Part shown: in pieces, positions 1 through 64,000 of the stretch | Numbering within the stretch: the first letter of the stretch is position 1 | How the letters are laid out: the number at the start of each line of letters is the position of its first letter | Virus record (IMG/VR): IMGVR_UViG_3300037484_000374 | Coordinates: 1 to 64,000 of that record | Length of the DNA stretch: 64,000 bases | Strand: one strand, 5' to 3' | Origin: a virus | Notes under the pieces: model-generated | The model's input: the letters and a program-made list of their open reading frames with translations, nothing else | Told to the model about the DNA's origin: nothing | Database searches by the model: none | Made by a program: the position numbers and the translations under genes

Positions 1-1848
1 TTCATACAAGGGGTGTAGTGTGGAAAGATATGCAAGAGCGTCGTTGATAGTGCTGTAGTCACCACCTGCTCCTACTGTCACTGTTATGTCTGAGGCGATT
101 GCTACTGTTTCACCTGTAGCACTTGTACTTCCCGTGAACGTTACATGCCCAGCACTAACAGCAAAGAATTCACTATCGAATGATGCAACTCCGAGAGTTC
201 CAGAGGTTGCTGTGTTTACTGTGTAATCTATAGCAGGAGTAATATCATCATATGTTACTGTAATATTAACCTGTGAACCATTGGTAATGAGATCACCAAC
301 CGCATCTTGAGAAACTTCGTCAAGAGAAATTGGATTAAGACTTACATGACCAGCACTAACAATGAATGAGTCGCTGTCAAAAGATGCAATACCTTTTACA
401 CCACTGGTTGCTGTATTGACTGTAAGATTTAATTTTCCTGATGGATCATCATAAACAACATCGATTCCTGTTTCTATGTTACCAGAAACCATGCCCCCAA
501 TGATATCTTGAATATCCTCATCGGTTGGAATAATCCCATATAAATCAGCAAGAACGGTTTCAACATTTGTTCCTGTAAAATAACCAGCACCATCTAAAAC
601 TTTTATATGTTGAGCGTCAAGAATATTTACCCATACTGGAATACCAGATGCTCCTAGTGACCATATGTTTAAATCAACATCGGTAGCAGAGGGTGAAATA
701 TCAAACCAAACATCATTTAATGCTCTATTTGTTGCTGTTGGTTCTGTGTCAAAATCAACTGCATGACCCCTTATCGTGTCTGTATCAAGATTATCAATCG
801 TTACTCTATTGGCATCATTATGGACAAGAAATATTGGATAACCACCGGTGATGGAAAATATATGTGTTGTTGTGATTGATCTCGGTAAATTTAAATGAAG
901 ATATTGTGAATGGTCATCATCGGTAAGTCCAGATAGACTACCGTGATCAGAAACACCATCTTGTAATGATATATGCCCAGCAACAATTGAGAAATCATTA
1001 CCATCGAATGATGCAACTCCGAGAGTTCCAGAGGTTGCTGTGTTTACTGTGTAATCTATAGCAGGAGTAATATCATCATATGTTACTGTAATATTAACCT
1101 GTGAACCATTGGTAATGAGATCACCAACCGCATCTTGAGAAACTTCGTCAAGAGAAATTGGATTAAGACTTACATGACCAGCACTAACAATGAATGAGTC
1201 GCTGTCAAAAGATGCAACTCCGAGCGAACCACTTGTTGCAGGTGGAACACTAAAATCAAGTTTCCCAGAGTTATATGTGACTGTAATATTGGTTTCGTTG
1301 TTACCGGCGACCATTGCACCGACAATATCCTCAACACCTGTGGTTGTTGTATCTAACCATATAGCATTAGAAGCCGTATTATCAACGCAGATGAATGATA
1401 GATCAAGTACCGTGTCTACCCATACCGTACCGATTTGATAACTGTCATCGGCACTCGTTGGGCTTGATACAGACTCTACCGTGTGTCTATGAAGAATTGT
1501 GTATCCAGCATCGGTTAAATCAGTATATTCAGCATCGGTCAAATGCTTATAATCACCAACATTCAAACTGTTCAGAATATTATGATCAACACCATATCCA
1601 CCGCCAGCCGTATTAATCCACTTAGAACCATCATATGATAAAATATTACCACTCGCTGGGGTTGTGATCGTAACGTCTTGAATGTTATCAATATTAAGAT
1701 ACCACTCGCCTGTGAGCTCTAAACCACCTTCAAGTACAAACCTTGAGGTTGATTGATCAAAAAATAGTCTGTGAGGATTTCCAACAGCATCATAGAAAAT
1801 CACATAATTACCCTGTTGGAGTAATATATCTGTTCCTTTAATTTTCAT
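1..1848 (-). CDS. Tail fibre / large virion structural protein, 3'-partial (runs off window; absent from ORF track)
   Basis: ATG at 1848 (MKIKGTDILLQQGNYVIF...). The parts translated are open, G/T/S/D-rich and contain repeated ATSGTLGVASFD modules. Confidence 0.75.
   Translation of the reverse strand, partial: MKIKGTDILLQQGNYVIFYDAVGNPHRLFFDQSTSRFVLEGGLELTGEWYLNIDNIQDVTITTPASGNILSYDGSKWINTAGGGYGVDHNILNSLNVGDYKHLTDAEYTDLTDAGYTILHRHTVESVSSPTSADDSYQIGTVWVDTVLDLSFICVDNTASNAIWLDTTTTGVEDIVGAMVAGNNETNITVTYNSGKLDFSVPPATSGSLGVASFDSDSFIVSAGHVSLNPISLDEVSQDAVGDLITNGSQVNITVTYDDITPAIDYTVNTATSGTLGVASFDGNDFSIVAGHISLQDGVSDHGSLSGLTDDDHSQYLHLNLPRSITTTHIFSITGGYPIFLVHNDANRVTIDNLDTDTIRGHAVDFDTEPTATNRALNDVWFDISPSATDVDLNIWSLGASGIPVWVNILDAQHIKVLDGAGYFTGTNVETVLADLYGIIPTDEDIQDIIGGMVSGNIETGIDVVYDDPSGKLNLTVNTATSGVKGIASFDSDSFIVSAGHVSLNPISLDEVSQDAVGDLITNGSQVNITVTYDDITPAIDYTVNTATSGTLGVASFDSEFFAVSAGHVTFTGSTSATGETVAIASDITVTVGAGGDYSTINDALAYLSTLHPLYE
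175..1217. repeat. 215-bp identical direct repeat (175-389 and 1003-1217) inside the fibre gene
   Basis: Base-by-base identical; offset 828 nt, in frame. Confidence 0.95.
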
Positions 1849-1860
1849 ATTTTATCCTTA

Positions 1861-2358
1861 TTATAAGAACTTAGAAATCTTTGATGGTCTCTTTTTCTTT
1901 TCTGTTTTTTTCTCTTCGTCACCACTAACAGGTGGTGTATCAGTTTTCTTTGCAACATCAAACCCGATAGTGGTCAGGTCTTCATCAATGAATTCACTGA
2001 TGGCAATTTTCAGACCTTCAATCACATTTGATTCATTTTTTTCAGGATTGTCCATAAGAACTTCCATCTTAGGTTCTTTTTTAATGGTTACATTCTCGCT
2101 AAATGGTTTCAAATAAAATTTATTATCGCCATTAACTTCAAGTTTAGCAAGATACTCTCCATTATCTATCTCTTTTATAACTTCTGACAAAGGTGGTATT
2201 TCAACTTTTACTTTGCTTCCATCAAATTCACATGGGAAACCATACTCAACACCTTCAACGATGATTCTGAATGTGAAGTTTAGTTTTGATGATTCTATAC
2301 CCTCATGGGCAACCGTCATTGTCAACGATTTTTTAAGTTTTGGGTTAAAAATTATCAT
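1861..2358 (-). CDS. Hypothetical phage protein
   Basis: ORF with RBS; TATAAATA late promoter upstream at 2392-2399 (-). Confidence 0.7.
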   Translation of the reverse strand: MIIFNPKLKKSLTMTVAHEGIESSKLNFTFRIIVEGVEYGFPCEFDGSKVKVEIPPLSEVIKEIDNGEYLAKLEVNGDNKFYLKPFSENVTIKKEPKMEVLMDNPEKNESNVIEGLKIAISEFIDEDLTTIGFDVAKKTDTPPVSGDEEKKTEKKKRPSKISKFL

Positions 2359-2394
2359 TATATTAGTTCTCCTATTTTACACGTCTATTAATAT

Positions 2395-2619
2395 TTATAT
2401 TAATAAATTTTTATCGTCCAGATTTAGGACAACAATATTTATATCGCTTGTTTCTTCTTTAAAATAAATTATTTTTACTTTTGGTAATTTACATGGGACT
2501 TCCTTCTCAACAATTCTGTCCTTAAACACGGTTTTTATCTCGAATGATGAGCTTCCACGATCACCGACACTATTACATCTACCAGCTACCATCCCTCTCG
2601 TTGCCATCGCTAAACTCAT
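2395..2619 (-). CDS. Small hypothetical protein
   Basis: Translationally coupled to the upstream gene (ATGA overlap). Confidence 0.6.
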   Translation of the reverse strand: MSLAMATRGMVAGRCNSVGDRGSSSFEIKTVFKDRIVEKEVPCKLPKVKIIYFKEETSDINIVVLNLDDKNLLI

Positions 2620-3137
2620 ATTTGGATGACCTTGTATGAATTTAGGTTGCCGCCTGAATTATATGTGCTTGTGATGAGGTAGGTTGCTAACACATTTATA
2701 TCTGTCCCAACACTGATACCATCTTTATAAGTTCGCATCCTTCCGGTCAAAAGACAGCCAGATTCATTATAAGTGCAAGAGTCAAGAAAATAGTTCTCTT
2801 GAACAAGTCCGAGAACTCTGCTGATAATAGTGGTCATACTGTCGAAATCGTTAGCAAAAACTTGAACATTTCCTGATTTTCCCCATGGAAAGTATTCGGA
2901 ATGATATATTACCAAGAGCCAAAGACCCGTGACATCAGGTGTAAAAGAAGCTCTATAATGACCACCACCAAGCTCCTCTATGGTTACCGGTACTGTTGTT
3001 GACCCTACTTCTGTTTTGTCAGGGGCAAATAATTGAAAGGTAAAATCTGTGGCGCTGAGGCTTGGAACTAACATATTAGTAACATCCACCACAGAAAAGT
3101 CTTCAAATGTATCTACGGCCACTCTTCCTAATATCAT
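2616..3137 (-). CDS. Putative virion structural protein (Ig-like beta-rich)
   Basis: GHYRASFTPDVTGLWLLVI pattern; structural gene context. Confidence 0.55.
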   Translation of the reverse strand: MILGRVAVDTFEDFSVVDVTNMLVPSLSATDFTFQLFAPDKTEVGSTTVPVTIEELGGGHYRASFTPDVTGLWLLVIYHSEYFPWGKSGNVQVFANDFDSMTTIISRVLGLVQENYFLDSCTYNESGCLLTGRMRTYKDGISVGTDINVLATYLITSTYNSGGNLNSYKVIQI

Positions 3138-3139
3138 GA

Positions 3140-3420
3140 AATATCCTTAGCAAATTCTCTAATTTTGTCTAAACATTTTTCTTTGTTAAAATTATAAATT
3201 TCTTCATCAATTATCATTAAACCAATACCTTTCTCTTTACATTTTTAAACAGTGCCAATAAACACCGTTGAATTCTATTCCATGTTACTTTATATTCATG
3301 CCCCTCTGGGCATTTAATATTTAATTTAGTTTGGTTATTCTTATAACAATCACTTAAAAGCTGGTAATCTTCTTTCTCAATTTGTTCTTTAACATATTCA
3401 TATGTTAATTTCTTACTCAT
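3140..3420 (-). pseudogene. Internally deleted zinc-repeat endonuclease remnant
   Basis: One partial repeat (KKLTYEYVKEQIEKE...CPEGHEYKVTW) joined out of frame to IEFNGVYWH and the family C-terminus. Confidence 0.85.
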
Positions 3421-3458
3421 AATAGTATTTATCAAAACTTACTCCGAAATTTTACAGT

Positions 3459-4055
3459 TTAATACAACAAATCCAAAGTAAAGAATATTTGTTTTGGAGT
3501 ATTTGATACGCTGAAATATTTTATTTTAATGGGAACCCCCCTCGGAATGAAACTTGCCCCAATTTTATTGGCCCCTATTTCAACCGTTCTCCCATGAACA
3601 GCGTATAAACTTTCTACCATTCTTATTGTCTGAAAAATTGGAGTATATGCGGGAATATTTTCTTTGAATGGTGGGTGAAAATAGACAGGATTCTCTAATT
3701 CCTCTGTTCTAACTACCTGATATGTGTAATTACCAATTTCAAGGTAATACCCATTTCCAGTATTGTCCCTCGCAGTATCATTGACAGTCAGTACATCATT
3801 ACCAGAAACACCTTCTGTCATTGTAATTCCAATCAATGTATCAGGAGCAACATCAAAATCAACGTAATCTCCAAGTTCTGCATACTGAAAGTCACATGTT
3901 CCTGCCAACAGTTCTACTTGGTATGGAAATGATATAATATACTCAGTTATACCAGAAGCACCTGTTGTAAATGTAAATCCTTTTGTTTTATAATGACCAT
4001 TTGTTTCGTTATATTCCTTGATAACAACCTGACCATCATCTGCATAATATCCCAT
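3459..4055 (-). CDS. Putative virion structural protein
   Basis: Beta-rich ORF in the structural operon. Confidence 0.55.
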   Translation of the reverse strand: MGYYADDGQVVIKEYNETNGHYKTKGFTFTTGASGITEYIISFPYQVELLAGTCDFQYAELGDYVDFDVAPDTLIGITMTEGVSGNDVLTVNDTARDNTGNGYYLEIGNYTYQVVRTEELENPVYFHPPFKENIPAYTPIFQTIRMVESLYAVHGRTVEIGANKIGASFIPRGVPIKIKYFSVSNTPKQIFFTLDLLY

Positions 4056-4058
4056 ATT

Positions 4059-4661
4059 TTATCCTTGTTTATATCCATTTGCAAATATTGTAAACTCTAT
4101 TAATGATGTTATATTATCTTTAATAAGCACTTCAAACCTATCAAGCGTACCTACACCCAATCTTAATGGTATAGGAAATTCTATTGGTACAATAAACCCG
4201 TAATCATTACCTACAACTGCGGCCAATACTTCGAAAGAACCACCAGAGTATTGTATAAAGCCAACATTATTGGTGACATTTTGCATAGCATAGTTAGTCT
4301 GACCATTTTGAATTATATAACAATCAACACCATTTGTTATACCATTGGTGATATCACCAAAGTCCTTCATTTTTACAGAGTCATCAATCATCCATATAAG
4401 AATATCTGTGATATATATATCATAAGTTGATGACGCTGGAATCCAGAATTTTTGTGGTGTAACAGAACCATCAACATTCATATTATTTGAGCCAGCTAAT
4501 GTACCACCAGCCCGTACATATCTTGAATAAAGTGTTTGAACAGATGGAGTGCCTGGGGTTGGTGGTGGTGCTGGAACAACCGCAACCAATAGAGCATTGT
4601 CTGTTGTGACCTTTACTGTCCTGTCTGATAGTGGGTCTTGTATGTTTGTATATATTGACAT
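4059..4661 (-). CDS. Putative virion structural protein (paralogous N-terminus)
   Basis: IQDPLSDRTVKV N-terminus resembles the two neighbouring genes. Confidence 0.55.
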   Translation of the reverse strand: MSIYTNIQDPLSDRTVKVTTDNALLVAVVPAPPPTPGTPSVQTLYSRYVRAGGTLAGSNNMNVDGSVTPQKFWIPASSTYDIYITDILIWMIDDSVKMKDFGDITNGITNGVDCYIIQNGQTNYAMQNVTNNVGFIQYSGGSFEVLAAVVGNDYGFIVPIEFPIPLRLGVGTLDRFEVLIKDNITSLIEFTIFANGYKQG

Positions 4662-4665
4662 ATTT

Positions 4666-5244
4666 TTATCCGTTTAACGTGTCTAGGTATATGAAACACA
4701 CTCTAACTATTACTTTACCGTCTGTGTTTGCTGACGCTGATGATATTTTCATTATCATTGCGTCATTTTGTCCGAGAACCATCATACCATCTAAGTCCAT
4801 TTCATAAAGTACTCCATTTATTGGGTGTGTTTTACAAAATATATTGCCATCATTCGCGCATGTAAAACCATCTGTTAATATTTCATGATTTCCAGAAAAG
4901 TTTGATGTTGCGTTTGTATTTGCGGCGGTGACAGCTGTACCACCAGAACATCCATTCGCACCAAGATACAATGATACATATTCATCAACAGACGGTAAGG
5001 ATGTTGTTGGGTATACCACTTGAAACGAAAACCTTTCTAAAAGAAGAAATTTATCAGAGGTATTTGTAATACCAAAGATATTCTTTGATGATGCGTTGGG
5101 TTCTGAGCCTTGTCCTGTACATGCAAATACAAATCCTTTTTGAAATGATTGATGCGAACCGATAGACTTAATTATGGCGCGAGTATTTAATTCGCCATCG
5201 AAAACCCTTGCTGTGTTTCCTGTTAAACTGTCTTTAATATTCAT
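4666..5244 (-). CDS. Putative virion structural protein
   Basis: MNIKDSLTGNTARV; paralog of 5271-5825. Confidence 0.55.
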   Translation of the reverse strand: MNIKDSLTGNTARVFDGELNTRAIIKSIGSHQSFQKGFVFACTGQGSEPNASSKNIFGITNTSDKFLLLERFSFQVVYPTTSLPSVDEYVSLYLGANGCSGGTAVTAANTNATSNFSGNHEILTDGFTCANDGNIFCKTHPINGVLYEMDLDGMMVLGQNDAMIMKISSASANTDGKVIVRVCFIYLDTLNG

Positions 5245-5270
5245 TGTATTGTCCTTATTTTAATTTATTA

Positions 5271-5825
5271 TTATTCATTGTGCTGTGCAAAGTAGAATCT
5301 CATCCCAAGTGTTGCATATGTAGCGTTTGTTCCCATTATACACATTGCGATACTGTCATTAGAATATAATAACAATGCACCATTAAATGGAAACTCTGAA
5401 AACCCTTTAGCTATATATCCACCAAGAATTCCGTGTGTATTATTTGATAAAAACATATTATTACCGTACCATGCTTCAACATTTGGTGTTTTATTTAGCC
5501 CAAAGTTCATATTTTCTGGTATAGCTGCCGAGCCACCAGATACATATACAGGGTTTCTTGTAACACTTACAAATGCACCATCAGAACTTTGACATGTTGC
5601 GAACAAAGCCTCAACGTGTAAGATATAATTGTTGTTCAGGTTTTTTACCATTAAACAACATTGATTTGTACCGTCAAGAGATATCTGTGGGTTTCCCACA
5701 AGATATGCACCTTCGCCATACGAACTCACATAATGTTCATCTGAAAGAATTATCGATCTTGTAACCAAATGTCCATCGGGGTTAACCTTCGCCGTATATC
5801 CTTTACTTCCATCTTCTATAATCAT
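5271..5825 (-). CDS. Putative virion structural protein
   Basis: MIIEDGSKGYTAKV; paralog of 4666-5244. Confidence 0.55.
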   Translation of the reverse strand: MIIEDGSKGYTAKVNPDGHLVTRSIILSDEHYVSSYGEGAYLVGNPQISLDGTNQCCLMVKNLNNNYILHVEALFATCQSSDGAFVSVTRNPVYVSGGSAAIPENMNFGLNKTPNVEAWYGNNMFLSNNTHGILGGYIAKGFSEFPFNGALLLYSNDSIAMCIMGTNATYATLGMRFYFAQHNE

Positions 5826-5838
5826 ATTTTATTCCCTC

Positions 5839-6261
5839 TTATAATTTTAAATCCAAATCTCCACTGTCTATCTCTTCACCATCCATACTTTCAAGGTGTT
5901 TTTCTATTTTTGTTAATACCACCAATTGTTCTTTCATTAATCGTAATAGGGTTCTATCTCTTGAAAGAGACTCATATATTGTTTGTATCTTTTTATCTCC
6001 AAGTACATCAACATCACTAATTTCAAGAAATATTTGAAGTTCGTCTCTTTCATCATGGGCAGAAACATCATAATCAAATGACAACATATCATCATCTATA
6101 ACACCACCCTTTCCATCTATCTGTGGAAGGTATATGATTTCGTTTCTTGTCACATTGGTTACGATTAAAACCGATGCCAACTCAACATCAAAATCATGAA
6201 GATAGAAATGTAAATGTCCATCTTGTGGGTCAAATTTATAATGGTCACATAAATATTTCAT
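5839..6261 (-). CDS. Hypothetical protein, probably structural
   Basis: LIVTNVTRNEIIY motif; operon context. Confidence 0.55.
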   Translation of the reverse strand: MKYLCDHYKFDPQDGHLHFYLHDFDVELASVLIVTNVTRNEIIYLPQIDGKGGVIDDDMLSFDYDVSAHDERDELQIFLEISDVDVLGDKKIQTIYESLSRDRTLLRLMKEQLVVLTKIEKHLESMDGEEIDSGDLDLKL

Positions 6262-6264
6262 ATT

Positions 6265-6828
6265 TTATCCTAATGTAATGGCCATGGCTATTGCCCATTC
6301 TCTATCATACTCATCGCCAGCGGTTATACTGTTGGTGATCGTGGTTAATTCATCTGTAAGACCAGATACAGCACTGATCGGTATTGTTCCAAAATGATTT
6401 GTTAAATCAAAAGCATCCCCAGAAATCGATGTGGGGTCATAAATAGAGGTGATCATATCACCAACACCACCAGCCGATGCTTCCCACTTTCCAGATGTAC
6501 TGTTATATGTTAGAACATATCCACCTGATGGGGTTGGTGCATTTACATCTGTTAAATCGTTAAGAACAGATATTACATCCCCGGCATCAGAGTCCTTAAC
6601 ATTTTCTATCTGTAGGTATTTATCACCATCTATTGCTGATAAATCACTTGTACCATTATTAACTACTAATGTACTATTAAGAATAAGAGTATCGAGAGAT
6701 TTTGAATCAAGTATTTCTGATAGTTCAAATAAATCGGATAGGGTGACTTGAGAGGTCGCTGGTATACTAACCCCCAAGTCATCTACCCATACTGGTGAAC
6801 CACCATTATTTTTAACAATTACTGTCAT
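6265..6828 (-). CDS. Tail-fibre-associated structural protein
   Basis: LNDLTDV...GYVLTYNSTSGKWE fibre motif; C-terminal AIAMAITLG. Confidence 0.65.
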   Translation of the reverse strand: MTVIVKNNGGSPVWVDDLGVSIPATSQVTLSDLFELSEILDSKSLDTLILNSTLVVNNGTSDLSAIDGDKYLQIENVKDSDAGDVISVLNDLTDVNAPTPSGGYVLTYNSTSGKWEASAGGVGDMITSIYDPTSISGDAFDLTNHFGTIPISAVSGLTDELTTITNSITAGDEYDREWAIAMAITLG

Positions 6829-6829
6829 A

Positions 6830-8416
6830 TTATGTTAAATTCCAAGCAATTTCCACCATAAACATTGGGTCTGCAACGCTTGAAGCCGCCCCCAAATAAC
6901 TTTGTAAATATGAAGAAGCCGCCACATCAATATTTGTAGTTGTAACTTGATTTCCAATTGCCGCTGACACTGACAATGCCGTTATATTGGTCAGTACGTC
7001 ATCTTTTCTCACGTTAAAGGTGCAAGTACCTGATGCGTTCAATTGTGCTGTCATGCCTATAATAGTAGCGTTCCTCATCAATCTGTAACCACTATTGTTT
7101 GATGGTAATGTACCACCCGCAAAATTGAGATATTGATCTTTTGTGTTTCCTTTTCTACCAAATGTTAAGAAGTATCTCTGTACGCTCAACCATTTAGCTC
7201 TTACAGAATCATACATACAGAGGATTCCACCGATATTTGATAATTGTCCAGTAGCCAATCCAGCTGTAGGAGAGGCACTTTGTGTTGATAGTTCAAGAGG
7301 TGCATAAAAATCACTTGATGCGTCAAGTTTAACAGCACCGGCATCAATTATGATTATTCTTCCGAGTCCAGCGCCATCTTGATCATAAGCACCATCAAGT
7401 GTGTTATGAATAACCGAACCAAGGGCTGTGTCAATATCAGAAAGAGCATTTTCTACATTTCCACCAGAAGTGATATAGGTATAGGTTCCTTCAACATCAA
7501 TTTCACTGGCATCATGCTTGTTTGCTCCACCGTTTAAATGGGTATCAATAGCCGATTGTGCTGTGGATGCCGCCGTTGCGTTTGTCCCTAACTGAGTGTC
7601 AATATCAGATATGGCATTTTCTACATTTCCACCGGAAGTAACGTAGGTATAGGTTCCTTCTACATCAATTTCTGATGCGTCATGCTTGCTTGCTCCACCA
7701 TTAAAATGACCTGTGAAATCTATATCACCGATCTTTATCCATAATGTGATTGTATCATATACATACTGTGCTGATTTACCGTCACCATCATCATTTACGA
7801 TTACCGCTGTATTATCTTCTGGTGTTCCGAGGTCTGTCCAAGAATCACCACTTGATGTGTATTCATAAATTGGATCATCTGCATCTGCTTCATTGATAAC
7901 CCTATCACCATCAAGAACAGGACCAGCACTTACCCATGCTGAACCAGACCATTTATAATATGTATCATCTGATGTGTTTACATAGTATGCGTTAACTACC
8001 GAACCCGCTCCTGGAATAGATGCAGAGGTTGTAATCGTATCAACAATATAATCAACCGGTTCAACCCATGCTGTATCACCAAATGTCGGTGCGTTTGTGA
8101 TGTTATCCCAATGCAATTGAGCCTGTCCAGAGGATTGCATCTCTGTTTTTGTGTAATGATTATCACGAACATCCTTAATATTCTCTAATGATAACCAATT
8201 AACTCCATTTGCCGCCGATAGATCACCAACACTATCATTGACAACCAATGTACCCGCCAGAACCAATGCTCTCAGATCATCGGAACCAGCAATTTCATCA
8301 TATGTAAACTGGTCACTGAATGTTATCTGTGTCGCTGTTGCAATGCTAATACCCAAATCTTCTACAATTTGAGTGATACCACTGTTATTTTTTATAATTA
8401 CTTGCCATGTGCTCAT
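6830..8416 (-). CDS. Tail fibre-like structural protein with internal repeat
   Basis: Two copies of H(F/L)NGGAxKHDASEIDVEGTYTY(V/I)TSGGNVENA(I/L)SDIDT. Confidence 0.7.
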   Translation of the reverse strand: MSTWQVIIKNNSGITQIVEDLGISIATATQITFSDQFTYDEIAGSDDLRALVLAGTLVVNDSVGDLSAANGVNWLSLENIKDVRDNHYTKTEMQSSGQAQLHWDNITNAPTFGDTAWVEPVDYIVDTITTSASIPGAGSVVNAYYVNTSDDTYYKWSGSAWVSAGPVLDGDRVINEADADDPIYEYTSSGDSWTDLGTPEDNTAVIVNDDGDGKSAQYVYDTITLWIKIGDIDFTGHFNGGASKHDASEIDVEGTYTYVTSGGNVENAISDIDTQLGTNATAASTAQSAIDTHLNGGANKHDASEIDVEGTYTYITSGGNVENALSDIDTALGSVIHNTLDGAYDQDGAGLGRIIIIDAGAVKLDASSDFYAPLELSTQSASPTAGLATGQLSNIGGILCMYDSVRAKWLSVQRYFLTFGRKGNTKDQYLNFAGGTLPSNNSGYRLMRNATIIGMTAQLNASGTCTFNVRKDDVLTNITALSVSAAIGNQVTTTNIDVAASSYLQSYLGAASSVADPMFMVEIAWNLT

Positions 8417-8445
8417 ATTTTATTTCTCCTTATAGAAATTGTATT

Positions 8446-8898
8446 TTATCTATATGCCAATTCAACAGAAACTATTGGATACCCAACGCTCCCGCTATCA
8501 ACAATGAGATATGACTGTATAAAATCGTTAACATCTAAATTGATGTTCAAATTATCCACTGTTTTCGATACTTCGTTAACTAAATTGATACTCGTAACCA
8601 CCGTTACGCCATCATTTTTCCTTACTTCAACAGCACAATTTGAACTACCTTTTGTCCTCACCGACACCGATGTTACAATACAATTTCTTACTATCTGGTA
8701 ACCGTTTGTGTTACTATATAATCCACTGACAACAGCCATCCATCTATCGTTAACTATTGTCTTGTGGTTTATACCAAATTCCTTGCTTTCCCTGCTTATT
8801 GATACCCATTTTGAACGAACAGAGTCGTATACTTGTAGTAAACCATAAGCATCTATCTTAGTTGGTTGTCCTGTGTTGCTTATAGTGTCTCTTAACAT
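8446..8898 (-). CDS. Structural protein, stand-alone paralog of the C-terminal domain of 6830-8416
   Basis: Shared YDSVRxKWxS, GY, RN and QSYL pattern. Confidence 0.6.
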   Translation of the reverse strand: MLRDTISNTGQPTKIDAYGLLQVYDSVRSKWVSISRESKEFGINHKTIVNDRWMAVVSGLYSNTNGYQIVRNCIVTSVSVRTKGSSNCAVEVRKNDGVTVVTSINLVNEVSKTVDNLNINLDVNDFIQSYLIVDSGSVGYPIVSVELAYR

Positions 8899-8904
8899 GT
8901 AATA

Positions 8905-9285
8905 CTATCCGTTCAACATCATTTTTTCGTCTATTAAGCCAATTTTTACCAGTGATTCTACCTCTATTGGTGTCAGCTTCACATTTGCCTTTTCAAGAAC
9001 ATCAATAGAGATAGAGGGCATTTCAATATCAACGTCCACATCTAAAAGTCCATTGTATTCCTTGAGGAACGCTGGAAGTTTTTCTTTTGTTACCGTTATC
9101 TGGTCACCATCTCCCTTTACACCATACTGATTTACCAGTTTTATTCTCATTTTTTCCAAAATTGTCAGTTCTTGATCCATTTTTGGAAGACATTTCGATA
9201 GTAAATACGCTATCTTAATTGGCAATGCTGTGTTTACCACTTTCTTCAATACTGTTTCTACATTTTTTAAATCACCGAGTTTCAT
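8905..9285 (-). CDS. DUF1617-like phage protein
   Basis: LPIKIAY...R..LVNQYG...F..EY..LL...V.I pattern. Confidence 0.55.
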   Translation of the reverse strand: MKLGDLKNVETVLKKVVNTALPIKIAYLLSKCLPKMDQELTILEKMRIKLVNQYGVKGDGDQITVTKEKLPAFLKEYNGLLDVDVDIEMPSISIDVLEKANVKLTPIEVESLVKIGLIDEKMMLNG

Positions 9286-9306
9286 ACTTTTCTCCTTACA
9301 GTTTAG

Positions 9307-9831
9307 TTAAATTTTATCCATTAACAATATAACAACCTTAACAATAGCAAATAATGAGGTTGTTGATATCACCACACCTATCCCTATATTTCTCCATTTA
9401 TTAACCTTGTCATCGATCTTCTTGAAACCATCTTTGGATTCTTTAATATCGGTCTCGAGTTTTTCTTTTACTTTTTCGATTTCCTTCATCCATGATATAC
9501 GAAAGTTTGTAAAGTTTTCAGATAGTTGTTTTATATCATTTCTTAGTTCACCATGTTGATCAAAATCATCCTTGAGGGTTTCCCTAATTTCATCGATTTG
9601 TCTTTCGAGTTCTTTGAAATGTGCTGAACCTTGGTCGAATGTTTTCTGAATGACACCCATGGCACTCTGTAAAGACTCTCTGTGTCCTTTATTGGCCAAG
9701 TTAGAAACGACATTTGACTGTTCAATCGCCTGAGCAAGCCTCTTTTCCATGTCTTCTATTTTCTGATAACAGGCTTGTTTTCTAAGATCACATATTCTCG
9801 GATCGAATTTTTGTGATTTTCTTTCAGGCAT
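9307..9831 (-). CDS. Coiled-coil protein with C-terminal transmembrane helix
   Basis: Heptad-rich body; IGIGVVISTTSLFAIVKVVILLM at the end. Confidence 0.7.
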   Translation of the reverse strand: MPERKSQKFDPRICDLRKQACYQKIEDMEKRLAQAIEQSNVVSNLANKGHRESLQSAMGVIQKTFDQGSAHFKELERQIDEIRETLKDDFDQHGELRNDIKQLSENFTNFRISWMKEIEKVKEKLETDIKESKDGFKKIDDKVNKWRNIGIGVVISTTSLFAIVKVVILLMDKI

Positions 9832-10264
9832 TAATTACACTCCTTGTGTACATTTCTCTGAGTTTTGCCCTTTCGGTATTATATTCCAACCAAAAGGTGA
9901 CTTTTTTAATGAGTTCTTGTGGGTTTTCTATAACCCTGTTCCCGACATGATCATCACACCCATGCTTTAAAGCATTTAGAGGTGATATAATGGATTCCTG
10001 ATAATCAACTATATTTATAACAATTACATCATCGTTAATATTTTTGATCATCTCTGTCATTTTAAAGCCGTTCATATCAGAAATTCCGGTATCCACAATA
10101 ATCATATCTGGAATGTGGCCATTATTAATGACTTCCATTGCTTCTTTACCGGAATGAGAGCATAGTAATCTATCGAGGCCAACCCTCTTTAGCTCATCGC
10201 ATATAACCTGTAGCTTTTCCCAATCTTCTTCAACAACTAAAATGACAGAATTTTTTAAGTCCAT
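9824..10264 (-). CDS. Single-domain response-regulator receiver (CheY-like, atypical)
   Basis: ILVVEED...SGKEAM...PDMIIVDTGISDMNGFKM...ALKHGCDDHV. Confidence 0.85.
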   Translation of the reverse strand: MDLKNSVILVVEEDWEKLQVICDELKRVGLDRLLCSHSGKEAMEVINNGHIPDMIIVDTGISDMNGFKMTEMIKNINDDVIVINIVDYQESIISPLNALKHGCDDHVGNRVIENPQELIKKVTFWLEYNTERAKLREMYTRSVINA

Positions 10265-10267
10265 TTC

Positions 10268-11383
10268 TTATTTCTTTCCCTTTTCAATGTGGTTAGCCCA
10301 TAAGAGACATCCACGGCTAACACTGGTCAGCTTGTCCTTTGCCGGTATAATTGAAGAATACTCGAAAGGTATCTTTGCCGCTTTCCACTCATTTTCAAAT
10401 AACTCCAAGAACCCTTTTGGCATTGAAGTTCCACCTGATATAACGATGGGGATTGACTCTATTACATTAACATTACTTGTTTCCGTAAAGGCTCTTACAA
10501 CTTCCTTTATCGCATTTTTAATAACAAATCTATATGTGAACATAAGCGCACGTTCTTCTGGTGTCACTTTGTATTCATCTTTTGAAAGGTCAAGTTTGTT
10601 TTCTTTCAGGTGATTCAACATGCTCTCATTGACTCCACAAGCCTGTGAGGATTCTCTGTCGATATAGTCACCTGATTTATCAATGGAAAATTCAAACATT
10701 AACATTGATTTATATACAAAGGCAACGTTCACAAGACCGGCTCCAAATGAGAAACCAAGTCCAGTTACATTGTCAGCCTTTTCAAGTTCGCTGATGATTA
10801 CAGCATATGCTTCATTTAAGGGTACTGGTTCGAGTCCTAACGACTTTGCAAGAGACTGTATACTCATAGAGTGGTATTCGATATTAAACCCTACATCACC
10901 AATCTTAGGTCCAGGAACACTGAATACTAATGTCTCACCTTCTTTCTTCTTATAAGAACCCAAACAATACCTGAACATTTCTTTCAGGATCGGGGCGGCG
11001 TTTCTTTCTTTCGGGTTAATAACACCAACTGACAAAGGTCGCCTTGCCACCGTGTTCTGGATACAGGCAAGCGTTATAGCATCTTCACCTACAATGTGGA
11101 CATTATCACCAATTTCAACATATTTCATTTGGTTTTTATTAAAAACCTGTTTCTGAAATGTCTCTGTTGGGATGGTATAAAATGCATCTCTTAGGGATTT
11201 TGTTTCAACTTTGTTGTTTTTATCAAACCCTGCCGAGCAAATAAATCCTGTACCTACATCCAGACCAATCCCATATTCTTTTTCTACATCAACTTTCTTA
11301 ACAATTTTCTTACCAGCCATAACATTCTCCTCTTCTGTTTTTATTGTTTTGTTCATGAATAAAACGTCATCTATATCATTCAT
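10268..11383 (-). CDS. Actin-fold ATPase, volactin/Mad28-like (probable start MAGKK at 11320)
   Basis: Phosphate-1 GLDVGT, RRPL..GVI, FSVPG, LNEAYAV, phosphate-2 GFSFGAG, adenosine ISGGTS, C-terminal VSRGCL. Confidence 0.85.
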   Translation of the reverse strand: MNDIDDVLFMNKTIKTEEENVMAGKKIVKKVDVEKEYGIGLDVGTGFICSAGFDKNNKVETKSLRDAFYTIPTETFQKQVFNKNQMKYVEIGDNVHIVGEDAITLACIQNTVARRPLSVGVINPKERNAAPILKEMFRYCLGSYKKKEGETLVFSVPGPKIGDVGFNIEYHSMSIQSLAKSLGLEPVPLNEAYAVIISELEKADNVTGLGFSFGAGLVNVAFVYKSMLMFEFSIDKSGDYIDRESSQACGVNESMLNHLKENKLDLSKDEYKVTPEERALMFTYRFVIKNAIKEVVRAFTETSNVNVIESIPIVISGGTSMPKGFLELFENEWKAAKIPFEYSSIIPAKDKLTSVSRGCLLWANHIEKGKK

Positions 11384-11432
11384 TATTTACACCTTAATTC
11401 ATTTCTTTTACAACCTTTCTGTTTATGGATTT

Positions 11433-11744
11433 TCATATATTACTCTTCACATTTGTGTCAGCAAGTTCGAAAAATGGTATTCTCTCCTCTGCCTCCCTTT
11501 TAACAATCTCTTTTTTTACTTCCTCTTTTTTTACATCACAGTTCGTATTTTCTATATATCGCTCAATTATAGTTTCTTTGACAGGAACCTGTATGATTTT
11601 CTCTACCTGAACCTTGACAATTTTATCCTTGATCACTATTTTTTCAATTTCAACTGTCGGACAAAGGGATTCTTTTAGGAGATTAGTGAATAAGAACTTC
11701 AATCTCTGCCAGAATGACATATTTGTTTCTACATATTTGTCCAT
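11433..11744 (-). CDS. Hypothetical protein, V/E/K-rich
   Basis: ORF with RBS, upstream of the actin gene. Confidence 0.65.
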   Translation of the reverse strand: MDKYVETNMSFWQRLKFLFTNLLKESLCPTVEIEKIVIKDKIVKVQVEKIIQVPVKETIIERYIENTNCDVKKEEVKKEIVKREAEERIPFFELADTNVKSNI

Positions 11745-11769
11745 TAATTAATATACTCCTATAGAGTAT

Positions 11770-12294
11770 TTATTTAAAAAATCTCCCCCAAAGGCCAGTT
11801 TTCTTATTATTTTTTTCGGCATTACCCGTTGCACGTCTAAATTTTTGTTTAAGATCGGTTCTCAGCTTCTTGCTAAAGTCTTTATTCCATGTAGAGACAA
11901 TAACATCTTCCATGTTCTCAAAGGAAACCTCTCTTGCGTTTTGGATATAATAAACCGGTTTCAGCATATATCTTCTAACAGCACCTTCGAGATATGGGAA
12001 TTGTTGCTGTACCCTCTCCCATGTGAAGTTCATATTCCCTTTACTTTTCTCATATTCCTTTAACCATATATTAGCAAATGCTCTACGGATAGTTCGAGGA
12101 ATATATGTGAAATTTATGCCAGTGTTGTACCTGTGCTGATGCCCTGTGTTTGGGTGAATACCAAGAACAGAATAAAAATGCATATAAGTGGGTTCTGGAT
12201 CGTGAATCCAACTCGTATATTTGAATTGATACAGATGACCACTTTGCCAAGTTATCCCATGACTTCTATGTTTACCTTTAAGCTGTAATGCCAT
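11770..12294 (-). CDS. gp2: DNA end protector protein (T4 gp2-like)
   Basis: GHLYQFKY...GINFTYIP...R...AVRRYM; adjacent to gp4 as in T4. Confidence 0.7.
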   Translation of the reverse strand: MALQLKGKHRSHGITWQSGHLYQFKYTSWIHDPEPTYMHFYSVLGIHPNTGHQHRYNTGINFTYIPRTIRRAFANIWLKEYEKSKGNMNFTWERVQQQFPYLEGAVRRYMLKPVYYIQNAREVSFENMEDVIVSTWNKDFSKKLRTDLKQKFRRATGNAEKNNKKTGLWGRFFK

Positions 12295-12356
12295 ATTTTA
12301 TCTCTTATAACTTCTCAACTTCATTCAAATATTTTCTATGTCCTTTACAATACCAC

Positions 12357-12833
12357 TCATGCTATTAGCTCCTTTTCTGTTACTTTTTTAAATATATATC
12401 CCATTTTGTTACAATATCTTTCAGCCGCTATCCATTTTGCCTTGTTGACAGCCCATGATTTTTGTTCATACAACCTTGTCTTTGCTGATTTATTTCCACC
12501 ATTTCTCGGTGGTTTTGTTTCTTTTGAAGGTTTAACTTCTATCAAATATTTTCTGGTAATACCTGCCTTTTCTATGATAACTAAAAAATCAGGGTAGTAG
12601 TGTGCTGTCTTTGGCAACCCATTTCTTTGTTTTTTATATGGGTGTTTATAAGGTATTGCTATACACTCACTGCTCCACTTTACAATAGCTTGATTATTAT
12701 CACACCACTGACAGAATATTGTTTCCCAGCTTGATCGGCAAATAATCTTATCCCTACCCCCATACTTTTGGGGAAATTTTGGGATGAATATACTATGTCT
12801 TTTTGGATCAAAATGTTGTTTGATATAGCTCAT
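12357..12833 (-). CDS. gp4: Head completion nuclease (T4 gp4-like)
   Basis: RSSWE...WSSE..IPY...YYPDF...IEVKP...VNKAKW.AA. Confidence 0.9.
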   Translation of the reverse strand: MSYIKQHFDPKRHSIFIPKFPQKYGGRDKIICRSSWETIFCQWCDNNQAIVKWSSECIAIPYKHPYKKQRNGLPKTAHYYPDFLVIIEKAGITRKYLIEVKPSKETKPPRNGGNKSAKTRLYEQKSWAVNKAKWIAAERYCNKMGYIFKKVTEKELIA

Positions 12834-12836
12834 ATA

Positions 12837-13049
12837 TTATTTCGGGTCTAGATTCATAACCTCTGGATGCTTGTAAACATCATCAGATTTAAGACCTAAT
12901 TTTTTAATTTCCTTATCAATAGCTGTTTTACCAGCTTTGGCTCCCGCTACATTACCAAGTTTTCTCATCATAATATAATCCTTTACCCATTGTAAAAGAC
13001 CTGATGGTACATTCTTGGCTTCTGATAGTAAATATTTTTCAAATCTCAT
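12837..13049 (-). CDS. Small protein with CTS-like leader
   Basis: Starts MRFEKYLLSE. Confidence 0.7.
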   Translation of the reverse strand: MRFEKYLLSEAKNVPSGLLQWVKDYIMMRKLGNVAGAKAGKTAIDKEIKKLGLKSDDVYKHPEVMNLDPK

Positions 13050-13279
13050 TATTTCTCCTTTACCACCACCGACATGATATCATTGACCCCCTTCATTATT
13101 AATCTCAATGCATTTTCCAAGTCTTTTGAAGTCTTGTGATTTTCTCCAAGTACCCTCATTGACACTTTTAAAAGTTCGTTTAAATCCTTTACAATAGATT
13201 TATAATAGAAACGAGCCTTAACATCATCACCTTTCTCTTCATTAACTTGGTTGTCAATCATCTTTTTGAGTCGGCTCAT
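13049..13279 (-). CDS. Small hypothetical protein (probable start MSRL)
   Basis: TGATG overlap with upstream gene. Confidence 0.6.
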   Translation of the reverse strand: MSRLKKMIDNQVNEEKGDDVKARFYYKSIVKDLNELLKVSMRVLGENHKTSKDLENALRLIMKGVNDIMSVVVKEK

Positions 13280-13461
13280 CAGTCGGCTTCCTTTTTCCCC
13301 TTCCATTCTTTATCTACTTCGTTGAAAAATTCTTTCTTTTTAGCATCGTCAAGTTCTGAAATACCGGAAACACCGAATTTTTTCAATTTTACATTGAAGA
13401 ATTCTTTGTATGATTGTTCGCTCAAAAGGTACATGTCAATTTTTTTAATAATGTCGGTCAT
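13279..13461 (-). CDS. Small head-core-like protein with CTS-like leader
   Basis: MYLLSE then YKEFF...KKFGV...KKKEFFNEVDKEW; late promoter at 13490-13497. Confidence 0.65.
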   Translation of the reverse strand: MTDIIKKIDMYLLSEQSYKEFFNVKLKKFGVSGISELDDAKKKEFFNEVDKEWKGKKEAD

Positions 13462-13629
13462 TTGTTTTTTCTCCTTGTTGTTTGTTTAGTATTTATAAAA
13501 TACCACCCTCTTTTAATTTTAATATTTCCTCATCGGATAATATTTCCTCTTGTTCATTGTCCGATTCTTTTTTTTCGGAAACCCTATCTAAAGACTCTAA
13601 CAAAAAATCTATTCTATCTATTAAATCTC

Positions 13630-13815
13630 TCATTTCAGTAACATCGAAATCTGTATAACGGCTTTCTTTATAGCCTCTACAGCCTTTTTATTGTCGATCT
13701 CCCAAAGATTCTCTGCTGTTCCTATATAACCATTAACTAGCCTGAACAACACTTTAGGTTCTTTCACCTCTTTCAAAACATCAATTTCTTCTAGTATCCT
13801 TGTTAAGTTTGGCAT
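13630..13815 (-). CDS. Small hypothetical protein
   Basis: ORF with RBS downstream of the divergent late promoter. Confidence 0.6.
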   Translation of the reverse strand: MPNLTRILEEIDVLKEVKEPKVLFRLVNGYIGTAENLWEIDNKKAVEAIKKAVIQISMLLK

Positions 13816-13874
13816 TACAGACCCTCTTTTGATTTATTTTTAGTATTAATTTGATTTAACAACAATCTGTCAAT

Positions 13875-13892
13875 ATTATTTATATAAATAAT
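13875..13892. promoter_or_regulatory. Overlapping divergent T4-type late promoters (18-bp palindrome ATTATTTATATAAATAAT)
   Basis: TATAAATA on both strands at the strand switch. Confidence 0.75.
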
Positions 13893-13956
13893 TATAGAAT
13901 CACGATAAAAAAATTAATTTAATAAATAATAATGTACATACTAAATAGAGGGATTT

Positions 13957-14583
13957 ATGAGACTGTTAAATTATATATCAGAATCAAAAGCAATTGTTGT
14001 AGCAACCGATTTTACGGATATGATTGAGATTCTAAAGAAGGATTGTAAATCATATCTTAAAATGCTTGGTGGTAGTATGCCTTTTATGAAAGGTATAAGA
14101 GAATTACAAGGACATGGCCTTGTAAAGAAAAAAACCAATGAAGTCCGTAAAACCAAAGGCATGTTTCCATCAACCGCCAAACGTTTAAACGTTTGGCTTA
14201 AAAAGAATAATCATACAACAAGGGATGGGTCTGTAATTGTATCAAGTGATAGGGAGCGTTTAAATTACTTTGGGACAGCCTATTATGTTTTTCCTATTGG
14301 AAAAGTAGATTATACGTGGGTAGAGTCAAGAGATATTAATCTTTATGATGGTAGGACAGGTTGGGGTGAAATGGGTGTTGAAATTTTCTTTAAAAATCCA
14401 GATACATTTGACGATGATTATAAAACTAGATTGAGAAAACCTTTTGGTAAATACTTCCACACAAATAGTGGTTGGAAGAAAGCACAGAATTTTGGATATG
14501 AGACATGGTTTAAATGTGAAGAATTTTATCTGTTAAGAAGTGATTATATTTTGTTTCCAGAGCTAATAAACGAATTAAGATAA
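13957..14583 (+). CDS. CTS-leader protein, paralog of 29159-29935 (possible ART-like fold)
   Basis: MRLLNYISE leader; KKDCK..L, SVIVSS, YYVFP and ETW shared with the paralog. Confidence 0.7.
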   Translation: MRLLNYISESKAIVVATDFTDMIEILKKDCKSYLKMLGGSMPFMKGIRELQGHGLVKKKTNEVRKTKGMFPSTAKRLNVWLKKNNHTTRDGSVIVSSDRERLNYFGTAYYVFPIGKVDYTWVESRDINLYDGRTGWGEMGVEIFFKNPDTFDDDYKTRLRKPFGKYFHTNSGWKKAQNFGYETWFKCEEFYLLRSDYILFPELINELR

Positions 14584-14592
14584 GGAAGGGAT

Positions 14593-15363
14593 ATGTCGAG
14601 ATTTAGAGATTATATAGATGAAACAACCGTCACTGGTGATGTTGCAACCAATACAACCGCTACCAGCGGGGAAGATAATCTTATAAAGAAAAGAAATAAG
14701 AAGACTATGAAAAAACACCTCGGAGAAGCTACAATTCTTGGTGGTGGTGGTCAGGCTGGTGATGACGATACCCCTCCTGGGAACATCGTAATGGGTTTAA
14801 AATTTAAAAAAGAGAAAGTCAAGAATAGTTTAACCGGTGAGTATACAAGACAGGTTATTGATAATGACCCATTCTATTGGGATGAATTCGATAACTCTGC
14901 TGGTATGGAAGACCCTAATCGATATTCAGACACATTGAGAAAGAAATGGCGTAGAACCCCAAAAAAATATGACCTTGATGATACCGTTCCTAATTACGTT
15001 GAACGTTTCCATAAGCACATTAAAAAGCGTGATATTCCAGATGCCACTATTGCTCATAAAACAAGCCAAGACAAGGTGAGTTATTGGGGTACAATAGCCT
15101 TTACCGGAAACCCAAGACCATTTTTGAAGTATGTTGATGGTAAACAATCATTGAAAGAAGACAGACAAATCCATATAAACATATCTGATGACAGGGCTGG
15201 TGATCTCCTAAAGAAGATTCAGAGCATATATAATGATAGGGGTATCCAAGTAACACATAACTTCGTAAATGGCTTCATGACGCTTCCTGACCACCTCTAC
15301 GATGAAGTATTGGATCGACTATCAAATAGTAGCTGGATTGAAGTGGTTAAAGATGAGACTTAA
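14593..15363 (+). CDS. CTS-leader multi-module protein
   Basis: MSRFRDYIDE leader; internal LGE and LKE sites. Confidence 0.7.
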   Translation: MSRFRDYIDETTVTGDVATNTTATSGEDNLIKKRNKKTMKKHLGEATILGGGGQAGDDDTPPGNIVMGLKFKKEKVKNSLTGEYTRQVIDNDPFYWDEFDNSAGMEDPNRYSDTLRKKWRRTPKKYDLDDTVPNYVERFHKHIKKRDIPDATIAHKTSQDKVSYWGTIAFTGNPRPFLKYVDGKQSLKEDRQIHINISDDRAGDLLKKIQSIYNDRGIQVTHNFVNGFMTLPDHLYDEVLDRLSNSSWIEVVKDET

Positions 15364-15647
15364 ACAATACTTGACAGAAAAAGAGAAAAAATCATATAAT
15401 AGTAGTTGATATACAACCAATTTATCAACGTGCTACACATTTTGATATTAGAGAATTTATAGAGTTTCTAAAATTACAGGTCTTGTAAATGTTCATGCCG
15501 GTGAAGTGATTGGGTTTATGACCCTGAGAAGATAGGTAAACCTTTCAGTGAGCAACCGGGTTCATATAAGTGCCATGGGTGGGGCACCGAAGTTTGAATT
15601 CTCAAAAATGTAAATGGACTGTATTTTAAATTGAAGGGGGTTATGAA
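15353..15647 (+). pseudogene. Chimeric remnant: CTS leader, frameshifted IVVDIQP fragment, 39-bp patch from the tape-measure gene, then another gene's C-terminus
   Basis: MRLKQYLTE... stops at 15409; the alternative frame reads HIIVVDIQPIYQ; 15475-15513 equals 62003-62041. Confidence 0.65.
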
Positions 15648-16043
15648 ATGGAACTAGAAGAAAGAATTAGCAGATATTTAATGGAAGCAACCGGTGAGAA
15701 GGAAGCCGTGGCTAAAATAATGGAATTTTTCAAAGAAAATCCTTCACCACCAGATGCCGATATTCATGAATTGTCAGACAAACTTGGTATAAATACTCAT
15801 GTATTTGAGGGTATCATCTATGCTATATTGGGTTCTTTTCTTGGTGCTGGTCGGGCAAAAGAAAAGGGATTTGAAGAGAAAGATGCCGACCCGAAAGAAT
15901 TGAAAATCGGGATGAAGGTTGAAATGGAACATACAACTGACCCTGTACTGGCAAAAAGAATCTCGCTCGACCATTTAGCTGAGATTAAAGATTATTATTC
16001 ACGTTTAATAAAAATGGAAAAAGAAGCTGGAGTAGAAGATTAA
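15648..16043 (+). CDS. CTS-leader protein with DUF5661-like domain
   Basis: RYLME leader; ELKIGMKVEMEHT...A..I.LDHL.E..DYY.RL..ME. Confidence 0.75.
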   Translation: MELEERISRYLMEATGEKEAVAKIMEFFKENPSPPDADIHELSDKLGINTHVFEGIIYAILGSFLGAGRAKEKGFEEKDADPKELKIGMKVEMEHTTDPVLAKRISLDHLAEIKDYYSRLIKMEKEAGVED

Positions 16044-16044
16044 T

Positions 16045-16740
16045 ATGAATCTCAATGATAGATTAAATATTTATATAAATGAGGGTGTGATTGCTCATGA
16101 TAAATCCACCCTCTACGATCTCAAAGCAAATGGTTACAGAATTGCTGATGTGTATTACCATAACAGTGTTAATGGTATATTGTCTGCATTGGCTGTAAAA
16201 ACCATGCTTAAAGTATATGGGATAGGTGTTATATGGTCTTCCCCTATTTTAACCGGTACAGCACCGCCAATGATCCAGAAAGCTATAAACAAAATTCTAC
16301 TGGTTATTGTAGATATTAACGGGGATTTGATGGATATTAAGATAAGTTCTGACACTGATGAATATGATCTCCAAGTGGATATACGTGACTATTTCTCTCC
16401 GAGCGATCTTGACACCATAAGAAACACAACTGATGATGATATTATTAGATATGGGTTCAGGCCCATTGATGTTCTAAGGTCTGCTTTTGGTACTGAGGGT
16501 ATACTTGATATTGAAAAAAACTATATGGCTATGGGATTAACAATCACCAAGGTTTTAGAAGAACTAAGAGGCAATGATAAGTTTATAAACAGTGTGGTGA
16601 TGGAGTCTGGGTCAGGTTTGCTGTCTCTATACGCAAACGTTGTATCTATTGCAAAAAGATTCGGCTACACCCCTCCTGAGAGAGACATAGCCGAGATAAT
16701 GGAAACTATTTATATTCAAATAGATGAAAGATTTATTTAG
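16045..16740 (+). CDS. CTS-leader protein, degenerate DHH-like fold
   Basis: IYINE leader; YYHNSVNGILSA and LVIVD echo DHH motifs I and II without the catalytic residues. Confidence 0.55.
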   Translation: MNLNDRLNIYINEGVIAHDKSTLYDLKANGYRIADVYYHNSVNGILSALAVKTMLKVYGIGVIWSSPILTGTAPPMIQKAINKILLVIVDINGDLMDIKISSDTDEYDLQVDIRDYFSPSDLDTIRNTTDDDIIRYGFRPIDVLRSAFGTEGILDIEKNYMAMGLTITKVLEELRGNDKFINSVVMESGSGLLSLYANVVSIAKRFGYTPPERDIAEIMETIYIQIDERFI

Positions 16741-18158
16741 TTTCTGTTATGTATTATAAATTCTTTTACTTTATTTAAACAGTGTTCTTTATTAGCAATC
16801 CAAATTTCTTCATCAATTACCATTAAATCAATACCCTTTTCTTTACATTGTTGTTTTTTAATAGAGTCACGTTTCTTTACATTTTTTAAAGAGTGCCAAT
16901 AAACACCATTAAACTCAATTGCCTTATTCAACTCTGGAATCCATAAATCCAGTTCAAGATTACAACCTGTTTCTGGATTGACAATCTGAGTCCTATCATT
17001 TGAAATTACATCACCATCATATAGTTCTTTTGTATATTCAAAAATTTCAATTTCTACTTTGGAAGATGTTGATTCAGCCCAGCAAATAGGACATCGAATA
17101 CCCTGCTGAAAGTCACCAAATCGTACTTTATATTCATGTCCTTTGTTACATCTTATTCTTAATTTGGTATTCGTGTTTTTGTATGTGTTACTTAAAAGAT
17201 AATATCCTTCTTTTTCAATTTGTTCTTTTACATATTCATAAGTAAGTTTTTTATTAGGAGAGCACTCAGGACACCTACAACCTGTTTGAAAACTACTCCA
17301 TACTACTTTATATTCATGTCCTTTTGAACATCTCAACTTTAATTTAGTATTTGCATTGGTATATTCTTTACTTAGTAATTCATATCCTTCTTTTTCAATT
17401 TGTTCTTTTACGAATTCATAAGTAAGTTTTTTAGTTCCAAAGCAAATCAAACATCTATATCCTTGTTGAAAATCTCCCCATGTTACTTTATATTCATGCC
17501 CCTCTGGACACTTTACTTTTAATTTAGATTGTGAGTTTTTATATATTTTGCTTAATAATTTATACCCAAATGATTCAATATATCCTTTTACAAAATCATA
17601 TGTTAATTTTTTCTTTCCTGAACATTCAAGACACCTAATACCATATTTAAAACCGCCAAAATTTACCTTATATTCATGGCCCTCTGGACATCTTACTTTT
17701 AATTTGGAATTTGCACCTATATATCCGCTACTTAATAATTCATATCCAAATGAGTCAATATATTCTTTGACGAACCCATATGTATATTTCTTTAGCCCAG
17801 CACATTCAGCACATCTATGTCCGTTTTTAAAATCATTAAACGTCACATAGTATTCGTGTTTTTTACTACATTTTACTTTTAATTTATTTTTATTATTTTT
17901 ATATGTCTTACTTAAAAGTTTATACCCTTCTTTTTCAATTTTCTCCTTTACAAATTCATATGTTAGTTTCTTTTTACCGGCACACTCAGAACATCTATGT
18001 CCTTGTTGGAAATTATCATATGTTGGATAGTATTCATGACCCTCTGGACACCTTACTTTTAATTTTTTTCTGTTATTTTTATATTCTTCACTTAAAAGAG
18101 CACACCCAAATGATTCGATATGCTCTTTTATATATTCATATGTTACTTTTTTATACAT
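16737..18158 (-). CDS. Free-standing putative homing endonuclease: six 60-aa Cx3H...Cx2C repeats plus Vsr/PD-(D/E)xK-like domain
   Basis: Repeats visible; C-terminal ELDLWIPELNKAIEFNGVYWH. Confidence 0.85.
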   Translation of the reverse strand: MYKKVTYEYIKEHIESFGCALLSEEYKNNRKKLKVRCPEGHEYYPTYDNFQQGHRCSECAGKKKLTYEFVKEKIEKEGYKLLSKTYKNNKNKLKVKCSKKHEYYVTFNDFKNGHRCAECAGLKKYTYGFVKEYIDSFGYELLSSGYIGANSKLKVRCPEGHEYKVNFGGFKYGIRCLECSGKKKLTYDFVKGYIESFGYKLLSKIYKNSQSKLKVKCPEGHEYKVTWGDFQQGYRCLICFGTKKLTYEFVKEQIEKEGYELLSKEYTNANTKLKLRCSKGHEYKVVWSSFQTGCRCPECSPNKKLTYEYVKEQIEKEGYYLLSNTYKNTNTKLRIRCNKGHEYKVRFGDFQQGIRCPICWAESTSSKVEIEIFEYTKELYDGDVISNDRTQIVNPETGCNLELDLWIPELNKAIEFNGVYWHSLKNVKKRDSIKKQQCKEKGIDLMVIDEEIWIANKEHCLNKVKEFIIHNRN

Positions 18159-18164
18159 TATAAT

Positions 18165-18977
18165 CTATTTGGTTTCTGTAGTGGATTCAATCACTGTCTC
18201 TTCTGCTTCAACCTGATCTTCATCTGATGATATATCAACAATCAATTCCTCTGTAGGGTTCGATTCCTCTATTACCGTCAACTCACCTATGTATCTAAAA
18301 ATGTCATCTTTGTATGTTGGGTGTTTACCACCAACATAATGCTTTAAGAGTTTTTTCCAATCTCCCTTATATTGTTTATGCAGGGTCTTCAAGATGTAAT
18401 CACCGGCAAGGATACTCTTCTGCCAATCATATAAGTCACGTTCTTCTGTAATACCTTTATTGGCCGCTATCAACTCTTTTGACCATGATTTCCACATTAC
18501 CTGCGTCAAACCTTTAGCATTTACTGGTGAAGTGGCGAACTGATCAAATGCTGATTCTCTTGCCATGAGAGCTATAAGTGTTTTTGGGTATTCTGCGTGT
18601 TTATAAGTGAAGTCAACCATCTCCTTACATAGCTTTAAAGGGTTTTTGGATGCTTTCTTATAAACCCAATCAACAAGTTTTGGGTTATATTTTGATGTCG
18701 TGCGCCACTCTAGCTCTTGTTGGAGCAATGTGATCTGAGTGACATACTTTGCTTCCATTTCTTGATATTTGGTATCGTTTCTCGCATCAATAACCATGCC
18801 GATCATATAAACTGCAACTGTAAAGGTTGTCATAACCATGACAATGGAGTATACCTTTTTTAGATTGATACCCCTTAAAAATATCCTTGTTTTGGTAACC
18901 GCACCGGAAAGGTATGGCTTTTTCGTTTCTGTAACTTGATTACTAATTTGACTACTAACAGGTTTGTTCTTTGACAT
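18165..18977 (-). CDS. Membrane-anchored lytic transglycosylase (SLT domain)
   Basis: ARESAFDQFATSPVNAKGLTQVM; N-terminal TM helix. Confidence 0.85.
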   Translation of the reverse strand: MSKNKPVSSQISNQVTETKKPYLSGAVTKTRIFLRGINLKKVYSIVMVMTTFTVAVYMIGMVIDARNDTKYQEMEAKYVTQITLLQQELEWRTTSKYNPKLVDWVYKKASKNPLKLCKEMVDFTYKHAEYPKTLIALMARESAFDQFATSPVNAKGLTQVMWKSWSKELIAANKGITEERDLYDWQKSILAGDYILKTLHKQYKGDWKKLLKHYVGGKHPTYKDDIFRYIGELTVIEESNPTEELIVDISSDEDQVEAEETVIESTTETK

Positions 18978-18994
18978 TTTGTACCTCTTACTAT

Positions 18995-19291
18995 TTAATA
19001 TTCATCTTCGTTTCCAGCGGCATATACTATTAATGGTGTAATCGCTCTGTAATCTCCATACTCAGCGTCATCCTTAAAGTATAAGTTCAATGGAACCTCG
19101 AAATCTCCGTTTTCTTGCTCAACACATTCGGATTTCAAAAAATACATCAAAACCTCTCCGAAATAAACAAGAATCATTTTTCTATTCTGCTCTAAAACCT
19201 TATCCTTTTTAACTAGGGTATAGTTCAGAAGAGAATTAGCAATCTGAGGGACAGGATTAATAAAATCGTCTATGGTACATAGTGTTCCCAT
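18995..19291 (-). CDS. Hypothetical protein
   Basis: ORF with RBS; TTGACA-N16-TATAAT upstream at 19353-19380. Confidence 0.6.
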   Translation of the reverse strand: MGTLCTIDDFINPVPQIANSLLNYTLVKKDKVLEQNRKMILVYFGEVLMYFLKSECVEQENGDFEVPLNLYFKDDAEYGDYRAITPLIVYAAGNEDEY

Positions 19292-19376
19292 GTTAAATAC
19301 CTCTCTTTATATATTTATCTAAAACGATTCCCGATCCCCCCTATATTTACTAATTATACCATCTTAAAATCTTTTG

Positions 19377-20048
19377 TCAACTATTTAATTTTGGATATGG
19401 TTTTATATCATATCGTAATTCTTTTCTGATCTCTTTTTTAAATTTCTTATCACCAATTATATAAACATATCTATGTTTAAGGGGTCTGTCTTTTAAATAG
19501 AAGTCATCACCGTATTTATCTTTAATTGCCTGTACTCTATTATCTACACCTCTGAACTCATCTGCTATGGTTTGGGAGTGTAAATGTTCTTTACCTTTAA
19601 TAACCCAATCAGTTCTTTTTTCAGACAGTCCACAATATAAAAAATTGGTGGCTTGATAAACATACCCTATGTGTTCTTGAGATGTATCAGAGTAACTAAT
19701 TATTATCCTTTTTTTAGGTAGCATTTTCAAACTTCTACCCACCAAAAAGCTGGCCTCATTTTTCCTGTTATATAATAGACATAACCTATTTAATTCAAGA
19801 ACATTGTTTTTATATTTATCACCAGCCAATCCACATCTTACATTATTTGTTGGTGGTGATCCATATGTTACAATTCCACATAACTCATTACCAACAAATA
19901 ATCCATATGAGTATGATATACTCGGCCATCTTTTTGCATAATGGATATTCATAATAAATGGCTCACAGTCTTGTCGAGATATCTCACCAACATCTTTTAC
20001 TGAGAGGTCGATTTCCCTGTCGAAGAAAGTATTAAGCATATCATTCAT
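19377..20048 (-). CDS. mom: Mom-family adenine-modifying GNAT enzyme
   Basis: HY...GIVTYG.P...ELNRL...NEASF...SL...IISYSD...HIGYVYQATNF.Y.G. Confidence 0.8.
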   Translation of the reverse strand: MNDMLNTFFDREIDLSVKDVGEISRQDCEPFIMNIHYAKRWPSISYSYGLFVGNELCGIVTYGSPPTNNVRCGLAGDKYKNNVLELNRLCLLYNRKNEASFLVGRSLKMLPKKRIIISYSDTSQEHIGYVYQATNFLYCGLSEKRTDWVIKGKEHLHSQTIADEFRGVDNRVQAIKDKYGDDFYLKDRPLKHRYVYIIGDKKFKKEIRKELRYDIKPYPKLNS

Positions 20049-20050
20049 TA

Positions 20051-20485
20051 TTATTCATCCTTTACAAAAACTTCTCTATCGTCACCTGAAATAACTGCTT
20101 CCTCGATCCAAGTATCTATTTCAGAACTGTCGTACATTTTTAGAGATTTTGTATCCCAATAGAAATGATCTATTGTTCCACATCTACCGCCCAATCTGTT
20201 TTTTACGATTTTATAATATACCTCGGACTTATATACCATCGCATCCTCATCTTTACCCATGATCATCATAAAATCTGCTGTAGCAGGTATTCCCATTGAA
20301 TTTTTAGTAAGTATACCGTTAGCATAGAACAAATGATCTGATGATACTTCTATATCAATACATTCATCCTCCTCAAGTTCTATAATCTCAACAATCTCAT
20401 CGTTATATGATAACTGTGATGCTGATTGTTCTGTTTTTAATAGCCCTTGTTCAATAACACTTAGTATATTTTTCTTATTACTCAT
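20051..20485 (-). CDS. gp41: Split-intein C-fragment (62 aa, 20300-20485) plus C-terminal extein of gp41 helicase
   Basis: CIDIEVSSDHLFYANGILTKN|SMGIPATADFM...VKNRLG. Confidence 0.92.
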   Translation of the reverse strand: MSNKKNILSVIEQGLLKTEQSASQLSYNDEIVEIIELEEDECIDIEVSSDHLFYANGILTKNSMGIPATADFMMIMGKDEDAMVYKSEVYYKIVKNRLGGRCGTIDHFYWDTKSLKMYDSSEIDTWIEEAVISGDDREVFVKDE

Positions 20486-20538
20486 ATATTATCCTCTACG
20501 AATTTAATGATCCTTACCTGTGACAATTGATTTTATAA

Positions 20539-21936
20539 TTATATTATATTCAATTTATCACCATTTATCAACCCATTTTCTATATTTTTTAATCCTTTAT
20601 CTGTAGGAAATTTATGTTCGGCACTACATATAATCTCTTTTCCAGATTTGGTTATTATCTTATATAATTTCTTTCTTTGCTTTTTAAATACTTTCTTAAC
20701 AACAACACCGTTTCTCGATCCTTTTATGATATCATTTTGTTTAATATTATTGATTGGTGTGTCGATATACTTTGAACCATCCCATTTTTTAACCAATGTA
20801 CTTGGGTGTAAACACTCCGCAATGCTGTTCATATCAACATCTATAAGAGATAAGAAAGTACCGCCACGGTTTAACTGGGATACTGATATTACAGGAAAAT
20901 CAAATTCAAGTCCTAATGCTCTGGCCTGTTCTGATATTTTCTTAACATCATTATACATCTGGCCTGTATCACCATATTCTGATTTCATAAGGTTGATATA
21001 GTCAAAATAAAATGCGTCTATTTTTATGCCCCTCATTTTCAGTTCCCGCAACCAAACCCTATAATCAGCCGTAGAAGCATTACCTGTTGGGAAGTTCTTA
21101 ATGAATAATTCTCCACGGGTTGGGCTTTTTTTCTTCTCAAATAGGGTTGTTAAAAGTCTTTCTTTTAATGACTTTCTTATATACATTCTATTGATATCCA
21201 AATTGGAATATATACTGTCAAACCTTTGTGCAAACATATCTTGAGACATCTCTAATGAAGCGAGGGCTATATTATGACCCTGTTCTACTTGTCTTGAAAT
21301 AATGTTTGCCATGATATTTGATTTGAACCCATGAATTTGGGCCACGAACATTGATAATGTAAAAGGGGGGAACCCACCATTAAGATACTCATCAAGTAGC
21401 GGATAATATGTAGGTACTTTACTATCGGTGGCTGTGAATATCCTTTTTAATCGCTCACCTAACTGCCCCCAATAATTCAGGCCAAGATCAATTACCATAT
21501 TTTTACATAGGGAATCTTCGATTATCTTTCGAATCTCTTGTATGTTACCACCTTCGGACACGACATCAACAGCCTTAACAAGACCTCTCTTGATTGCTCT
21601 ATCCTGTAAATAGGTATTGGATGTTTCCAGTAGCCAATCATAGTTTTTAACAATGTCAAATTCGGTGGAATCAATATCTCTGAAAAGAACTTCAACCGCT
21701 TCCCTGTTTTCAGCACTGATTTGGTTTAATATTATTTCTCTATCTGGAAGTGTGTTATATTTTTCAAAATTTATCTTGATCTTTTCAAACAGTTCGGTGT
21801 TGTGAATATCGTCAAAATAACCGGACTCAAACGCTGACGTAACTGTTGCCAGATAAGACTTATCGTTGAATAGACTCTTGAACAAGCACAGTAGAAAATA
21901 TTCCTCATTAACATCGAGAATGTTCTGTTTACTCAT
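20539..21936 (-). CDS. gp41: gp41/DnaB-like helicase N-extein plus split-intein N-fragment (91 aa, 20539-20814)
   Basis: GFKS, SLEMS, DYINLM, SQLNR, then IAE|CLHPSTLV...IICSAEHKF. Confidence 0.92.
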   Translation of the reverse strand: MSKQNILDVNEEYFLLCLFKSLFNDKSYLATVTSAFESGYFDDIHNTELFEKIKINFEKYNTLPDREIILNQISAENREAVEVLFRDIDSTEFDIVKNYDWLLETSNTYLQDRAIKRGLVKAVDVVSEGGNIQEIRKIIEDSLCKNMVIDLGLNYWGQLGERLKRIFTATDSKVPTYYPLLDEYLNGGFPPFTLSMFVAQIHGFKSNIMANIISRQVEQGHNIALASLEMSQDMFAQRFDSIYSNLDINRMYIRKSLKERLLTTLFEKKKSPTRGELFIKNFPTGNASTADYRVWLRELKMRGIKIDAFYFDYINLMKSEYGDTGQMYNDVKKISEQARALGLEFDFPVISVSQLNRGGTFLSLIDVDMNSIAECLHPSTLVKKWDGSKYIDTPINNIKQNDIIKGSRNGVVVKKVFKKQRKKLYKIITKSGKEIICSAEHKFPTDKGLKNIENGLINGDKLNII

Positions 21937-21962
21937 ATTTTTCCTCTTTTTATTTTATTATC

Positions 21963-21992
21963 ATTATACTATTGACAAGTAAGAATGTAAAC
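21963..21992 (-). promoter_or_regulatory. T4-early-like sigma70 promoter GTTTACA-N17-TATAAT (similar at 41585-41614, 45488-45516, 46437-46466)
   Basis: Motif and spacing recur upstream of replication genes. Confidence 0.65.
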
Positions 21993-22082
21993 CACGCAAC
22001 ATATAATTGTTGAGATAATTGACATACTTTGTATAATATGATACAATAAGTTGTATACTTTGTAAACTATGAGGAGAAATAA

Positions 22083-22769
22083 ATGAGAAATGTAATGGTC
22101 GTTGGTGATGTTCATGGTCAATTCTGTAAACTAAATGAACTCATTAACAAGAAACGTCCAGATATAATTTATGCCTGTGGTGACTTCGGTTACTGGCCTG
22201 AGATAAGTTATTTCAATATTAGTGGTATAAAACCCAAACAAACAAAAATATATTTCGCTGACGGAAACCACGAAAATCATGATGCCTTGACTACGTTGAG
22301 ATGTTTACACCCCCATGCCATGGCTCTGAAAACCCCTATTGAAGTCGCAAAGAACGTTTATTATTGTCCGAGAGGAACGATAACATACACTCCTGACGGT
22401 AGAAAGGTATTATGGATGGGTGGGGCATATAGTATTGATAAGCAATACAGAACCCCAGGATATGATTGGTTCCCTCAAGAGACAATAAAATGGTATGAGG
22501 TTGATAGGGTAGAGGAAGAAAAGATAGATATCCTTATCAGTCATACCTGTGCAAAAGAGAATCTTCATGAGATGCTAAGGCACAATAGTATAAAAGCACT
22601 TGACCCTTCTAATGGGTGTCTATCTAAGATACTTGAATGGACAAGACCAGACCTATGGTACTTTGGACATTGGCATTTTTGGAAAAAGGGGTATGTTGTT
22701 GAAACAGACACATACTGGACAACATTAGGATGTGACGGTCAAAATGGATGGTGGGAATGGTTAAAGTAG
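22083..22769 (+). CDS. Calcineurin-like metallophosphoesterase
   Basis: GDVHG, GDFG, DGNHE, SHT, FGHWH. Confidence 0.9.
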   Translation: MRNVMVVGDVHGQFCKLNELINKKRPDIIYACGDFGYWPEISYFNISGIKPKQTKIYFADGNHENHDALTTLRCLHPHAMALKTPIEVAKNVYYCPRGTITYTPDGRKVLWMGGAYSIDKQYRTPGYDWFPQETIKWYEVDRVEEEKIDILISHTCAKENLHEMLRHNSIKALDPSNGCLSKILEWTRPDLWYFGHWHFWKKGYVVETDTYWTTLGCDGQNGWWEWLK

Positions 22770-23046
22770 TTCATTGTAAAAAGAACCCTATGATGTTTTA
22801 ATTGGCCGACCATCAAAATGGGGGAACCCTTTTACTATAGGTAAGGATGGTACACGTTCAGAAGTTATTGAAATGTATATGGAATATATACTTAACTCTC
22901 CTGAGTTAATGGCGAGTTTACATGAACTCAAGGATAAACGGCTAGGATGCTGGTGTAAGCCAAAGATATGTCACGGAGATATTTTAGTTGACTTAGTTGA
23001 GAAACTATGTTATATTGATGATATAAAATTATTTTTCGAAGTATAA
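22757..23046 (+). pseudogene. DUF4326-family gene with a 1-nt frameshift near the start
   Basis: MVKVVHCKK / EPYDVLIGRPSKWGNPF...LGCWCKPKICHGDIL; one A short in the run at 22778-22782. Confidence 0.75.
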
Positions 23047-23057
23047 GGAGAGGAAAT

Positions 23058-23240
23058 ATGAATACACATCTCGTATATAAATGTAGGAATTGTAACAAAC
23101 ATTATCTGTGGATTGATATAAGGACTACAGCCGATAATATTAATGATGCTATTAAGATCATGGGTGACGCCCCATGTCCAACTTGTGGTGAGTATGATTG
23201 GATTTATGATCGACTTGGAAATTATGAAGAAGGTGTTTAA
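23058..23240 (+). CDS. Small zinc-finger protein
   Basis: CRNC...CPTC; strong RBS. Confidence 0.65.
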   Translation: MNTHLVYKCRNCNKHYLWIDIRTTADNINDAIKIMGDAPCPTCGEYDWIYDRLGNYEEGV

Positions 23241-23267
23241 GCATCTTGCGGTGTAGAGGAGAAGAAA

Positions 23268-24410
23268 ATGCCAGTAAAAATACAAATAAATAAAACTAAG
23301 GTTCCTATTAAAATATGGAACGATAATGTTGAGTCTTTGACTATAGATCAGGCAACCGTTATTGCCGACACTATGCCAGTAGTTTCTCATGTTGCATTGA
23401 TGCCAGATTGTCATTTGGGGGTGGGGATGCCGATTGGTGGGGTTGTTGTGTTGGATAATGCAATATGCCCTAACATGGTCGGGGCCGACATTGGTTGTGG
23501 TATGATGGCCGTTAAAACTAATATCACGGATGTTGATATTATGACCTTACGTGCTATTGTTCAACAAGTAAAACGTGATGTTCCTGTTGGGTTCAACAAG
23601 AGAAGTGAGTCTGTTGAATGGGAGGGGTTTGACCGAACACCGGATTTTGATATAATCCAACAAGAATTAGATAATTCCCGTGTATCTCTTGGTACGCTTG
23701 GGGGTGGAAATCACTTCCAAGAAATTCAGAAGGGTTCTGATGGGTTTATATGGTTCATGATTCATTCAGGTTCCCGTAACTTTGGTTATAAGATTGCTGA
23801 ACATTACCAGCGTATAGCTGTAGAGAAGGGTATAGTCTCAAATGGTAATAGGCAACTTGCATATTTTGATTTTAATAGCGATATTGGACAAGAGTATTTC
23901 CAAGCAATGAATTTTGCCATGGAGTTCGCTCAAGAGAACCGTAATGTTATGGCAAATTTCGTAAAGAAAGCGTTCACCGATGTATGTGAGTATGCGACTT
24001 TCGATAATGCAGTTAATATCCATCACAACTATGCCGAGGATATTGGTTATGGTCAAATTTTACACCGTAAGGGTGCTACGAAAGCAACCAAGGACACTAT
24101 TGGTATTATCCCAGGAAGTCAGGGATCATGCTCTTATATTGTAAAGGGTTTGGGTAACAAGGAATCATTCGAGTCCTGTTCTCATGGTGCTGGACGTTTA
24201 ATGTCTCGAACAAAAGCTAAGAAATTACTTGATCGAGATTCATGTGAACAGCAAATGAAGGATATGGGTCTTGAGTTACATCAGACCATGGGGTTGGATG
24301 AGGCTACGGCGGCATACAAGGACATTAAGTATGTTATGGAGTGTCAATCTGATCTGGTTGAAATTTTGGTTGAGTTAAAGCCTTATAAAATATCAGCGAT
24401 AAAGGGGTAA
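23268..24410 (+). CDS. rtcB: RtcB RNA ligase
   Basis: MPDCH.G, VGADIGCG, GTLGGGNHF, HSGSR, HHNY, HRKGAT, SHGAGR. Confidence 0.95.
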   Translation: MPVKIQINKTKVPIKIWNDNVESLTIDQATVIADTMPVVSHVALMPDCHLGVGMPIGGVVVLDNAICPNMVGADIGCGMMAVKTNITDVDIMTLRAIVQQVKRDVPVGFNKRSESVEWEGFDRTPDFDIIQQELDNSRVSLGTLGGGNHFQEIQKGSDGFIWFMIHSGSRNFGYKIAEHYQRIAVEKGIVSNGNRQLAYFDFNSDIGQEYFQAMNFAMEFAQENRNVMANFVKKAFTDVCEYATFDNAVNIHHNYAEDIGYGQILHRKGATKATKDTIGIIPGSQGSCSYIVKGLGNKESFESCSHGAGRLMSRTKAKKLLDRDSCEQQMKDMGLELHQTMGLDEATAAYKDIKYVMECQSDLVEILVELKPYKISAIKG

Positions 24411-24630
24411 ATTATGTTGGAATTTGTTCATACGGTAGGTATTTTTTATGCTGTCCCTCTCGGTTAAAACCCCACCCCTTGTGGGTAGGGATCTTGAATG
24501 TATATAATGGTTGGTGTATTCTATCATTGGTATAATGAAACACGATCACCACGTAGTTATTTCGAGTTGGTGTATATGACGTTGTTGTTCCAAATATGGT
24601 ATATTATAACCAAAAAAGGAGAGATGAAAA

Positions 24631-24825
24631 ATGAAAACTGTTGAGAAGAAGAAAATCTGTCCAAAATGTGCTGAAATGATGTCTGGAATGTTGCTTCTAA
24701 TGAAAGAAATACTAGAAACACTGGACAACCTAGGGCCGGTAAGACGTATGTCATCAACGGCTGTTGATGATTATTGGAGAGACTTTTTGAAATACAAGAA
24801 GAAAATTGAAAATATGCACAAATAG
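24631..24825 (+). CDS. Small hypothetical protein
   Basis: ORF with AGGAG RBS. Confidence 0.55.
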   Translation: MKTVEKKKICPKCAEMMSGMLLLMKEILETLDNLGPVRRMSSTAVDDYWRDFLKYKKKIENMHK

Positions 24826-24998
24826 GAGATTATTATGCTTGGTGGATTAACGACTTTTTTTCATTGAAAATCGACCCCCTGAAGAAATTGAAAATTTACT
24901 CAACACGGATGAAATTCCAAAATTGGAATTAGAGATCATCTTTGAATCTCTCAGTATGGACACCTGTTCATAGACTCAATAACATATAATCTTTGCCG

Positions 24999-25040
24999 AA
25001 CCCCCCCATGTGGATTAATTTCTACATGGGGGGTTTTTAT
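24999..25040 (+). terminator. Intrinsic terminator
   Basis: AACCCCCCCATGTGGA...TCTACATGGGGGGTTTTT hairpin with T tract. Confidence 0.8.
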
Positions 25041-25061
25041 TTGAAAATCTTAATCTTTTTA

Positions 25062-25069
25062 TATAAATA
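25062..25069 (+). promoter_or_regulatory. T4-type late promoter TATAAATA (also + strand 45524, 51403, 56064, 56985; - strand 2392, 13490, 33571)
   Basis: Exact octamer in intergenic gaps before late genes. Confidence 0.8.
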
Positions 25070-25100
25070 CTATTGAATCACTTTATAAAAGGAGAATAAA

Positions 25101-25352
25101 ATGGATAAGAAATATTGGCAAGCTGTTCTGAATAAGGTTATTGAGAACTTGACAAGTATGAAATGGTGGTATTTTGTAACGATACTCGCTGTGTCTACAA
25201 AATTAGTCCTAATGAGTTTGATGACCAGTGGTGAGTTTGTAACGTTAAATACAACTCTTCTAAGTATCATAGTCGGTATGAGAGAGATCATGAAAATCAG
25301 CAAGGTCAAGGCTTTGGTTGATCCAAAAGAGATTGAAAAAATTAAGTCATAA
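25101..25352 (+). CDS. Putative holin
   Basis: 83 aa, two hydrophobic segments, charged tail, first gene of the lysis cluster. Confidence 0.65.
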   Translation: MDKKYWQAVLNKVIENLTSMKWWYFVTILAVSTKLVLMSLMTSGEFVTLNTTLLSIIVGMREIMKISKVKALVDPKEIEKIKS

Positions 25353-25364
25353 GGGAGTAGTAAA

Positions 25365-25709
25365 ATGGATGTAGGAAATATGTGTGGCATGGGTCTGTTA
25401 GGTGGGGCTGTTTTTGGTGGTGGATTATTATTGGTCAACTCGTTAATGACCGGTGGTGGATGGAAAAAACTGCTTACTGATCTATACAAGAAAATTCAAA
25501 AAGACGGTGAAGAAAAGATTGCAGGTATCGCCCAGAAACAAACCAAGATCGAAGTTAAAATTAAGAAAGATGAAAAACTTTCAGAAAATAAGAAACAAAA
25601 GATAAAGGACATTGCTAGTAAAGCCTCAAAGGAAATTGATGATGTTCTCAAAGAAACCAATATTGAGATTATTCAAGATAGTATAGACACAGATTGGGGG
25701 GATTTATGA
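25365..25709 (+). CDS. Putative i-spanin (Rz-like)
   Basis: N-terminal TM helix plus coiled coil. Confidence 0.6.
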   Translation: MDVGNMCGMGLLGGAVFGGGLLLVNSLMTGGGWKKLLTDLYKKIQKDGEEKIAGIAQKQTKIEVKIKKDEKLSENKKQKIKDIASKASKEIDDVLKETNIEIIQDSIDTDWGDL

Positions 25710-26221
25710 AATCAATATGTAATATAATGATTGTAATGATGTTATTCATGGGTGCATGTGCGCCTAAACAGTTTGTTCCTTTTCAGCCACCTGAGTTGAC
25801 CATAGAAAATACAGCACCTTATGTTCTCGATATGACAACTATATCGAAACCCGAAAAGCTGATTCCAATATATGTTGATGAGAATATGAAACCGACAACC
25901 ATTGACAAGGCAAAGTTTGTTCTCTTAGCACCATCAGAATATGCCAAGATTGGTGCTCTTGTTAAGCTAGCGGAAACTTACAAGATGATTGCCATTGAAG
26001 AGGCAAGTTTTGTCAATATTCATATTGACACAATAAACAGTTTGAAAGAGTATGTTGCATTGGAAAGACAGAAAGCCATAGAGTATAGGAATCTGTGGAT
26101 GATGAGTGAAAATGCATACAGGCAAGAAGAATACAGACACAAGATGGATAACAGAATCAACAAGGCAACAATGTACCTCATTACAATCGGTTCTATTGTT
26201 CTGCTTGCTGTTGGATTATAA
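25706..26221 (+). CDS. Lipoprotein spanin with additional C-terminal TM helix
   Basis: MKSICN...LFMGAC lipobox; ends MYLITIGSIVLLAVGL. Confidence 0.6.
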   Translation: MKSICNIMIVMMLFMGACAPKQFVPFQPPELTIENTAPYVLDMTTISKPEKLIPIYVDENMKPTTIDKAKFVLLAPSEYAKIGALVKLAETYKMIAIEEASFVNIHIDTINSLKEYVALERQKAIEYRNLWMMSENAYRQEEYRHKMDNRINKATMYLITIGSIVLLAVGL

Positions 26222-26234
26222 ATAGGGTGAAATT

Positions 26235-26765
26235 ATGAGAGATTTAAATTCAGCAATCCCAGGAGCACCAAATTTTAAGTATAGAGAATTTGTAAAGTCA
26301 GATACAGCAATTCGATTGGGTATCGTTAATGAACCATCAGATGAAGAGTGGAGGTCAATTGAAAAGGTTGCTGTTAATATTTTACAACCTGTAAGAGAAA
26401 AGTTTGGTAGAATAGGGATTTTAAGTGGGTTTAGATGCTTAGAATTGAACAGAGAGATTAAAAGTTCTGATACATCTAATCACATAAAGGGTGAGGCTGT
26501 GGATTTTGAGCCCATAGACACCAATGTGAGTATGCTGGATATTGTTCTATTTATATATGATGAGTTGGAATTTAGAACCTGTATTTGCGAGTATTTCCCC
26601 GATGGATGGATACATTGTGATTATCGATCAGGTGGAAACATTTGTTCATTGAAATTGAAGGATTCAGATCATGATTATGAAGAGATTTCTCTTGATGATC
26701 TAATGGATTTGTATGATAATGGTCATGATAATGAAATATTGAATATTGATTTTAGTGAGTTATAA
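26235..26765 (+). CDS. Peptidase M15A endolysin
   Basis: SGFRC.ELN...S.H..GEAVD...WIH. Confidence 0.85.
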   Translation: MRDLNSAIPGAPNFKYREFVKSDTAIRLGIVNEPSDEEWRSIEKVAVNILQPVREKFGRIGILSGFRCLELNREIKSSDTSNHIKGEAVDFEPIDTNVSMLDIVLFIYDELEFRTCICEYFPDGWIHCDYRSGGNICSLKLKDSDHDYEEISLDDLMDLYDNGHDNEILNIDFSEL

Positions 26766-27039
26766 ATGCCAAATAGTCACATACATGAATATGTAAAAGA
26801 ACAAATTGAAAATGAAGGATATAAACTTTTAGGTAAGGAATATAAAAATGTATTTACTAAATTAAAAATAAAATGTCCAGAGGGGCATGAATATAATGAC
26901 AATGTAAAAAGAAGAGATAAAAATAAAGAAACGGCAACGTGAAGAATTAGGTATTGATCTTATGATAATCCATGAGGAATTTTGGGTTATCAACAAAAGA
27001 AAATACTTGAATAAAATTATGAAGTTTGTAGAATTATAA
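26766..27039 (+). pseudogene. Internally deleted zinc-repeat endonuclease remnant
   Basis: HEYVKEQIENEGYKLL...CPEGHEY fused to a frameshifted family C-terminus (GIDLMII.EEFW). Confidence 0.85.
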
Positions 27040-27061
27040 AAATTAACTTCGGTGAAATAAT

Positions 27062-27808
27062 ATGAGATTAAAACAATACTTAACAGAAAAGACTTTTAAT
27101 ATTAATAAGGATGTTGATTATATCTTTAACAAATATTTCAAGAAACTCTATATAGCTATTCTTCTGGATAAATGGGATGGAAAATTTGAAACAAAAACTT
27201 TCATGTCATCTGATTTACCATCAAAGGAAGCACAGGATGCGAGTAAACTAAACCCTATAAAAATTGTCATCACAACCGCAGACACTGGTAACTTTTATAT
27301 GTCCTTAAATCATTATATTCAGCTAAGTCCGAATACCAATGTTCTTAATATTTTGAGGAATTACGGTTCTATTAAAGACGCAACACTTATGGTTACTGAT
27401 AGATCGAAGATTATAGCGTTTAAAAATGAACTCAATGGTGTTAAGATGAAAGACTCTATATACCATGAATTATCACACTGGCTAGATGATACTTTTCACA
27501 ATTTTTTTCTTTCAAAAACGGTTAAACTGTCTCTCGAAACAGGTAAATATTTACAAAAACAAGGTAAAAATAACGTTAATGCATCAAAAATTGAGATTAA
27601 TGCCCAAATTCATACAATTAAACAATTGAAAAGAGTTTTCAGTAAGAAATGGGATAATCTATCATTCATGGATATGCTTGCTTTAGATGGTAGCTTTAGT
27701 TGGGTGTGGGGTGATCTTAAAGGTAGAGAGTTTGATATTTGGAAAAAAGATATATTAAAGAGAATGGCAAGAGAAAAACTTTTGGGTAAAAGGATGACGG
27801 TAAAGTGA
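27062..27808 (+). CDS. CTS-leader protein with HExxH zincin-like motif
   Basis: MRLKQYLTE leader; YHELSHWLD...EINA. Confidence 0.7.
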   Translation: MRLKQYLTEKTFNINKDVDYIFNKYFKKLYIAILLDKWDGKFETKTFMSSDLPSKEAQDASKLNPIKIVITTADTGNFYMSLNHYIQLSPNTNVLNILRNYGSIKDATLMVTDRSKIIAFKNELNGVKMKDSIYHELSHWLDDTFHNFFLSKTVKLSLETGKYLQKQGKNNVNASKIEINAQIHTIKQLKRVFSKKWDNLSFMDMLALDGSFSWVWGDLKGREFDIWKKDILKRMAREKLLGKRMTVK

Positions 27809-28458
27809 GACTAAAACAATACCTTACAGAAGAAAGCATAGACTCTGATGATTGGGGTGCTACAGGAAAAGCGTTTGAAAAGACGTTCCTGAGAGCATGT
27901 GATCTGTTGGGGTTGAAGTATGTTCTTAATGGTGTTAATGCCCGTGGATGGGACATGAAGCCAGTTGGTGATGGTTGGGAGAGAATCATATCAGATAAGG
28001 AAGTTAACATAAAGGTGTCCAGTACTAAATGGTTGTTTGGTTCTACAGAACTGACAACGATTGTTCCATGGGATAATATACCTGATGATTACAATGAAGA
28101 TTTGACAATTAAGAGAATCAAAAGAATATTACATAAAATTGATATTCCTCATACTGTTTTTCTTAAACCAAAAGATAAAAATGTTCAACAGAGTATAGTA
28201 GATGGTGTTAGGAGTGAAGATATCCCAGCACTTGAAAAAATATTCGTCAAGAAAAATTTCTATTCTGATAAATTAGGGAACACTTTTGATGTTCGTATCT
28301 TAAAAAGAGATAATAGAGTAACATCAATAGCAGTCAATAAAAAAGGAAAGGTTTTTATGAGATCAGAACCACCAAGAAAAGTTGGTGGTTCCATGTTCGT
28401 AACATTTAGAACACCTACAGCTAAGTTGGATGGTGGAGATCGCAAGGTTAAAAGCTAA
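27805..28458 (+). CDS. CTS-leader protein, possible PD-(D/E)xK-like nuclease fold
   Basis: MRLKQYLTE leader; GKAFE...WD...EVNIK. Confidence 0.55.
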   Translation: MRLKQYLTEESIDSDDWGATGKAFEKTFLRACDLLGLKYVLNGVNARGWDMKPVGDGWERIISDKEVNIKVSSTKWLFGSTELTTIVPWDNIPDDYNEDLTIKRIKRILHKIDIPHTVFLKPKDKNVQQSIVDGVRSEDIPALEKIFVKKNFYSDKLGNTFDVRILKRDNRVTSIAVNKKGKVFMRSEPPRKVGGSMFVTFRTPTAKLDGGDRKVKS

Positions 28459-29162
28459 TGAAATTTAAACAATACATAAACGAAAGTATTAATGACAAAG
28501 GAATCTTGAAAGCCTGTTTTATGGCTGGACAACCTGGGGCCGGTAAGACGTTTGTCATTAATAAAATAACTGGTGGGTCTGTACAGCCGAAAGTTATAAA
28601 CACAGACACATGGGCTGAGTTTTATAAAGCATATGGTGATAAAGAGTGGGATAAATATGGTAATAAAATAAAAACCCTTACAAAGAACCAATTATCTCTT
28701 TATCTTAATTCAATGCTACCATTGTGGGTAGATGGTACATCTTCTCTCCCAAATGCTGTTGTTAGGCGTAGAGGGATTGTTGAGTCAATAGGGTATGATA
28801 CAGCGTTTATATGGGTTGATACATCTCTCGAAACTGCCATAGAAAGACAACAGTTACGTGATAGGAAAGTTAATCCAGATGAGATTACTAAAATATATAA
28901 TAATATCCAACCTTTAAAGGATTACTATAAACACCATTTTAGAAACTTTATTGTTATTGATAACAATAAGGGAGAGTTTACAGATAGTGTGGTGTTGGGG
29001 GCATATAGAAAAATGAGTGGGTGGTTTACTGAGCCTCTTAAAAACCCAATTGGAACGATGTTGGTTGATAGAATGACAGAGAAGGGTGATAAATATCTTA
29101 CAGATAGCGAATACACAATGCCTCAGTTAAAAAACTTGGTAGAAGGGTGGTATAGACATTGA
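28458..29162 (+). CDS. CTS-leader P-loop kinase (zeta-toxin/AAA_33-like)
   Basis: MKFKQYINE leader; FMAGQPGAGKT, INTD, VDGT, R...R.R lid. Confidence 0.8.
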   Translation: MKFKQYINESINDKGILKACFMAGQPGAGKTFVINKITGGSVQPKVINTDTWAEFYKAYGDKEWDKYGNKIKTLTKNQLSLYLNSMLPLWVDGTSSLPNAVVRRRGIVESIGYDTAFIWVDTSLETAIERQQLRDRKVNPDEITKIYNNIQPLKDYYKHHFRNFIVIDNNKGEFTDSVVLGAYRKMSGWFTEPLKNPIGTMLVDRMTEKGDKYLTDSEYTMPQLKNLVEGWYRH

Positions 29163-29935
29163 AATTTAAAAACTATTTATTAAATGAAGGTCGGTCACGC
29201 TACATGGACGAGCAAGGAGCTGTTGATCATGTTCTATTGAATTGCGGGAAAGCCCTTACAGCCGCTAAGAAAGGTGATGTCATATATCGTGGGAAAAAGA
29301 CTAATTTTCTTTTTGATTATACTGATCCATCTAAAGGTAAGCCGAGGGTAAGCAGAAACACATCCAATCATATGACTTTGCTGATGGACAACTTACCATC
29401 ATGGAAAGGATGGCCGAAGCGAAGCAGAAGTCTTATATGTACGACAAGGGCTGCAAAGACAGTTGCTTATGGTAAAACATATGTTGTTTTACCGGAAGAT
29501 AATGTTAAGATGGGTGTTTGTTATGGTTCAGATATATGGGTATCATTCCCGTATGCTGGCATTAACTCATGGCGTGATTCTGTAAATGATTTTAATAAAT
29601 ACCTTAAAATTTTTGTCAATGATGAAAGCTGGCCATCTTTAAAGAAAGGGTTGAATATACAGGTGGATGATATTCAACTTATAGACTATGATGCTATAGA
29701 CTATGGTGCTCCTGAAATTATCAAGGATTGGAAACATCTTGGATCAACAAGTGAGCCTAATCTTACATTGTATGATCATCTCAATAAAATTCTTGATCCA
29801 AAGAAAAACAAATTCTTATTAAAGAAAGCAGGTGATGTGTTACCCAATGAAGAAAGAGAGGTATGGGTGGGTGGGCCTTGTGTTCTTATAAATTTAAGTA
29901 CGTTCTATCAGCTTATAGATGAACGTAAATTTTAA
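29159..29935 (+). CDS. CTS-leader protein, possible ADP-ribosyltransferase fold
   Basis: KFKNYLLNE leader; IYRG...SLICTT...YG..Y.V.P...EREVW. Confidence 0.6.
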   Translation: MKFKNYLLNEGRSRYMDEQGAVDHVLLNCGKALTAAKKGDVIYRGKKTNFLFDYTDPSKGKPRVSRNTSNHMTLLMDNLPSWKGWPKRSRSLICTTRAAKTVAYGKTYVVLPEDNVKMGVCYGSDIWVSFPYAGINSWRDSVNDFNKYLKIFVNDESWPSLKKGLNIQVDDIQLIDYDAIDYGAPEIIKDWKHLGSTSEPNLTLYDHLNKILDPKKNKFLLKKAGDVLPNEEREVWVGGPCVLINLSTFYQLIDERKF

Positions 29936-29955
29936 ACAAAAAAAGGGGGGGGGTT

Positions 29956-30270
29956 ATGAAATTAAGGGATTATTTAAATGAAGTGAAGTTACCACCAAAG
30001 ACATCATATGTTAAATGGAGTTCTATCTTTGATAATACAAGCAACAAATATGATGTTGAGTTGTTTATGAAGGCACTCAAGGCCGCCGGTGCAAGTAAGG
30101 TATGGGATGACAATCAATTTGGATGGTCAAACCAACCAAAGGTTGTAATGTTCACTGGTCTTGATGATAAGAAAGCAGAGGATGCTCTGGATAAACTACC
30201 TGTATTTAAAAAATGGGGTGCTGTTGTTCATGATGCAAATGATGATTGGAAAGAATACGGTAAGAAATAA
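29956..30270 (+). CDS. CTS-leader small protein
   Basis: MKLRDYLNE. Confidence 0.7.
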   Translation: MKLRDYLNEVKLPPKTSYVKWSSIFDNTSNKYDVELFMKALKAAGASKVWDDNQFGWSNQPKVVMFTGLDDKKAEDALDKLPVFKKWGAVVHDANDDWKEYGKK

Positions 30271-30283
30271 AAGGGGGATTATT

Positions 30284-30595
30284 ATGGACTATAGTAAATA
30301 TTTAATAGAGTCAAAGGTAAGTCCGAGTGATAGAAATATCATTCTCACTATTCTACTCACCGGAAAGACAGGTGGTTTTGAGATGGCAAGTGTTAACAGC
30401 CATATTCAGACCATGAAAAGGGGTAATAAATTCATAGTAAAATACCCGAAGAACTCTGCCTCTTTAGCTTTAGAACTAGCTGATATTCTTGATCTTTTAG
30501 ATATATCCTTTACCGTTGGTCTTAGCGGTGGACTTTCTATTATTACATTTGAAGACCAAAAAGAACTGTCCAAGGCCGTAGTTAATAAAAGGTAA
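30284..30595 (+). CDS. CTS-leader small protein (start corrected)
   Basis: MDYSKYLIE after AGGGGG RBS. Confidence 0.7.
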   Translation: MDYSKYLIESKVSPSDRNIILTILLTGKTGGFEMASVNSHIQTMKRGNKFIVKYPKNSASLALELADILDLLDISFTVGLSGGLSIITFEDQKELSKAVVNKR

Positions 30596-30598
30596 ATA

Positions 30599-31174
30599 AT
30601 GGAAATATCTGGAAGAGTTAGAAATATTATCAAGAAATCGAAAGTAGAGCTTATCGATATACTTGAGAAATATAGCTGGGACGTTACCCTGTCAAAGCTG
30701 ATTATGTTACTTTCCCTTGTGTATTTTCCGGGGTCACAGGTAAAGTTTGAACCTATTGAGGAGGAAATACCATCTGATCAGGGTTTTTTCCCAATAGTAG
30801 AGATATATCTAAACGGTAATATAGTTGTGTATGTCAATAAAATTCTTGTGAAATACGTTACAATGTACCCAAAGAAAAGGAAATACTGGAATTCTTGGAA
30901 TGATATTGAGAACAATAGATTTTATACCGAACTTGCCGAGGCTATCCAGAAAGGTGAGATTTACAGAGCCAATCTTAAAAGGGTAGGGGATATCATACCG
31001 TTTCTTGATTCTTCGATGACAGTTCAGCAACACCTTGATTGGGGTGTTGAAGATTATATTTATGATGGAACTCCTGAGATGGAAAATCTATTTGATGTTT
31101 TCTTAGGAAAAGATAGTCCGATTACTAAGCTATTCAAAGATGGTGTTAAAAAGTTAAAGAAGAAAGCTGATTAA
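30599..31174 (+). CDS. Hypothetical protein
   Basis: Last ORF of the operon. Confidence 0.6.
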   Translation: MEISGRVRNIIKKSKVELIDILEKYSWDVTLSKLIMLLSLVYFPGSQVKFEPIEEEIPSDQGFFPIVEIYLNGNIVVYVNKILVKYVTMYPKKRKYWNSWNDIENNRFYTELAEAIQKGEIYRANLKRVGDIIPFLDSSMTVQQHLDWGVEDYIYDGTPEMENLFDVFLGKDSPITKLFKDGVKKLKKKAD

Positions 31175-32064
31175 TCAGCTTCTTTCAATTCGATATTATA
31201 GTTGTCACCCTCTGACAAGCTGACCTCATATATTTTAAAACCCTCGAAATTATAGTGTCTGAATCTAATATCAGCATGGTCTTTTAAGTATTTTACCTGA
31301 TCGCAAATATCCCAAATTTTTGAACCCACCTTACCGTCATCCTTCCTCAATGTTCTGCCTATTGATTGTAGGACTCTGATCTTGCTTTTTGAAGGACTTC
31401 CCATAATGAGGGTATCGAGACTCTTAATATTTACACCTACTTGGAAGATTGCGTATGTGGCGATCAGGATGATATTCTTTGACTCGTTTGTTTTCTTTCT
31501 CCACTGTTCTCTTATCTCTGCATCATCTTTACCGCTGATAAACTCTATGGTTCTATCTTTTAATTCTCTACTTTTAAGTAGAATTTCTTTCAGTACAGCC
31601 CCTTCTTTTTCAACTTTATCTACCAAAATAAGAACACTGGAATTTGTTTCATTGAGGATGTGTTTTATCAGACCAACACGGTATGGATTATTAAAGCATA
31701 TATCCTTGATCGTATTGTAGTCACCCTTGATCTTTTGTTTGTAATTGATGGTTACCATATTAACATCACATCCCGCAATGTAGCCGTGCTCATGGAGCCA
31801 TTTAGAGCCATATTCTTTAATTACTGGCCCAATGAATGATTTAACAGTCAGTTCATCGAGGCGAGATGGTGGCATCGTACCGGTAAACCCAAATCTGTAT
31901 TTTGCATTGATGGCGTGTTCAAGGACTGACTCTAAAATAGCCGCTTTGCAACCATGACAATTCGAAACAACCACACCATTTGCCGTATAATTGTTATTTT
32001 TGTCTATGTGTAGGTTATATACTTTTTTTGGTTTTTTTATTATTTTTCTTTTTATAAGTTTCAT
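31171..32064 (-). CDS. uvsW: Split-intein C-fragment (35 aa, 31960-32064) plus UvsW C-extein
   Basis: VYNLHIDKNNNYTANGVVVSN|CHG...GFTGT...GVNI...QSIGR.LR. Confidence 0.92.
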   Translation of the reverse strand: MKLIKRKIIKKPKKVYNLHIDKNNNYTANGVVVSNCHGCKAAILESVLEHAINAKYRFGFTGTMPPSRLDELTVKSFIGPVIKEYGSKWLHEHGYIAGCDVNMVTINYKQKIKGDYNTIKDICFNNPYRVGLIKHILNETNSSVLILVDKVEKEGAVLKEILLKSRELKDRTIEFISGKDDAEIREQWRKKTNESKNIILIATYAIFQVGVNIKSLDTLIMGSPSKSKIRVLQSIGRTLRKDDGKVGSKIWDICDQVKYLKDHADIRFRHYNFEGFKIYEVSLSEGDNYNIELKEAD

Positions 32065-32099
32065 ATGTCTTCTTTAGGTTATTAAATATATGATCGCTA

Positions 32100-32128
32100 A
32101 ATATATCATTATTTTTGTAAAATGTCAA
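32100..32128 (-). promoter_or_regulatory. Sigma70-like promoter between the UvsW halves
   Basis: TTGACA-N17-TATATT with TG extension; the -35 overlaps the TGA stop of the N-half. Confidence 0.6.
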
Positions 32129-33099
32129 GGGTTATTGCTAATTATATCATCATTTTCATCTAATTCATCTGCCCTTACCCATCCTCTATTTTTTGTAAGT
32201 ATCTTGTGGTTACCGGTAACACACAATACAGTACCATCATCAAATATTAACTCATACATTTCTTCTTCTGTTGATATAGTCAGGTTAATATATAAATTTT
32301 TAACAATATCATTTTCATATTTTTTATTTTTTTCATTATAGGATATTACAATATCACCGATCATAATATCTTTTATTTTTACTAAACCTTTACTGGTTAA
32401 AATCTCTGTATTGCCATCTAAACATTCATCAACAATGACAGATTGAAATCTAAGCATTTCTTTCTTTCTGCGTTGTAGTGATTGCCATGTTGAAATAACA
32501 ATTGGTTTATCAAGCTGTTTTGTTTTTGCGTTCAGCTTCCCTATCAACTTTTCATCCATTCCATACTCTATAAGATCAGATTTGAATTGTTCTATAAGGG
32601 AAAGATTAGGGACAATAATTATAACATTGTTGGTTATCTTATTCTCAAGAAGGGTTTTGGTAATATATGCAATCATTACCGACTTTCCACTAGCTGTCGC
32701 TGATCGAATAATTCCCTTAGAAGTCCTCAGAGCCGTTCTAATGCAATCTTCCTGATAGTTGTAGGGGTAGTATAGTAAGTCCCATTTTGGATCAATGGCG
32801 ATACCTGTGAACGTTTTCTTGACATCAACCTCAACCTCGTATATGAGATCGGGCCAATCTTTGATTGTGTATTTGATTACGTCTAATAACAGACCGTAAG
32901 GGAATGTTCTCTTAGGTTTGCTGAATTTACTTACTTTCCCATTCCATGCACCATTTTTGAATTTTGGCATGAAATAATAGTTATCCACAAATTCTGAAAG
33001 AAATTCCATCACTCCTTTCAGGTAGTCGTAGTTACCAGTATCAATCCTTATGTTTAATGGGTCATGATATTTGAATATTATTGTTGGGTTAGCCGACAT
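32125..33099 (-). CDS. uvsW: UvsW SF2 helicase N-extein plus split-intein N-fragment (99 aa, 32125-32424)
   Basis: ATASGKS, STWQS, VIVDE|CLDGNTEI...VTGNHKI...GWVRADEL. Confidence 0.92.
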   Translation of the reverse strand: MSANPTIIFKYHDPLNIRIDTGNYDYLKGVMEFLSEFVDNYYFMPKFKNGAWNGKVSKFSKPKRTFPYGLLLDVIKYTIKDWPDLIYEVEVDVKKTFTGIAIDPKWDLLYYPYNYQEDCIRTALRTSKGIIRSATASGKSVMIAYITKTLLENKITNNVIIIVPNLSLIEQFKSDLIEYGMDEKLIGKLNAKTKQLDKPIVISTWQSLQRRKKEMLRFQSVIVDECLDGNTEILTSKGLVKIKDIMIGDIVISYNEKNKKYENDIVKNLYINLTISTEEEMYELIFDDGTVLCVTGNHKILTKNRGWVRADELDENDDIISNNP

Positions 33100-33105
33100 T
33101 TAATC

Positions 33106-33555
33106 CTATGTAGCATCCTTATTGTTTACCAGCCATTGCTTCATAAGCCAACCCTGGGTTTTAAAAGCCTCGAACACAGCCTCAAAAAAATCAACCCTTA
33201 TAGATTGTTTAATGAGTAATCTTTTTAACTCGATCACTTTAGGGTCTTTTGGTAAGTAGTATTTTTCAATTTCTACTTTCCCCAGAGAGATGGTATTATG
33301 GTGTTTAAGGTTATCATAAAGTGTTCCGATATATTCATCGGTTATATTTTGTAATCTCATGAGGTTTGATTTCTCTTTGATCAACAATAACCTGAACTGT
33401 TCAGTTAGAAATGGGTTCTTTTCTATCCGTTCCTTGATATTAAATTCATTATAATCCAGTAATCCAAATACATCATACTCTTTTTGTAGAGCGCAGAGAA
33501 TAACATCCTCGTTGATATCGCTGTCTACTTTTTGAAAAAATTTATCATTTTCCAT
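33106..33555 (-). CDS. uvsY: Recombination mediator, UvsY-like
   Basis: Helical 149 aa; K.EIE.Y...D...GW.MK; adjacent to uvsW. Confidence 0.65.
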   Translation of the reverse strand: MENDKFFQKVDSDINEDVILCALQKEYDVFGLLDYNEFNIKERIEKNPFLTEQFRLLLIKEKSNLMRLQNITDEYIGTLYDNLKHHNTISLGKVEIEKYYLPKDPKVIELKRLLIKQSIRVDFFEAVFEAFKTQGWLMKQWLVNNKDAT

Positions 33556-33590
33556 ATTTTGTTTCCGTTGTATTTATATAATAAAATACA

Positions 33591-34424
33591 TTATATATCT
33601 GTTATCAATAACTCTTTTGATTGGAATCCAGCGGCCTGTATGTGACCACCACCACCAAATTTTTCTGCTATTCTACCAACATCGATACCATCTTTGTCAG
33701 TGAACAAAGAATATTTCCAGAAGCCCGAGTTCATATATGTAAAATAGATTATAAAATCATATTTTTCTTTATCCCATTTACTATCTGCAAATTTTGAGTT
33801 TACAAGACCCCTGTTTACAGCAATACATGGGTGACCGGCAAAGCGTGTGTTAAATGCGTGGAAGTTACAATATTCCTTGGCTTGTATTTTTTCATATGCC
33901 ATAATTTTAAGACCACCATGAACAATAGATGCAACGTGTTCGTGGGTTTCATTGATAAACAATTCAACCCAATTAGGGTCTTCCGGTGGCCACTCACTTA
34001 TCTTCATACCATACTGGAATGGTAGAATATTTGGGTCTTCATGTGCCCACACATCATATCTTCCAAGTAGTTTAACAGCATATGGTATCTTTTCTGTTGA
34101 GCCTGTAATATACTCCCATGTCAACTCACATCCAGCGGTTCCTATTCTTCTCAACCCCTTGATATTATAATCTACCATTCTCTCAACACCAGTACGATGA
34201 TGATCTATCCAGTGAAGATTACACATATCATTGAGTTTTAACATATCATCAAGGGATTCAATGGTAAAATCCACCATATACACAGTTTCCCCTTGTCTGA
34301 TTTTACTAAAATCAAGAGGTATATCGTAATTTATACCGATACATTCACATAGTGGAAAAAAGTATTTTACAATAGCCGCACTACATTTTCCATCGAAATC
34401 CGATGAGTGATAATAAACTTTGAT
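33591..34424 (-). CDS. DHH/DHHA1 phosphoesterase (extended to an ATC start)
   Basis: YYHSSDFDG, MVDF, WIDHH, GGGGHIQAAGF. Confidence 0.85.
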   Translation of the reverse strand: MKVYYHSSDFDGKCSAAIVKYFFPLCECIGINYDIPLDFSKIRQGETVYMVDFTIESLDDMLKLNDMCNLHWIDHHRTGVERMVDYNIKGLRRIGTAGCELTWEYITGSTEKIPYAVKLLGRYDVWAHEDPNILPFQYGMKISEWPPEDPNWVELFINETHEHVASIVHGGLKIMAYEKIQAKEYCNFHAFNTRFAGHPCIAVNRGLVNSKFADSKWDKEKYDFIIYFTYMNSGFWKYSLFTDKDGIDVGRIAEKFGGGGHIQAAGFQSKELLITDI

Positions 34425-34435
34425 AATAACCCCCC

Positions 34436-34669
34436 CTATTCTGTTTTGTCTGATTCTTTCTTCATAAGAAGATATTCAAACTCTGAGAAGCAGAACATAT
34501 TCACAACACCGGCATCAACATTTTTAATAATCTGATACACAACGTATGTTATCTCTTCAATGACAACAATGGTGTTTGGTGGTGACACAAAGGATGCATT
34601 GATTTCTTCATAGAAAATCTGATTTGTTTTGGCATTAATATATCTTATAATTGTCATTTTATTCTCCAA
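34436..34669 (-). CDS. Hypothetical protein
   Basis: Coupled ORF. Confidence 0.55.
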   Translation of the reverse strand: MENKMTIIRYINAKTNQIFYEEINASFVSPPNTIVVIEEITYVVYQIIKNVDAGVVNMFCFSEFEYLLMKKESDKTE

Positions 34670-35528
34670 AAAATAAACTCATAGTCTCATGAGTGTTGTT
34701 TAGGATATACTCTCTGTTCATCGGCACCAATAATATATTCACTTTACTCAAGAAAAATTTATCATATTGTTTATCAAAATCAACTTCTACCTGAAACTCC
34801 TTTGGCCAATGGTGATAAGATACGGTGTCTATGTCGTATGGATTTTTCTTTATATATACAACCTTTACTTTATCACCCTCGTTAATTACCTCGTATTTAT
34901 TTTCTACTCCATGGTGTTTTAGTAGGAACCTGTAATTCCACACACCCTTTACATGCCAAGGTGTTCTTTTTATTTTCTCACCTGTACCGAGATATTTTTC
35001 AAGGTTCTTGACACCAATATTTGAACTGATATCCTCTATCTTGGCGTTTTTCATTACTCTTTTATATGTTGCTATTATATCCCTTATTTCAGTATCGTTA
35101 GCCCCTCGAAGGATCATTCCCAGAATATTTTTAAGAGCGTTCCTGAACACTGTAGGTGTCTCTGAGCGTATAATTTCGAGGCCGGTGACTTCTATCTTAT
35201 CACAATTAAAACCCTCTTCATTTACAACATTATAACCATACTTCTTTTTCTTGACAAACAGAATAGATTTACATACGATTTCCTGTTTAAATCCGATCTT
35301 GAAATCTTCAACAGCTGAGTTGTATGATATCTTCTGTGTTTCGTTGTACGCTCGATCTTCAACATATGATTCTATGATCTTTGATATTCTCAAAACAAGA
35401 TCACACTTTTCCATATCAGTGTGTTTATTCCACTGTTCGGGGGTGACACCTCTATTATATAGGAAATCCCGAACCCCTATAAAAAGCGAGTCAGTATCGA
35501 TGTAATAGATATAGTCATTCTCTTTCAT
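34659..35528 (-). CDS. gp43: Family B DNA polymerase C-terminal subunit (motif C, thumb)
   Basis: YIDTDS, KKKY, TGLEIIRSETP, WHVKG. Confidence 0.92.
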   Translation of the reverse strand: MKENDYIYYIDTDSLFIGVRDFLYNRGVTPEQWNKHTDMEKCDLVLRISKIIESYVEDRAYNETQKISYNSAVEDFKIGFKQEIVCKSILFVKKKKYGYNVVNEEGFNCDKIEVTGLEIIRSETPTVFRNALKNILGMILRGANDTEIRDIIATYKRVMKNAKIEDISSNIGVKNLEKYLGTGEKIKRTPWHVKGVWNYRFLLKHHGVENKYEVINEGDKVKVVYIKKNPYDIDTVSYHHWPKEFQVEVDFDKQYDKFFLSKVNILLVPMNREYILNNTHETMSLFFGE

Positions 35529-35911
35529 CTTACTGGAACCAACATGTCTATATTTCTATATATTAATTGACAAATATCGCTATGAACCAATGGATTTATC
35601 TCTTCCTCTGTCGTGTAAATGAAATATCTCTTTGATTCGAATTCGTATGAGAATCTTCTGTAATTAAACCCACATTTACCGTTTTTATATGATTTAATAT
35701 ACATTATCGGGGTTGTTTTGTATGGGGCATCATCCCATATACGACCGCTCATAGGGCCATCAATGAACAACCCAGTAGGTTGTTTTTTTTGTCTATTACT
35801 TGCGAAACCCATAATAATCCGAATAACAATGTAACCCATACAAATATACCATACTGGGTCGGTAACCATAATTTTTAGAAATTCAATCATGTTCTGTAAA
35901 AAATCTATCAT
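35525..35911 (-). CDS. Hypothetical membrane-anchored protein between the polymerase halves
   Basis: N-terminal hydrophobic segment; FIDGP motif. Confidence 0.6.
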   Translation of the reverse strand: MIDFLQNMIEFLKIMVTDPVWYICMGYIVIRIIMGFASNRQKKQPTGLFIDGPMSGRIWDDAPYKTTPIMYIKSYKNGKCGFNYRRFSYEFESKRYFIYTTEEEINPLVHSDICQLIYRNIDMLVPVR

Positions 35912-36109
35912 AATATAACCCCCATATTAAACCCTTTATTTTCTTAGATATATAATTAAATAACGTTATCATTCCTGTCCATAATAATCCGAATACCAAA
36001 CTGACCACCACAATAAACACCATCTTAATCTAAAATTTAGGATCGGTTATCATCCACACAAATGTACCACATAATTCTTTTAATGTTTCCAGTATCATAA
36101 CACTAACCT

Positions 36110-36469
36110 CTATTTAATTTTTTCATCAACTTCTTTAATTTCCTGTTCGATTCCTTCAAGACTTTTTGTATACCGATCAACACGTTGCTTGTATTTTTGC
36201 TTACCGGTATCGTCAAATTTGTCTTCGTTGTCTTCTAGTTGACGAGTTATCGCCTCTTTACGTAATTCTAATACCTGCCTTTGCTGTATCATGTCTCCAC
36301 GTTCACTATCCTTCTGAACAACAGTTATCTCAGAAGCAAGAGCGACATAGGTGACAACGTTCTCGGTGAACCACCATGTCCCAGCACCACCTATTACTAT
36401 TAATAATACCACAAAAACTGTCTTTTGTCCTAAATTATCTAACATAAATTTTAAAATTACTTTAACCAT
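36110..36469 (-). CDS. TM plus coiled-coil protein between the polymerase halves
   Basis: VFVVLLIVIGGAGTWWF followed by heptads. Confidence 0.65.
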   Translation of the reverse strand: MVKVILKFMLDNLGQKTVFVVLLIVIGGAGTWWFTENVVTYVALASEITVVQKDSERGDMIQQRQVLELRKEAITRQLEDNEDKFDDTGKQKYKQRVDRYTKSLEGIEQEIKEVDEKIK

Positions 36470-36655
36470 ACTAATCTCCCTTTTTTTATAATTCACAAAA
36501 CGGGCTGTGCTTACATGTCAACCGAGCGGGGCATTTTGTGCATCGATGAATTTTTATTCTCTTCGGTTTATTACGATCTTTAATCTTTTTTATTATAGCT
36601 ATAACTACTAAAACAACAAATGAAACATATTTTATAGCTATTTTAGATATACTTT

Positions 36656-37888
36656 TCATAGTATAAATTCCTTAATTTTTTCAAGACATTTTTCTTTGTT
36701 AAAATTCCACAAATTTTCATCTATTATTAAGAGATTAATATTATTTTCTTTACACTGTTGTTTTTTTATCTTGTCTCTTATTTTTCTTTTTGGTAATGAG
36801 TGCCAATAAACACCGTTGAATTCTATTGCTTTATTTAATTCTGGAAGCCATATATCCAGTTCAAGATTGAACCCTGTTTCTGGATTGACAATCTGAGTCC
36901 TATCATTGGATATAATTATATCATCATAAATGTTTTTGATAAATTCAAAAATTTCAATTTCAGCTTTTGATGATGTTGATTCATCATAGCATTTTGGACA
37001 TCGAATACCCTGTTTAAAACTATCCCACACCACTTTATACACATGACCTTTTGGGCATTTTACTTTTAATTTTGTATTTGAGTTTTTGTATTCTTTACTC
37101 AGTAATTTATATCCATCTTTCTCTATCTGTTCTTTGACAAATTCATGTGTAAGTTTCTTGTTTCCAGAACATTCCGAGCATCTTTGTCCATGATTAAAAC
37201 AATCATATACTACTTCATATTCATGATCCTTTGGACATTTTACTTTTAATTTATTTTTATTATTTTTATATGTCTTACTTAAAAGTTTATACCCTTCTTT
37301 TTCAATTTGTTCTTTGACAAATTCATGTGTAAGTTTCTTGTTTCCAGAACATTCCGAGCATCTATAACCTTGTTGGAAATCATTCCATTTTACCTTATAT
37401 TTATGTCCATTTGGACATATGGTTTTCAATTTAGTAAATGCGTTTTTATATTCTTTACTTAATAATTTATACCCTTCTTTTTCAATATATTCTTTTACAT
37501 ATTCATGTGTGAGTTTCTTCTTACCGGAACATTCAGGACATCTATTTCCCTGTTGAAAATGACCCCAGTTAACTTTATATTTATGTCCTTTAGAACACTT
37601 TACTTTCAATTTTGTTTGGGCATTAAAATATTCCTTACTTAATAATTTATACCCTTCTTTCTCGATCTGTTCCTTTACATACTCATATGTGAGTTTCTTC
37701 TTACCAGAACATTCAAGACATCTATTTCCCTGTTGAAAATTATTCCATGTTACACTCCATTCATGTCCATTTGAGCACCGAATTTTTAGTTTTGTATTAT
37801 TATTTTTATATTCCTTACTTAATAATTTATACCCTTCTTTTTCAATTTGATCTTTCACAGCCTTATATGTTAATTTTTTCAATCCCAT
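36656..37888 (-). CDS. Zinc-repeat (five repeats) putative homing endonuclease
   Basis: 180-nt repeats; ELDIWLPELNKAIEFNGVYWH; start overlaps the polymerase N-half stop. Confidence 0.85.
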   Translation of the reverse strand: MGLKKLTYKAVKDQIEKEGYKLLSKEYKNNNTKLKIRCSNGHEWSVTWNNFQQGNRCLECSGKKKLTYEYVKEQIEKEGYKLLSKEYFNAQTKLKVKCSKGHKYKVNWGHFQQGNRCPECSGKKKLTHEYVKEYIEKEGYKLLSKEYKNAFTKLKTICPNGHKYKVKWNDFQQGYRCSECSGNKKLTHEFVKEQIEKEGYKLLSKTYKNNKNKLKVKCPKDHEYEVVYDCFNHGQRCSECSGNKKLTHEFVKEQIEKDGYKLLSKEYKNSNTKLKVKCPKGHVYKVVWDSFKQGIRCPKCYDESTSSKAEIEIFEFIKNIYDDIIISNDRTQIVNPETGFNLELDIWLPELNKAIEFNGVYWHSLPKRKIRDKIKKQQCKENNINLLIIDENLWNFNKEKCLEKIKEFIL

Positions 37889-39747
37889 TACTTTTCTTTT
37901 ATCTCTTCTATAATACCAACCAATTCTGGTCTTATGTTAGGGTTATTTAATAGTCTGTTCACAAACATCTCACCTTCGAGAATGGTATTCCTTCCACATG
38001 AAGTGATGGCCTCTGAAATATTCACATTGAAATAACGAGAATATGGTACGGCTGTCACACCGAAACTCGCGTTTATTATCAATTTCAATGAATACTGTAA
38101 AGCATGTTTTTGAATTGACAACAACACAAGATTTGCTTTTTTTTCGGGGTCTTTTTCTTGTTTTGCTTCTTCTTTATATGTGAACTTATTACCCTTTTCA
38201 ACCTTTCTCTTCAAAAATATATTCTTAACAACAGCGGCATAAACACCTGTTGGTTTATTCATGAAAATAGAACCACATGGTGCTATGGCTAGAAGACCAT
38301 GCTCTAATGCCTTGTTGAATTTACTAAGTTTATCACCTTCATAATATTCAAATCCAGTATTTTTAAGAATATGAAATGGGGGAAATTGTTTTTTACGTAC
38401 ATATTGTATAACTATATTGTAGAATGGCCGACCATCCTCGCCTGTTGTATGAACACCTGTCTCTCTTTTAAATTCCTGTAGGTGCTCCTTTGTAAACCCA
38501 ACAACCCTTCCAAAGTATGTCTCAATGCTCATATTCAGAGTTATTATTGCAGTGGGGTAACTAGAGGTAATATCCAAATCAATAACCCATTCATGGAGTC
38601 CCTTGTTAGGTTCCTTTACAAATGCCGCCGGGAAGTATTCTTGAGACCCCCCATTAAATTCAGGGGCACATAGGTTATTTCTCCTGTAGTAGGTTATCAA
38701 CAAACCCTCAACAAGTTGTGTCTGACTACAATAGTTTTTCATTGGGTTTTTACATAAAAGACAAAGTGTTTCTATGAGAAAAATATAAGCCAGCTTCTTT
38801 TCAAGTTCTTGTACAATTCTACTATCGTTTATATTATACTCAACGTATAAGTCATGATTTTCATTATATAAATTACGCAATGTGTCGTAATCACTATAGT
38901 CAAGTTTCGCACCAACCTTCTCAAGCCTTGCAACATAATCGAGTTTGTGATTTTCAAGGTTGTGCTGTGTAAACCATTTATATATACTCATAAAATCAAG
39001 AATGGTAACACCTGCAATATCTATATTCCAATTATCGATATTATCCATTTTCCACATTTTAACCAGACCGATAGGTGATAATTTCTTATATAGTTTGGTA
39101 TTTGTTCCGAACAATTTCTGTGTTCTTCTGATAATATATGGAAGATCAAAGCCCCCCATGGGATTGTTTTTAATATCAGCGCAATAATTCCAGCCTGTCA
39201 TAACGTCACATGGATTTTCTCTCTTCCAAGTAAAATACCTTTCGAGTAAGTCCTTTTCGTCATTACATTTTACATATGTAACATCATCAACGTTTATCGC
39301 TCCACATGGTGTATATTTTTTGCATCCAAATACCTGCACACCTTTTGAATGTGCTATTGATATTAATGTGATTGGCCAAGCTGTTTCGTTGGTATTTGGG
39401 AATTCACCTGTAGAAAAAACTTCAATATCTTCATAGTGAATTTCAAGTTTCGGTGGTTGAATATCTGAATCTTCTATTTCGTAATATCTCTCGGCAAAGA
39501 ATTGAATTACAGGGAGAACCTTGTTTTCGTAACAAGAATTGGTATTCTGAAAATCATTATATGATCTATAAGAATCAAATTCCTTTCTTACAACAGGAGC
39601 ACCATCAATTGTTTTGATAACACTCTTATTGGTTTTCAAATAAACAAAGGGAGCCCACACTACATTGTCATAGAAATTCTCCCCGTTTATCTGTTCCCAG
39701 ACATGAACAATTGAATTTTGGTTGTCATAATATATATTTTTAATCAT
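37888..39747 (-). CDS. gp43: Family B DNA polymerase N-terminal subunit (3'-5' exonuclease, motifs A and B)
   Basis: DIE, TGWN..FDLPY, YNIND, DITSSYP, KLIINASFG; ends without intein. Confidence 0.92.
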   Translation of the reverse strand: MIKNIYYDNQNSIVHVWEQINGENFYDNVVWAPFVYLKTNKSVIKTIDGAPVVRKEFDSYRSYNDFQNTNSCYENKVLPVIQFFAERYYEIEDSDIQPPKLEIHYEDIEVFSTGEFPNTNETAWPITLISIAHSKGVQVFGCKKYTPCGAINVDDVTYVKCNDEKDLLERYFTWKRENPCDVMTGWNYCADIKNNPMGGFDLPYIIRRTQKLFGTNTKLYKKLSPIGLVKMWKMDNIDNWNIDIAGVTILDFMSIYKWFTQHNLENHKLDYVARLEKVGAKLDYSDYDTLRNLYNENHDLYVEYNINDSRIVQELEKKLAYIFLIETLCLLCKNPMKNYCSQTQLVEGLLITYYRRNNLCAPEFNGGSQEYFPAAFVKEPNKGLHEWVIDLDITSSYPTAIITLNMSIETYFGRVVGFTKEHLQEFKRETGVHTTGEDGRPFYNIVIQYVRKKQFPPFHILKNTGFEYYEGDKLSKFNKALEHGLLAIAPCGSIFMNKPTGVYAAVVKNIFLKRKVEKGNKFTYKEEAKQEKDPEKKANLVLLSIQKHALQYSLKLIINASFGVTAVPYSRYFNVNISEAITSCGRNTILEGEMFVNRLLNNPNIRPELVGIIEEIKEK

Positions 39748-39759
39748 AAAATGTTCTCT

Positions 39760-40059
39760 TTATGAGACAGGCCCATCACCACAATCGAATTCATAATCCT
39801 TACTGACTGTAAACTCACCAAGTATATAATGGGCATCTGTCTCTTTTATATCATACTTCTCATGGATTTGTTTGATTTCATGAGTTCTACCACCAATCTC
39901 ATCACAAACGTTATGGGATAGCTCTCTGTCTCTCTCATAAGCACATACAAGGGCTTGTATCGGGTGCATCCAGCCACTATATGTTAAAAACTCACCGGAC
40001 TCATGATGGACATATATTCTACTTGATGGCATCGGTACAAACTTTCTTGAATTTCTCAT
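39760..40059 (-). CDS. Hypothetical protein
   Basis: Coupled ORF. Confidence 0.55.
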   Translation of the reverse strand: MRNSRKFVPMPSSRIYVHHESGEFLTYSGWMHPIQALVCAYERDRELSHNVCDEIGGRTHEIKQIHEKYDIKETDAHYILGEFTVSKDYEFDCGDGPVS

Positions 40060-40382
40060 CTGAATTTACCTCTTAGATACATTTTTGTGTAAATCTTTTC
40101 AATCTCACGGCGCAGTTTATATTCTTCATAAGATTCATCAGCAAGTCTTACTGGTCCTTTAAGGGTTGTAATTGTCATATTCTTGAACCTTTTAAGGAGT
40201 TCCTGTCTATATTCAAGGGCTATATCTTCTGGTGTTTGTATGATGGGGGCCTCGTCTTCCCAAACCATATAACCGTTGGCAATTTCACCATCTACAAGTG
40301 TTTCTATTACTTCATCTTTCAACTCTTCATCCATGCTCGTTATCTCCTGTTTTTTAAATTTCTTCTGGTTGGTATAGATCAC
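40056..40382 (-). CDS. Hypothetical protein
   Basis: R...ESYEEYK.RR motif. Confidence 0.55.
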   Translation of the reverse strand: MIYTNQKKFKKQEITSMDEELKDEVIETLVDGEIANGYMVWEDEAPIIQTPEDIALEYRQELLKRFKNMTITTLKGPVRLADESYEEYKLRREIEKIYTKMYLRGKFR

Positions 40383-40542
40383 AAGGACAATTTTTGCCAG
40401 TACACCAAATACCCCTATCTATATTTTGGAAATGAACACAAATATCCATATCCTCGTGTAATGCTATCCAATCTAACCACCTGACCCCATCATAAAAAAC
40501 TTTATCATATCTTGGTGGGGTTGGTTTTATAAGTTTTATCAT
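40354..40542 (-). CDS. Small Cys-containing hypothetical protein
   Basis: ORF track, same orientation as the operon. Confidence 0.45.
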   Translation of the reverse strand: MIKLIKPTPPRYDKVFYDGVRWLDWIALHEDMDICVHFQNIDRGIWCTGKNCPCDLYQPEEI

Positions 40543-40812
40543 AATTTCTCAATTTGTTATATATATGTATCTAAGTGCCGACCCTTTCCGTATGATATAC
40601 TCTTATTACTTTCAGTGACAGGTACAACTTTAATTCTCTTCTCATAAACAGGAATATCTTTTCGAGGTGTAAACTGTGGGTATGGTGTTATCATTTTTCC
40701 CAACCAACATCTTTCTTGCATTTATCACATTTCATAATGAACCCCCTTTTCACCTATAAAATTGTTTATCTTATGGTGTATTATAACATATACAAATAAG
40801 ATGTCAACATTT

Positions 40813-41550
40813 TTATTCTTCTTTATGGGTGACTATGTAATATTTTTCTGAACCGTCATCCTTTTCGAGAGATAACATACCACCCTTCTGTGCTTCAACC
40901 CACCTGAAAGATACTGTGAATTTATCGGCTTCCTCGGCAACAATTGTCATGAGGGCGTTTATATTCTTGAAATCAAAACACAAACTAACATCCTTATATA
41001 CCACACCAGATAGAGCAAACTTTATACCGTTGGAAAACTTATTGGTTTTATCAGTAGTTTCCATGTGGAACTCGTTATTCTCAACTGAAAAATATACCTT
41101 GTTGAACTTACCCGCGATCTTTCTGATCTTATCATATACTTCGAGGAAAGAATTATCTAGCTTGAATGTATGGAATGTTTCCCCAATACTTTTTGGTTCA
41201 GTGCCATTATAATAAGTTGTGATATGCTGAGAGCAATAGAATATATTTGATTTTTGTCGGCCAGATTTCAAGATTATCTTCTGATCCTTGATATCTATCT
41301 CGGCCATTTCATCATCAATCAGGTCGAGGTATGTTTCAAGATGTTGTTTCGGTTCATTGAAATTCATCTCTACTTCATATGGGATACCACCAATAATATC
41401 ATTCTTGAGATCAACAATGGTGATACAGCCCTGTCCTATCATGGAAGATTTAATGGAATCACCATCTACCATAATCCTTACGTTGGTGATACTGTTGTTT
41501 AGTGTTGCCTTTTGAATAAAGGTCTTGAATTTTTTCACATTTATTTTCAT
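40813..41550 (-). CDS. gp45: Sliding clamp (gp45-like)
   Basis: 245 aa with a two-domain alpha/beta pattern; lies between clamp loader and polymerase. Confidence 0.65.
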   Translation of the reverse strand: MKINVKKFKTFIQKATLNNSITNVRIMVDGDSIKSSMIGQGCITIVDLKNDIIGGIPYEVEMNFNEPKQHLETYLDLIDDEMAEIDIKDQKIILKSGRQKSNIFYCSQHITTYYNGTEPKSIGETFHTFKLDNSFLEVYDKIRKIAGKFNKVYFSVENNEFHMETTDKTNKFSNGIKFALSGVVYKDVSLCFDFKNINALMTIVAEEADKFTVSFRWVEAQKGGMLSLEKDDGSEKYYIVTHKEE

Positions 41551-41627
41551 ACAAATTATCTCCTGTTTTTAATTTTATATAATTATTATACCATTTTATA
41601 ACTGGTTTGTAAACTAATTATACATCT

Positions 41628-41803
41628 ATTAATTCTGATACTTTTTTTCAATATCGGTTCTTAACACATATGTATCTATCTTGTACTCATCGGCTAACTG
41701 TATCACGTGTTTTGAACCACGGCTTAACCCGCTGTATAGTACAGCATAATGAACAATGGGGGTAATATATTACATCTCTGGAACCCGCAATTATTACTCT
41801 CAT
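41628..41803 (-). pseudogene. Internally deleted SLOG/DUF2493-like gene
   Basis: MRVIIAGSRD start joined out of frame to SRGSKHVIQLA. Confidence 0.55.
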
Positions 41804-42029
41804 CCCATAGACCAGAAAACTAGGTGGTTATATATTGCTGGTCTTGTACCAATACTGAATATATCCTTTCAATGGTGGTGTAAGACCACACCCTATTCTC
41901 TCTATAACAGCATAATCATAACTTTCTTCATGCATGTCATCTGCATTGTTTAAAAAAGGTGTGCTGACACTGAGCGAATGATGGATACCAACCAATACAA
42001 TGTTTATCCATAACATCGTTGAGTATAGT

Positions 42030-42374
42030 TCATATTCTCATCAACCTCAAGGCTTCTAGTTTACTTACTTCATGATCTTCCATGAATTGTGCAATGACCT
42101 TTTCCTCTTTTGCACTGTGTTTACCTACTTTTTTAACCCATTTTATATATCTATTACCTCTTGGGACTCGATGAAAGAAATATTTAAAAATCATCTCATC
42201 TGGTAGTGTAAAGACATATGGTGTTATATCCATGACAATATCAATAAGTGAAGAGTCATGGGCAAGCCACATACAAATCATATAGGCGTTACAATCCTTT
42301 TTTGAGTATTTGTAAAACCTTGATTTCATATAGATTGCATTTAGGCAATCGAACATTGGGTTTGATTTGATCAT
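42030..42374 (-). CDS. gp62: Clamp loader small subunit (gp62-like)
   Basis: FDCLNAI...YMI...L...RYIKWVK. Confidence 0.7.
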   Translation of the reverse strand: MIKSNPMFDCLNAIYMKSRFYKYSKKDCNAYMICMWLAHDSSLIDIVMDITPYVFTLPDEMIFKYFFHRVPRGNRYIKWVKKVGKHSAKEEKVIAQFMEDHEVSKLEALRLMRI

Positions 42375-43154
42375 TTATTCCTTTTTATCCCCATCATCGT
42401 CATTTAGTGTTTCTGAATCTTGATATCCCTCAATACTTCTACCGTGATACATGGCCTCTATTTCTTTACAGAGAACATTCTTGACAATGCGAATAATACC
42501 TATTTTCATCTCATCAAGCTGTTCATCTTCTGACAGTCTTTCGATTGTGTTGTTAACAACATTTGATATTTTTTTAAGTTTACCCGCAATAAAAAGTGAT
42601 CTTGCTGATGCATCCACACAATCTGCTATCATTAAAATTGCCGCTTCTGTTGTTTGTGGTTTTACCGACTTGTACCGGTAATGATCCTCAATAGCTGAAC
42701 CTTTACTGATCTCGTTTGCCTTATTATAGAATGGTAAAAGAACAGTATCACCATGATGTTGAGATATAATTTCAATAACCTTTATCGGTACATCTTTTAA
42801 TTGTATCAATTTCATCACAGATTGAGCTACATGCCCTGTGATTATATGGTATGAAAAAAATGGGTCTTTTATCCCATCATGTGGGTTTTTACCTGTTTGG
42901 TTTTCCATATAATAAGATGGGTGGTTCATTTTACCGATATCATGTAGCATGGCCGCTGTTTTTAAAACCATAACATCAAGTTTTAAATCTATTGCAATAG
43001 ACTCGCAAATAGTGGCCACATTCTGACAGTGCTTAAAAGTTCCAGGAGCTATCTCACGGAACCTCTGCATCAGAGTTGATTGTGGGTCTATAAGTTCTAA
43101 CCCAAACGAAGGGTTTACCTTATCTTCTTGTTTTATACCTTTATCTTCACTCAT
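42375..43154 (-). CDS. Stand-alone PgpH/7TM-HD-type HD phosphohydrolase domain
   Basis: APGTFKH, HDIGK, ENQ..NPHD, H, QHHG, RY...PQT.EAAILMIAD. Confidence 0.85.
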   Translation of the reverse strand: MSEDKGIKQEDKVNPSFGLELIDPQSTLMQRFREIAPGTFKHCQNVATICESIAIDLKLDVMVLKTAAMLHDIGKMNHPSYYMENQTGKNPHDGIKDPFFSYHIITGHVAQSVMKLIQLKDVPIKVIEIISQHHGDTVLLPFYNKANEISKGSAIEDHYRYKSVKPQTTEAAILMIADCVDASARSLFIAGKLKKISNVVNNTIERLSEDEQLDEMKIGIIRIVKNVLCKEIEAMYHGRSIEGYQDSETLNDDDGDKKE

Positions 43155-43381
43155 AATGATGTCACCTGCAATTCCTTTTCTCTGATTGTTAGGCGACAGT
43201 GTAAATAATTTATATAATAGGTAACATCTTCTCTACTTCTCTTTCCCCAATCATAGATATAGACATATCGCTCAACATATTGTTTGGCCAACTTTAACTG
43301 ATCAATGTTGGTACAAGAATTTATAACCTTATCACATCTGTCAACCATATCCATTGTTCTTCTCTGTGTTATCCCGCACAT
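43151..43381 (-). CDS. Hypothetical protein (original copy of the duplicated gene)
   Basis: Identical to aa 1-76 of 44304-44567. Confidence 0.65.
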   Translation of the reverse strand: MCGITQRRTMDMVDRCDKVINSCTNIDQLKLAKQYVERYVYIYDWGKRSREDVTYYINYLHCRLTIREKELQVTSL

Positions 43382-43388
43382 ATCAGTT

Positions 43389-44303
43389 TTATATTGCCTT
43401 TTTGGACTTTAATTTAAACACAAAATTCATGAAGTTAATTTCTCTAATAACTCCCCTGCTATCGTTTATGTTCGCTTCCCCTAATTCAAGGATAGCAACC
43501 CAATCATTTTTAAAAACAGTCCCATCATTATTATCAGTGATTAGTTTATATATGTAAGTATATAATCCTGTGTAATTTATAACATTACTTCTAAGAATTC
43601 TCAGGACATTATCTGGATCACCCGACTTTATGGCCTTGACCACATCACCGAATACATCATTTGATGTTGTCCTAATCAATTTTTCTGACAGTTCACCGTT
43701 GATCACATTCTCTTTTAAAGTACCTACTGTGTCACGGATATCTGGATAGCATGTCTTTACGATTTGGGCAATTGATTTTGGGTTGAATTTTATACCCTCG
43801 CTTGTTAAAATCTTTACACAGTGCTTGTAGATTACATCCCCTGGTGGGTTATTGATTTCGATTACTCGGCATCTTGATTTCAACTCAGGCATTATTTTAT
43901 CACTGTAGTTACATGCAAAGATAAAACGAGTTGTTTCGATTACCTTTTCCATGAGGTCACGTAACATGGCCTGTGCCGACTGTGATAAATAATCAGCCTC
44001 GTTGATATACATAACTTTGAGTTCACTATCAAAACCCATCGCTTCTGCAAATGGTTTGATTTTGGAACGAACAATATCTATACCAGTTTCATCTGATCCA
44101 TTTATTCGGCAAAAGGTATTCTGCGAGGAATTTTTGTAGATATCAACAAATGTTCCTTTACCAACCCCAGGAGGCCCAACGAGTATGGTATTTGGTTGTT
44201 CTGCCAAAACCTTCTCTAACTGTGTCCTGACATCATCATTAAGAACCATATCATCTAAGCTGGTCGGATTATGTTTAACTTCCCATACATCTTTGTTTAT
44301 CAT
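43389..44303 (-). CDS. gp44: Clamp loader AAA+ subunit
   Basis: WEVKHNP, GPPGVGK, INGSDE, NEADYL..AQA.LR, SRC. Confidence 0.92.
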   Translation of the reverse strand: MINKDVWEVKHNPTSLDDMVLNDDVRTQLEKVLAEQPNTILVGPPGVGKGTFVDIYKNSSQNTFCRINGSDETGIDIVRSKIKPFAEAMGFDSELKVMYINEADYLSQSAQAMLRDLMEKVIETTRFIFACNYSDKIMPELKSRCRVIEINNPPGDVIYKHCVKILTSEGIKFNPKSIAQIVKTCYPDIRDTVGTLKENVINGELSEKLIRTTSNDVFGDVVKAIKSGDPDNVLRILRSNVINYTGLYTYIYKLITDNNDGTVFKNDWVAILELGEANINDSRGVIREINFMNFVFKLKSKKAI

Positions 44304-44567
44304 TTATTCCCCTCTCTTGTTTTTGTTTATTTTTTTCTTTAGGGATGTCACCTGCAATTCCTTTTCTCTGATTGTTAGGCGACAGTGTAAATAATTTATA
44401 TAATAGGTAACATCTTCTCTACTTCTCTTTCCCCAATCATAGATATAGACATATCGCTCAACATATTGTTTGGCCAACTTTAACTGATCAATGTTGGTAC
44501 AAGAATTTATAACCTTATCACATCTGTCAACCATATCCATTGTTCTTCTCTGTGTTATCCCGCACAT
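44304..44567 (-). CDS. Duplicated hypothetical protein fused to the HU C-terminal tail
   Basis: Ends KKKINKNKRGE, as HU does. Confidence 0.6.
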   Translation of the reverse strand: MCGITQRRTMDMVDRCDKVINSCTNIDQLKLAKQYVERYVYIYDWGKRSREDVTYYINYLHCRLTIREKELQVTSLKKKINKNKRGE

Positions 44568-44860
44568 ATCAGTTTTTCCCCTCTCTTGTTTTTGTTTATT
44601 TTTTTCTTTAGGGATGTTGCCGTTTTGAATATAATGGTATCACGATCAGGAACAGAAAACGTTTCACCAGTTTGTGGATTACGTGCCATTTTTCCTTTTC
44701 GTGTCTTGACCTCAAATCTCCCAAAGTCGATAATAGTTACATTTTCTTTTTGAACATTATCAATTATACATTCAAAGATTATATCAAAACACTCACGGGC
44801 AGACTTTACAGACATACCCACACTTTTTGATAGATGATTAATAATATCTGATTTCTTCAT
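44555..44860 (-). CDS. HU/IHF-family DNA-binding protein
   Basis: FGRFEV..RKG..ARNPQTGE...I.FK. Confidence 0.92.
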   Translation of the reverse strand: MKKSDIINHLSKSVGMSVKSARECFDIIFECIIDNVQKENVTIIDFGRFEVKTRKGKMARNPQTGETFSVPDRDTIIFKTATSLKKKINKNKRGEKLICAG

Positions 44861-44869
44861 ACTAGTATA

Positions 44870-45016
44870 TTATTTCCCTTGCCCTCTGTACTTCTTTGCA
44901 TGTCTGGTATGTGGTGCATTTTTGCTTGTTGGTCTACGGGAAAGTCTGCCACAACCAATTGTTGTTTTTTTCATACTGTGTTTTATGACATCAGAATATA
45001 CTTTTGCTCTTGACAT
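44870..45016 (-). CDS. 48-aa basic protein ending KKYRGQGK
   Basis: MSRAKVYSDVIK...KKYRGQGK with AGGAG RBS; below the ORF-track cutoff. Confidence 0.65.
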   Translation of the reverse strand: MSRAKVYSDVIKHSMKKTTIGCGRLSRRPTSKNAPHTRHAKKYRGQGK

Positions 45017-45261
45017 TTTACTATCTCCTTGTTTTTTATTTTAACAATTCTCTCACACCACATTTTGTGCAAATATAATAATATTTATGGAAACCATACC
45101 GTTTATATCACTAAGTTCAGAAAGAGTATCGTTTGCTTTCTGTAGCTTTTTTTCAAGACACCAAAATACTTTTTATTTTTTCCAATAAACCCACAATTGT
45201 TGGGTCTGTTAATTCCATAATTTTCCTCTATGTAATATAGTTAAACTTAAAATATCATAAT

Positions 45262-45456
45262 TTAATCGGTTTGTAAACCTTGATACTTTTTAATCATAGA
45301 AACAACACAATCATCTTTGTGCTTGAAATCCTCATAAATCCACGTATAACTGCCATTACAAAACCTACAAGTATAGGCAACAACCCCAGATGGACACTTG
45401 GTTTTAATACACCAAATATCTAATATTTTCTCAAATATTTTTTTACAAATTAACAC
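45262..45456 (-). CDS. Small Cys/His hypothetical protein
   Basis: CRFC...HKDDC; promoter and RBS upstream. Confidence 0.55.
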   Translation of the reverse strand: MLICKKIFEKILDIWCIKTKCPSGVVAYTCRFCNGSYTWIYEDFKHKDDCVVSMIKKYQGLQTD

Positions 45457-45586
45457 ATTTCTCCTATATAATAGATATTTTATAATTATTATACCACATT
45501 CTTCGTATAAAGTAAATTAATAATATAAATAATAGTGTAAGACAAATATTAGATATACTGTTATTATAAGATGTTCAAGGAGAATT

Positions 45587-46159
45587 ATGACTGAAAATGA
45601 TAATAAATACGCAGAAGACAAGACCGATCCAGAACTTAATCTATCAGCTTTAGATGAGCTATTTGATACCCTACCAAAAGAAGCACTCACAGAAGAAGAA
45701 TTCCAAAAAAGAGAAATCGAATCCATGAGAAAGGAATTAGATATTCTCCTTAAAGATAATTCAGACCCCGATGATATAATCCACCAAAATATAGAAAGAG
45801 CAAATAGATTACTTGATATTATAGAAACAAATGTGACAAAAGGAAAATCTTCTAACAGAACTTTTGAGGTTGCAGGTCAATTAATCACAGCTGTAACAGC
45901 GGCGGCGGCTTCCATTTCGGGTATGGGATATAATCAACAAGTATTAGACCAGAAATCAAGGGATTTGGAAAGAAAAGAAAAGGAACTTGATTTAAAGAGA
46001 ACAATCAAAACAGCTACAGGTAATCCTGATGAAACCGGTGATGTAAAAAATTTAACACAGAACAATTTAATATTTACTGATAGAGAGAGTTTATTAAGTT
46101 TTATTAATACTTCTAAGGATGAAGAAGCTGAACTTTTTCCTGTAAAGAAATTAACTTAA
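45587..46159 (+). CDS. gp16: Terminase small subunit
   Basis: RTFEVAGQLI...NNLIF; late promoter; upstream of terL. Confidence 0.7.
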   Translation: MTENDNKYAEDKTDPELNLSALDELFDTLPKEALTEEEFQKREIESMRKELDILLKDNSDPDDIIHQNIERANRLLDIIETNVTKGKSSNRTFEVAGQLITAVTAAAASISGMGYNQQVLDQKSRDLERKEKELDLKRTIKTATGNPDETGDVKNLTQNNLIFTDRESLLSFINTSKDEEAELFPVKKLT

Positions 46160-46235
46160 TTAGTATAATGTTTATTTAATAGGAGGTGATTGGATTAATA
46201 ATAGAATTGTTTATAATAGATTTTCTGTCTTATAC

Positions 46236-46330
46236 TTAGTTATTATAAATTTAGTATTTAAGAATTCTATTAAGTAGTTTATTAGTTATTATAAATTTAG
46301 TATTTAAGAATTCTATTAAGTAGTTTATTA
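46236..46330. repeat. 46-bp AT-rich perfect tandem duplication
   Basis: TTAGTTATTATAAATTTAGTATTTAAGAATTCTATTAAGTAGTTTA twice. Confidence 0.9.
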
Positions 46331-46535
46331 TTAACTTTTTCTAGTAGGAATTATTATATGATTTTTTTCACTGATAACATGTATTCTATTTAATCATTTA
46401 CTTAATTATAATATAGTTCCGTTTTCCAATGTTTACATTATAACATATAAAATACAGTTTGTAAACCAGAAAAAAGAATTATTTTTAATTATAGAGAATT
46501 ATTTTTGTTTTACTAATCATAACAAGGAGATATAA

Positions 46536-48776
46536 GTGGCTATCAAAAACTTCGTATTAGACACCAACGTAATAATTTCAAGTAAGGACGCTATAAAGAC
46601 AATTATGAACGGAAACGATGGCGGTGAAGCAAATAATATATTCATACCATATACGGTTTTGGAGGAATTAGACTGTCTTAAAATGAATACAAAACTCAGA
46701 CCAATGGTGTATGAGGCATTTGAACAATTAAAAGAGTATAAAGATCATATCAAATTTATAGGTAATAGAGAAAAGAAAACACCGGATAATAAAATACTGG
46801 ATGAAATTCGTGATGCCGAACTTGAACTTAATTTAGGCGATGAGAATACAATATTCTTAACAAATGATATCATGCTACAGATAAAAGCAGAGGCCGAGGG
46901 TATCAATCCACAGGAATTCAAAGATTCAAAACCATATGAATCCGAGAGTCAACAATGTGATGGCTTTGTAAACGTTGATGAGGGTGAAAAGTTTTTTCCG
47001 AACTGTTTCTACTGGCAAGATGGAAGGTTGATGTTTAATGGAGTAAAAGAAGTACACACTGTACCTGATCATGCACCATGGAAGATAACACCTAAAAGTT
47101 ATTACCAAAATGCCGCTATTGATCTGATGAAAAATGATGAAATTAACCTCGTTACGATTCAGTCAAGGGCCGGTCTTGGTAAAGCACAACCATTAGATGC
47201 CAAAATATTAACACCTAATGGATGGAAAAAAATGGGTGATTTACAAGTTGGTGATATGGTTATAAATTCACAAGGAGAACCGACAAAGGTTTTAACAATA
47301 CACCCACAAGGAGAAAAGGAAATATATAGAGTATTATTTAATGATAATAGTAGTACAGAATGTTGTGATGATCATTTATGGTTTGTTAGAAAAGAATATC
47401 ATAAATACCAAGTAAAAAAATTAAGAGATATAAAAGATAATCTATATAATGAAAAACGAAAAAGATTGAATTGGTTTATACCGACAGTATCACCAATAAA
47501 ATTCCAAAAAAAACCATTACCAATAAAACCATACTTGATGGGGGTTTTATTGGGTGATGGTGGAATGACAACAAGTAATGTAAGTATAACAACAGTAGAT
47601 AAAGAAATAATAGATCATTGTAGTGATATATTACCAGATGGGTTATATATCAAACATATATGTGAACACCAATATCATATTAACATGCTTGATAGAAAAA
47701 TTGGCGGTAAAAAAGATATTTTTACAAATATTATTAACAAAATACTATATGAATTAAAATTATTTAAACTGAAATCACATGAAAAATTTATACCAGTTGA
47801 TTATTTATATTCATCTATAGATGATAGGGTACAAATACTCAGAGGATTGATGGATACAGATAGTGGTATTCTTAAAGATAACAGAGTTGAATATCATACT
47901 TCTTCATCAAAATTAAGAGATGGTGTTATTTTTTTGGTGAGATCACTTGGAGGTAGGGCATATTTTAATAAAAAAACACCATATTATATCTATAATGGGA
48001 TGAAAAAACAAGGTAAGGAAAGCTATACTGTTAGAATAACATTACCATCTGATATTAACCCATTTTTCTTAAAAAGAAAGGTTAATATATATAATGGTTA
48101 TAAGAAATATCCACCATCAAGAGGAATAAAAGAAATAAAATATATTGGTAATAAAGAAGCACAATGTATCACGGTTGATTCAGATGACCATATGTATATC
48201 ACAGATGATTTTATCGTCACCCATAATTCATATATATCACTGGCCACGGCATTGGAACAGACATTCGAGAAAAAGAAATATGAGAAGATATACATCTTTA
48301 AAAATATAGTAAATATTGGACAGGGGTTGGGTTTCCTTCCAGGAAGTCTTGAGGATAAGATAGAACCATACACCAGATATATGGTATCATTAATTCAAAA
48401 ACTCAGTGGTGTCAGAAAATTGAGCGAGAGAATTATGGATGCTAATGGGGTTATTAATCCACATTACATCGAGATTCTTCCTCTGACATTTATCAGGGGT
48501 ATGAACATTGAAGATGCATTTGTAATCATCGATGAGACACAGAACATTTCTCGACAAGAAATGAGAGCACTTCTGACAAGAATGTGCGGTAATGTTAAGG
48601 TTTGTTGCATCGGGGATACGTCACAGGTCGATGCTATGTTTCTCAATGAAATGAATAACGCTCTTAACTGGACTGTTAAATTATGTAAAGGCCAAGAACA
48701 CTATGGTCATATAACCTTGAAAGGTAATAAATCAAGAGGCCCGATCACAGACATGGTTCTTAAAGTAGGATTATAA
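46536..48776 (+). CDS. phoH: PIN-PhoH protein containing an intein
   Basis: VLDTNV PIN start; RAGLGK|intein|S; GFLPG, RGMNI, IIDETQN, GDTSQVD. Confidence 0.92.
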   Translation: MAIKNFVLDTNVIISSKDAIKTIMNGNDGGEANNIFIPYTVLEELDCLKMNTKLRPMVYEAFEQLKEYKDHIKFIGNREKKTPDNKILDEIRDAELELNLGDENTIFLTNDIMLQIKAEAEGINPQEFKDSKPYESESQQCDGFVNVDEGEKFFPNCFYWQDGRLMFNGVKEVHTVPDHAPWKITPKSYYQNAAIDLMKNDEINLVTIQSRAGLGKAQPLDAKILTPNGWKKMGDLQVGDMVINSQGEPTKVLTIHPQGEKEIYRVLFNDNSSTECCDDHLWFVRKEYHKYQVKKLRDIKDNLYNEKRKRLNWFIPTVSPIKFQKKPLPIKPYLMGVLLGDGGMTTSNVSITTVDKEIIDHCSDILPDGLYIKHICEHQYHINMLDRKIGGKKDIFTNIINKILYELKLFKLKSHEKFIPVDYLYSSIDDRVQILRGLMDTDSGILKDNRVEYHTSSSKLRDGVIFLVRSLGGRAYFNKKTPYYIYNGMKKQGKESYTVRITLPSDINPFFLKRKVNIYNGYKKYPPSRGIKEIKYIGNKEAQCITVDSDDHMYITDDFIVTHNSYISLATALEQTFEKKKYEKIYIFKNIVNIGQGLGFLPGSLEDKIEPYTRYMVSLIQKLSGVRKLSERIMDANGVINPHYIEILPLTFIRGMNIEDAFVIIDETQNISRQEMRALLTRMCGNVKVCCIGDTSQVDAMFLNEMNNALNWTVKLCKGQEHYGHITLKGNKSRGPITDMVLKVGL
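47184..48227 (+). mobile_element. Ala1 class 3 intein with LAGLIDADG endonuclease (348 aa)
   Basis: AQPLDAK start; DHLW, AQCITV, IVTHN|S; GVLLGDG and RGLMDTD. Confidence 0.9.
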
Positions 48777-49835
48777 ATGCCAAAAAAACTAACATGTAAT
48801 CATGTGAAAAGAATGATCGAAAATTGTGATGGTTATATACTATTATCATCGGAATATATTAATAATCATTCAAAATTAAAAATTAGATGTCCTGATGGTC
48901 ATGAATATAAGGCAACTTATAATGATTTTCAAGCCGGTAATAGATGTCCTTTATGTGCTAAAAATAGAAAATTTACATATAATTTTATAAAGAAACATAT
49001 AACAAAAGAAGGATATATACTTTTAAGCGAAGATTATAAAGATACACATTCAAAATTAAAAATTAAATGCCCAAAACAACATATTTTTGAAATGGGTTTT
49101 AATTCATTTAAACATGGACAAAGATGTTCTGTTTGTTATGGAACACCAAAACATACATATGAATTTATCAAAGAGCATATAGAATATTCTGGATGTAAAC
49201 TTTTAAGTAAAGAATATAAAGGCAATAAAAAACATTTAAGAATTCAATGTAAGAATAATCACATATTTAAAATGAGATGGGACTGTTTTCAAAGAGGTCA
49301 GAGATGTAAAGAATGTAGTATTGATAATACAAGAATGAAACATGAGTATATAAAGGAACAATTTGAAAAGGAAGGTTATTATTTACTTAGCTGTAAGTAT
49401 AAGAATAATCATTCAAAATTAAAAGTTCAATGTCCTATTGGACATAAGTATATGACAGCATATCAAAGATGGTATAACGGTAATAGATGCCCTATTTGTT
49501 ATGCAGAAACAACATCATCAATACCAGAAAAAGAAGTATTTGAAATAGTTAAACAAATATATGATGGGGGTTTGATTGCTAACGATAGAACACAAATAAT
49601 TAATCCAAGTACAGGATGTGGTCTTGAGTTGGATGTATGGCTTCCAGAGTTAAGAAAAGCAATTGAGTTTAATGGTGTTTATTGGCACTCATCATACTAT
49701 ACTAAAAGAAAAGACAAAATAAAGAAACAACAATGTGAAGAAAAAGGTATTGATTTAATGATAATATACGATTGTGAATGGTTATATGGCAAAGAAAAAT
49801 GTCTAAATAAAATAAATAAATTCGTAGGATTATAA
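48777..49835 (+). CDS. Zinc-repeat (four repeats) putative homing endonuclease
   Basis: Same repeat and ELDVWLPELRKAIEFNGVYWH domain. Confidence 0.85.
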   Translation: MPKKLTCNHVKRMIENCDGYILLSSEYINNHSKLKIRCPDGHEYKATYNDFQAGNRCPLCAKNRKFTYNFIKKHITKEGYILLSEDYKDTHSKLKIKCPKQHIFEMGFNSFKHGQRCSVCYGTPKHTYEFIKEHIEYSGCKLLSKEYKGNKKHLRIQCKNNHIFKMRWDCFQRGQRCKECSIDNTRMKHEYIKEQFEKEGYYLLSCKYKNNHSKLKVQCPIGHKYMTAYQRWYNGNRCPICYAETTSSIPEKEVFEIVKQIYDGGLIANDRTQIINPSTGCGLELDVWLPELRKAIEFNGVYWHSSYYTKRKDKIKKQQCEEKGIDLMIIYDCEWLYGKEKCLNKINKFVGL

Positions 49836-51392
49836 ATGCCAGAACTTGAATTTGAAAATGAAAGGAGAGTAAAAAAACTTGGTGTTCAGTATGAATATAC
49901 ACCTGATCAGATAAAAGAATTGATCAGGTGTAAGAAGTCTTGTTTGTATTTTGTGAGTAATTACGTCAAAATATATAATGAAGATCAAGGCATTATTTTA
50001 TTTAACCCCTATGACTATCAAAAGGAGTTACTTGAGAATTATGAAAAGTACCGTTTTAACATCGGACTACTCTGTAGACAGTCAGGTAAGACCACTGTAG
50101 TTGCGGCATATGCGTTATGGTTTGCTATTTTTAATGATAACAAAAATATAGGTATCGTTTCAAATAAAGAAGATAGCGCAAAATCATTCTTGGCACGTCT
50201 TAAAGAGATGTATGAATTGTTGCCAGGATGGCTAAAACCTGGGGTTATAGCATGGGCCGAGACATCTGTAAAATTTGAAAATAAAACAAAAATAAGAATC
50301 AGCGCCACAAGTAAAGATTCTTTCCGTGGCGAGCCAATGTCACTCGTTATATGTGATGAGTTAGCTTTCGTTGACCCGCAATGGAAAGCGGATGAATTCT
50401 GGGCGAGTAACTATCCTACCATTTCAGCTTCAAAAACTGCGAAGATTATTATCATTAGTACACCAAATGGTATGTATAATAAATTCCATGAACTATACTC
50501 AAAAGCCGAGAAAAAACAAAATACATTTGTTCCTTACTTCGCTGATTGGACAAGGGTTCCTGGAAGAGATGAAAAATGGGCCGCTGAGCAGCTTGCCAAT
50601 CTTGGAGAGATCAAATTTGCACAAGAATTCTCCTGTAAGTTCGTTGGTAGTAGTTCCACAGTTCTTGACCCAGCCACAATTGAGCGCATTTTAAATCAAA
50701 GAATATATGATCCAAAATTATTAGACCTTAATAATAAATTCAGAGTATACGAAAAACCAAAAGATGGTTCCATATATGTCATTGGGGTGGACGTTGCAAA
50801 GGGTACTGGTGAGCATTACAGTACGATGCAAGTATTGAAGATAGTGAGTATCGACCCTCTTAAAGTTCAACAGGTTGCTGTATATGAGGACAACATGACA
50901 GACGTGTACCGTTTCTCTGAGATAGTAAATAGGACATGTTATTACTATAATAAAGCCTATTTAATGATTGAGAATAATGGTGAGGGTGCTCCGGTTGTAA
51001 ATCGAATATGGTGGGAGTATGAAAATGAATATCTGGTTTGTACTGGTACAAAAGCAAAAGACCTCGGTATAAGAGCAACAAAAGCAACAAAACCAATTGC
51101 TGTTCTATTCATGAAAAAAGTAATCGAGGGGAAATCCCTTAAAGTTATAGATTACAAAACGATCAAACAGTTATCATCATTTATTGACAAAGGGAATAAT
51201 AAATTCACAGGTGGTGGACAGGATGATGATTTAGTATCTGCGTTGTATTGGGCACTATATATTTTCTGTATGGATGTCCTCGATGAGAAGTTTGAATTTA
51301 GAAGAGAGGAAGCAGAGGATGAGGGATGGGGGATTCTAAGTGATGTGGATACGGAAGAAGAAGAAGTTGATTGGTCTTGGATGAGAGAATAA
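49836..51392 (+). CDS. gp17: Terminase large subunit
   Basis: YDYQ, RQSGKTT, ICDELAF, STPNG, IGVDVAKG, DDLV. Confidence 0.95.
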   Translation: MPELEFENERRVKKLGVQYEYTPDQIKELIRCKKSCLYFVSNYVKIYNEDQGIILFNPYDYQKELLENYEKYRFNIGLLCRQSGKTTVVAAYALWFAIFNDNKNIGIVSNKEDSAKSFLARLKEMYELLPGWLKPGVIAWAETSVKFENKTKIRISATSKDSFRGEPMSLVICDELAFVDPQWKADEFWASNYPTISASKTAKIIIISTPNGMYNKFHELYSKAEKKQNTFVPYFADWTRVPGRDEKWAAEQLANLGEIKFAQEFSCKFVGSSSTVLDPATIERILNQRIYDPKLLDLNNKFRVYEKPKDGSIYVIGVDVAKGTGEHYSTMQVLKIVSIDPLKVQQVAVYEDNMTDVYRFSEIVNRTCYYYNKAYLMIENNGEGAPVVNRIWWEYENEYLVCTGTKAKDLGIRATKATKPIAVLFMKKVIEGKSLKVIDYKTIKQLSSFIDKGNNKFTGGGQDDDLVSALYWALYIFCMDVLDEKFEFRREEAEDEGWGILSDVDTEEEEVDWSWMRE

Positions 51393-51442
51393 TAATATTT
51401 TATATAAATACTATTGAATAATTTTATTTAAAAGGATAATAG

Positions 51443-51731
51443 ATGAGGTTTCATAAATTCATAACAGAGATGGTCGCACCTAGACAACGGGATATTGCTA
51501 AGGTCTATTAACCCAGAAACAGGTCGAAACCTCGAACTGGATGTATGGCTTCCAGAGTTAAGAAAAGCAATTGAGTTTAACGAAAGATATTGACACTCAT
51601 CTATATATGCCAAACAACATGATAAAATTAAAAACAACAATGTAAGGAAACAGGTAATATTATTAGTGGTTAAGGGTAATTATGTCAAAGAAAAATGTCT
51701 AAATAAAATAAAAGAATTTATAAAGGGATAA
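51443..51731 (+). pseudogene. Truncated CTS-leader ORF fused to a decayed endonuclease C-terminus
   Basis: MRFHKFITE...stop at 51511, then INPETGRNLELDVWLPELRKAIEFN with an in-frame stop. Confidence 0.8.
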
Positions 51732-51737
51732 TAAACT

Positions 51738-52577
51738 ATGGCTATAACAAGACAAGAACTCAGAGAGCGGGTTAAACACAGACTTGGATACCCGATGGTT
51801 AAGGTAGAAATTTGTGACACACAGATAGATGATCATATAATATATGCAAGGGATAAATTTATAAAATGGGCTGTGGGTAATGCACGACAGGAACATTTCC
51901 TAACAGTAATGTTAAGAGGTGGTCAGAGTATATATGATATGCCACCTGGGGTTACTGATATTATCAGCTACGATGATAAGGGGGTTGGTAACAGTGGTGG
52001 TATAAATACACTTTTCTCAATCGAGAATTACATGTACAAGAGCGGTATGCTTGACAGTTTTTTTCATAGCGGATTTTCATTGGTTGAGTATCATATCGCC
52101 CTTGACTTTCTTGAAACCTTAGACAGATACATTACGACAGATTATAACTGGAAATATCATAGACACACAAACCAGTTAGAGATATACCCAGCACCACCTG
52201 TAAGTGGTGGTTGTTTATATGATACTAACGGTTTATTGGTTGATTCCCCAGGATTTGTACTGGTAAAGACTATGATGATAGAGGGTGCAACCTTACCAAC
52301 ATATACTCCAAGTACATCAGGAGCCTATAGAGTTGATGAACAATTTGAAGACGCTCTTTGGGACAAAGATTGGATCATTGATTATGTTACGGCAATGTCA
52401 AAAATAACATTGGGTATGATCAGAAGAAAATTCGCCAGTTTTTCAGGATTAGGTGGCCAAGGTATAGCTTTGGATGGTTCAGAATTGATAGGTGAAGGTA
52501 AAGAGGAAAAAGCAGACCTCGAATTAACACTTAGAGATGAGGAATGTTATGATGGATACGGAATAACTTTTGGGTGA
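51738..52577 (+). CDS. gp13: Neck protein
   Basis: RLGYP.V.VE...Q..D; WIIDY..A..K...G..R.KF. Confidence 0.88.
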   Translation: MAITRQELRERVKHRLGYPMVKVEICDTQIDDHIIYARDKFIKWAVGNARQEHFLTVMLRGGQSIYDMPPGVTDIISYDDKGVGNSGGINTLFSIENYMYKSGMLDSFFHSGFSLVEYHIALDFLETLDRYITTDYNWKYHRHTNQLEIYPAPPVSGGCLYDTNGLLVDSPGFVLVKTMMIEGATLPTYTPSTSGAYRVDEQFEDALWDKDWIIDYVTAMSKITLGMIRRKFASFSGLGGQGIALDGSELIGEGKEEKADLELTLRDEECYDGYGITFG

Positions 52578-52585
52578 GGAATTAT

Positions 52586-53548
52586 ATGAGCAGATTACAT
52601 AATTATATGACAGAGGGAAATGGTAAGGTTGTTAAGGTTGTAATATTAACATCCCGTAGTGGTGACAATACCATAAAAACATCAGCTGAGAAGTTTGAAG
52701 AATCTGCTAAAAAGCATGATATGACCCCATATCTGGTATATTCTGAGGATGGGTATATATCAGATGATAAAGTAACTACCATCCACAATATTGATGATAA
52801 GAAAGGGTTTAAAATTGACCCAGATAATACAGTTGTCATCGCCCGTGGTGGTGTTCTTTACACAAAGACAGGTATTAATCTATTACATCAGCTTGAAACC
52901 CTTGGATTTTTCTGTGTGAATACAAGAAAATCTATGGAATTATGTAGCGATAAATATAAATCAATGTTGATGTTCAGAAAACTTGGAATAGACACACCCA
53001 TTACTCGCATAGTGAGTTCTCAGGAAAAACTTGAGGTTGTTATAGATAGAATCACCACATTTCCAGTTGTTATTAAGACAATATCTGGATATGGGGGTGC
53101 TGGGGTGTTCAAAATCGACTCAGTGGAGAATTTAAGACCGACACTACAGGCAATATGGAATATCAGTGAAGACGAGGAGATGCTAATTCAGGACTTCATA
53201 GAGAGTGATGGTGACATAAGAATTCATGTTCTTGGTGGTGAGATCATAGCCGCAATGAAACGAGTAAAACCGGATGATGATTTCAGATCAAATTATTCTC
53301 TCGGTGGAGATATAGAATCAGTAGAAATAACAGACAAAATGAAAAACATGGCAATATTGGCAACGAAGGAATCTGGACTTTCATGGTCTGGTGTTGATAT
53401 TATAATAGATAAGAAAAATAATAAACCGTATATGGTTGAAATCAATGGTTCCCCAGGAACAGAGGGGATTGACAAAGTATTAAAAACTAAATCAACAATC
53501 GATATTGTTCTTGAATTTATTAAAGATAAAAATAACTGGGATAATTAA
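52586..53548 (+). CDS. RimK-like ATP-grasp ligase with CTS-like leader
   Basis: MSRLHNYMTE leader; DKY, PVVIK..GYGG.GV, DIR, FRSN.SLGG, EINGSPG. Confidence 0.88.
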   Translation: MSRLHNYMTEGNGKVVKVVILTSRSGDNTIKTSAEKFEESAKKHDMTPYLVYSEDGYISDDKVTTIHNIDDKKGFKIDPDNTVVIARGGVLYTKTGINLLHQLETLGFFCVNTRKSMELCSDKYKSMLMFRKLGIDTPITRIVSSQEKLEVVIDRITTFPVVIKTISGYGGAGVFKIDSVENLRPTLQAIWNISEDEEMLIQDFIESDGDIRIHVLGGEIIAAMKRVKPDDDFRSNYSLGGDIESVEITDKMKNMAILATKESGLSWSGVDIIIDKKNNKPYMVEINGSPGTEGIDKVLKTKSTIDIVLEFIKDKNNWDN

Positions 53549-53550
53549 TA

Positions 53551-54258
53551 ATGGCTTGTAACTGCAAAGACGTATTAAAGGGGACACCGCTATGGAGCAT
53601 GTACGATGTCACAGAAGATAACTGTGAACATGCACTGTATGACTCTATAATAACAGAGATGACAGACATTTCTGGGTTTCCGGTTGAAATTTATATACCA
53701 ATCAGAACATTTGACCCATTATATGGTGAGGATGCATCAGAGAATTTATCTGATCCTGTAATGACAAAACTGATATATGAACCATTAGAGGGTTTATCGA
53801 TCACAGAGGCATTTGGTATTACCAGTGATGAGACATTACAATATGCTTTTATTCCAAAATCTACATTCACCAGAGACTTGAGTGCGGCCTATTATGCGTT
53901 GGCCCCATCTGGAACTGATGTATTGGTTGTTCCAAGGCCAGGACTTGTTATTAAGACCCTATGGGATAATAGAAATTATGAAGTAGTTGATGTTGGTAAA
54001 GAACAGAACATCTTCCTAGCCAAGAAACTTATCTATGAATTCATCTTGAGACCATTCAGATTTAGTGAACAATCAGACACACACAGAGAGATACACACCG
54101 GTATGGATGCAAGCACATTTGAAACACATGTTACAAGTGGTGGCGATGCTCTATCCGATTTTATAGAGAATGAATATGGGGATAATGATTTTATTGAAAC
54201 AGAGTCAAATAAGATTGATAAATATCAGGACATTGACGAAAAAATGTTCGGAAGGTAA
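53551..54258 (+). CDS. gp14: Neck protein
   Basis: DPLYGED, FGI, RPG.VI...YEV; synteny. Confidence 0.8.
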   Translation: MACNCKDVLKGTPLWSMYDVTEDNCEHALYDSIITEMTDISGFPVEIYIPIRTFDPLYGEDASENLSDPVMTKLIYEPLEGLSITEAFGITSDETLQYAFIPKSTFTRDLSAAYYALAPSGTDVLVVPRPGLVIKTLWDNRNYEVVDVGKEQNIFLAKKLIYEFILRPFRFSEQSDTHREIHTGMDASTFETHVTSGGDALSDFIENEYGDNDFIETESNKIDKYQDIDEKMFGR

Positions 54259-54262
54259 TTAA

Positions 54263-54502
54263 ATGAGACTATTAAACTTTTTATCAGAGGAAGAATCATT
54301 CAGTCAAAAGTTGGCTGGTATGAAGGATTCAATTCAAGCACTGAGAGATAAACTTATAGAACTTGAAAATAGTCTCGGTGATGCCGCTGATAATGATGAA
54401 ACTAAGAAAATACGATCTGAGATGGATACTGTAAAGGGTAATATAAAGATCGCAAAGCTAAAACTTGAAATGACCAAGGACAATGGAAGACTTAGCAAAT
54501 GA
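54263..54502 (+). CDS. CTS-leader coiled-coil protein
   Basis: MRLLNFLSE. Confidence 0.7.
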   Translation: MRLLNFLSEEESFSQKLAGMKDSIQALRDKLIELENSLGDAADNDETKKIRSEMDTVKGNIKIAKLKLEMTKDNGRLSK

Positions 54503-54684
54503 AATTCAAGCAATACCTAAATGATATTAATGAACCATCACCCATGGATTTATCAAATATATCACCAAAAGATATTTCTGGCCTAATAAAGAAGGATTGT
54601 AAACCATTCCTGAACAAGACAACGTTATATATGTTCAGAGGTATAAAAAATTCAAACGGTACAGATATTTTTAAAAAGTTATAA
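54499..54684 (+). pseudogene. Truncated paralog of the 13957/29159 family
   Basis: MKFKQYLND...IKKDCKPFL...MFRGI then stop. Confidence 0.6.
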
Positions 54685-54719
54685 TGATCAATAAGTTCTA
54701 AAACTATAAAAGGTAGATA

Positions 54720-55544
54720 ATGAAAGACCACTATTTTTATAATGCACTAAGAAAAACTATTATACAATTTCTTGATCTCTTCAATGATATAACCATTGCC
54801 AGATATGCAACAGATGGTGAAATACTGAAATACGTTTCTGTTCCTGTTAAATTTGCGCCAAAAACCCGTGGTTATTATTTTCAAGAAAAAGAAACAGCAA
54901 CAGGAGAAATTATCCGTGATAAGGTTCTCCCTATCATTGGAATAAATATGACAGGCTTGGAGTATGCATCTGACAGAGCCGTTAACAAAAACTCGAATAT
55001 AACTTCAAGAAGAACTCAGAATGATATTTCAAGATTTTTAAATCCGGTTCCTTATGATATAAGTTTTGAAGTAAAGATAGCAGCTCAATATGTTATTGAC
55101 ATAACACAAATCATCGAAAATATTTTACCATTCTTTGACCCGACAGCATTTATAAGAATAACAATTCCAGAGTTGGATATCATTGATAGTTCAGAAGAGG
55201 GAGCGGCAAATCTCGATCTGAAAGTTATATATGAAGGATCATCACCTGAGATGCAAGTAGAAATTGACGAGGCCAATTTTAGGGTACTAGAATGGACACT
55301 GACATTTAAAGTTGAAGGGTTTATGTTCAAACCTCTCAAAACAGAAGGTGTTGTCAAGAAGGTTGTCAATAAGATTTACACCAATGAGACATCATGGGTA
55401 TTACGTAACAGCACAACACAGGGAGCAAGCGGTATAGGAAATGATGCCGTTGAGATATTAACCTTACCGACCAGCGGTGTTAAATATGATGAGGAAGCAA
55501 GAATACTTTACAAATACGAACTCTATGAGAAGTTCGAGGAATAA
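54720..55544 (+). CDS. gp15: Tail sheath stabiliser/terminator
   Basis: F..LFNDI, VPV.FAP, PVPY, QIIENILPFF.P. Confidence 0.9.
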   Translation: MKDHYFYNALRKTIIQFLDLFNDITIARYATDGEILKYVSVPVKFAPKTRGYYFQEKETATGEIIRDKVLPIIGINMTGLEYASDRAVNKNSNITSRRTQNDISRFLNPVPYDISFEVKIAAQYVIDITQIIENILPFFDPTAFIRITIPELDIIDSSEEGAANLDLKVIYEGSSPEMQVEIDEANFRVLEWTLTFKVEGFMFKPLKTEGVVKKVVNKIYTNETSWVLRNSTTQGASGIGNDAVEILTLPTSGVKYDEEARILYKYELYEKFEE

Positions 55545-55547
55545 TAA

Positions 55548-56048
55548 ATGAAAGTTAATTTAAATAAAGCAAACCCACAGAATTATGAGATCATATTTCC
55601 AAAGATACCAACAGAGGAAACAATGGAGGGTTCTACAGAATTAACCATCAATATCTATGAGTCTGTTATACCTTCCCTCACCATGGAAGCAACCCCTCGA
55701 TATTGGCAGGGTGGTGTTGCTCAGTATGAGGCCGGTTCATTGACATACGAGCCATGGTTTGTAAGGTTCACAGTTGATAGTGAGTTTAAAAACTGGCTTA
55801 CACTATATAAATGGATGCTGAATATAAATAACAATAAGAATAAATTTTCTGCATCGAGAGAAGAATACGTTGTGGATGCTACACTGAAAATTACAGATAA
55901 CAACGGCTTGGTGGTTTTAAAAGTGGATTTTATAAACGCATGGGTCAATATGCTGGGTGAGATCACGCTGTCTCAGAGAGAGGGTTCAAGAGATTTGATT
56001 GCTTCATGTAACTTAATGTATGATAGGTATCAGATTTCTGGGGTTTAG
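55548..56048 (+). CDS. gp3: Tail tube terminator (gp3-like)
   Basis: LTYEP..V.F.VD....NW...YKWM...DATL.I. Confidence 0.75.
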   Translation: MKVNLNKANPQNYEIIFPKIPTEETMEGSTELTINIYESVIPSLTMEATPRYWQGGVAQYEAGSLTYEPWFVRFTVDSEFKNWLTLYKWMLNINNNKNKFSASREEYVVDATLKITDNNGLVVLKVDFINAWVNMLGEITLSQREGSRDLIASCNLMYDRYQISGV

Positions 56049-56086
56049 TCCTTAACTTTTTTATATAAATATGGTATAGTATTATT

Positions 56087-56965
56087 ATGAAACTTATATG
56101 GAATAATATAGATAACATATATTTAACAAGAAATAACACCTTTGCGATAAATAAGAAAACAGCATACATATATACATGTGAAGAGTGTGGTGATATATTT
56201 ACAGGAAGAAAAAACACTGTTATATGTAGTAAATGCTCTGTTATAGGTGCTAAAAACCCGTTTTTCGGTAAAAAACACAGTGAAAAAACAAGAAATATAA
56301 TATCAAAAAATAGAAAAGGTAAATGTGTTGGATTAGAACACAAATTTTATGGAAAACATCACTCAAAAAAAACCATAGAAAAAATGAGTGGAAAAAACCA
56401 TAAATTAAGATACGAAAAGGGCGGTTATCCAAATTTTCAGGGTGGTTATTGCACTGATAATATTCCAACATATTTAACATATGCTCATCAATTAAACCCA
56501 TATGGTGTTGATTGTAGACGATCACCCAAAGACAATAACATTCTTGAAGTAAAATGTGATTATTGTGAGGGGTGGTTTATACCTAAGAAAACAGATGTTA
56601 GTAACAGAATACAATCAATTAAAGGTAATTATATCGGTGAGAATAGATTATACTGTTCTGATGATTGTAAACAAAATTGTCCTGTGTTTGGTCAACAAAA
56701 ATCCCGAAAAGGAGAAAAAACATACATATCAAGAAACGATCAAGCGGCACTAAAGGAGTTGGTTTTAGAGAAATATGGTCATGTATGTGAGAAGTGTGGT
56801 GAAGAAGCAAACCTTATCTGTCACCACATAACAGGTGTGGAAATAAACCCAGTTGAAAGTGCAGATATTGATAACTGTGCTGTGTTTTGTGAAAACTGTC
56901 ATAACGGTATACATAAACAGAACGGTTGTGGGTATCATGAAATGATAAAAAAAGAATGTAAGTGA
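56087..56965 (+). CDS. NUMOD3 plus HNH homing endonuclease
   Basis: NPFFGKKHSE and FYGKHHS; CEKCG...HHI...N...CENCH..IH. Confidence 0.85.
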   Translation: MKLIWNNIDNIYLTRNNTFAINKKTAYIYTCEECGDIFTGRKNTVICSKCSVIGAKNPFFGKKHSEKTRNIISKNRKGKCVGLEHKFYGKHHSKKTIEKMSGKNHKLRYEKGGYPNFQGGYCTDNIPTYLTYAHQLNPYGVDCRRSPKDNNILEVKCDYCEGWFIPKKTDVSNRIQSIKGNYIGENRLYCSDDCKQNCPVFGQQKSRKGEKTYISRNDQAALKELVLEKYGHVCEKCGEEANLICHHITGVEINPVESADIDNCAVFCENCHNGIHKQNGCGYHEMIKKECK

Positions 56966-57092
56966 AAATTTTTTATATTTTTTATATAAATAATATAGAG
57001 AACAAGTATACATAGATAATAAAGTTTGAACAAAAAATAAAATTCAAGTCCTGTATAATGAATCTTATATGGGCACAAAAAGGAGAAACATT

Positions 57093-58811
57093 ATGCCATT
57101 TTATTTAAGCCCATTAGTTGATGTCAATGAGATATCATTGGACACAACAATTCAAGGAGTCGCTACATCAATAGGTGTTATAGTTTTAAGAGACACTTAC
57201 AAAGGCCCAGAATTAAAGAAACAGTTGCTAACAAGAGAACTGGAATTAGAAGAAGTTTTTGGTAAAATAACCACCGATAGAGATTGCTATCGTGATATGC
57301 TGAACGCTAAAGGATTCCTGAAATATGGATCATCACTTTATGCTACAAGAGTTTTACCTGTAGCGGCAACGTTTGCTGGAACAAAAGTAACCAGCACAGG
57401 TACAGCATGGGAAGCATTTTCAACACCTCTCACATTGGCTGATCTTGATAGTGCCGATCCAGACAACCTCGGTGACGATGTTACAGCAGATACAGCACTT
57501 TGGGTTATCGCTTCATCAAGAGGAGCATGGGGTAACAATGTAAGAATTGCTACTCTTACAAAAACCTCACAGAATGAAATGGTTTCCGGTGGTAATTCAC
57601 TTTGGGCAACTTATCCAGTATTCGCTGATATCGACTCACCATTAGTAGAAGACACCGATTTCTTGGTAGTTGTTCAAGAGATGCCACAGGGTGGAGCATC
57701 ATGGATAACAAAAGAAGTTCATAATGTATCTACAAAAGAGTTGGCCATCGATGACCAAGGCAATTCCAAATTCGTAGAAAACGTAATCAATCAACAATCT
57801 GCTTACATCAGAGTTGCTATGTCAGCGGCACAGACAGAACAAAACTGGACACTTGATTCAGAATCATGGGTAGCCTTGACAGATGGTGCTTTCACAGCAT
57901 CTACTGTTACAGAAGGAACAATAATGGAAGCTCTTGACCTCTATGCAAATCCAGAAGAAATAGATGTTAATATCCTTATCGATAGTGATAAACCAGTTGC
58001 GGTAAAACAATATATGATTCAGATCGCAGAAAGCAGAAAGGACTGTATGGCAATTCTCGATCCACCAATGGAACTCTGTGTTAATAACAGAGGAAATGAG
58101 GCAACGGACTTGAGAGATTGGCGGCGGGGTCTTGGAGCATTTACATCTGATAACTTGAATGAGAACACTTCATATGCATCTTTATACGGTAACTGGGCTG
58201 AGATATATGAGAAAGACACCAAAAAGTATCGCTGGATTCCATTGTCAGGTAATGTAGCCGGTATGTATGCAAATACCGATGATGTTGCCGAGCCATGGTT
58301 CGCACCTGCCGGTCTTAACAGAGGTGTGCTTACAGGTATCAGAAAACTTGCTTGGAACCCAACACAGGGTCATAGAGATATTCTTTACAAGAATGGTATC
58401 AACCCAATTGTTCCTTTTGCCGGTCAGGGAAAGGTTATTTGGGGTCAGAAAACATTACTCGATAAACCAAGTGGGTTTAATCGAGTTAACGTTAGACGAC
58501 TTTTCATGATTCTTGAGAAAGCGATTGCCACATCTAGTAAATACTTCCTATTTGAGCCTAATGATCCGGTAACCCGTACTCAGCTTGTAAATATGATTGA
58601 GCCTTTCCTTAGAGATGTTCAGTCAAGAAGAGGTATTCGTGCATTTAAGGTTGTCTGTGATGAAAGCAATAATACTTCCGAACGTGAGGCCAGAAATGAG
58701 TTGTGGTGTTCGATCATCATCCAACCAACCCGATCAGCGGAGTTTATTGTACTTAATTTTGTATCAGTAAAAGATGCATCACAGTTTGAGGAAGCATCAC
58801 AGGTAGCATAA
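57093..58811 (+). CDS. gp18: Tail sheath protein
   Basis: LSP.V.V.E, PWFAPAGLNRG, WGQKT, RVNVRRLF, FEPND. Confidence 0.95.
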   Translation: MPFYLSPLVDVNEISLDTTIQGVATSIGVIVLRDTYKGPELKKQLLTRELELEEVFGKITTDRDCYRDMLNAKGFLKYGSSLYATRVLPVAATFAGTKVTSTGTAWEAFSTPLTLADLDSADPDNLGDDVTADTALWVIASSRGAWGNNVRIATLTKTSQNEMVSGGNSLWATYPVFADIDSPLVEDTDFLVVVQEMPQGGASWITKEVHNVSTKELAIDDQGNSKFVENVINQQSAYIRVAMSAAQTEQNWTLDSESWVALTDGAFTASTVTEGTIMEALDLYANPEEIDVNILIDSDKPVAVKQYMIQIAESRKDCMAILDPPMELCVNNRGNEATDLRDWRRGLGAFTSDNLNENTSYASLYGNWAEIYEKDTKKYRWIPLSGNVAGMYANTDDVAEPWFAPAGLNRGVLTGIRKLAWNPTQGHRDILYKNGINPIVPFAGQGKVIWGQKTLLDKPSGFNRVNVRRLFMILEKAIATSSKYFLFEPNDPVTRTQLVNMIEPFLRDVQSRRGIRAFKVVCDESNNTSEREARNELWCSIIIQPTRSAEFIVLNFVSVKDASQFEEASQVA

Positions 58812-58842
58812 ATAAGATTTAAAGTAAAAAGGAGAAATAAAA

Positions 58843-59364
58843 ATGCCAGGAAAAGACAGTTTCAATATCGACAATATGACAAGTAAATATCGTGATTTCG
58901 CACGTTCATACCTGTATTATCTAACAATAGACAATGCACCGGCAGGTTTATGGGATACAAAGAATTATCCTTTTCTTGTAAACTCAACAACCGCACCACA
59001 ATCATCAGTTGGTGAAATAGAAACCAATTGGCAGGGTAACGTCTATAAATTAGGTTCAACTCGTACATTTGAGGATTTCACCGTTACGTTCAAAGTTGAC
59101 ACCAAATCTGATGTTTATAGAAATCTGAGAAAATGGGTTAATTTAGTACATGATCCAGAAACGAATGTTCATGGAAACCCTGCTACATATGCAAATGCTA
59201 TTATATCATTGGAACATCTTGATGGTAATGGTGATCCAATTGCTGTTTATAAATTGCATAAAGCATGGTGTAAAACATGTTCGGGTATCACATTTGATTA
59301 TGGTACAAAAGAAGTTGCCACTTTCGAGGCTACATTTGCATATCAGTATTCAACAGAAGTTTAA
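58843..59364 (+). CDS. gp19: Tail tube protein
   Basis: G...K.G..RTFED.TVTF...W...F.ATF.YQ. Confidence 0.9.
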   Translation: MPGKDSFNIDNMTSKYRDFARSYLYYLTIDNAPAGLWDTKNYPFLVNSTTAPQSSVGEIETNWQGNVYKLGSTRTFEDFTVTFKVDTKSDVYRNLRKWVNLVHDPETNVHGNPATYANAIISLEHLDGNGDPIAVYKLHKAWCKTCSGITFDYGTKEVATFEATFAYQYSTEV

Positions 59365-59400
59365 GTTTAAGATCAAAACATTAAAATGTAAGGAGGAAAA

Positions 59401-60144
59401 ATGTCGATAGATATTAAAAGTCTTATTAATCAATATGATTTTACTTGTGTTCTTCCGAGTACACAAGAAGAGATACGTTTCAGACCGTTAAATACCGGTC
59501 AAATGAAAAAGTTATTAGTTTATGAAAACAATGAAGACCCTTTTGTTATTGAGGATATCATTGATGATATTATCAAAGGGTGTGTTATAACAGAGGGGTT
59601 TGACATTAATAAATTAAAACTTCAAGATCGGTTCAAATTATTACTGGATATTAGGATAAAATCAAAGGGGGTCAGTTACTCGTTTACTTTAAAATGCCCT
59701 GCTTGTAAAGCAAATACCCCACAAACTGTTAAACTTGATAAATTAAAAGAGAAAAAATTTGATAAGGATAACAGTGGATTGGTAATGTTAAATGACAGTA
59801 TATCAATAACACTTTCCCATATAACAAGGGGTATGCAGAAAGAAGCACAGGAACTTGTTAGGAAAATTCCAGAACTAACATATACGCAACAGTTAATGGA
59901 AACAGTTACATATTCTATGGCTTTATCCGTAAAGTCTGTTCTTGCCAATGGCGAAGAAATCAAGGACTCTCCTCTTGATGATATTGTATTTGTTTTGGAT
60001 AATGTACCAGATGAAGAATTTGCAAAGTTGAAAAACTGGTATATAGATAATGATTTTGGAGTGGTGTTCAAGTATAAGCAAGCATGTAGACACTGTGATT
60101 ATGTAAAAGAAATTGATATACCAATATCAAATTTTTTTACATAA
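59401..60144 (+). CDS. gp26: Baseplate hub / tail assembly protein (gp26-like)
   Basis: LPS....FRP...K.LL, IR.KS.G, CPAC...CRHC, ends NFFT. Confidence 0.85.
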   Translation: MSIDIKSLINQYDFTCVLPSTQEEIRFRPLNTGQMKKLLVYENNEDPFVIEDIIDDIIKGCVITEGFDINKLKLQDRFKLLLDIRIKSKGVSYSFTLKCPACKANTPQTVKLDKLKEKKFDKDNSGLVMLNDSISITLSHITRGMQKEAQELVRKIPELTYTQQLMETVTYSMALSVKSVLANGEEIKDSPLDDIVFVLDNVPDEEFAKLKNWYIDNDFGVVFKYKQACRHCDYVKEIDIPISNFFT

Positions 60145-60323
60145 TTCACATACTGTGTTCGGACGCATCTCTGGATAGTATTATTCAGGAACAGTATCAA
60201 TTGGCGAGGGGTTCCAACATATCTATCTTAGATAGTAATAATATGCCAGATTTTGAACGGAAGATGTTACTCGGTATGTTGCTCAGAGATTTGAAAGCTG
60301 AGAAAGAACAATTCGAAAATTAA
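60132..60323 (+). CDS. gp51: gp51-like ORF in the -1 frame of gp26, lacking a clear start
   Basis: ...SLDSIIQEQYQL...S......MPDFER...L; begins at T_TTT_TTT. Confidence 0.65.
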   Translation, partial: FFYIIHILCSDASLDSIIQEQYQLARGSNISILDSNNMPDFERKMLLGMLLRDLKAEKEQFEN

Positions 60324-60362
60324 TTTAATAATAACCCACTTAGTTTACACTAACGGATCATT

Positions 60363-60410
60363 AGGGGTCTAAAGGGCATAAATACTTATGAACCTTTAGA
60401 CCCTTTTTTA
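60363..60410 (+). terminator. Long hairpin with T tract
   Basis: GGGTCTAAAGG..CATAA-loop-TTATG..CCTTTAGACCC TTTTTT. Confidence 0.75.
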
Positions 60411-60422
60411 TTGGTGGAGAGA

Positions 60423-62348
60423 ATGGATAAACAACTATTAAAAGAGATGTTGAAAACAAAAGAAGCTGAATTAGCATCTATTAAAGAGCAAATGGTAGAT
60501 GTTAAAACCCAGCTTGGGTTGCTTCATGGAAAACCAAGTTTTAGACTTGGTGACGATGCTGAACTTATATCTAAAAACAAGGCACTGTTGGTTGGTAGAG
60601 ATGAGAAAAAACTTGAAATAGAGGCATTAAAAGAGCAAATAAAAGGTATTAAATCAAGTAGATCAACTCCAACAAAAAGAACACAAGAAATGACATCACC
60701 GGAAACCCCTGTGGTTAATATGGTACAGGATAATGTTGTAAAAGATGCTATGAGTTTTTTCCATCCACCACCGGAAGCCCCTGTAAATGCAAAAGAATTT
60801 CTTGGAGTACAACCAATTATAATAACCCCAAGATCAGACCTAACACCAACAGGTGACCCAACTAAAACAGTCCTTGGGGATTTTATTGGTTTTATGAAAG
60901 GGTGGTTCAGTGGTGATTTCCTTAGATATTTCGGAGAAGCGATTCAGAAAGGTTTCGACACCGTAAAATCTCATTTTAATGAAGTTCTCGGTGAGTTAAA
61001 TAGTGATATCATAGACCCAATAGTGGATATAACAAGAAGCACATTCACGGGTTTCATGAAAATGTTTGGTATGGATGCAGAAAGACGCAAAGCCATGTGG
61101 GGAAAGATGTTTGAAATGATAACAACCCAAAAGATTCGTGATAAACTTAATGATATGAAAGAAAAGAACCAGATAAGTGGTTTTGGTATACTACTGTTTG
61201 CTGTAGGGGCCATAATAGGTGCTGTTATTGGTCAATTAACCGCTCCATTTAGATTCCTTGGATGGTTAGCCACTAGAGTCCCTATTATTCAAAAGGGTGT
61301 TGATATGTTTGTTAAGGCATTTAAGGGCTCTGGATTCATTGGTAAGATGTTCAAACCTCTTAAAATGTTTATAAACTTCTTTAAAAAATTTGGTGGTATA
61401 CTTGCAAAAGTTCCAGCGTTAAAGATATTTGGGTTAGGTTTTATATCAGGATTCAAGAAAATATTCTGGCCATTACAAGTAATCATGAGTGTTATTGATT
61501 TTGTTAAAGCATATCAATCAACAGAGGGTGACGTAGGAACAAAAGTAATTGCCGGTATAAAAAACGTTGTTATGAAATTCCTTGAAATGCCAGTAAGATT
61601 GCTTGGATGGTTGTTTGAAAAATTCCTTGGATTATTTGGTGTTGAAGTTACCGGTACGGGTGATAAATTAATGGGGTGGTTAGGACAAGCATTTGATATG
61701 TGGATCGGATATATTAAATTCATGTGGAAATGGGTTGTTGAAAAACCAATAGAACTTTTAAAATTTATATTTGAAGGGTTGAAAAGTTTTCTTGATGATT
61801 TTGGTGTTACGGAATGGGTATCCGGTGTCACAAATACAGTAGTTGATTTTTTCACAAACATCATCAACACCATAGGTGATGCATTTAAAGAGTTATGGGG
61901 TGCTATTAAAGATAAAGGTATCCTTGGTTCTATAATGGGTATTTTTTCAAGTAACAAGAAAGAAGAGGCTCATGGGGCCGCTCTTGGTGGATTTGTTAAA
62001 ACTACAGGTCTTGTAAATGTTCATGCCGGTGAAGTGATTGGACCTATTGAAAAAATAATTGACTCACCTTCAAAAATCATAACAAGAACAAAAAATGAGA
62101 TCAACGAGAAGAAAAATGAAATAGAAAAACAAAAAATAATAACCTCTAAAAATTTAGAAAATATAATTAAAGAGTCAAACATAAGAGTTGCTGATGCCAT
62201 AGGACAACAAACAGGTGAACTCGGTAACACAATAAATGCAAATGTAGTTCAACAGAGTCAATCAGGTGGTAGTTCAAAAGAATCAATACCAGATGAAATA
62301 GAGAACTTTGGTATCTTACTTATGAATAAATCATGGGGAATGGGTTAA
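60423..62348 (+). CDS. Tape-measure-like protein
   Basis: Helical F/G/W-periodic middle; GGFV..TG..NVHAGEVI motif; follows gp26/gp51. Confidence 0.75.
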   Translation: MDKQLLKEMLKTKEAELASIKEQMVDVKTQLGLLHGKPSFRLGDDAELISKNKALLVGRDEKKLEIEALKEQIKGIKSSRSTPTKRTQEMTSPETPVVNMVQDNVVKDAMSFFHPPPEAPVNAKEFLGVQPIIITPRSDLTPTGDPTKTVLGDFIGFMKGWFSGDFLRYFGEAIQKGFDTVKSHFNEVLGELNSDIIDPIVDITRSTFTGFMKMFGMDAERRKAMWGKMFEMITTQKIRDKLNDMKEKNQISGFGILLFAVGAIIGAVIGQLTAPFRFLGWLATRVPIIQKGVDMFVKAFKGSGFIGKMFKPLKMFINFFKKFGGILAKVPALKIFGLGFISGFKKIFWPLQVIMSVIDFVKAYQSTEGDVGTKVIAGIKNVVMKFLEMPVRLLGWLFEKFLGLFGVEVTGTGDKLMGWLGQAFDMWIGYIKFMWKWVVEKPIELLKFIFEGLKSFLDDFGVTEWVSGVTNTVVDFFTNIINTIGDAFKELWGAIKDKGILGSIMGIFSSNKKEEAHGAALGGFVKTTGLVNVHAGEVIGPIEKIIDSPSKIITRTKNEINEKKNEIEKQKIITSKNLENIIKESNIRVADAIGQQTGELGNTINANVVQQSQSGGSSKESIPDEIENFGILLMNKSWGMG

Positions 62349-63193
62349 TGAATAATAGATGGCCGAGAATATATCCAGTTGGTGGTGGAGAATCAACATA
62401 TGGTGGCAAAGACACTTTATGGATTGAGTTTGAAATTCTTAGAATTGAACACCAGAATTTTGATGTTCGTGAGAAGGGTGGTATATCTGTTTTTGAAACA
62501 GGTGAGAAGTTTTATTTATTAGCACCAAACGAGTTTGGCTTAAATGTATCACATAGATGGGGTGATGATAAGAATATAGGGGCGAGGCTCTTAGAGAAGG
62601 TTGTTCATTTAAAACATGAAACAAAGGAAATAAAGGCAGTTTATAAATCAATAGATAATTTATTATCAAATTCCGGTGCGACATCCTTAAAAGCTGGGCT
62701 TGCAGGTGCAAAAATACATGATTTTCAGAGAGTAGATGCACCGATGATGTATACTGATTCAGAACACAGAACATATATATTTGATTTTATTTTTGCTGAT
62801 CAGGGAAAAATATATGAGGATGTTTATCAACCTATTGATATGTTACAAAGATATTCCAGTGCTGTTGATATAGACCAGACAATTAAAATAGAACTCCCAC
62901 ATATTTTTAAGATAAGAACAGTTGACGGTAATAATCAAACCAAAAATATTATAAATGTTGATAGAGCCGCTGTAACAAGTATGCAACCGGTGTTTAAGGG
63001 GCCATATAGAGATGGATACCCAACACAGGCAACTCTTTCCATAACCTTTGTTGACTTATCGCCATTGTTTGCGAGTCAGTGGGGGCCAGGAAGGAACAGA
63101 GTAAATGTTACTGAAACAAGTAAAAGGGATTCAAGTAATGCACATGAAACCTTGCCTGTAAGAACAAACGGAGAATATGGGGTTAAGAAATAA
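62348..63193 (+). CDS. Baseplate tail-tube cap (gp48-like)
   Basis: R.Y.FDF.F, P.IF.I, GYP....LSITF. Confidence 0.6.
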   Translation: MNNRWPRIYPVGGGESTYGGKDTLWIEFEILRIEHQNFDVREKGGISVFETGEKFYLLAPNEFGLNVSHRWGDDKNIGARLLEKVVHLKHETKEIKAVYKSIDNLLSNSGATSLKAGLAGAKIHDFQRVDAPMMYTDSEHRTYIFDFIFADQGKIYEDVYQPIDMLQRYSSAVDIDQTIKIELPHIFKIRTVDGNNQTKNIINVDRAAVTSMQPVFKGPYRDGYPTQATLSITFVDLSPLFASQWGPGRNRVNVTETSKRDSSNAHETLPVRTNGEYGVKK

Positions 63194-63573
63194 TGGCGGT
63201 TATAAAAGAAGATAAAACATTTATAGAGCTAACTGGTAGTAGTTTACCTATAACATCAAGACTAAGAATGTTCAACATTCTGAAAGATACCGACGGTACG
63301 AGATTTACCAATATATTCAGGTCTTTCATTGTTGATAATGATATAAAAGATAATGATGATTATTACACCCTACACCTTGCAATCGTTGATGAGTGGTGGG
63401 ATAATGTATCGTTTCGTTATTATGGTGCGCCAGATTTGTGGTGGGTTTTATGTTTGATGAATAATGTTATAAACCCATTTGAAGATATTGAAGAGGGTCA
63501 ACAAATAAAAGTATTAAAAGAACAATATTTGTATATATTATTCAACGACATAGGAAATCTATCTGAATTATAA
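63193..63573 (+). CDS. gp53: Baseplate wedge protein (gp53-like)
   Basis: D.VS..YYG...LWWV...MNN..NPF. Confidence 0.8.
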   Translation: MAVIKEDKTFIELTGSSLPITSRLRMFNILKDTDGTRFTNIFRSFIVDNDIKDNDDYYTLHLAIVDEWWDNVSFRYYGAPDLWWVLCLMNNVINPFEDIEEGQQIKVLKEQYLYILFNDIGNLSEL

Positions 63574-64000
63574 TGACTGATTTTAAAACAGAAAACTCAA
63601 GACTATTTTCCATATCAATAACAACATCTGTTGACACATACCTTATTGACTTGGCTGAATTAAAACAACTCTATTTTATAGAAGACATATATTCTTTTTG
63701 TATGACAGGAAAACTGATATTCAAAGATACTCATGGTATATTCGAATTTGGTCTAATGAACGGTACAGAACAAATCAAAGTATATTATGGAGAAGAATCA
63801 GATAAGGTTCTTGATTTTTACGTATATAAAATAAATGAAATTAGCGGATCATCCAGCAGTAATATGTTTGAAAGAAATATGATAGAGGTTGTATTTGTTG
63901 ATAGATATTTTCATCTACTTCATTCAAAACATCATAGCCTTTCATTTAAGGATGAAAAATATACAGATATAGTTAAACAAATAATGAAAGAGCATTGTGG
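63573..64000 (+). CDS. Baseplate hub protein, 3'-partial
   Basis: EDIYS...TG.L...D..G.......G.E pattern; open to the window edge. Confidence 0.65.
   Translation, partial: MTDFKTENSRLFSISITTSVDTYLIDLAELKQLYFIEDIYSFCMTGKLIFKDTHGIFEFGLMNGTEQIKVYYGEESDKVLDFYVYKINEISGSSSSNMFERNMIEVVFVDRYFHLLHSKHHSLSFKDEKYTDIVKQIMKEHC

What the first reader, a model, noticed from the sequence alone, without database searches (positions are those of the whole stretch)
12837..54684. Large family of unrelated proteins sharing a capsid-targeting-like N-terminal leader: a putative injected cargo set
Seen: at least 16 ORFs start with M-x-(F/L/Y)-x-x-(Y/F)-(L/I/M)-x-E or a close variant. Examples: MRFEKYLLSE, MRLLNYISE, MSRFRDYIDE, ..RYLME, ..IYINE, MRLKQYLTE (three times), MKFKQYINE, MKFKNYLLNE, MKLRDYLNE, MDYSKYLIE, MRFHKFITE, MSRLHNYMTE, MRLLNFLSE, MKFKQYLND. 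All lie downstream of TATAAATA promoters, and none of the replication or tail genes has the leader. Established: T4 internal proteins use MKTYQEFIAE, cleaved after (L/I)xE by gp21. Inference: a portable tag loads a diverse enzyme set (kinase, ATP-grasp ligase, zincin, nuclease-like, ART-like) into the head for co-injection.
Basis: partly seen in the sequence, partly recalled or inferred. Interest (0 to 1): 0.82.

Follow-up and report, generated by a model that had tools for sequence, protein, structure and literature searches.

The report
Capsid-loading leader tags on phage cargo
An uncultured distant relative of phage T4 starts about twenty otherwise unrelated late genes, several of them enzymes, with the same nine-residue peptide. 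The peptide matches the tag T4 uses to load proteins into its head and then cut off, so these proteins are probably packed in the virion and delivered with the DNA, though nothing has been measured for this phage.

Summary
The window holds 14 intact ORFs and 2 truncated remnants that begin M-[RK]-[FL]-x-x-[YF]-[LIM]-x-E, and four more lie elsewhere in the 171-kb genome. The motif is 11-fold enriched at N-termini (p = 8e-10). The protein bodies are unrelated, and identical leaders use different codons.

The conserved positions match the T4 capsid targeting sequence: the targeting residues 4 and 7, and the processing residues 8 and 10. The phage has a gp21-type protease, a gp22-type scaffold enriched in [LIM]-x-E, and M-N-E at the capsid propeptide site.

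Related uncultured phages carry arrays with their own leader variant. Leader similarity follows the phage, not the protein family.

Homologues of three cargo families in Agrobacterium jumbo phage Atu_ph07 carry an equivalent leader. All 12 leader-type proteins among its first 62 gene products are in the published virion proteome.

Packaging, cleavage and injection are untested for this phage.

The principle is known for T-even phages, and this scan has noted similar leader sets in at least eight other genomes. I class it as a new variant of a known kind, of moderate interest.

The parts
12837..13049 (-). Leader gene, 70 aa, basic; lies directly upstream of the head-closure gene 12357-12833
13957..14583 (+). 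Leader gene, 208 aa (phrog_11975); TATAAATA lies 66 nt upstream; homologous to the N-terminal part of Atu_ph07 virion protein gp54
14593..15363 (+). Leader gene, 256 aa, no family match
15353..15409 (+). Truncated leader remnant (18 codons), followed by stops in all frames
15648..16043 (+). Leader gene with the motif at residues 9-13; 131 aa, DUF5661 at the C-terminus
16045..16740 (+). Leader gene with the motif at residues 9-13; 231 aa, acidic
27062..27808 (+). Leader gene, 248 aa, HExxH motif at residue 135 (possible zincin); first of four translationally coupled genes
27805..28458 (+). Leader gene, GTG start, 217 aa; weak restriction-endonuclease-like lead; 59% identical orthologue in L014
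28458..29162 (+). Leader gene, 234 aa, P-loop kinase-like (AAA_33 / Zeta_toxin); homologous to residues 247-456 of Atu_ph07 virion protein gp53
29159..29935 (+). Leader gene, TTG start, 258 aa; conserved Arg, Ser and Glu columns and a weakly ART-like fold; homologous to the Atu_ph07 virion array
29956..30270 (+). Leader gene, 104 aa (phrog_32873)
30284..30595 (+). Leader gene, 103 aa
51443..51511 (+). Truncated leader remnant (22 codons), 32 nt after a late promoter; matches the N-terminus of a 213-aa protein intact in L014
52586..53548 (+). Leader gene, 320 aa, RimK-type ATP-grasp ligase, next to the neck adaptor gene
54263..54502 (+). Leader gene, 79 aa
54499..54684 (+). Leader gene, 61 aa; Asp at the usual Glu position, with I-N-E three residues later
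13883..13890 (+). TATAAATA late-type promoter motif heading the 13957-16740 string
26217..26224 (+). TATAAATA motif heading the M15 peptidase gene and the 27062-30595 leader array
51403..51410 (+). TATAAATA inside a 20-nt extended motif that recurs identically at 25057 and at genome 73062; heads the 51443-54684 string
13490..13497 (-). TATAAATA motif heading 13306-12357 (an 85-aa gene, leader gene 12837-13049, head closure)

Best explanation
The nine-residue leader is this phage lineage's version of the T4 capsid targeting sequence. The proposed mechanism has four steps:
1. The leader genes are transcribed late, together with the head, neck and tail genes.
2. The leader docks each protein onto the assembling scaffold core of the prohead. 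The hydrophobic residue at position 3 and the aromatic residue at position 6 would do the docking.
3. The gp21-type serine protease cuts after [LIM]-x-Glu and frees the mature, mostly basic protein inside the head.
4. The cargo leaves with the DNA at infection.

The cargo is about 20 proteins and 6% of the genome. It includes a P-loop kinase-like protein, a RimK-type ATP-grasp ligase, an amidoligase, a SprT-type zincin and a probable ADP-ribosyltransferase.

Shown here: the motif, its enrichment, the unrelated bodies, the protease and scaffold genes, the promoter context, the phage-specific leader variants and the homology to virion proteins of Atu_ph07. Inferred: docking, cleavage and injection.
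For: 1. The motif is real and enriched, and selection acts on the peptide.
2. In the T4 CTS, residues 4 and 7 carry targeting and residues 8 and 10 carry processing (PMC9026906). gp21 cuts after L/I-x-E. The conserved positions here, 3, 6, 7 and 9, have the same spacing and chemistry.
3. The phage encodes an S77 gp21-type protease, a T4-type scaffold and a gp23-type capsid protein.
4. The capsid propeptide boundary reads M-N-E, and I-N-E in relative L019.
5. The scaffold has 17 [LIM]-x-E sites against 9.9 in composition-preserving shuffles, P = 0.006.
6. Leader genes sit behind TATAAATA motifs among neck, head-closure and tail genes. Two isolated leader genes outside those blocks (genome 97805, 115905) have TATAAATA directly upstream; the one at 152282 has it too but adjoins the head gene block.
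7. Seven related uncultured phages carry arrays with their own leader variant. Mean leader similarity is 20.3 for same phage, different family, against 10.1 for different phage, same family.
8. Homologues of cargo 29159, 28458 and 13957 lie in Atu_ph07 gp53-62. All 12 leader-type proteins among gp1-62 are in its virion proteome, against 12 of the 50 others, Fisher p = 1e-6 (PMC6102473 Table S5). The only match to the exact leader pattern outside the array fits proteome entry gp408 by molecular weight.
9. In the AlphaFold2 model of 29159 (mean pLDDT 82.9), residues 1-9 have pLDDT below 50.
10. Twelve of 17 mature cargo proteins have pI above 8.5, against 36% genome-wide. T4 internal proteins are also basic.
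Against: - There are no protein-level data for this phage, which is uncultured.
- The Atu_ph07 preparation was PEG-purified and listed 131 proteins, some of them likely contaminants.
- Most of its leader proteins are paralogues, so the counts are not independent.
- Its leader differs in sequence from this one.
- That proteome does not show N-terminal cleavage or where in the virion the proteins sit.
- I picked the leader-bearing genes in relatives by eye, which inflates the within-phage similarity figure.
- Five cargo proteins are acidic or neutral.
- Two leaders start at residue 9 rather than 2.
Confidence: 0.72

Rival explanations
1. The proteins are virion-associated, but the leader directs them elsewhere, for example to external decorations or the neck or tail, or it is only an inhibitory propeptide. 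On this view they are not injected effectors.
For: Atu_ph07 is a 'hairy' phage with many uncharacterised virion proteins (PMC6102473; PMC7824862). The proteome gives no location. Leader genes here sit next to neck and tail genes.
Against: The leader ends in the gp21-type cleavage motif, and that protease acts inside the prohead. The cargo includes soluble enzyme folds and basic proteins, like T4 internal proteins. The T4 precedent, Alt, is an injected ART.
Confidence: 0.12
2. The leader is a shared N-terminal helix for some other common partner, such as a chaperone, a host factor or a degradation or localisation system, and has nothing to do with the virion.
For: No direct packaging data exist for this phage. 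The complex prediction of scaffold with a leader protein gave no verdict.
Against: It does not explain the invariant [LIM]-x-E ending, the late-promoter and morphogenesis-gene context, or why leader-bearing homologues are all found in a virion proteome.
Confidence: 0.08
3. The shared start is a recombination or duplication scar: a cassette of promoter, ribosome site and first codons that spreads by shuffling. Alternatively it is an RNA-level translation signal. On this view the peptide has no function.
For: Leader genes occur in tandem arrays. A 20-nt extended late-promoter motif recurs identically. T4-type phages are known to shuffle modules by way of regulatory cassettes (PMC2839356, listed).
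Against: Identical peptides are encoded with different synonymous codons, and the upstream regions differ. Atu_ph07 leaders differ widely in DNA while keeping the peptide. Four array genes start inside the stop codon of the gene before and have no cassette of their own.
Confidence: 0.05

Closest known systems
Phage T4 capsid targeting sequence on internal proteins IPI, IPII, IPIII (and the Alt propeptide), removed by prohead protease gp21
   Same: A short N-terminal tag on unrelated, mostly basic proteins. It has a hydrophobic or aromatic residue, then an aromatic, an aliphatic, any residue and Glu, with the same spacing as T4. It ends in L/I-x-E. The phage has gp21-, gp22- and gp23-type genes and late expression signals. 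One cargo protein is probably an ART, as Alt is.
   Different: The tag is nine residues rather than ten and has a different consensus. There are about 20 carriers against T4's handful. The cargo is rich in enzyme families (kinase-like, ATP-grasp, amidoligase, zincin). The phage is very distant from T4, with DNA polymerase and capsid protein at most about 29% and 36% identical to the best-matching phage records in the collection. Function is untested.
Propeptide-bearing head and ejection proteins of phiKZ, 201phi2-1 and SPN3US giant phages
   Same: Many head-packaged proteins are processed after Glu by a diverged gp21-type protease.
   Different: Their motif is S/A-x-E and their propeptides are longer and more varied. 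Here P3 is always L, I or M, and the tag is a uniform nonapeptide.
Polyvalent proteins of phages (Iyer et al. 2017, PMC5512222) and MuF- or portal-fused effectors
   Same: The repertoire of effector domains is the same (ART, zincin, kinase-like, ligases), and they too are proposed to be packaged and injected. The fused forms phrog_12810 and Atu_ph07 gp53 join the ART-like and kinase-like modules that are separate genes here.
   Different: Here each module is its own gene with its own short tag. They are not domains of one giant polypeptide tied to a head protein.
Atu_ph07 gp53-62 virion protein array
   Same: These are homologous bodies, each with an N-terminal leader ending in L-x-E. They form a tandem array, and virion presence was shown by mass spectrometry.
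   Different: The leader consensus differs (Trp at position 3, Gln-Leu at positions 5-6). The array is mostly paralogues of one family, whereas this phage has many families.

Membership tests
T4-type CTS-bearing, gp21-processed head cargo | Short N-terminal propeptide with hydrophobic or aromatic residues at the targeting positions (T4 residues 4 and 7) | tested here: met
   Position 3 is mostly F or L and position 6 is Y or F, with the same i, i+3 spacing (T4 data from PMC9026906).
T4-type CTS-bearing, gp21-processed head cargo | Propeptide ends in the gp21 cleavage motif L/I-x-E | tested here: met
   P3 is L, I or M and P1 is E in 20 of 20 leaders (motif).
T4-type CTS-bearing, gp21-processed head cargo | Phage encodes a gp21-type protease and a gp22-type scaffold core | tested here: met
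   Peptidase_S77 at 76.5 bits, T4_CASP scaffold and Gp23 capsid protein. The scaffold is enriched in [LIM]-x-E.
T4-type CTS-bearing, gp21-processed head cargo | The tag is portable: the carriers are unrelated to one another | tested here: met
   No body pair reaches E < 0.01. The leader tracks the phage, not the family.
T4-type CTS-bearing, gp21-processed head cargo | Late expression together with head genes | tested here: inconclusive
   The TATAAATA motifs and the gene neighbourhood fit, but there are no expression data, and the octamer alone is only about 1.3-fold above the composition expectation.
T4-type CTS-bearing, gp21-processed head cargo | Protein physically present in the virion | not testable with these tools
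   Known only for homologues in Atu_ph07 (PMC6102473 Table S5).
T4-type CTS-bearing, gp21-processed head cargo | Leader removed by the prohead protease; cargo ejected into the host | not testable with these tools
   No N-terminal or infection data exist.
Polyvalent proteins (Iyer et al. 2017) | Several effector domains fused in a single polypeptide | tested here: not met
   The modules are separate ORFs, each with its own start and leader. Fused forms exist only in other phages.
phiKZ-type processed head proteins | Cleavage motif S/A-x-E | tested here: not met
   P3 is L, I or M in every leader.
ADP-ribosyltransferase fold (cargo 29159) | ART fold with catalytic Arg, Ser and Glu | tested here: inconclusive
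   R44, S65 and E234 are invariant in 16 homologues. ART-fold chains (Arr, diphtheria toxin, PARPs, DarT) lead the VIA-align list, mixed with other folds, but Z is at most 5.4. Foldseek found nothing, and Pfam reported no family at E ≤ 0.01.

The most novel reading that the evidence does not exclude
Each lineage of T4-like and jumbo phages uses its own short 'address code' that co-evolves with its prohead core. If so, the whole packaged and injected proteome of an uncultured phage can be read from the genome alone. In this phage it would be an unbundled, fast-changing effector kit (ART-like, kinase-like, zincin, ATP-grasp and amidoligase enzymes) of about 20 proteins, several times larger than T4's.
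Probability: 0.45. Interest if true: 0.7.

Novelty: new variant of a known kind. Interest (0 to 1): 0.55.

Why it matters
If the tag works as in T4, it gives a sequence-only way to list the proteins a phage delivers with its DNA. Those proteins act first against host defences and are usually invisible to annotation.

The cargo here points to early protein modification of the host: ADP-ribosylation, phosphorylation, peptide ligation and proteolysis.

Phage-specific tag variants would also be useful as orthogonal packaging handles for loading foreign proteins into capsids, as is already done with the T4 CTS.

The principle is not new. Reviews of T4 already suggest that the CTS lets T4-like phages package varied proteins (PMC9026906, PMC3012670). 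This scan has flagged similar leader sets in several other genomes.

Tried and rejected
- **Close DNA relatives.** Megablast of 8 kb against GenBank phages found no match.
- **Complex prediction.** The gp22-type scaffold with the 70-aa leader protein scored 0.00, which gives no verdict either way.
- **Second structure model.** AlphaFold2 on the kinase-like cargo with a 3-sequence alignment gave mean pLDDT 51, too poor to say whether its leader is outside the fold.
- **Foldseek.** The 29159 model had no match in PDB at E ≤ 0.001.
- **Search with cargo 27062.** The search for related loci found only a near-identical contig.
- **RsoM2USA proteomics.** Only the ten strongest gel bands were analysed, so it is uninformative. 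The XacN1 paper gives no list in the text I searched.
- **RNA-level explanation.** Rejected because identical leaders use different synonymous codons.
- **A look-alike motif.** The loose motif also matches the N-terminus of a paralogous family of homing-endonuclease-like proteins (K-L-T-Y-E-Y-V-K-E-Q-I-E type). These are related to one another and are not leader carriers.
- **gp numbering in Atu_ph07.** Numbering by protein accession order works up to gp65 but not at 304 kb. I identified gp407 and gp408 by matching the molecular weights of two adjacent proteins (39.66 and 30.60 kDa). This is an inference, not a confirmed mapping.
Full report
**What the window is.** The window is bases 1-64000 of a 170,951-bp IMG/VR virus record. 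Its DNA polymerase and major capsid protein are at most about 29% and 36% identical to the best-matching phage records in the collection (cyanophages, pelagiphage, rhizobiophages). It is therefore a distant, uncultured member of the T4 superfamily.

Annotated neighbours in the window:
- tail sheath, tail tube and sheath stabiliser
- neck adaptor and head closure
- terminase
- DnaB-type and UvsW-type helicases
- RtcB
- a split DNA polymerase

**The observation.**
- Fourteen are intact ORFs.
- Two (15353-15409 and 51443-51511) are short remnants. The second matches the first 22 residues of a 213-aa protein that is intact in the related contig L014.
- Four further carriers lie outside the window:
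  - a SprT-type zincin (genome 67462)
  - an amidoligase (97805)
  - a small ORF with an in-frame TGA (about 115905)
  - a 104-aa ORF (152282)

Two carriers use GTG or TTG starts that overlap the stop codon of the gene before. A public gene call for one of them began at a later ATG and so missed the leader.

Numbers:
- Anchored on the terminal Glu, P1 is Glu and P3 is Leu, Ile or Met in 20 of 20 leaders. P4 is Tyr or Phe in 15 of 20.
- The core motif is 11.4-fold enriched at N-termini over internal positions (p = 8e-10).
- With the leader removed, no two bodies are similar.
- Three copies of one identical nonapeptide use different codons, so selection acts on the peptide.

**Comparison with the T4 tag.** According to the review PMC9026906:
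- The first ten residues of IPIII suffice for packaging.
- Residues 4 and 7 matter for targeting, and residues 8 and 10 for processing.
- Asp at position 10 blocks cleavage but not targeting.
- gp21 cuts after L/I-x-E.

The conserved positions here are 3, 6, 7 and 9. They have the same spacing and chemistry, with the tag one residue shorter.

**The phage has the matching machinery.**
- It encodes an S77 gp21-type protease, a T4-type scaffold and a gp23-type capsid protein.
- At the place that aligns with T4's propeptide boundary the capsid protein reads M-N-E. Relative L019 reads I-N-E there.
- The scaffold carries 17 [LIM]-x-E sites against 9.9 expected from shuffles (P = 0.006). This fits a core that is digested at that motif.

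**Expression context.**
- TATAAATA lies within 100 nt upstream of five leader genes. It heads the co-directional strings that contain the others.
- Two isolated carriers away from the morphogenesis blocks (genome 97805 and 115905) have their own copy. The carrier at 152282 also has one, but it adjoins the head gene block.
- In the window the carriers sit beside the head-closure, neck and tail genes.
- The octamer alone is only slightly over-represented, so this is supportive, not decisive.

**Relatives.**
- Homologues of the 29159 protein in metagenomes keep a leader of the same type.
- Seven uncultured phage contigs carry tandem arrays in which every gene starts with that phage's own variant. 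One variant comes very close to the T4 sequence.
- Leader similarity is high between unrelated families in the same phage (mean score 20.3). It is low between members of one family in different phages (10.1).
- This is what a tag that co-evolves with a phage-specific receptor would show. I chose the array genes by eye, which inflates the first number but not the second.

**Experimental anchor.**
- The 29159 protein is homologous (E = 9e-26) to a tandem array in Agrobacterium jumbo phage Atu_ph07, and each member starts with an equivalent leader.
- Atu_ph07 gp53 also contains a homologue of the kinase-like cargo. gp54 contains a homologue of cargo 13957.
- The published virion proteome lists gp53 to gp65 with 3 to 31 unique peptides each (PMC6102473, Table S5).
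- Among gp1-62, all 12 proteins with the leader type are in the proteome, against 12 of the 50 others (p = 1e-6). The 12 include two small proteins unrelated to the array.
- The exact DNA pattern for the leader occurs ten times in that genome. The one copy outside the array fits proteome entry gp408 by molecular weight.

Limits of this evidence:
- The preparation was PEG-purified.
- Many of the proteins are paralogues.
- There is no information on cleavage or on location within the virion.

**Structure and charge.**
- In a confident AlphaFold2 model of the 29159 protein (mean pLDDT 82.9), residues 1-9 have pLDDT below 50. The tag lies outside the fold.
- ART-fold proteins lead its structural neighbours, but only at Z of 5.4 or lower.
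- Twelve of 17 mature cargo proteins are basic, against 36% of all genes.

**Verdict.** The best reading is a T4-type capsid-targeting and cleavage leader that marks an enlarged set of head-packaged proteins (confidence 0.72). The rivals are a different virion location, a different partner, or a recombination or RNA signal. They explain less.

The principle is established for T-even phages (PMC3012670; PMC9026906). Notes from this scan describe similar leader sets in at least eight other genomes. The comparative-genomics papers I read infer packaging from fusions and gene neighbourhood and do not mention short leaders. I therefore class the finding as a new variant of a known kind.

Noticed in passing
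genome 161883-163565 (-), L001:1378-3060: The gp21-type prohead protease gene is 560 codons long. The S77 match is split into two stretches around a roughly 360-residue insertion. The insertion begins with Cys and ends Asn-Cys, so it looks like an intein carrying a homing endonuclease.
   Followed up: partly
window 16737-18158 (-), 36656-37888 (-), 48777-49835 (+); fragments at 3217-3435 and 26766-26942; more copies outside the window: A paralogous family with CapR or treble-clef zinc-finger repeats and a REase_MTES_1575-type C-terminus. All members share their own N-terminal motif (K-L-T-Y-E-Y-V-K-E-Q-I-E type). They are probably free-standing homing endonucleases. The motif mimics the leader in loose searches.
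   Followed up: partly
window 37888-39747 (-) and 34659-35528 (-): The family B DNA polymerase is split into an N-terminal gene and a C-terminal gene that carries the DTDS motif. One of the endonuclease-like genes and several small ORFs lie between them.
   Followed up: no
window 46536-48776 (+), 20539-21936 (-), 32125-33099 (-) with 31171-32064 (-): The PIN-PhoH protein contains Hint and LAGLIDADG matches. The DnaB-type and UvsW-type helicase genes end in or adjoin intein-splicing domains. Inteins, some apparently split, are common in this genome.
   Followed up: no
window 25057-25076 and 51398-51417; genome 73062-73081: An identical 20-nt extended late-promoter motif (a T-rich run, then TATAAATA, then ACTATTGA) recurs. 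Near-copies lie at genome 97758 and 115872.
   Followed up: partly
window 29938-29953: A homopolymer tract of seven A followed by nine G lies immediately upstream of the start codon of leader gene 29956-30270. It could be a slippage-prone ribosome-binding region.
   Followed up: no
genome about 115905-116186 (+), L005: A small late ORF with the leader type has an in-frame TGA after about 50 codons and continues in frame.
   Followed up: partly
L014:2734-13683: In a related 204-kb contig, about twelve leader genes form one continuous 11-kb array. They include orthologues of genes that are scattered over four sites in this phage, so the cargo set is being rearranged and partly lost. Two remnants remain here.
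   Followed up: partly
window 51512-51737: Behind the 22-codon leader remnant lies a decayed reading frame that resembles the C-terminal part of a small endonuclease. An endonuclease gene insertion may have destroyed this cargo gene.
   Followed up: no

Follow-up and report, generated by a model that had tools for sequence, protein, structure and literature searches.

The window, i.e., the whole stretch of 64,000 nucleotides analysed here, comes from a 171-kb record of a T4-like phage and holds three paralogous genes, each coding for a tandem array of zinc modules and a nuclease domain. These genes raise the question of what such proteins do in a phage genome and whether their modules read DNA one by one, as in the reprogrammable per-module code that the initial annotation put forward. 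The three open reading frames, with six, five and four modules and one Vsr-like domain each, are present as that annotation described them:

16737-18158, minus strand: paralog A, 473 aa, six zinc modules (17082-18158) and a Vsr-like nuclease domain (16737-17081)
36656-37888, minus strand: paralog B, 410 aa, five zinc modules (36989-37888) and a nuclease domain (36656-36988)
48777-49835, plus strand: paralog C, 352 aa, four zinc modules (48777-49499) and a nuclease domain (49500-49835)

Architecture and family membership

In all three proteins, copies of a zinc module of 60 aa (C-x3-H…C-x2-C) are followed by a nuclease domain of ~110 aa. Module starts lie exactly 180 nt apart in both A and B, the spacing in C is 60/60/61 aa, and the module zinc ligands (C, H, C, C) are invariant. 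Module arrays carry a net charge of +5 to +34, and nuclease domains one of -1 to -6. In Pfam, A, B and C match CapR (PF21817) with 88.7, 96.8 and 46.3 bits, respectively, against a cutoff of 24.2, and DUF4379 (PF14311) and Zn_ribbon_Brz (PF23454) likewise score above cutoff; NCBIfam gives no match above its cutoffs. Matches to PHROG 559, 681 and 3339 (endonuclease or homing endonuclease) reach E-values down to 3e-103. The PHROG label 'HNH endonuclease' on these proteins is wrong. Relatives were found in 650 phage records. Proteins that match over their full length (33-37% identical, with 85-94% of the protein covered) occur in AR9, PBS1 and Campylobacter CP8 and PC5 and bear the annotation 'Hef-like homing endonuclease' or 'Hef71'; each of the Campylobacter phages has 13-21 matching places.

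The nuclease domain resembles I-Bth0305I (PDB 3r3p) in sequence (E 0.0035), by profile (E 3.3e-6) and in fold (Foldseek probability 1.00, TM 0.78), and these matches agree in confirming the proposed Vsr/PD-(D/E)xK-like domain. The blocks E-L-D and A-I-E-F-N-G-x-Y-W-H are kept in all six intact copies of the record. The string D-x-H-D, and with it the strict EDxHD motif, is absent from all six nuclease domains, and the EDxHD motif region is left unaligned in the sequence and profile matches to 3r3p. No T5orf172 or GIY-YIG domain was matched in Pfam at E-values up to 1; where a NUMOD-type region might lie, N-terminal to the nuclease, Pfam shows only zinc modules. Homodimer prediction for the nuclease domain scored 0.15, short of the 0.42 mark.

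Pfam, PHROG, PDB and annotated relatives thus agree with the earlier impression that these zinc-repeat nucleases recall Hef-like phage endonucleases. Judged from their sequences, A, B and C are members of the already described Hef-like homing endonuclease family, i.e., putative selfish phage enzymes. In this family, arrays of CapR/DUF4379/DUF723-like modules joined to an EDxHD/Vsr-like nuclease constitute homing endonucleases found in phage group I/II introns and as free-standing genes (PMC12350094). As in the proteins described here, modules of ~60 aa (three to five there, 3-6 in each intact copy here) are followed by a Vsr-like nuclease of ~100 aa, and the genes are multi-copy in T4-like phages; however, the copies here appear to be free-standing rather than intron-borne, one lies beside a split PolB gene, and the ligands are C-H-C-C. 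I-Bth0305I, the EDxHD prototype, has in common with these proteins the Vsr-like catalytic fold and the A-I-E-x-N-G-x-Y-W block and is likewise a selfish nuclease carried by a phage, whose DNA-binding region is separate and lies N-terminally, but it carries two NUMOD elements instead of zinc modules, has the literal EDxHD motif that is absent here, and is intron-encoded in recA (PMC3239194). The same type of zinc module is repeated in T5orf172/GIY-YIG enzymes of ICP1 and other phages, whose repeats and genes recombine and for which it has been hypothesised that modularity diversifies targets (PMC10448857, PMC8096241); the nuclease there is T5orf172, whereas here it is Vsr-like. The PLE repressor CapR, with CxxC…CxC ligands in contrast to C-H-C-C here, binds a specific promoter fragment, for which four cysteines are required (PMC8096241). 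The architecture was published earlier, as was the idea that the modules aim the nuclease and recombine (PMC12350094, PMC10448857, PMC8096241); that CapR-like repeats aim at DNA in a modular way has likewise been put forward as a hypothesis (PMC10448857, PMC12350094). For phage U5, Hef is cited as an active endonuclease that cleaves close to the locus of its own gene (as cited in PMC2988022 and PMC3322345).

Genomic settings and decayed copies

The following neighbouring genes and decayed copies define the settings of the family within the window:

18165-18977: SLT lytic-transglycosylase gene, with the free-standing paralog A directly downstream
37888-39747, minus strand: N-terminal part of PolB, 619 aa, with the exonuclease domain and motifs A/B
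34659-35528, minus strand: C-terminal part of PolB, 289 aa, starting MKEND-YIYYIDTDS (motif C)
35529-37887, minus strand: insertion splitting PolB, 2.36 kb, with paralog B and four small ORFs
3151-3417, minus strand: decayed copy, one module joined via a deletion to a frameshifted nuclease tail
26781-27030, plus strand: decayed copy, most of one module, a deletion and then a frameshifted nuclease C-terminus
51501-51722, plus strand: decayed copy, a nuclease-domain remnant with an in-frame stop, immediately downstream of terL

Paralog B lies inside a PolB gene that is split just before motif C, seven codons before YIDTDS, and this is a new detail. In relatives at 46-50% identity, PolB is a single contiguous protein of 864 aa. 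Each half is bounded by start and stop codons of its own, the overlaps with adjoining ORFs being ATGA and TAATG, and the ATG of B overlaps the stop codon of the N-terminal part. Of the four small ORFs of the insertion (46, 57, 128 and 128 aa), the three scanned against Pfam, those of 57, 128 and 128 aa, match no family. An essential replication gene is similarly divided into two separately translated ORFs, by an insertion with a free-standing endonuclease gene, in the mobE-split nrdA of Aeromonas phage Aeh1 and in the split gp43 of T4-related phages (cited in PMC2988022); in contrast to those cases, a Hef-like endonuclease is involved here, and four small ORFs without assigned function accompany it in the insertion.

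Paralog C directly adjoins a phoH gene that contains an intein on one side and terL on the other, with no spacer. PHROG matches suggested that C splits terL, but this was rejected, since in Pfam the upstream 746-aa ORF is PIN + PhoH with a Hint/LAGLIDADG intein and the 518-aa ORF downstream of C is a complete TerL. At the terL locus, relatives whose TerL is 57% identical lack a copy. An intron around B or C found no support in Rfam, of which no family reaches its gathering score anywhere in the window. Scans for copy-less relatives with PolB-N, PolB-C, TerL, the SLT protein and B returned no close ones, only the same strain (99.7-99.8% nucleotide identity) or genomes at 46-57% protein identity; therefore, presence and absence are seen at long range only, and no target site can be named.

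Across the 171-kb record, 18 family matches resolve into six intact genes and five remnants, i.e., three intact paralogs beyond A, B and C, and five decayed copies with deletions, frameshifts and stops. The six intact arrays comprise 25 modules within one genome. One of the paralogs outside the window, E, adjoins an HNH endonuclease gene.

It is probable that the six intact and five decayed copies are free-standing Hef-like homing endonuclease genes, i.e., selfish elements aimed by their arrays. The sequence itself shows the domain architecture, the family membership, the number and decay of the copies, their insertion contexts and the conversion tracts; DNA binding by these modules, cleavage, homing and specificity from a variable pole of the module are steps that we infer. 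For cleavage and homing, the decayed copies, the positions beside or within essential genes and the lack of copies at the same loci in distant relatives are indirect evidence. The strongly basic module array would bind a long asymmetric site in the DNA of a related phage that co-infects the cell and has no copy of the gene, the C-terminal nuclease would cut near the bound site, and recombinational repair would copy the endonuclease gene together with flanking markers into the cut genome. Differing module numbers and sequences would give each paralog its own target and hence its own locus, copies no longer under selection would decay, and homology-driven conversion among paralogs and repeats would generate new arrays. 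As found, the genes are a clear case, though an unremarkable one, of a selfish gene family that is common in phages. They are useful for annotation, given the PHROG label mentioned above, and as a compact natural data set with 25 intact modules, five decayed copies, mosaic conversion tracts and one PolB broken by a copy.

Variable positions, conversion tracts and the question of a code

The initial annotation described the variation among modules as clustered in two patches. Every patch-1 and patch-2 residue string that it listed was found in the module alignment, and the patches are indeed variable; however, per-column entropy shows that variation is not confined to them. The highest-entropy positions (29, 53, 12, 51, 57, 43, 2, 48, 30, 45, 47 and 11, in 445 modules from 117 relatives) place as much variation in the linker, on the outward side of helix 1, at exposed positions of the strands and in the second zinc knuckle as in the two patches. 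Judged by the hairpin topology in AF2 models, patch 1, which immediately precedes strand 2, and patch 2, which immediately follows strand 3, probably come together at a single pole opposite the zinc site, a further new detail. Searches with the module fold gave a best E of 0.43 in Foldseek against the PDB and, in a wide VIA-align search, a best Z of 3.9, to kinetoplastid mitoribosomal proteins and within noise; neither a solved relative of the fold nor a DNA complex was found by Foldseek or VIA-align.

A 74-bp block common to A and B had been taken as a sign of module exchange. The identity is exact (74/74) and ends on both sides:

17868-17941, minus strand: 74-nt tract in module A2, from helix 1 to the first zinc cysteine, with patch 1 inside and patch 2 outside
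37235-37308, minus strand: partner tract of 74 nt in module B4

Modules A2 and B4 are ~81% identical overall and ~68% outside the tract (the latter by arithmetic from ~81%), and at their identity a 74-nt identical run is far beyond chance (order 1e-8 per pair, by our own estimate). A further tract of 77 nt joins B4 to module D1, outside the window. The exact inter-paralog tracts measure 119, 107, 77, 74, 63, 63, 62 and 56 nt; identical tracts of 107-119 nt lie in the nuclease domains, which are the most alike parts of the six paralogs. Exact tracts of 56-119 nt between paralogs, likewise a new detail, indicate that gene conversion is active. One conversion tract distinguishes two near-identical strains; the clustered change I275V/S278E/V287I moves the copy of C in strain L008 towards the sequence of other paralogs. 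Thus, exchange is supported in the looser sense that many exact tracts link the six paralogs, but the tracts are of sub-module length and disregard module boundaries. Clean module shuffling was rejected, as the module tree, with only three well-supported branches, supports only B2-D3 and the C3/E1/E2 group; a reversed module order between A and D is unsupported by the same tree.

It is within this context that a code must be judged. Like C2H2 arrays and TALE repeats, the modules are arranged in tandem with a near-fixed period and variable surface positions, in front of a nuclease, which zinc fingers and TALEs can likewise be used with; the modules here are, however, twice the size and draw on no small residue alphabet. 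To our knowledge, there is no module-to-base rule for these zinc modules. In a programmable code, each 60-aa module would read its own subsite through its patches, independently of its neighbours, and swaps would re-aim the nuclease predictably. The near-fixed period in relatives (60 aa in 161 of 326 neighbouring pairs, 61 aa in another 60), the range of 2 to 8 modules per protein across the 117 relatives and the expected meeting of both patches at one pole are consistent with this, and conversion tracts carry patch 1 between modules, although they also cut through modules. Positions 29 and 47 co-vary at ~3.8 sd, which also speaks for a code, whereas patch-2 position 46 co-varies with core position 12 and, on that sequence evidence, is probably structural rather than base-reading.

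Patch codons have a dN/global dS of ~1.0-1.2, about neutral, with a global dN/dS of 0.45 for the 25 modules; relaxed constraint would explain this no less well than diversification. The patches show no significant positive selection in parsimony-based synonymous/non-synonymous counts, a crude test on a weakly resolved 25-module tree, in which only one site stood out nominally (p=0.046, uncorrected), and this reading was dropped. In 464 modules, 254 distinct patch-1 triplets, 345 distinct patch-2 quadruplets and 451 joint combinations occur; there is therefore no small residue alphabet, and a TALE-like small, reused set of specificity residues was not found among these modules. Positions outside the patches are equally variable, and the only characterised Vsr-like homing enzyme is most specific at its cleavage site rather than at distal contacts (PMC3239194). 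The proposed reprogrammable code was thus not borne out and is unproven, and we consider it unlikely that modules of this kind read DNA independently by such a rule. The corresponding broader picture, in which the pole formed by patches 1 and 2 reads a separable DNA subsite, arrays of 2-8 modules spell out targets and patchwise conversion re-aims the nucleases, appears doubtful to the same degree. If the modules did read DNA independently, they would be a small, zinc-stabilised DNA-targeting scaffold that is naturally linked to a nuclease, and separable-subsite reading, if true, would make them the third natural programmable DNA-recognition protein scaffold after zinc fingers and TALEs.

Two less likely readings: domesticated copies and non-reading arrays

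With six intact copies in one genome, the catalytic motif being intact in each, some could be domesticated rather than purely selfish. Such copies would no longer home but would serve the phage in other ways, such as excluding competitors, cutting satellite or host DNA, or acting as repressors (compare PLE CapR and ICP1 Odn). The domestication of CapR-type and homing-endonuclease domains has precedents in phage-satellite conflict (PMC8096241, PMC10448857), and because B translationally abuts PolB-N and C abuts phoH/terL, both are probably expressed with essential genes. However, sites beside or inside conserved essential genes are also the classic homing pattern, the five decayed copies show that selection on the family has not been sustained, and PADLOC reports no defence family beyond a weak 'HEase' match. 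Domestication of some or all copies is therefore quite unlikely, and homing endonuclease genes remain the preferred reading of these copies.

It is very unlikely that the repeats are a generic basic, zinc-stabilised spacer or clamp, with specificity in the nuclease and variable positions that are unconstrained surface: variable sites do evolve near the neutral rate, variability is spread across most exposed positions, and I-Bth0305I reads mainly 14 bp at the cut (PMC3239194), but CapR, which is built from this type of domain, recognises one specific 30-bp probe while leaving others unbound (PMC8096241), and the nuclease domains are the most alike, yet the genes occupy six unrelated loci. Since near-alike nucleases are found at such different places, differences in targeting would come mostly from the arrays, and it is likely that the modules aim the nuclease in a modular fashion.

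Module-array nucleases and their relatives

The three intact paralogs A, B and C lie exactly where the initial annotation placed them and carry the 6, 5 and 4 modules that it counted. Each consists of a head-to-tail array of ~60-aa zinc-binding modules followed by a ~110-aa C-terminal domain, with a repeat spacing of exactly 180 nt in A and B and of 60/60/61 aa in C. The window covers the opening 64 kb of an IMG/VR virus record of 170,951 bp that is ~71% complete; a search of the full record with B gave 18 matches, and three further intact paralogs (D, E and F) lie outside the window.

Intact paralogs and decayed copies in the virus record
16737-18158, minus strand: paralog A, 473 aa, 6 modules
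36656-37888, minus strand: paralog B, 410 aa, 5 modules
48777-49835, plus strand: paralog C, 352 aa, 4 modules
80199-81260, outside the window: paralog D, 4 modules
100516-101421, outside the window: paralog E, 3 modules
130523-131392, outside the window: paralog F, 3 modules
3151-3417: decayed copy
26781-27030: decayed copy
51501-51722: decayed copy, just after terL
~73080-73446: decayed copy
~135567-136071: decayed copy

When translated, the five decayed copies show one-module stumps that deletions have joined to nuclease tails with frameshifts or stops; in one copy a zinc histidine is lost. Intact and decayed copies side by side have the look of a selfish gene family that invades and then degenerates.

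The modules match the Pfam CapR homology domain PF21817 (88.7, 96.8 and 46.3 bits in A, B and C; threshold 24.2) as well as DUF4379 and the Brz zinc ribbon, and the ligands C-x3-H…C-x2-C are invariant throughout the 25 modules found in this genome and 445 from 117 relatives. Confident AlphaFold2 models (pLDDT 89.8 for the whole of E, 84.1 for the second module of B alone) predict a helix, a short strand, a loop and a β-hairpin with a zinc knuckle at its turn, followed by a short helix and a second knuckle. Co-variation of column pairs 13-34, 34-42, 12-46 and 34-49 is consistent with this packing; no convincing match to the module was found among solved structures. The C-terminal domain, annotated as Vsr-like, indeed resembles PDB 3r3p, the I-Bth0305I catalytic domain, in sequence (E 0.0035), profile (E 3.3e-6) and fold (Foldseek probability 1.00, TM 0.78), and all six intact paralogs keep E-L-D and A-I-E-F-N-G-x-Y-W-H. 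Since the literal EDxHD motif is absent from these six domains, we assign the proteins to the outgroup of Vsr-like enzymes reported in 2025 and not to the EDxHD family proper.

Relatives occur in 650 phage records (tblastn), with 13-21 matching places apiece in Campylobacter T4-like phages. Matches along the full length come from Bacillus phages AR9 and PBS1 and from Campylobacter phages; their annotation, 'Hef-like homing endonuclease' or 'Hef71', bears out the proposed likeness to Hef. Three PHROGs of endonucleases or homing endonucleases (559, 681 and 3339) also match, the lowest E being 3e-103; phrog_559 is labelled 'HNH', wrongly so for these proteins. Exactly the same architecture, three to five CapR/DUF4379/DUF723-like domains of ~60 aa each plus a ~100-aa EDxHD/Vsr-like domain, is described in PMC12350094, where such proteins are called 'a large unrecognized outgroup' and the repeats are proposed to add sequence specificity. 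CapR-type zinc domains are also repeated in T5orf172 homing endonucleases, in which the repeats recombine and, it is argued, their modularity would let targets diversify (PMC10448857). In gel shifts, CapR bound one specific promoter fragment and needed its four cysteines (PMC8096241). The Hef of phage U5 is reported, in citing passages of PMC2988022 and PMC3322345, to cut near its own locus. The main points already stand in the literature, and the genes add new members to a described family.

Sites of insertion

B sits between the two pieces of a family-B DNA polymerase gene (34659-39747). The N-part, 619 aa with the exonuclease domain and the polymerase domain's first half, ends at 37888, its stop codon overlapping the ATG of B, and the C-part (289 aa) starts with MKEND-YIYYIDTDS at 35528. 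The split lies seven codons before motif C (YIDTDS), and the 2.36-kb insertion holds B and four small ORFs (46, 57, 128 and 128 aa), the last three of which gave no Pfam family when scanned. In the nearest relatives compared (46-50% identity) PolB is a single 864-aa ORF, against which the N-part and the C-part abut except for one intervening codon. This is a case of genes in pieces, for which PMC2988022 cites work on Aeh1 nrdA and on the gp43 of some T4-related phages.

C lies without a spacer on either side between a PIN-PhoH gene and terL. The former (46536-48776) encodes a 746-aa PIN and PhoH-like ATPase with an intein (Hint at aa 231-302, LAGLIDADG_3 at aa 433-482; PhoH resumes at ~aa 565), and PHROG mislabels the intein part as terminase. 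The reading that C splits terL was rejected: terL is complete, and the error came from intein-containing PHROG profiles. Relatives whose TerL is 57% identical carry no copy at this place. Two distant relatives have TerL in three separated pieces (contigs L015, 2573-7059, and L019, 4822-7939), and one gap in L019 matches the intein part of the PhoH ORF. In this phage group, selfish elements appear to have landed in TerL repeatedly.

A comes after an SLT-domain gene and D after an SbcC-like gene, and F is located among glycosyltransferase genes. An HNH endonuclease gene (genome 99690-100202; 15690-16202 of the stretch L002) lies ~300 bp upstream of E, separated from it by a 100-aa ORF (100236-100538); together they form a small island of homing endonuclease genes. 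Among the relatives compared, which are either the same phage at 99.7-99.8% or 46-57% identical, no close copy-less allele was found.

Recombination and the proposed per-module code

The 74-bp block noted earlier (17868-17941 = 37235-37308) joins the second module of A to the fourth of B, is identical at 74/74 positions, ends abruptly on both sides, and includes the first variable patch (positions 28-30) but not the second (45-48). Other exact tracts, in a background of 62-82% identity, measure 119 nt (A and D, nuclease), 107 nt (C and D, nuclease), 77 nt (B4 and D1), 63 nt (A2 with D1 and with D4), 62 nt (B2 and D3) and 56 nt (within B). On two contigs of the same phage from another sample (99.7-99.8% identity), C carries the clustered changes I275V, S278E and V287I, which match the other paralogs and look like a recent conversion. 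B differs from its near-identical counterpart by two bases only. Module exchange, as first suggested, thus holds insofar as many exact tracts link the paralogs, but not as tidy cassette exchange: because the tracts are shorter than one module and cut through modules, the process is homology-driven patch conversion that makes chimeric modules.

It had further been proposed that variation clusters in the two patches and that each module reads its own DNA subsite, as in zinc fingers or TALEs. Every quoted patch string is present in the module alignment, and both patches rank among the most variable positions by entropy; however, the linker, helix positions 11-12 and 15-16, exposed strand positions, and 51, 53 and 57 are equally variable. 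A crude parsimony count over 25 modules gave a dN/dS of ~1.0-1.2 at patch codons against 0.45 globally, with only one site nominally above neutral (p=0.046, uncorrected), values compatible with relaxed constraint or diversification alike. In the models, the end of patch 1 coincides with the start of strand 2, and patch 2 begins at the end of strand 3, so in the hairpin the patches should come together at the opposite pole from the zinc site. A modest co-variation links positions 29 and 47, and position 46, which co-varies with core position 12, is probably structural. The 464 distinct modules hold 254 patch-1 triplets, 345 patch-2 quadruplets and 451 joint combinations, a diversity quite unlike the few repeat-variable residues of TALEs. 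Of 326 neighbouring module pairs, 221 have a period of 60-61 aa, and the net charge of the arrays is +5 to +34; both features fit a DNA-tracking array but do not show that modules are independent. Nearly identical nuclease domains stand at six unrelated loci, so that most of the difference in targeting must stem from the arrays, and the published hypothesis that the arrays would aim the nuclease is reasonable here. A programmable per-module code seems improbable.

Genomic setting

The phage is a distant relative of T4, judged by a TerL with T4-type Terminase_6N/6C domains and by PolB, whose best cultured matches are T4-like cyanophages (32% identity); G+C is 30-37% across the window. A Mom-like DNA modification protein (phrog_1384, E 6e-53) is encoded at 19377-20048; modification of the phage DNA is therefore possible and could bear on how nucleases target it. 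The helicase ORF at 32125-33099 runs from a DExH box (…VDEC) into ~100 aa of intein N-terminal splicing sequence and a stop, and the adjacent ORF at 31171-32064 is the remainder of the helicase, and the region as a whole (31171-33099) has the look of a split intein. A perfect 233-bp direct repeat (43158-43390 and 44344-44576) brackets the clamp-loader gene (43389-44303), with a further 51-nt repeat, 96% identical, at 44298-44348 and 44567-44617; the duplication is either genuine or an artefact of assembly. In the intergenic region between a candidate small terminase gene (45587-46159) and phoH, a 46-bp sequence is perfectly duplicated in tandem (46236-46327).

Follow-up and report, generated by a model that had tools for sequence, protein, structure and literature searches.

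Two Split Inteins of Opposite, Probably Lineage-Inherited Charge Polarity in the gp41 and UvsW Helicase Genes of a T4-Like Phage

Introduction

The fractured genes described by Dassa 2009 (PMC2677866) are adjacent half-genes on the same strand that encode phage DNA-metabolism enzymes, with putative expression signals of their own for each half. Typically a free-standing homing endonuclease gene lies between the halves, but the gp41-7 locus is endonuclease-less. Eight host enzymes were listed in that study, UvsW not being one of them, and both charge-polarity classes of split intein were described. Electrostatic steering of the association of split-intein halves is established (PMC2677866; 10.1101/546465). 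In gp41-1, a basic IntN strand and an acidic IntC strand form a charge zipper (6QAZ; 10.1101/546465); the NrdJ-1 intein (8UBS) and the cyanobacterial DnaE inteins (Npu DnaE) combine an acidic IntN with a basic IntC of 35 amino acids and a Cys at position +1. Exchanging the charges of the strands was by itself not enough to abolish cross-splicing of NpuDnaE or to make it orthogonal (Beyer/Iwai, 10.1101/546465). The gp41-1, gp41-8, NrdJ-1, and IMPDH-1 inteins have been used together as orthogonal inteins (Pinto 2020, PMC7090010), a set in which gp41-1 and gp41-8 share the same polarity and in which the opposite-polarity gp41-1 and NrdJ-1 were used for orthogonal ligation.

Results

Organization of the Two Split Genes

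A window of 64,000 nucleotides (positions 1 to 64,000 of the 171-kb IMG/VR record IMGVR_UViG_3300037484_000374) was analyzed. The original prediction that gp41 and UvsW are each broken into two adjacent open reading frames (ORFs) with intein halves was confirmed for all four ORFs, which lie on the minus strand. The first gene encodes gp41, the DnaB-like replicative helicase, which is made as two half-genes in this T4-like phage. Its N-half ORF (20539-21936, 465 amino acids) consists of the N-extein (residues 1-374, 20815-21936), which ends in NSIAE and was identified by Pfam DnaB_C (E = 2e-18) and by alignment with T4 gp41, and an IntN of 91 amino acids plus stop codon (20539-20814), which resembles the solved gp41-1 intein (6QAZ; E = 3.5e-12); the Pfam content of this half is DnaB_C and Intein_splicing. 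A spacer of 53 nt (20486-20538) contains a GAGGA ribosome-binding site ahead of the ATG of the C-half ORF (20051-20485, 144 amino acids). The latter encodes an IntC of 62 amino acids (20300-20485) that ends in ILTKN followed by Ser+1, as placed by alignment with gp41-1, and a C-extein of 82 amino acids plus stop codon (20051-20299) that starts with SMGIPATADF, as placed by alignment with homologous split C-halves. A promoter scan of the gp41 spacer identified a sigma70-like match (TTGATA-17-TATAAT) that ends at 20543 and is a consensus match only, in AT-rich DNA.

The UvsW gene is organized in the same way. The N-half ORF (32125-33099, 324 amino acids) contains the N-extein (residues 1-225, 32425-33099; Pfam UvsW_N, ResIII, and DEAD), which ends in VIVDE, so that helicase motif II (DExH) is cut after its first half, and an IntN of 99 amino acids plus stop codon (32125-32424; Pfam Intein_splicing, PT-HINT, and Hint). 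A 60-nt spacer (32065-32124) separates it from the C-half ORF (31171-32064, 297 amino acids), composed of an IntC of 35 amino acids (31960-32064), a layout shared with homologous IntC sequences, that ends in VVVSN followed by Cys+1, and a C-extein plus stop codon (31171-31959) that starts with CHGCK, the second half of DE/CH, and carries the Helicase_C domain (Pfam Helicase_C and T4 UvsW alignment). The best sigma70-like match of the region, again on consensus only, is TTGACA-17-TATATT (32128 to 32100; 11 of 12 positions plus TG); the stop codon of IntN falls inside its -35 box.

Both loci share the adjacent same-strand half-genes, the type of host enzyme, and the putative expression signals for each half with the genes of Dassa 2009. 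Unlike typical fractured genes they carry no homing endonuclease between the halves, as neither spacer holds an ORF, and in this they resemble gp41-7. When the 171-kb record was searched with PF14890, with a purpose-built HMM of the family, and for C-terminal motifs, the result was two contiguous inteins (in PIN-PhoH and the prohead protease) and no third split intein.

Intein Motifs and Extein Junctions

The gp41 N-half aligns with residues 7-374 of T4 gp41 (8DUE/8DTP), where the T4 sequence reads SDIAE/S374. The UvsW N-half aligns with residues 6-235 (DEC/H) of T4 UvsW (1RIF/2OCA) and the C-half with residues 232-468 (2OCA). In both cases the exteins abut at adjacent residues of the unsplit T4 homologues (E373/S374 in gp41; DE/CH, 232-235, in UvsW). 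Directly after the last T4-aligned residue, both inteins start with Cys (Cys375 in the gp41 and Cys226 in the UvsW N-half). The block B motif T/S-x-x-H is present in both IntN (CSAEH in gp41, aligned with CSEEH of gp41-1; TGNH in UvsW), as are the terminal Asn and the +1 nucleophile in both IntC (TKN/S and VSN/C).

The penultimate position, commonly but not universally His in class-1 inteins, is occupied by Lys in the gp41 intein and by Ser in the UvsW intein. Across the UvsW lineage Ser, Ala, Lys, and Glu occur at this position; Lys is conserved throughout the gp41 site lineage. The C-terminus of Npu DnaE likewise reads ASN. In addition, the UvsW IntC carries Asn at the position of the block-F His, which most relatives keep; this Asn is shared by its subclade and differs from NrdJ-1 and DnaE. 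Because the penultimate Lys and Ser and the Asn in the UvsW IntC are non-canonical, we infer splicing activity from conservation; the lack of cross-reaction and the manner in which the halves are transcribed are likewise predictions.

The individual halves score 24-31 bits against PF14890, below the cut-off, and the UvsW halves read through score 44.2 bits, above it. Residues 30-62 of the gp41 IntC align with residues 96-128 of gp41-1 (E = 5e-6), preceded by ~27 additional N-terminal residues. The best match of the UvsW IntN among solved structures is the NrdJ-1 intein 8UBS, followed by DnaE-type inteins, and this likeness is only distant (E = 2e-5 over ~40 residues). The two IntN are only 21% identical to each other (E = 0.21). 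The two elements are in all likelihood independent, unrelated, naturally split class-1 inteins that are predicted to splice.

Comparison with Described Inteins

The gp41 intein has its host protein (gp41 helicase), the HINT fold family, the split point, and the +1 Ser in common with gp41-1 (PMC2677866; 6QAZ), and shares the combination of a basic IntN strand with an acidic IntC strand. It differs in its insertion site, which is 21 residues downstream of the gp41-1 site (E373/S374 vs. SGY/C), in the penultimate Lys instead of His, in the extended N-terminus of its IntC, and in the lack of an endonuclease gene between the halves. The UvsW intein shares its acidic IntN, basic 35-residue IntC, and +1 Cys with NrdJ-1 and DnaE but is found in another host gene and at another site, inside DE/CH of a superfamily-2 helicase. 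The fractured UvsW of S16-like phages (gp114/gp114.1/gp115) and of Proteus phage PM2 belongs to the same lineage, with the same DE/CH site and the same sign (negative IntN, positive IntC). The IntN is 62% identical to that of the S16-like phages; S16 retains a 291-amino acid ORF between the halves, unlike the locus studied here.

Charge Pattern

A recount of charged residues reproduced the predicted numbers exactly. With net charge taken as a crude proxy (in gp41-1 proper the whole IntN is near-neutral although the strand is basic), the gp41 IntN carries +12 (20 K/R, 8 D/E) and its IntC -9 (4 K/R, 13 D/E), and the UvsW IntN carries -8 (11 K/R, 19 D/E) and its IntC +8 (9 K/R, 1 D/E). The halves are charge-complementary within each cognate pair, in agreement with the published mechanism. 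The charges form local clusters that coincide with the known positions of the charge-zipper strands: +8 within 15 amino acids of the gp41 IntN (residues 38-52), -8 within 15 amino acids of the gp41 IntC (residues 27-41), and -6 in the UvsW IntN, and the +8 of the UvsW IntC lies wholly within its first 15 residues. Among same-length windows across the ORFs of the genome, the fraction at least as extreme was 0.018 for the gp41 IntN, 0.053 for the gp41 IntC, 0.17 for the UvsW IntN, and 0.011 for the UvsW IntC, so that the four charges are unusual, not extraordinary.

Polarity in Other Genomes

Relatives of the UvsW N-half are encoded in 229 IMG/VR stretches, and 37 distinct homologous IntC sequences share the 35-amino acid layout. 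Among the 37 distinct split pairs, the IntN is negative in 31, the IntC is positive in 21, and just two are reversed; a gap of ~0.9-1.3 kb between the halves is retained in 31. The same layout and the same charges recur in an independent contig (L086), whose UvsW N-half shows 99% identity. The UvsW intein of the complete Salmonella phage S16 genome (-7/+4) is found there without a gp41-type intein. None of 21 searched IMG/VR records with a UvsW-site element contained a gp41-family intein: weak matches, where placeable, fell on the UvsW intein or on other genes, and none reached the score of Shigella phage ESh36. Absence of the partner is firm for the complete S16 and ESh36 genomes and for the 99%-complete G005 only, because many IMG/VR contigs are fragments.

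Searches of a phage collection at the DNA level returned only short helicase matches for both loci and no close cultured relative. No published UvsW intein was found among the literature searched, as judged by title and abstract, and Edgell 2010 is without one. A modest new point is that the UvsW DE/CH lineage is widespread; among cultured phages it occurs in the S16-like phages of Salmonella and in Proteus PM2.

A total of 53 homologous split gp41 C-halves were found and aligned. At the gp41 site (E/C to TKN/S), all 15 two-half IMG/VR loci have an IntN of +4 to +13 and an IntC core of -3 to -10, and most relatives retain a gap of ~0.9-1.3 kb. The TKN/S ending is conserved in all of this site lineage, and also in cultured ESh36, where the gp41 intein (+9/-7) occurs in a complete genome without a UvsW intein. 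The counterpart of the C-extein start in ESh36 and T4 is SAGLPATADF.

Split inteins of the same polarity also co-occur. A complete 160-kb phage record (G029) encodes strongly charged split inteins in gp41 (+13/-8) and topoisomerase II (+11/-8), together with one in RNR (-4/+3). Two gp41-family split inteins (+9/-7 and +7/-7) lie 12 residues apart within one gene in L021, a layout repeated in L027. Some natural gp41 genes come in three pieces.

Discussion

The sequences make it very probable that the genome carries two unrelated split inteins whose opposite polarity is inherited with their lineages, in an arrangement that is already known and of which this is an unexceptional example. Each split gene would be a fractured gene from which the intervening homing endonuclease gene has disappeared. 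The gp41 halves would meet through a basic IntN strand and an acidic IntC strand in a charge zipper of the gp41-1 type, and trans-splicing would restore IAE-SMG; the acidic IntN and basic IntC of UvsW, with the polarity of DnaE and NrdJ-1, would trans-splice and rebuild helicase motif II (DE-CH). The two lineages would share one genome by chance, with correct pairing most likely a result of deep sequence divergence and with charge of minor help at most.

The original prediction went further and proposed that the mirror-image polarity is a built-in device, favored by selection in this genome, in which cognate halves attract, cross-pairs repel, and gp41/UvsW chimeras are prevented. The arrangement of signs does make both cross-pairs like-charged, electrostatic steering is an accepted mechanism, and the UvsW IntC lies at the extreme of its lineage. 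The device reading nevertheless fails because polarity depends on the lineage of the intein, whether or not a second intein is present: each polarity is conserved in relatives with a single intein (ESh36, S16, and many IMG/VR loci), which is the outcome that had been named as refuting it. Strongly charged inteins of the same polarity coexist in G029 and inside single gp41 genes, the same-polarity gp41-1 and gp41-8 function as orthogonal inteins, the charge swap in NpuDnaE was insufficient for orthogonality, and the two inteins here are highly diverged in sequence. Selection of the polarity in this genome is very unlikely. A variant in which selection against mispairing with gp41 halves drove the UvsW IntC to +8, the most basic value among the 37 distinct relatives (electrostatic reinforcement), is very unlikely and is unsupported: that a single half out of four, in one genome, ranks highest among 37 is weak statistics, and the nearest relatives place the complementarity on the IntN (-14/+2). 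Like-charge repulsion of the cross-pairs is physically plausible as a minor contributor, with no sign of selection or need. The suggested novelty as an orthogonal tool pair does not hold either, as the opposite-polarity gp41-1 and NrdJ-1 have been published (PMC7090010); compared with that set, the gp41 and UvsW inteins represent a candidate pair only, with the junctions IAE/SMG and VDE/CHG.

Two further explanations concern the split itself. One or both genes might be decaying remnants, leaving a non-functional helicase or a non-covalent complex of two chains, and the non-canonical residues at the penultimate and block-F positions would fit such decay. Against this, no catalytic residue is lost at Cys1, at the His of block B, at the C-terminal Asn, or at the Ser and Cys nucleophiles of position +1, all ORFs are open with start codons of their own and a ribosome-binding site, TKN/S is maintained across its site lineage up to cultured ESh36, and L086 repeats the layout and charges of UvsW independently. 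The gp41 helicase is also essential in T4-like phages, and decay is judged highly improbable. An assembly or sequencing artefact, by which a false stop or frameshift broke a contiguous mini-intein, might be suspected in a metagenome-derived contig, but what lies between the halves is not a single stop codon: it is a non-coding stretch of 53-60 nt with a start codon and a ribosome-binding site. The same position is split in cultured phages and in dozens of independent contigs, and the artefact is rejected as next to impossible because the split recurs and the spacers are real.

A mirror-image orthogonality code, if true, would have offered multiplexed protein ligation a simple rule of design and shown that co-resident selfish elements shape each other. 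The evidence points instead to phages in which split inteins come together freely, whether their polarities agree or differ, each polarity being inherited. The UvsW DE/CH lineage, the gp41 lineage with its penultimate Lys (TKN/S), and the three-piece gp41 genes could be mined for further ligation tools and represent natural tests of what sets the specificity of intein pairing.

Two Helicase Genes Are Fractured by Split Inteins

The source IMG/VR virus record is 170,951 bp long with an estimated completeness of 71%, and its first 64 kb, the window, have a G+C content of ~34% and T4-like replication genes. The original prediction that gp41 and UvsW are each divided into two ORFs carrying intein halves was confirmed by the ORFs, Pfam domains, and alignments to T4 proteins. 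The gp41 N-half (20539-21936, minus strand, 465 aa) contains Pfam DnaB_C and an intein segment and adjoins the C-half (20051-20485, minus strand, 144 aa). The UvsW N-half (32125-33099, minus strand, 324 aa) matches Pfam UvsW_N/ResIII/DEAD followed by Intein_splicing/PT-HINT/Hint, and the C-half (31171-32064, minus strand, 297 aa) matches Helicase_C. In both genes the extein ends align to neighboring residues of the unsplit T4 protein. The gp41 N-half matches T4 gp41 (8DUE/8DTP) as far as ...SDIAE|S374, and the UvsW halves align up to residue 235 and from residue 232 of T4 UvsW, respectively, which places the break within helicase motif II (DE|CH). Both inteins have Cys1, the block B His, the terminal Asn, and a Ser or Cys at +1, with Lys (gp41) or Ser (UvsW) as the penultimate residue; both are probably active. 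A reading of the spacers between the halves (53 nt in gp41, 60 nt in UvsW) identified no endonuclease ORF.

The intein in gp41 is related to gp41-1, a published split intein (6QAZ; E = 3.5e-12 for IntN and 5e-6 for IntC), but is inserted 21 residues downstream of the gp41-1 site and ends in TKN|S. The nearest known relatives of the UvsW intein are NrdJ-1 and DnaE-type inteins. The two IntN sequences share 21% identity (E = 0.21), indicating that the inteins are unrelated beyond the fold. Overall, these are genuine split inteins of different lineages within fractured genes that lack an endonuclease. Directly downstream of the gp41 C-half, a gene at 19377-20048 (minus strand) matches a PHROG annotated as "Mom-like DNA modification protein" (E = 6e-53) and, weakly, a homing endonuclease.

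A sigma70-like consensus match is located in or at each spacer on the coding strand (20543-20571 and 32100-32128, both minus strand). In the UvsW spacer (TTGACA-17-TATATT) the -35 box contains the IntN stop codon, and a late-type TATAAATA is found at 33571 upstream of the UvsW-N operon. As consensus matches in AT-rich DNA these are suggestive at most, and they suggest that the halves of both genes may each be transcribed separately.

Two further inteins are contiguous, giving the phage a total of four. One, detected with a gp41-family HMM and confirmed with Pfam, interrupts a PIN-PhoH protein (46536-48773, plus strand, 746 aa); it is ~340 aa long, carries a LAGLIDADG homing endonuclease, and ends in ...VTHN|S. 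The other is a full-size intein (GHPP|C ... TGN|C) in a gp21-like prohead protease (Peptidase_S77) outside the window (G000:C1:161886-163583, minus strand; positions 1081-2763 of the extracted stretch L003). For an ORF at 34659-35528 (minus strand), the match to a family-B DNA polymerase profile (PHROG 262) is confined to the C-terminal third of the profile (positions 570-840 of 856), which fits a split polymerase gene.

Charge Polarity Follows Intein Lineage

A recount of the charged residues reproduced the earlier hand counts exactly: gp41 IntN (91 aa) has 20 K/R and 8 D/E (net +12), gp41 IntC (62 aa) 4 and 13 (-9), UvsW IntN (99 aa) 11 and 19 (-8), and UvsW IntC (35 aa) 9 and 1 (+8). The charges are concentrated in stretches of 15 residues, which in alignments coincide with the strands that interact in the solved gp41-1 intein.

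The original prediction interpreted this mirror image as a device that prevents helicase chimeras where both inteins co-occur, and named polarity explained by lineage alone as an outcome that would refute it; both lineages were examined for this outcome. Split gp41 C-halves were found 53 times in the protein database and in 218 confirmed IMG/VR stretches. In all 15 same-site loci with both halves recovered, IntN carries a charge of +4 to +13, against -3 to -10 for the IntC core. Among 50,697 phage records this gp41 IntN type is present only in the cultured Shigella phage ESh36, which carries the same intein (net charge IntN/IntC +9/-7) with an ORF between the halves and in which no UvsW-type intein was found.

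Relatives of the UvsW N-half, identified by intein-specific patterns, are encoded in 229 IMG/VR stretches, and Proteus PM2 and Salmonella S16-like phages also have the element at the UvsW site. Of 37 distinct split pairs, 31 have a negative IntN and 21 a positive IntC; 20 pairs combine the two signs and two show the reverse. The charges of the two halves are anti-correlated (Spearman -0.52, p = 0.001, 37 pairs, uncorrected for phylogeny), which fits cognate complementarity. The complete genome of Salmonella phage S16 carries the UvsW intein (-7/+4), and no gp41-type intein was found in it. Its fractured gene (NC_020416.1, 104626-107352) consists of gp114, gp114.1, and gp115, with the split intein at DE|CH and a 291-aa ORF between the halves; the record labels gp114 and gp115 simply "DNA helicase" and gp114.1 "hypothetical protein." None of 21 searched IMG/VR records with the UvsW-site element contained a gp41-family intein: the weak matches all score well below ESh36, and those that could be placed correspond to the UvsW intein or other genes.

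ESh36 and S16 thus show that either sign pattern occurs without the other intein, and polarity as a co-occurrence-dependent device is not supported. Some records with several split inteins also run counter to the predicted anti-correlation. The complete (100%) 160-kb IMG/VR record G029, with direct terminal repeats, encodes three split inteins (stretches L013, L180, L190, and L192), in gp41 (+13/-8), topoisomerase II (+11/-8), and a class II-like RNR (-4/+3). Its gp41 and topoisomerase II pairs are both strongly N+/C- and coexist in this one genome. In two other records (G030 and G032), which encode three split inteins apiece, the polarities are mixed or weak. Furthermore, gp41 is encoded in three pieces in stretches L021 (2-3294) and L027 (127-3252), where two gp41-family split inteins occur in tandem and the middle ORF (2287-2700 in L027, 138 aa) consists of IntC1, a 12-residue extein, and IntN2. 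In both stretches the two inteins share their charge signs (+9/-7 and +7/-7 in L021), and discrimination within these tandems must occur without help from charge sign. The UvsW IntC of the present phage is the most basic among the 37 pairs of its lineage, which could hint at local tuning, although little weight is given to one of four halves in a single genome.

Relation to Published Split Inteins

The polarity idea is already known, and so is an equivalent tool pair. Both polarity classes, as well as a gp41-7 locus without an endonuclease, were described by Dassa et al. (PMC2677866). A charge zipper was shown for gp41-1 and noted to be opposite to that of NpuDnaE, and NpuDnaE IntN with swapped strand charges still spliced with wild-type IntC (Beyer/Iwai, 10.1101/546465). 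Fifteen split inteins were mutually orthogonal in vivo, and a one-pot assembly combined gp41-1, gp41-8, NrdJ-1, and IMPDH-1 with SspGyrB as an orthogonal set (Pinto et al. 2020, PMC7090010). The same study employed gp41-1 and NrdJ-1 as an orthogonal pair.

The literature searched yielded no paper describing the UvsW DE|CH split-intein lineage, which is abundant in databases and represents a modest new point. The opposite polarity of the two inteins is real yet inherited, and sequence divergence offers the simplest explanation for their correct pairing.
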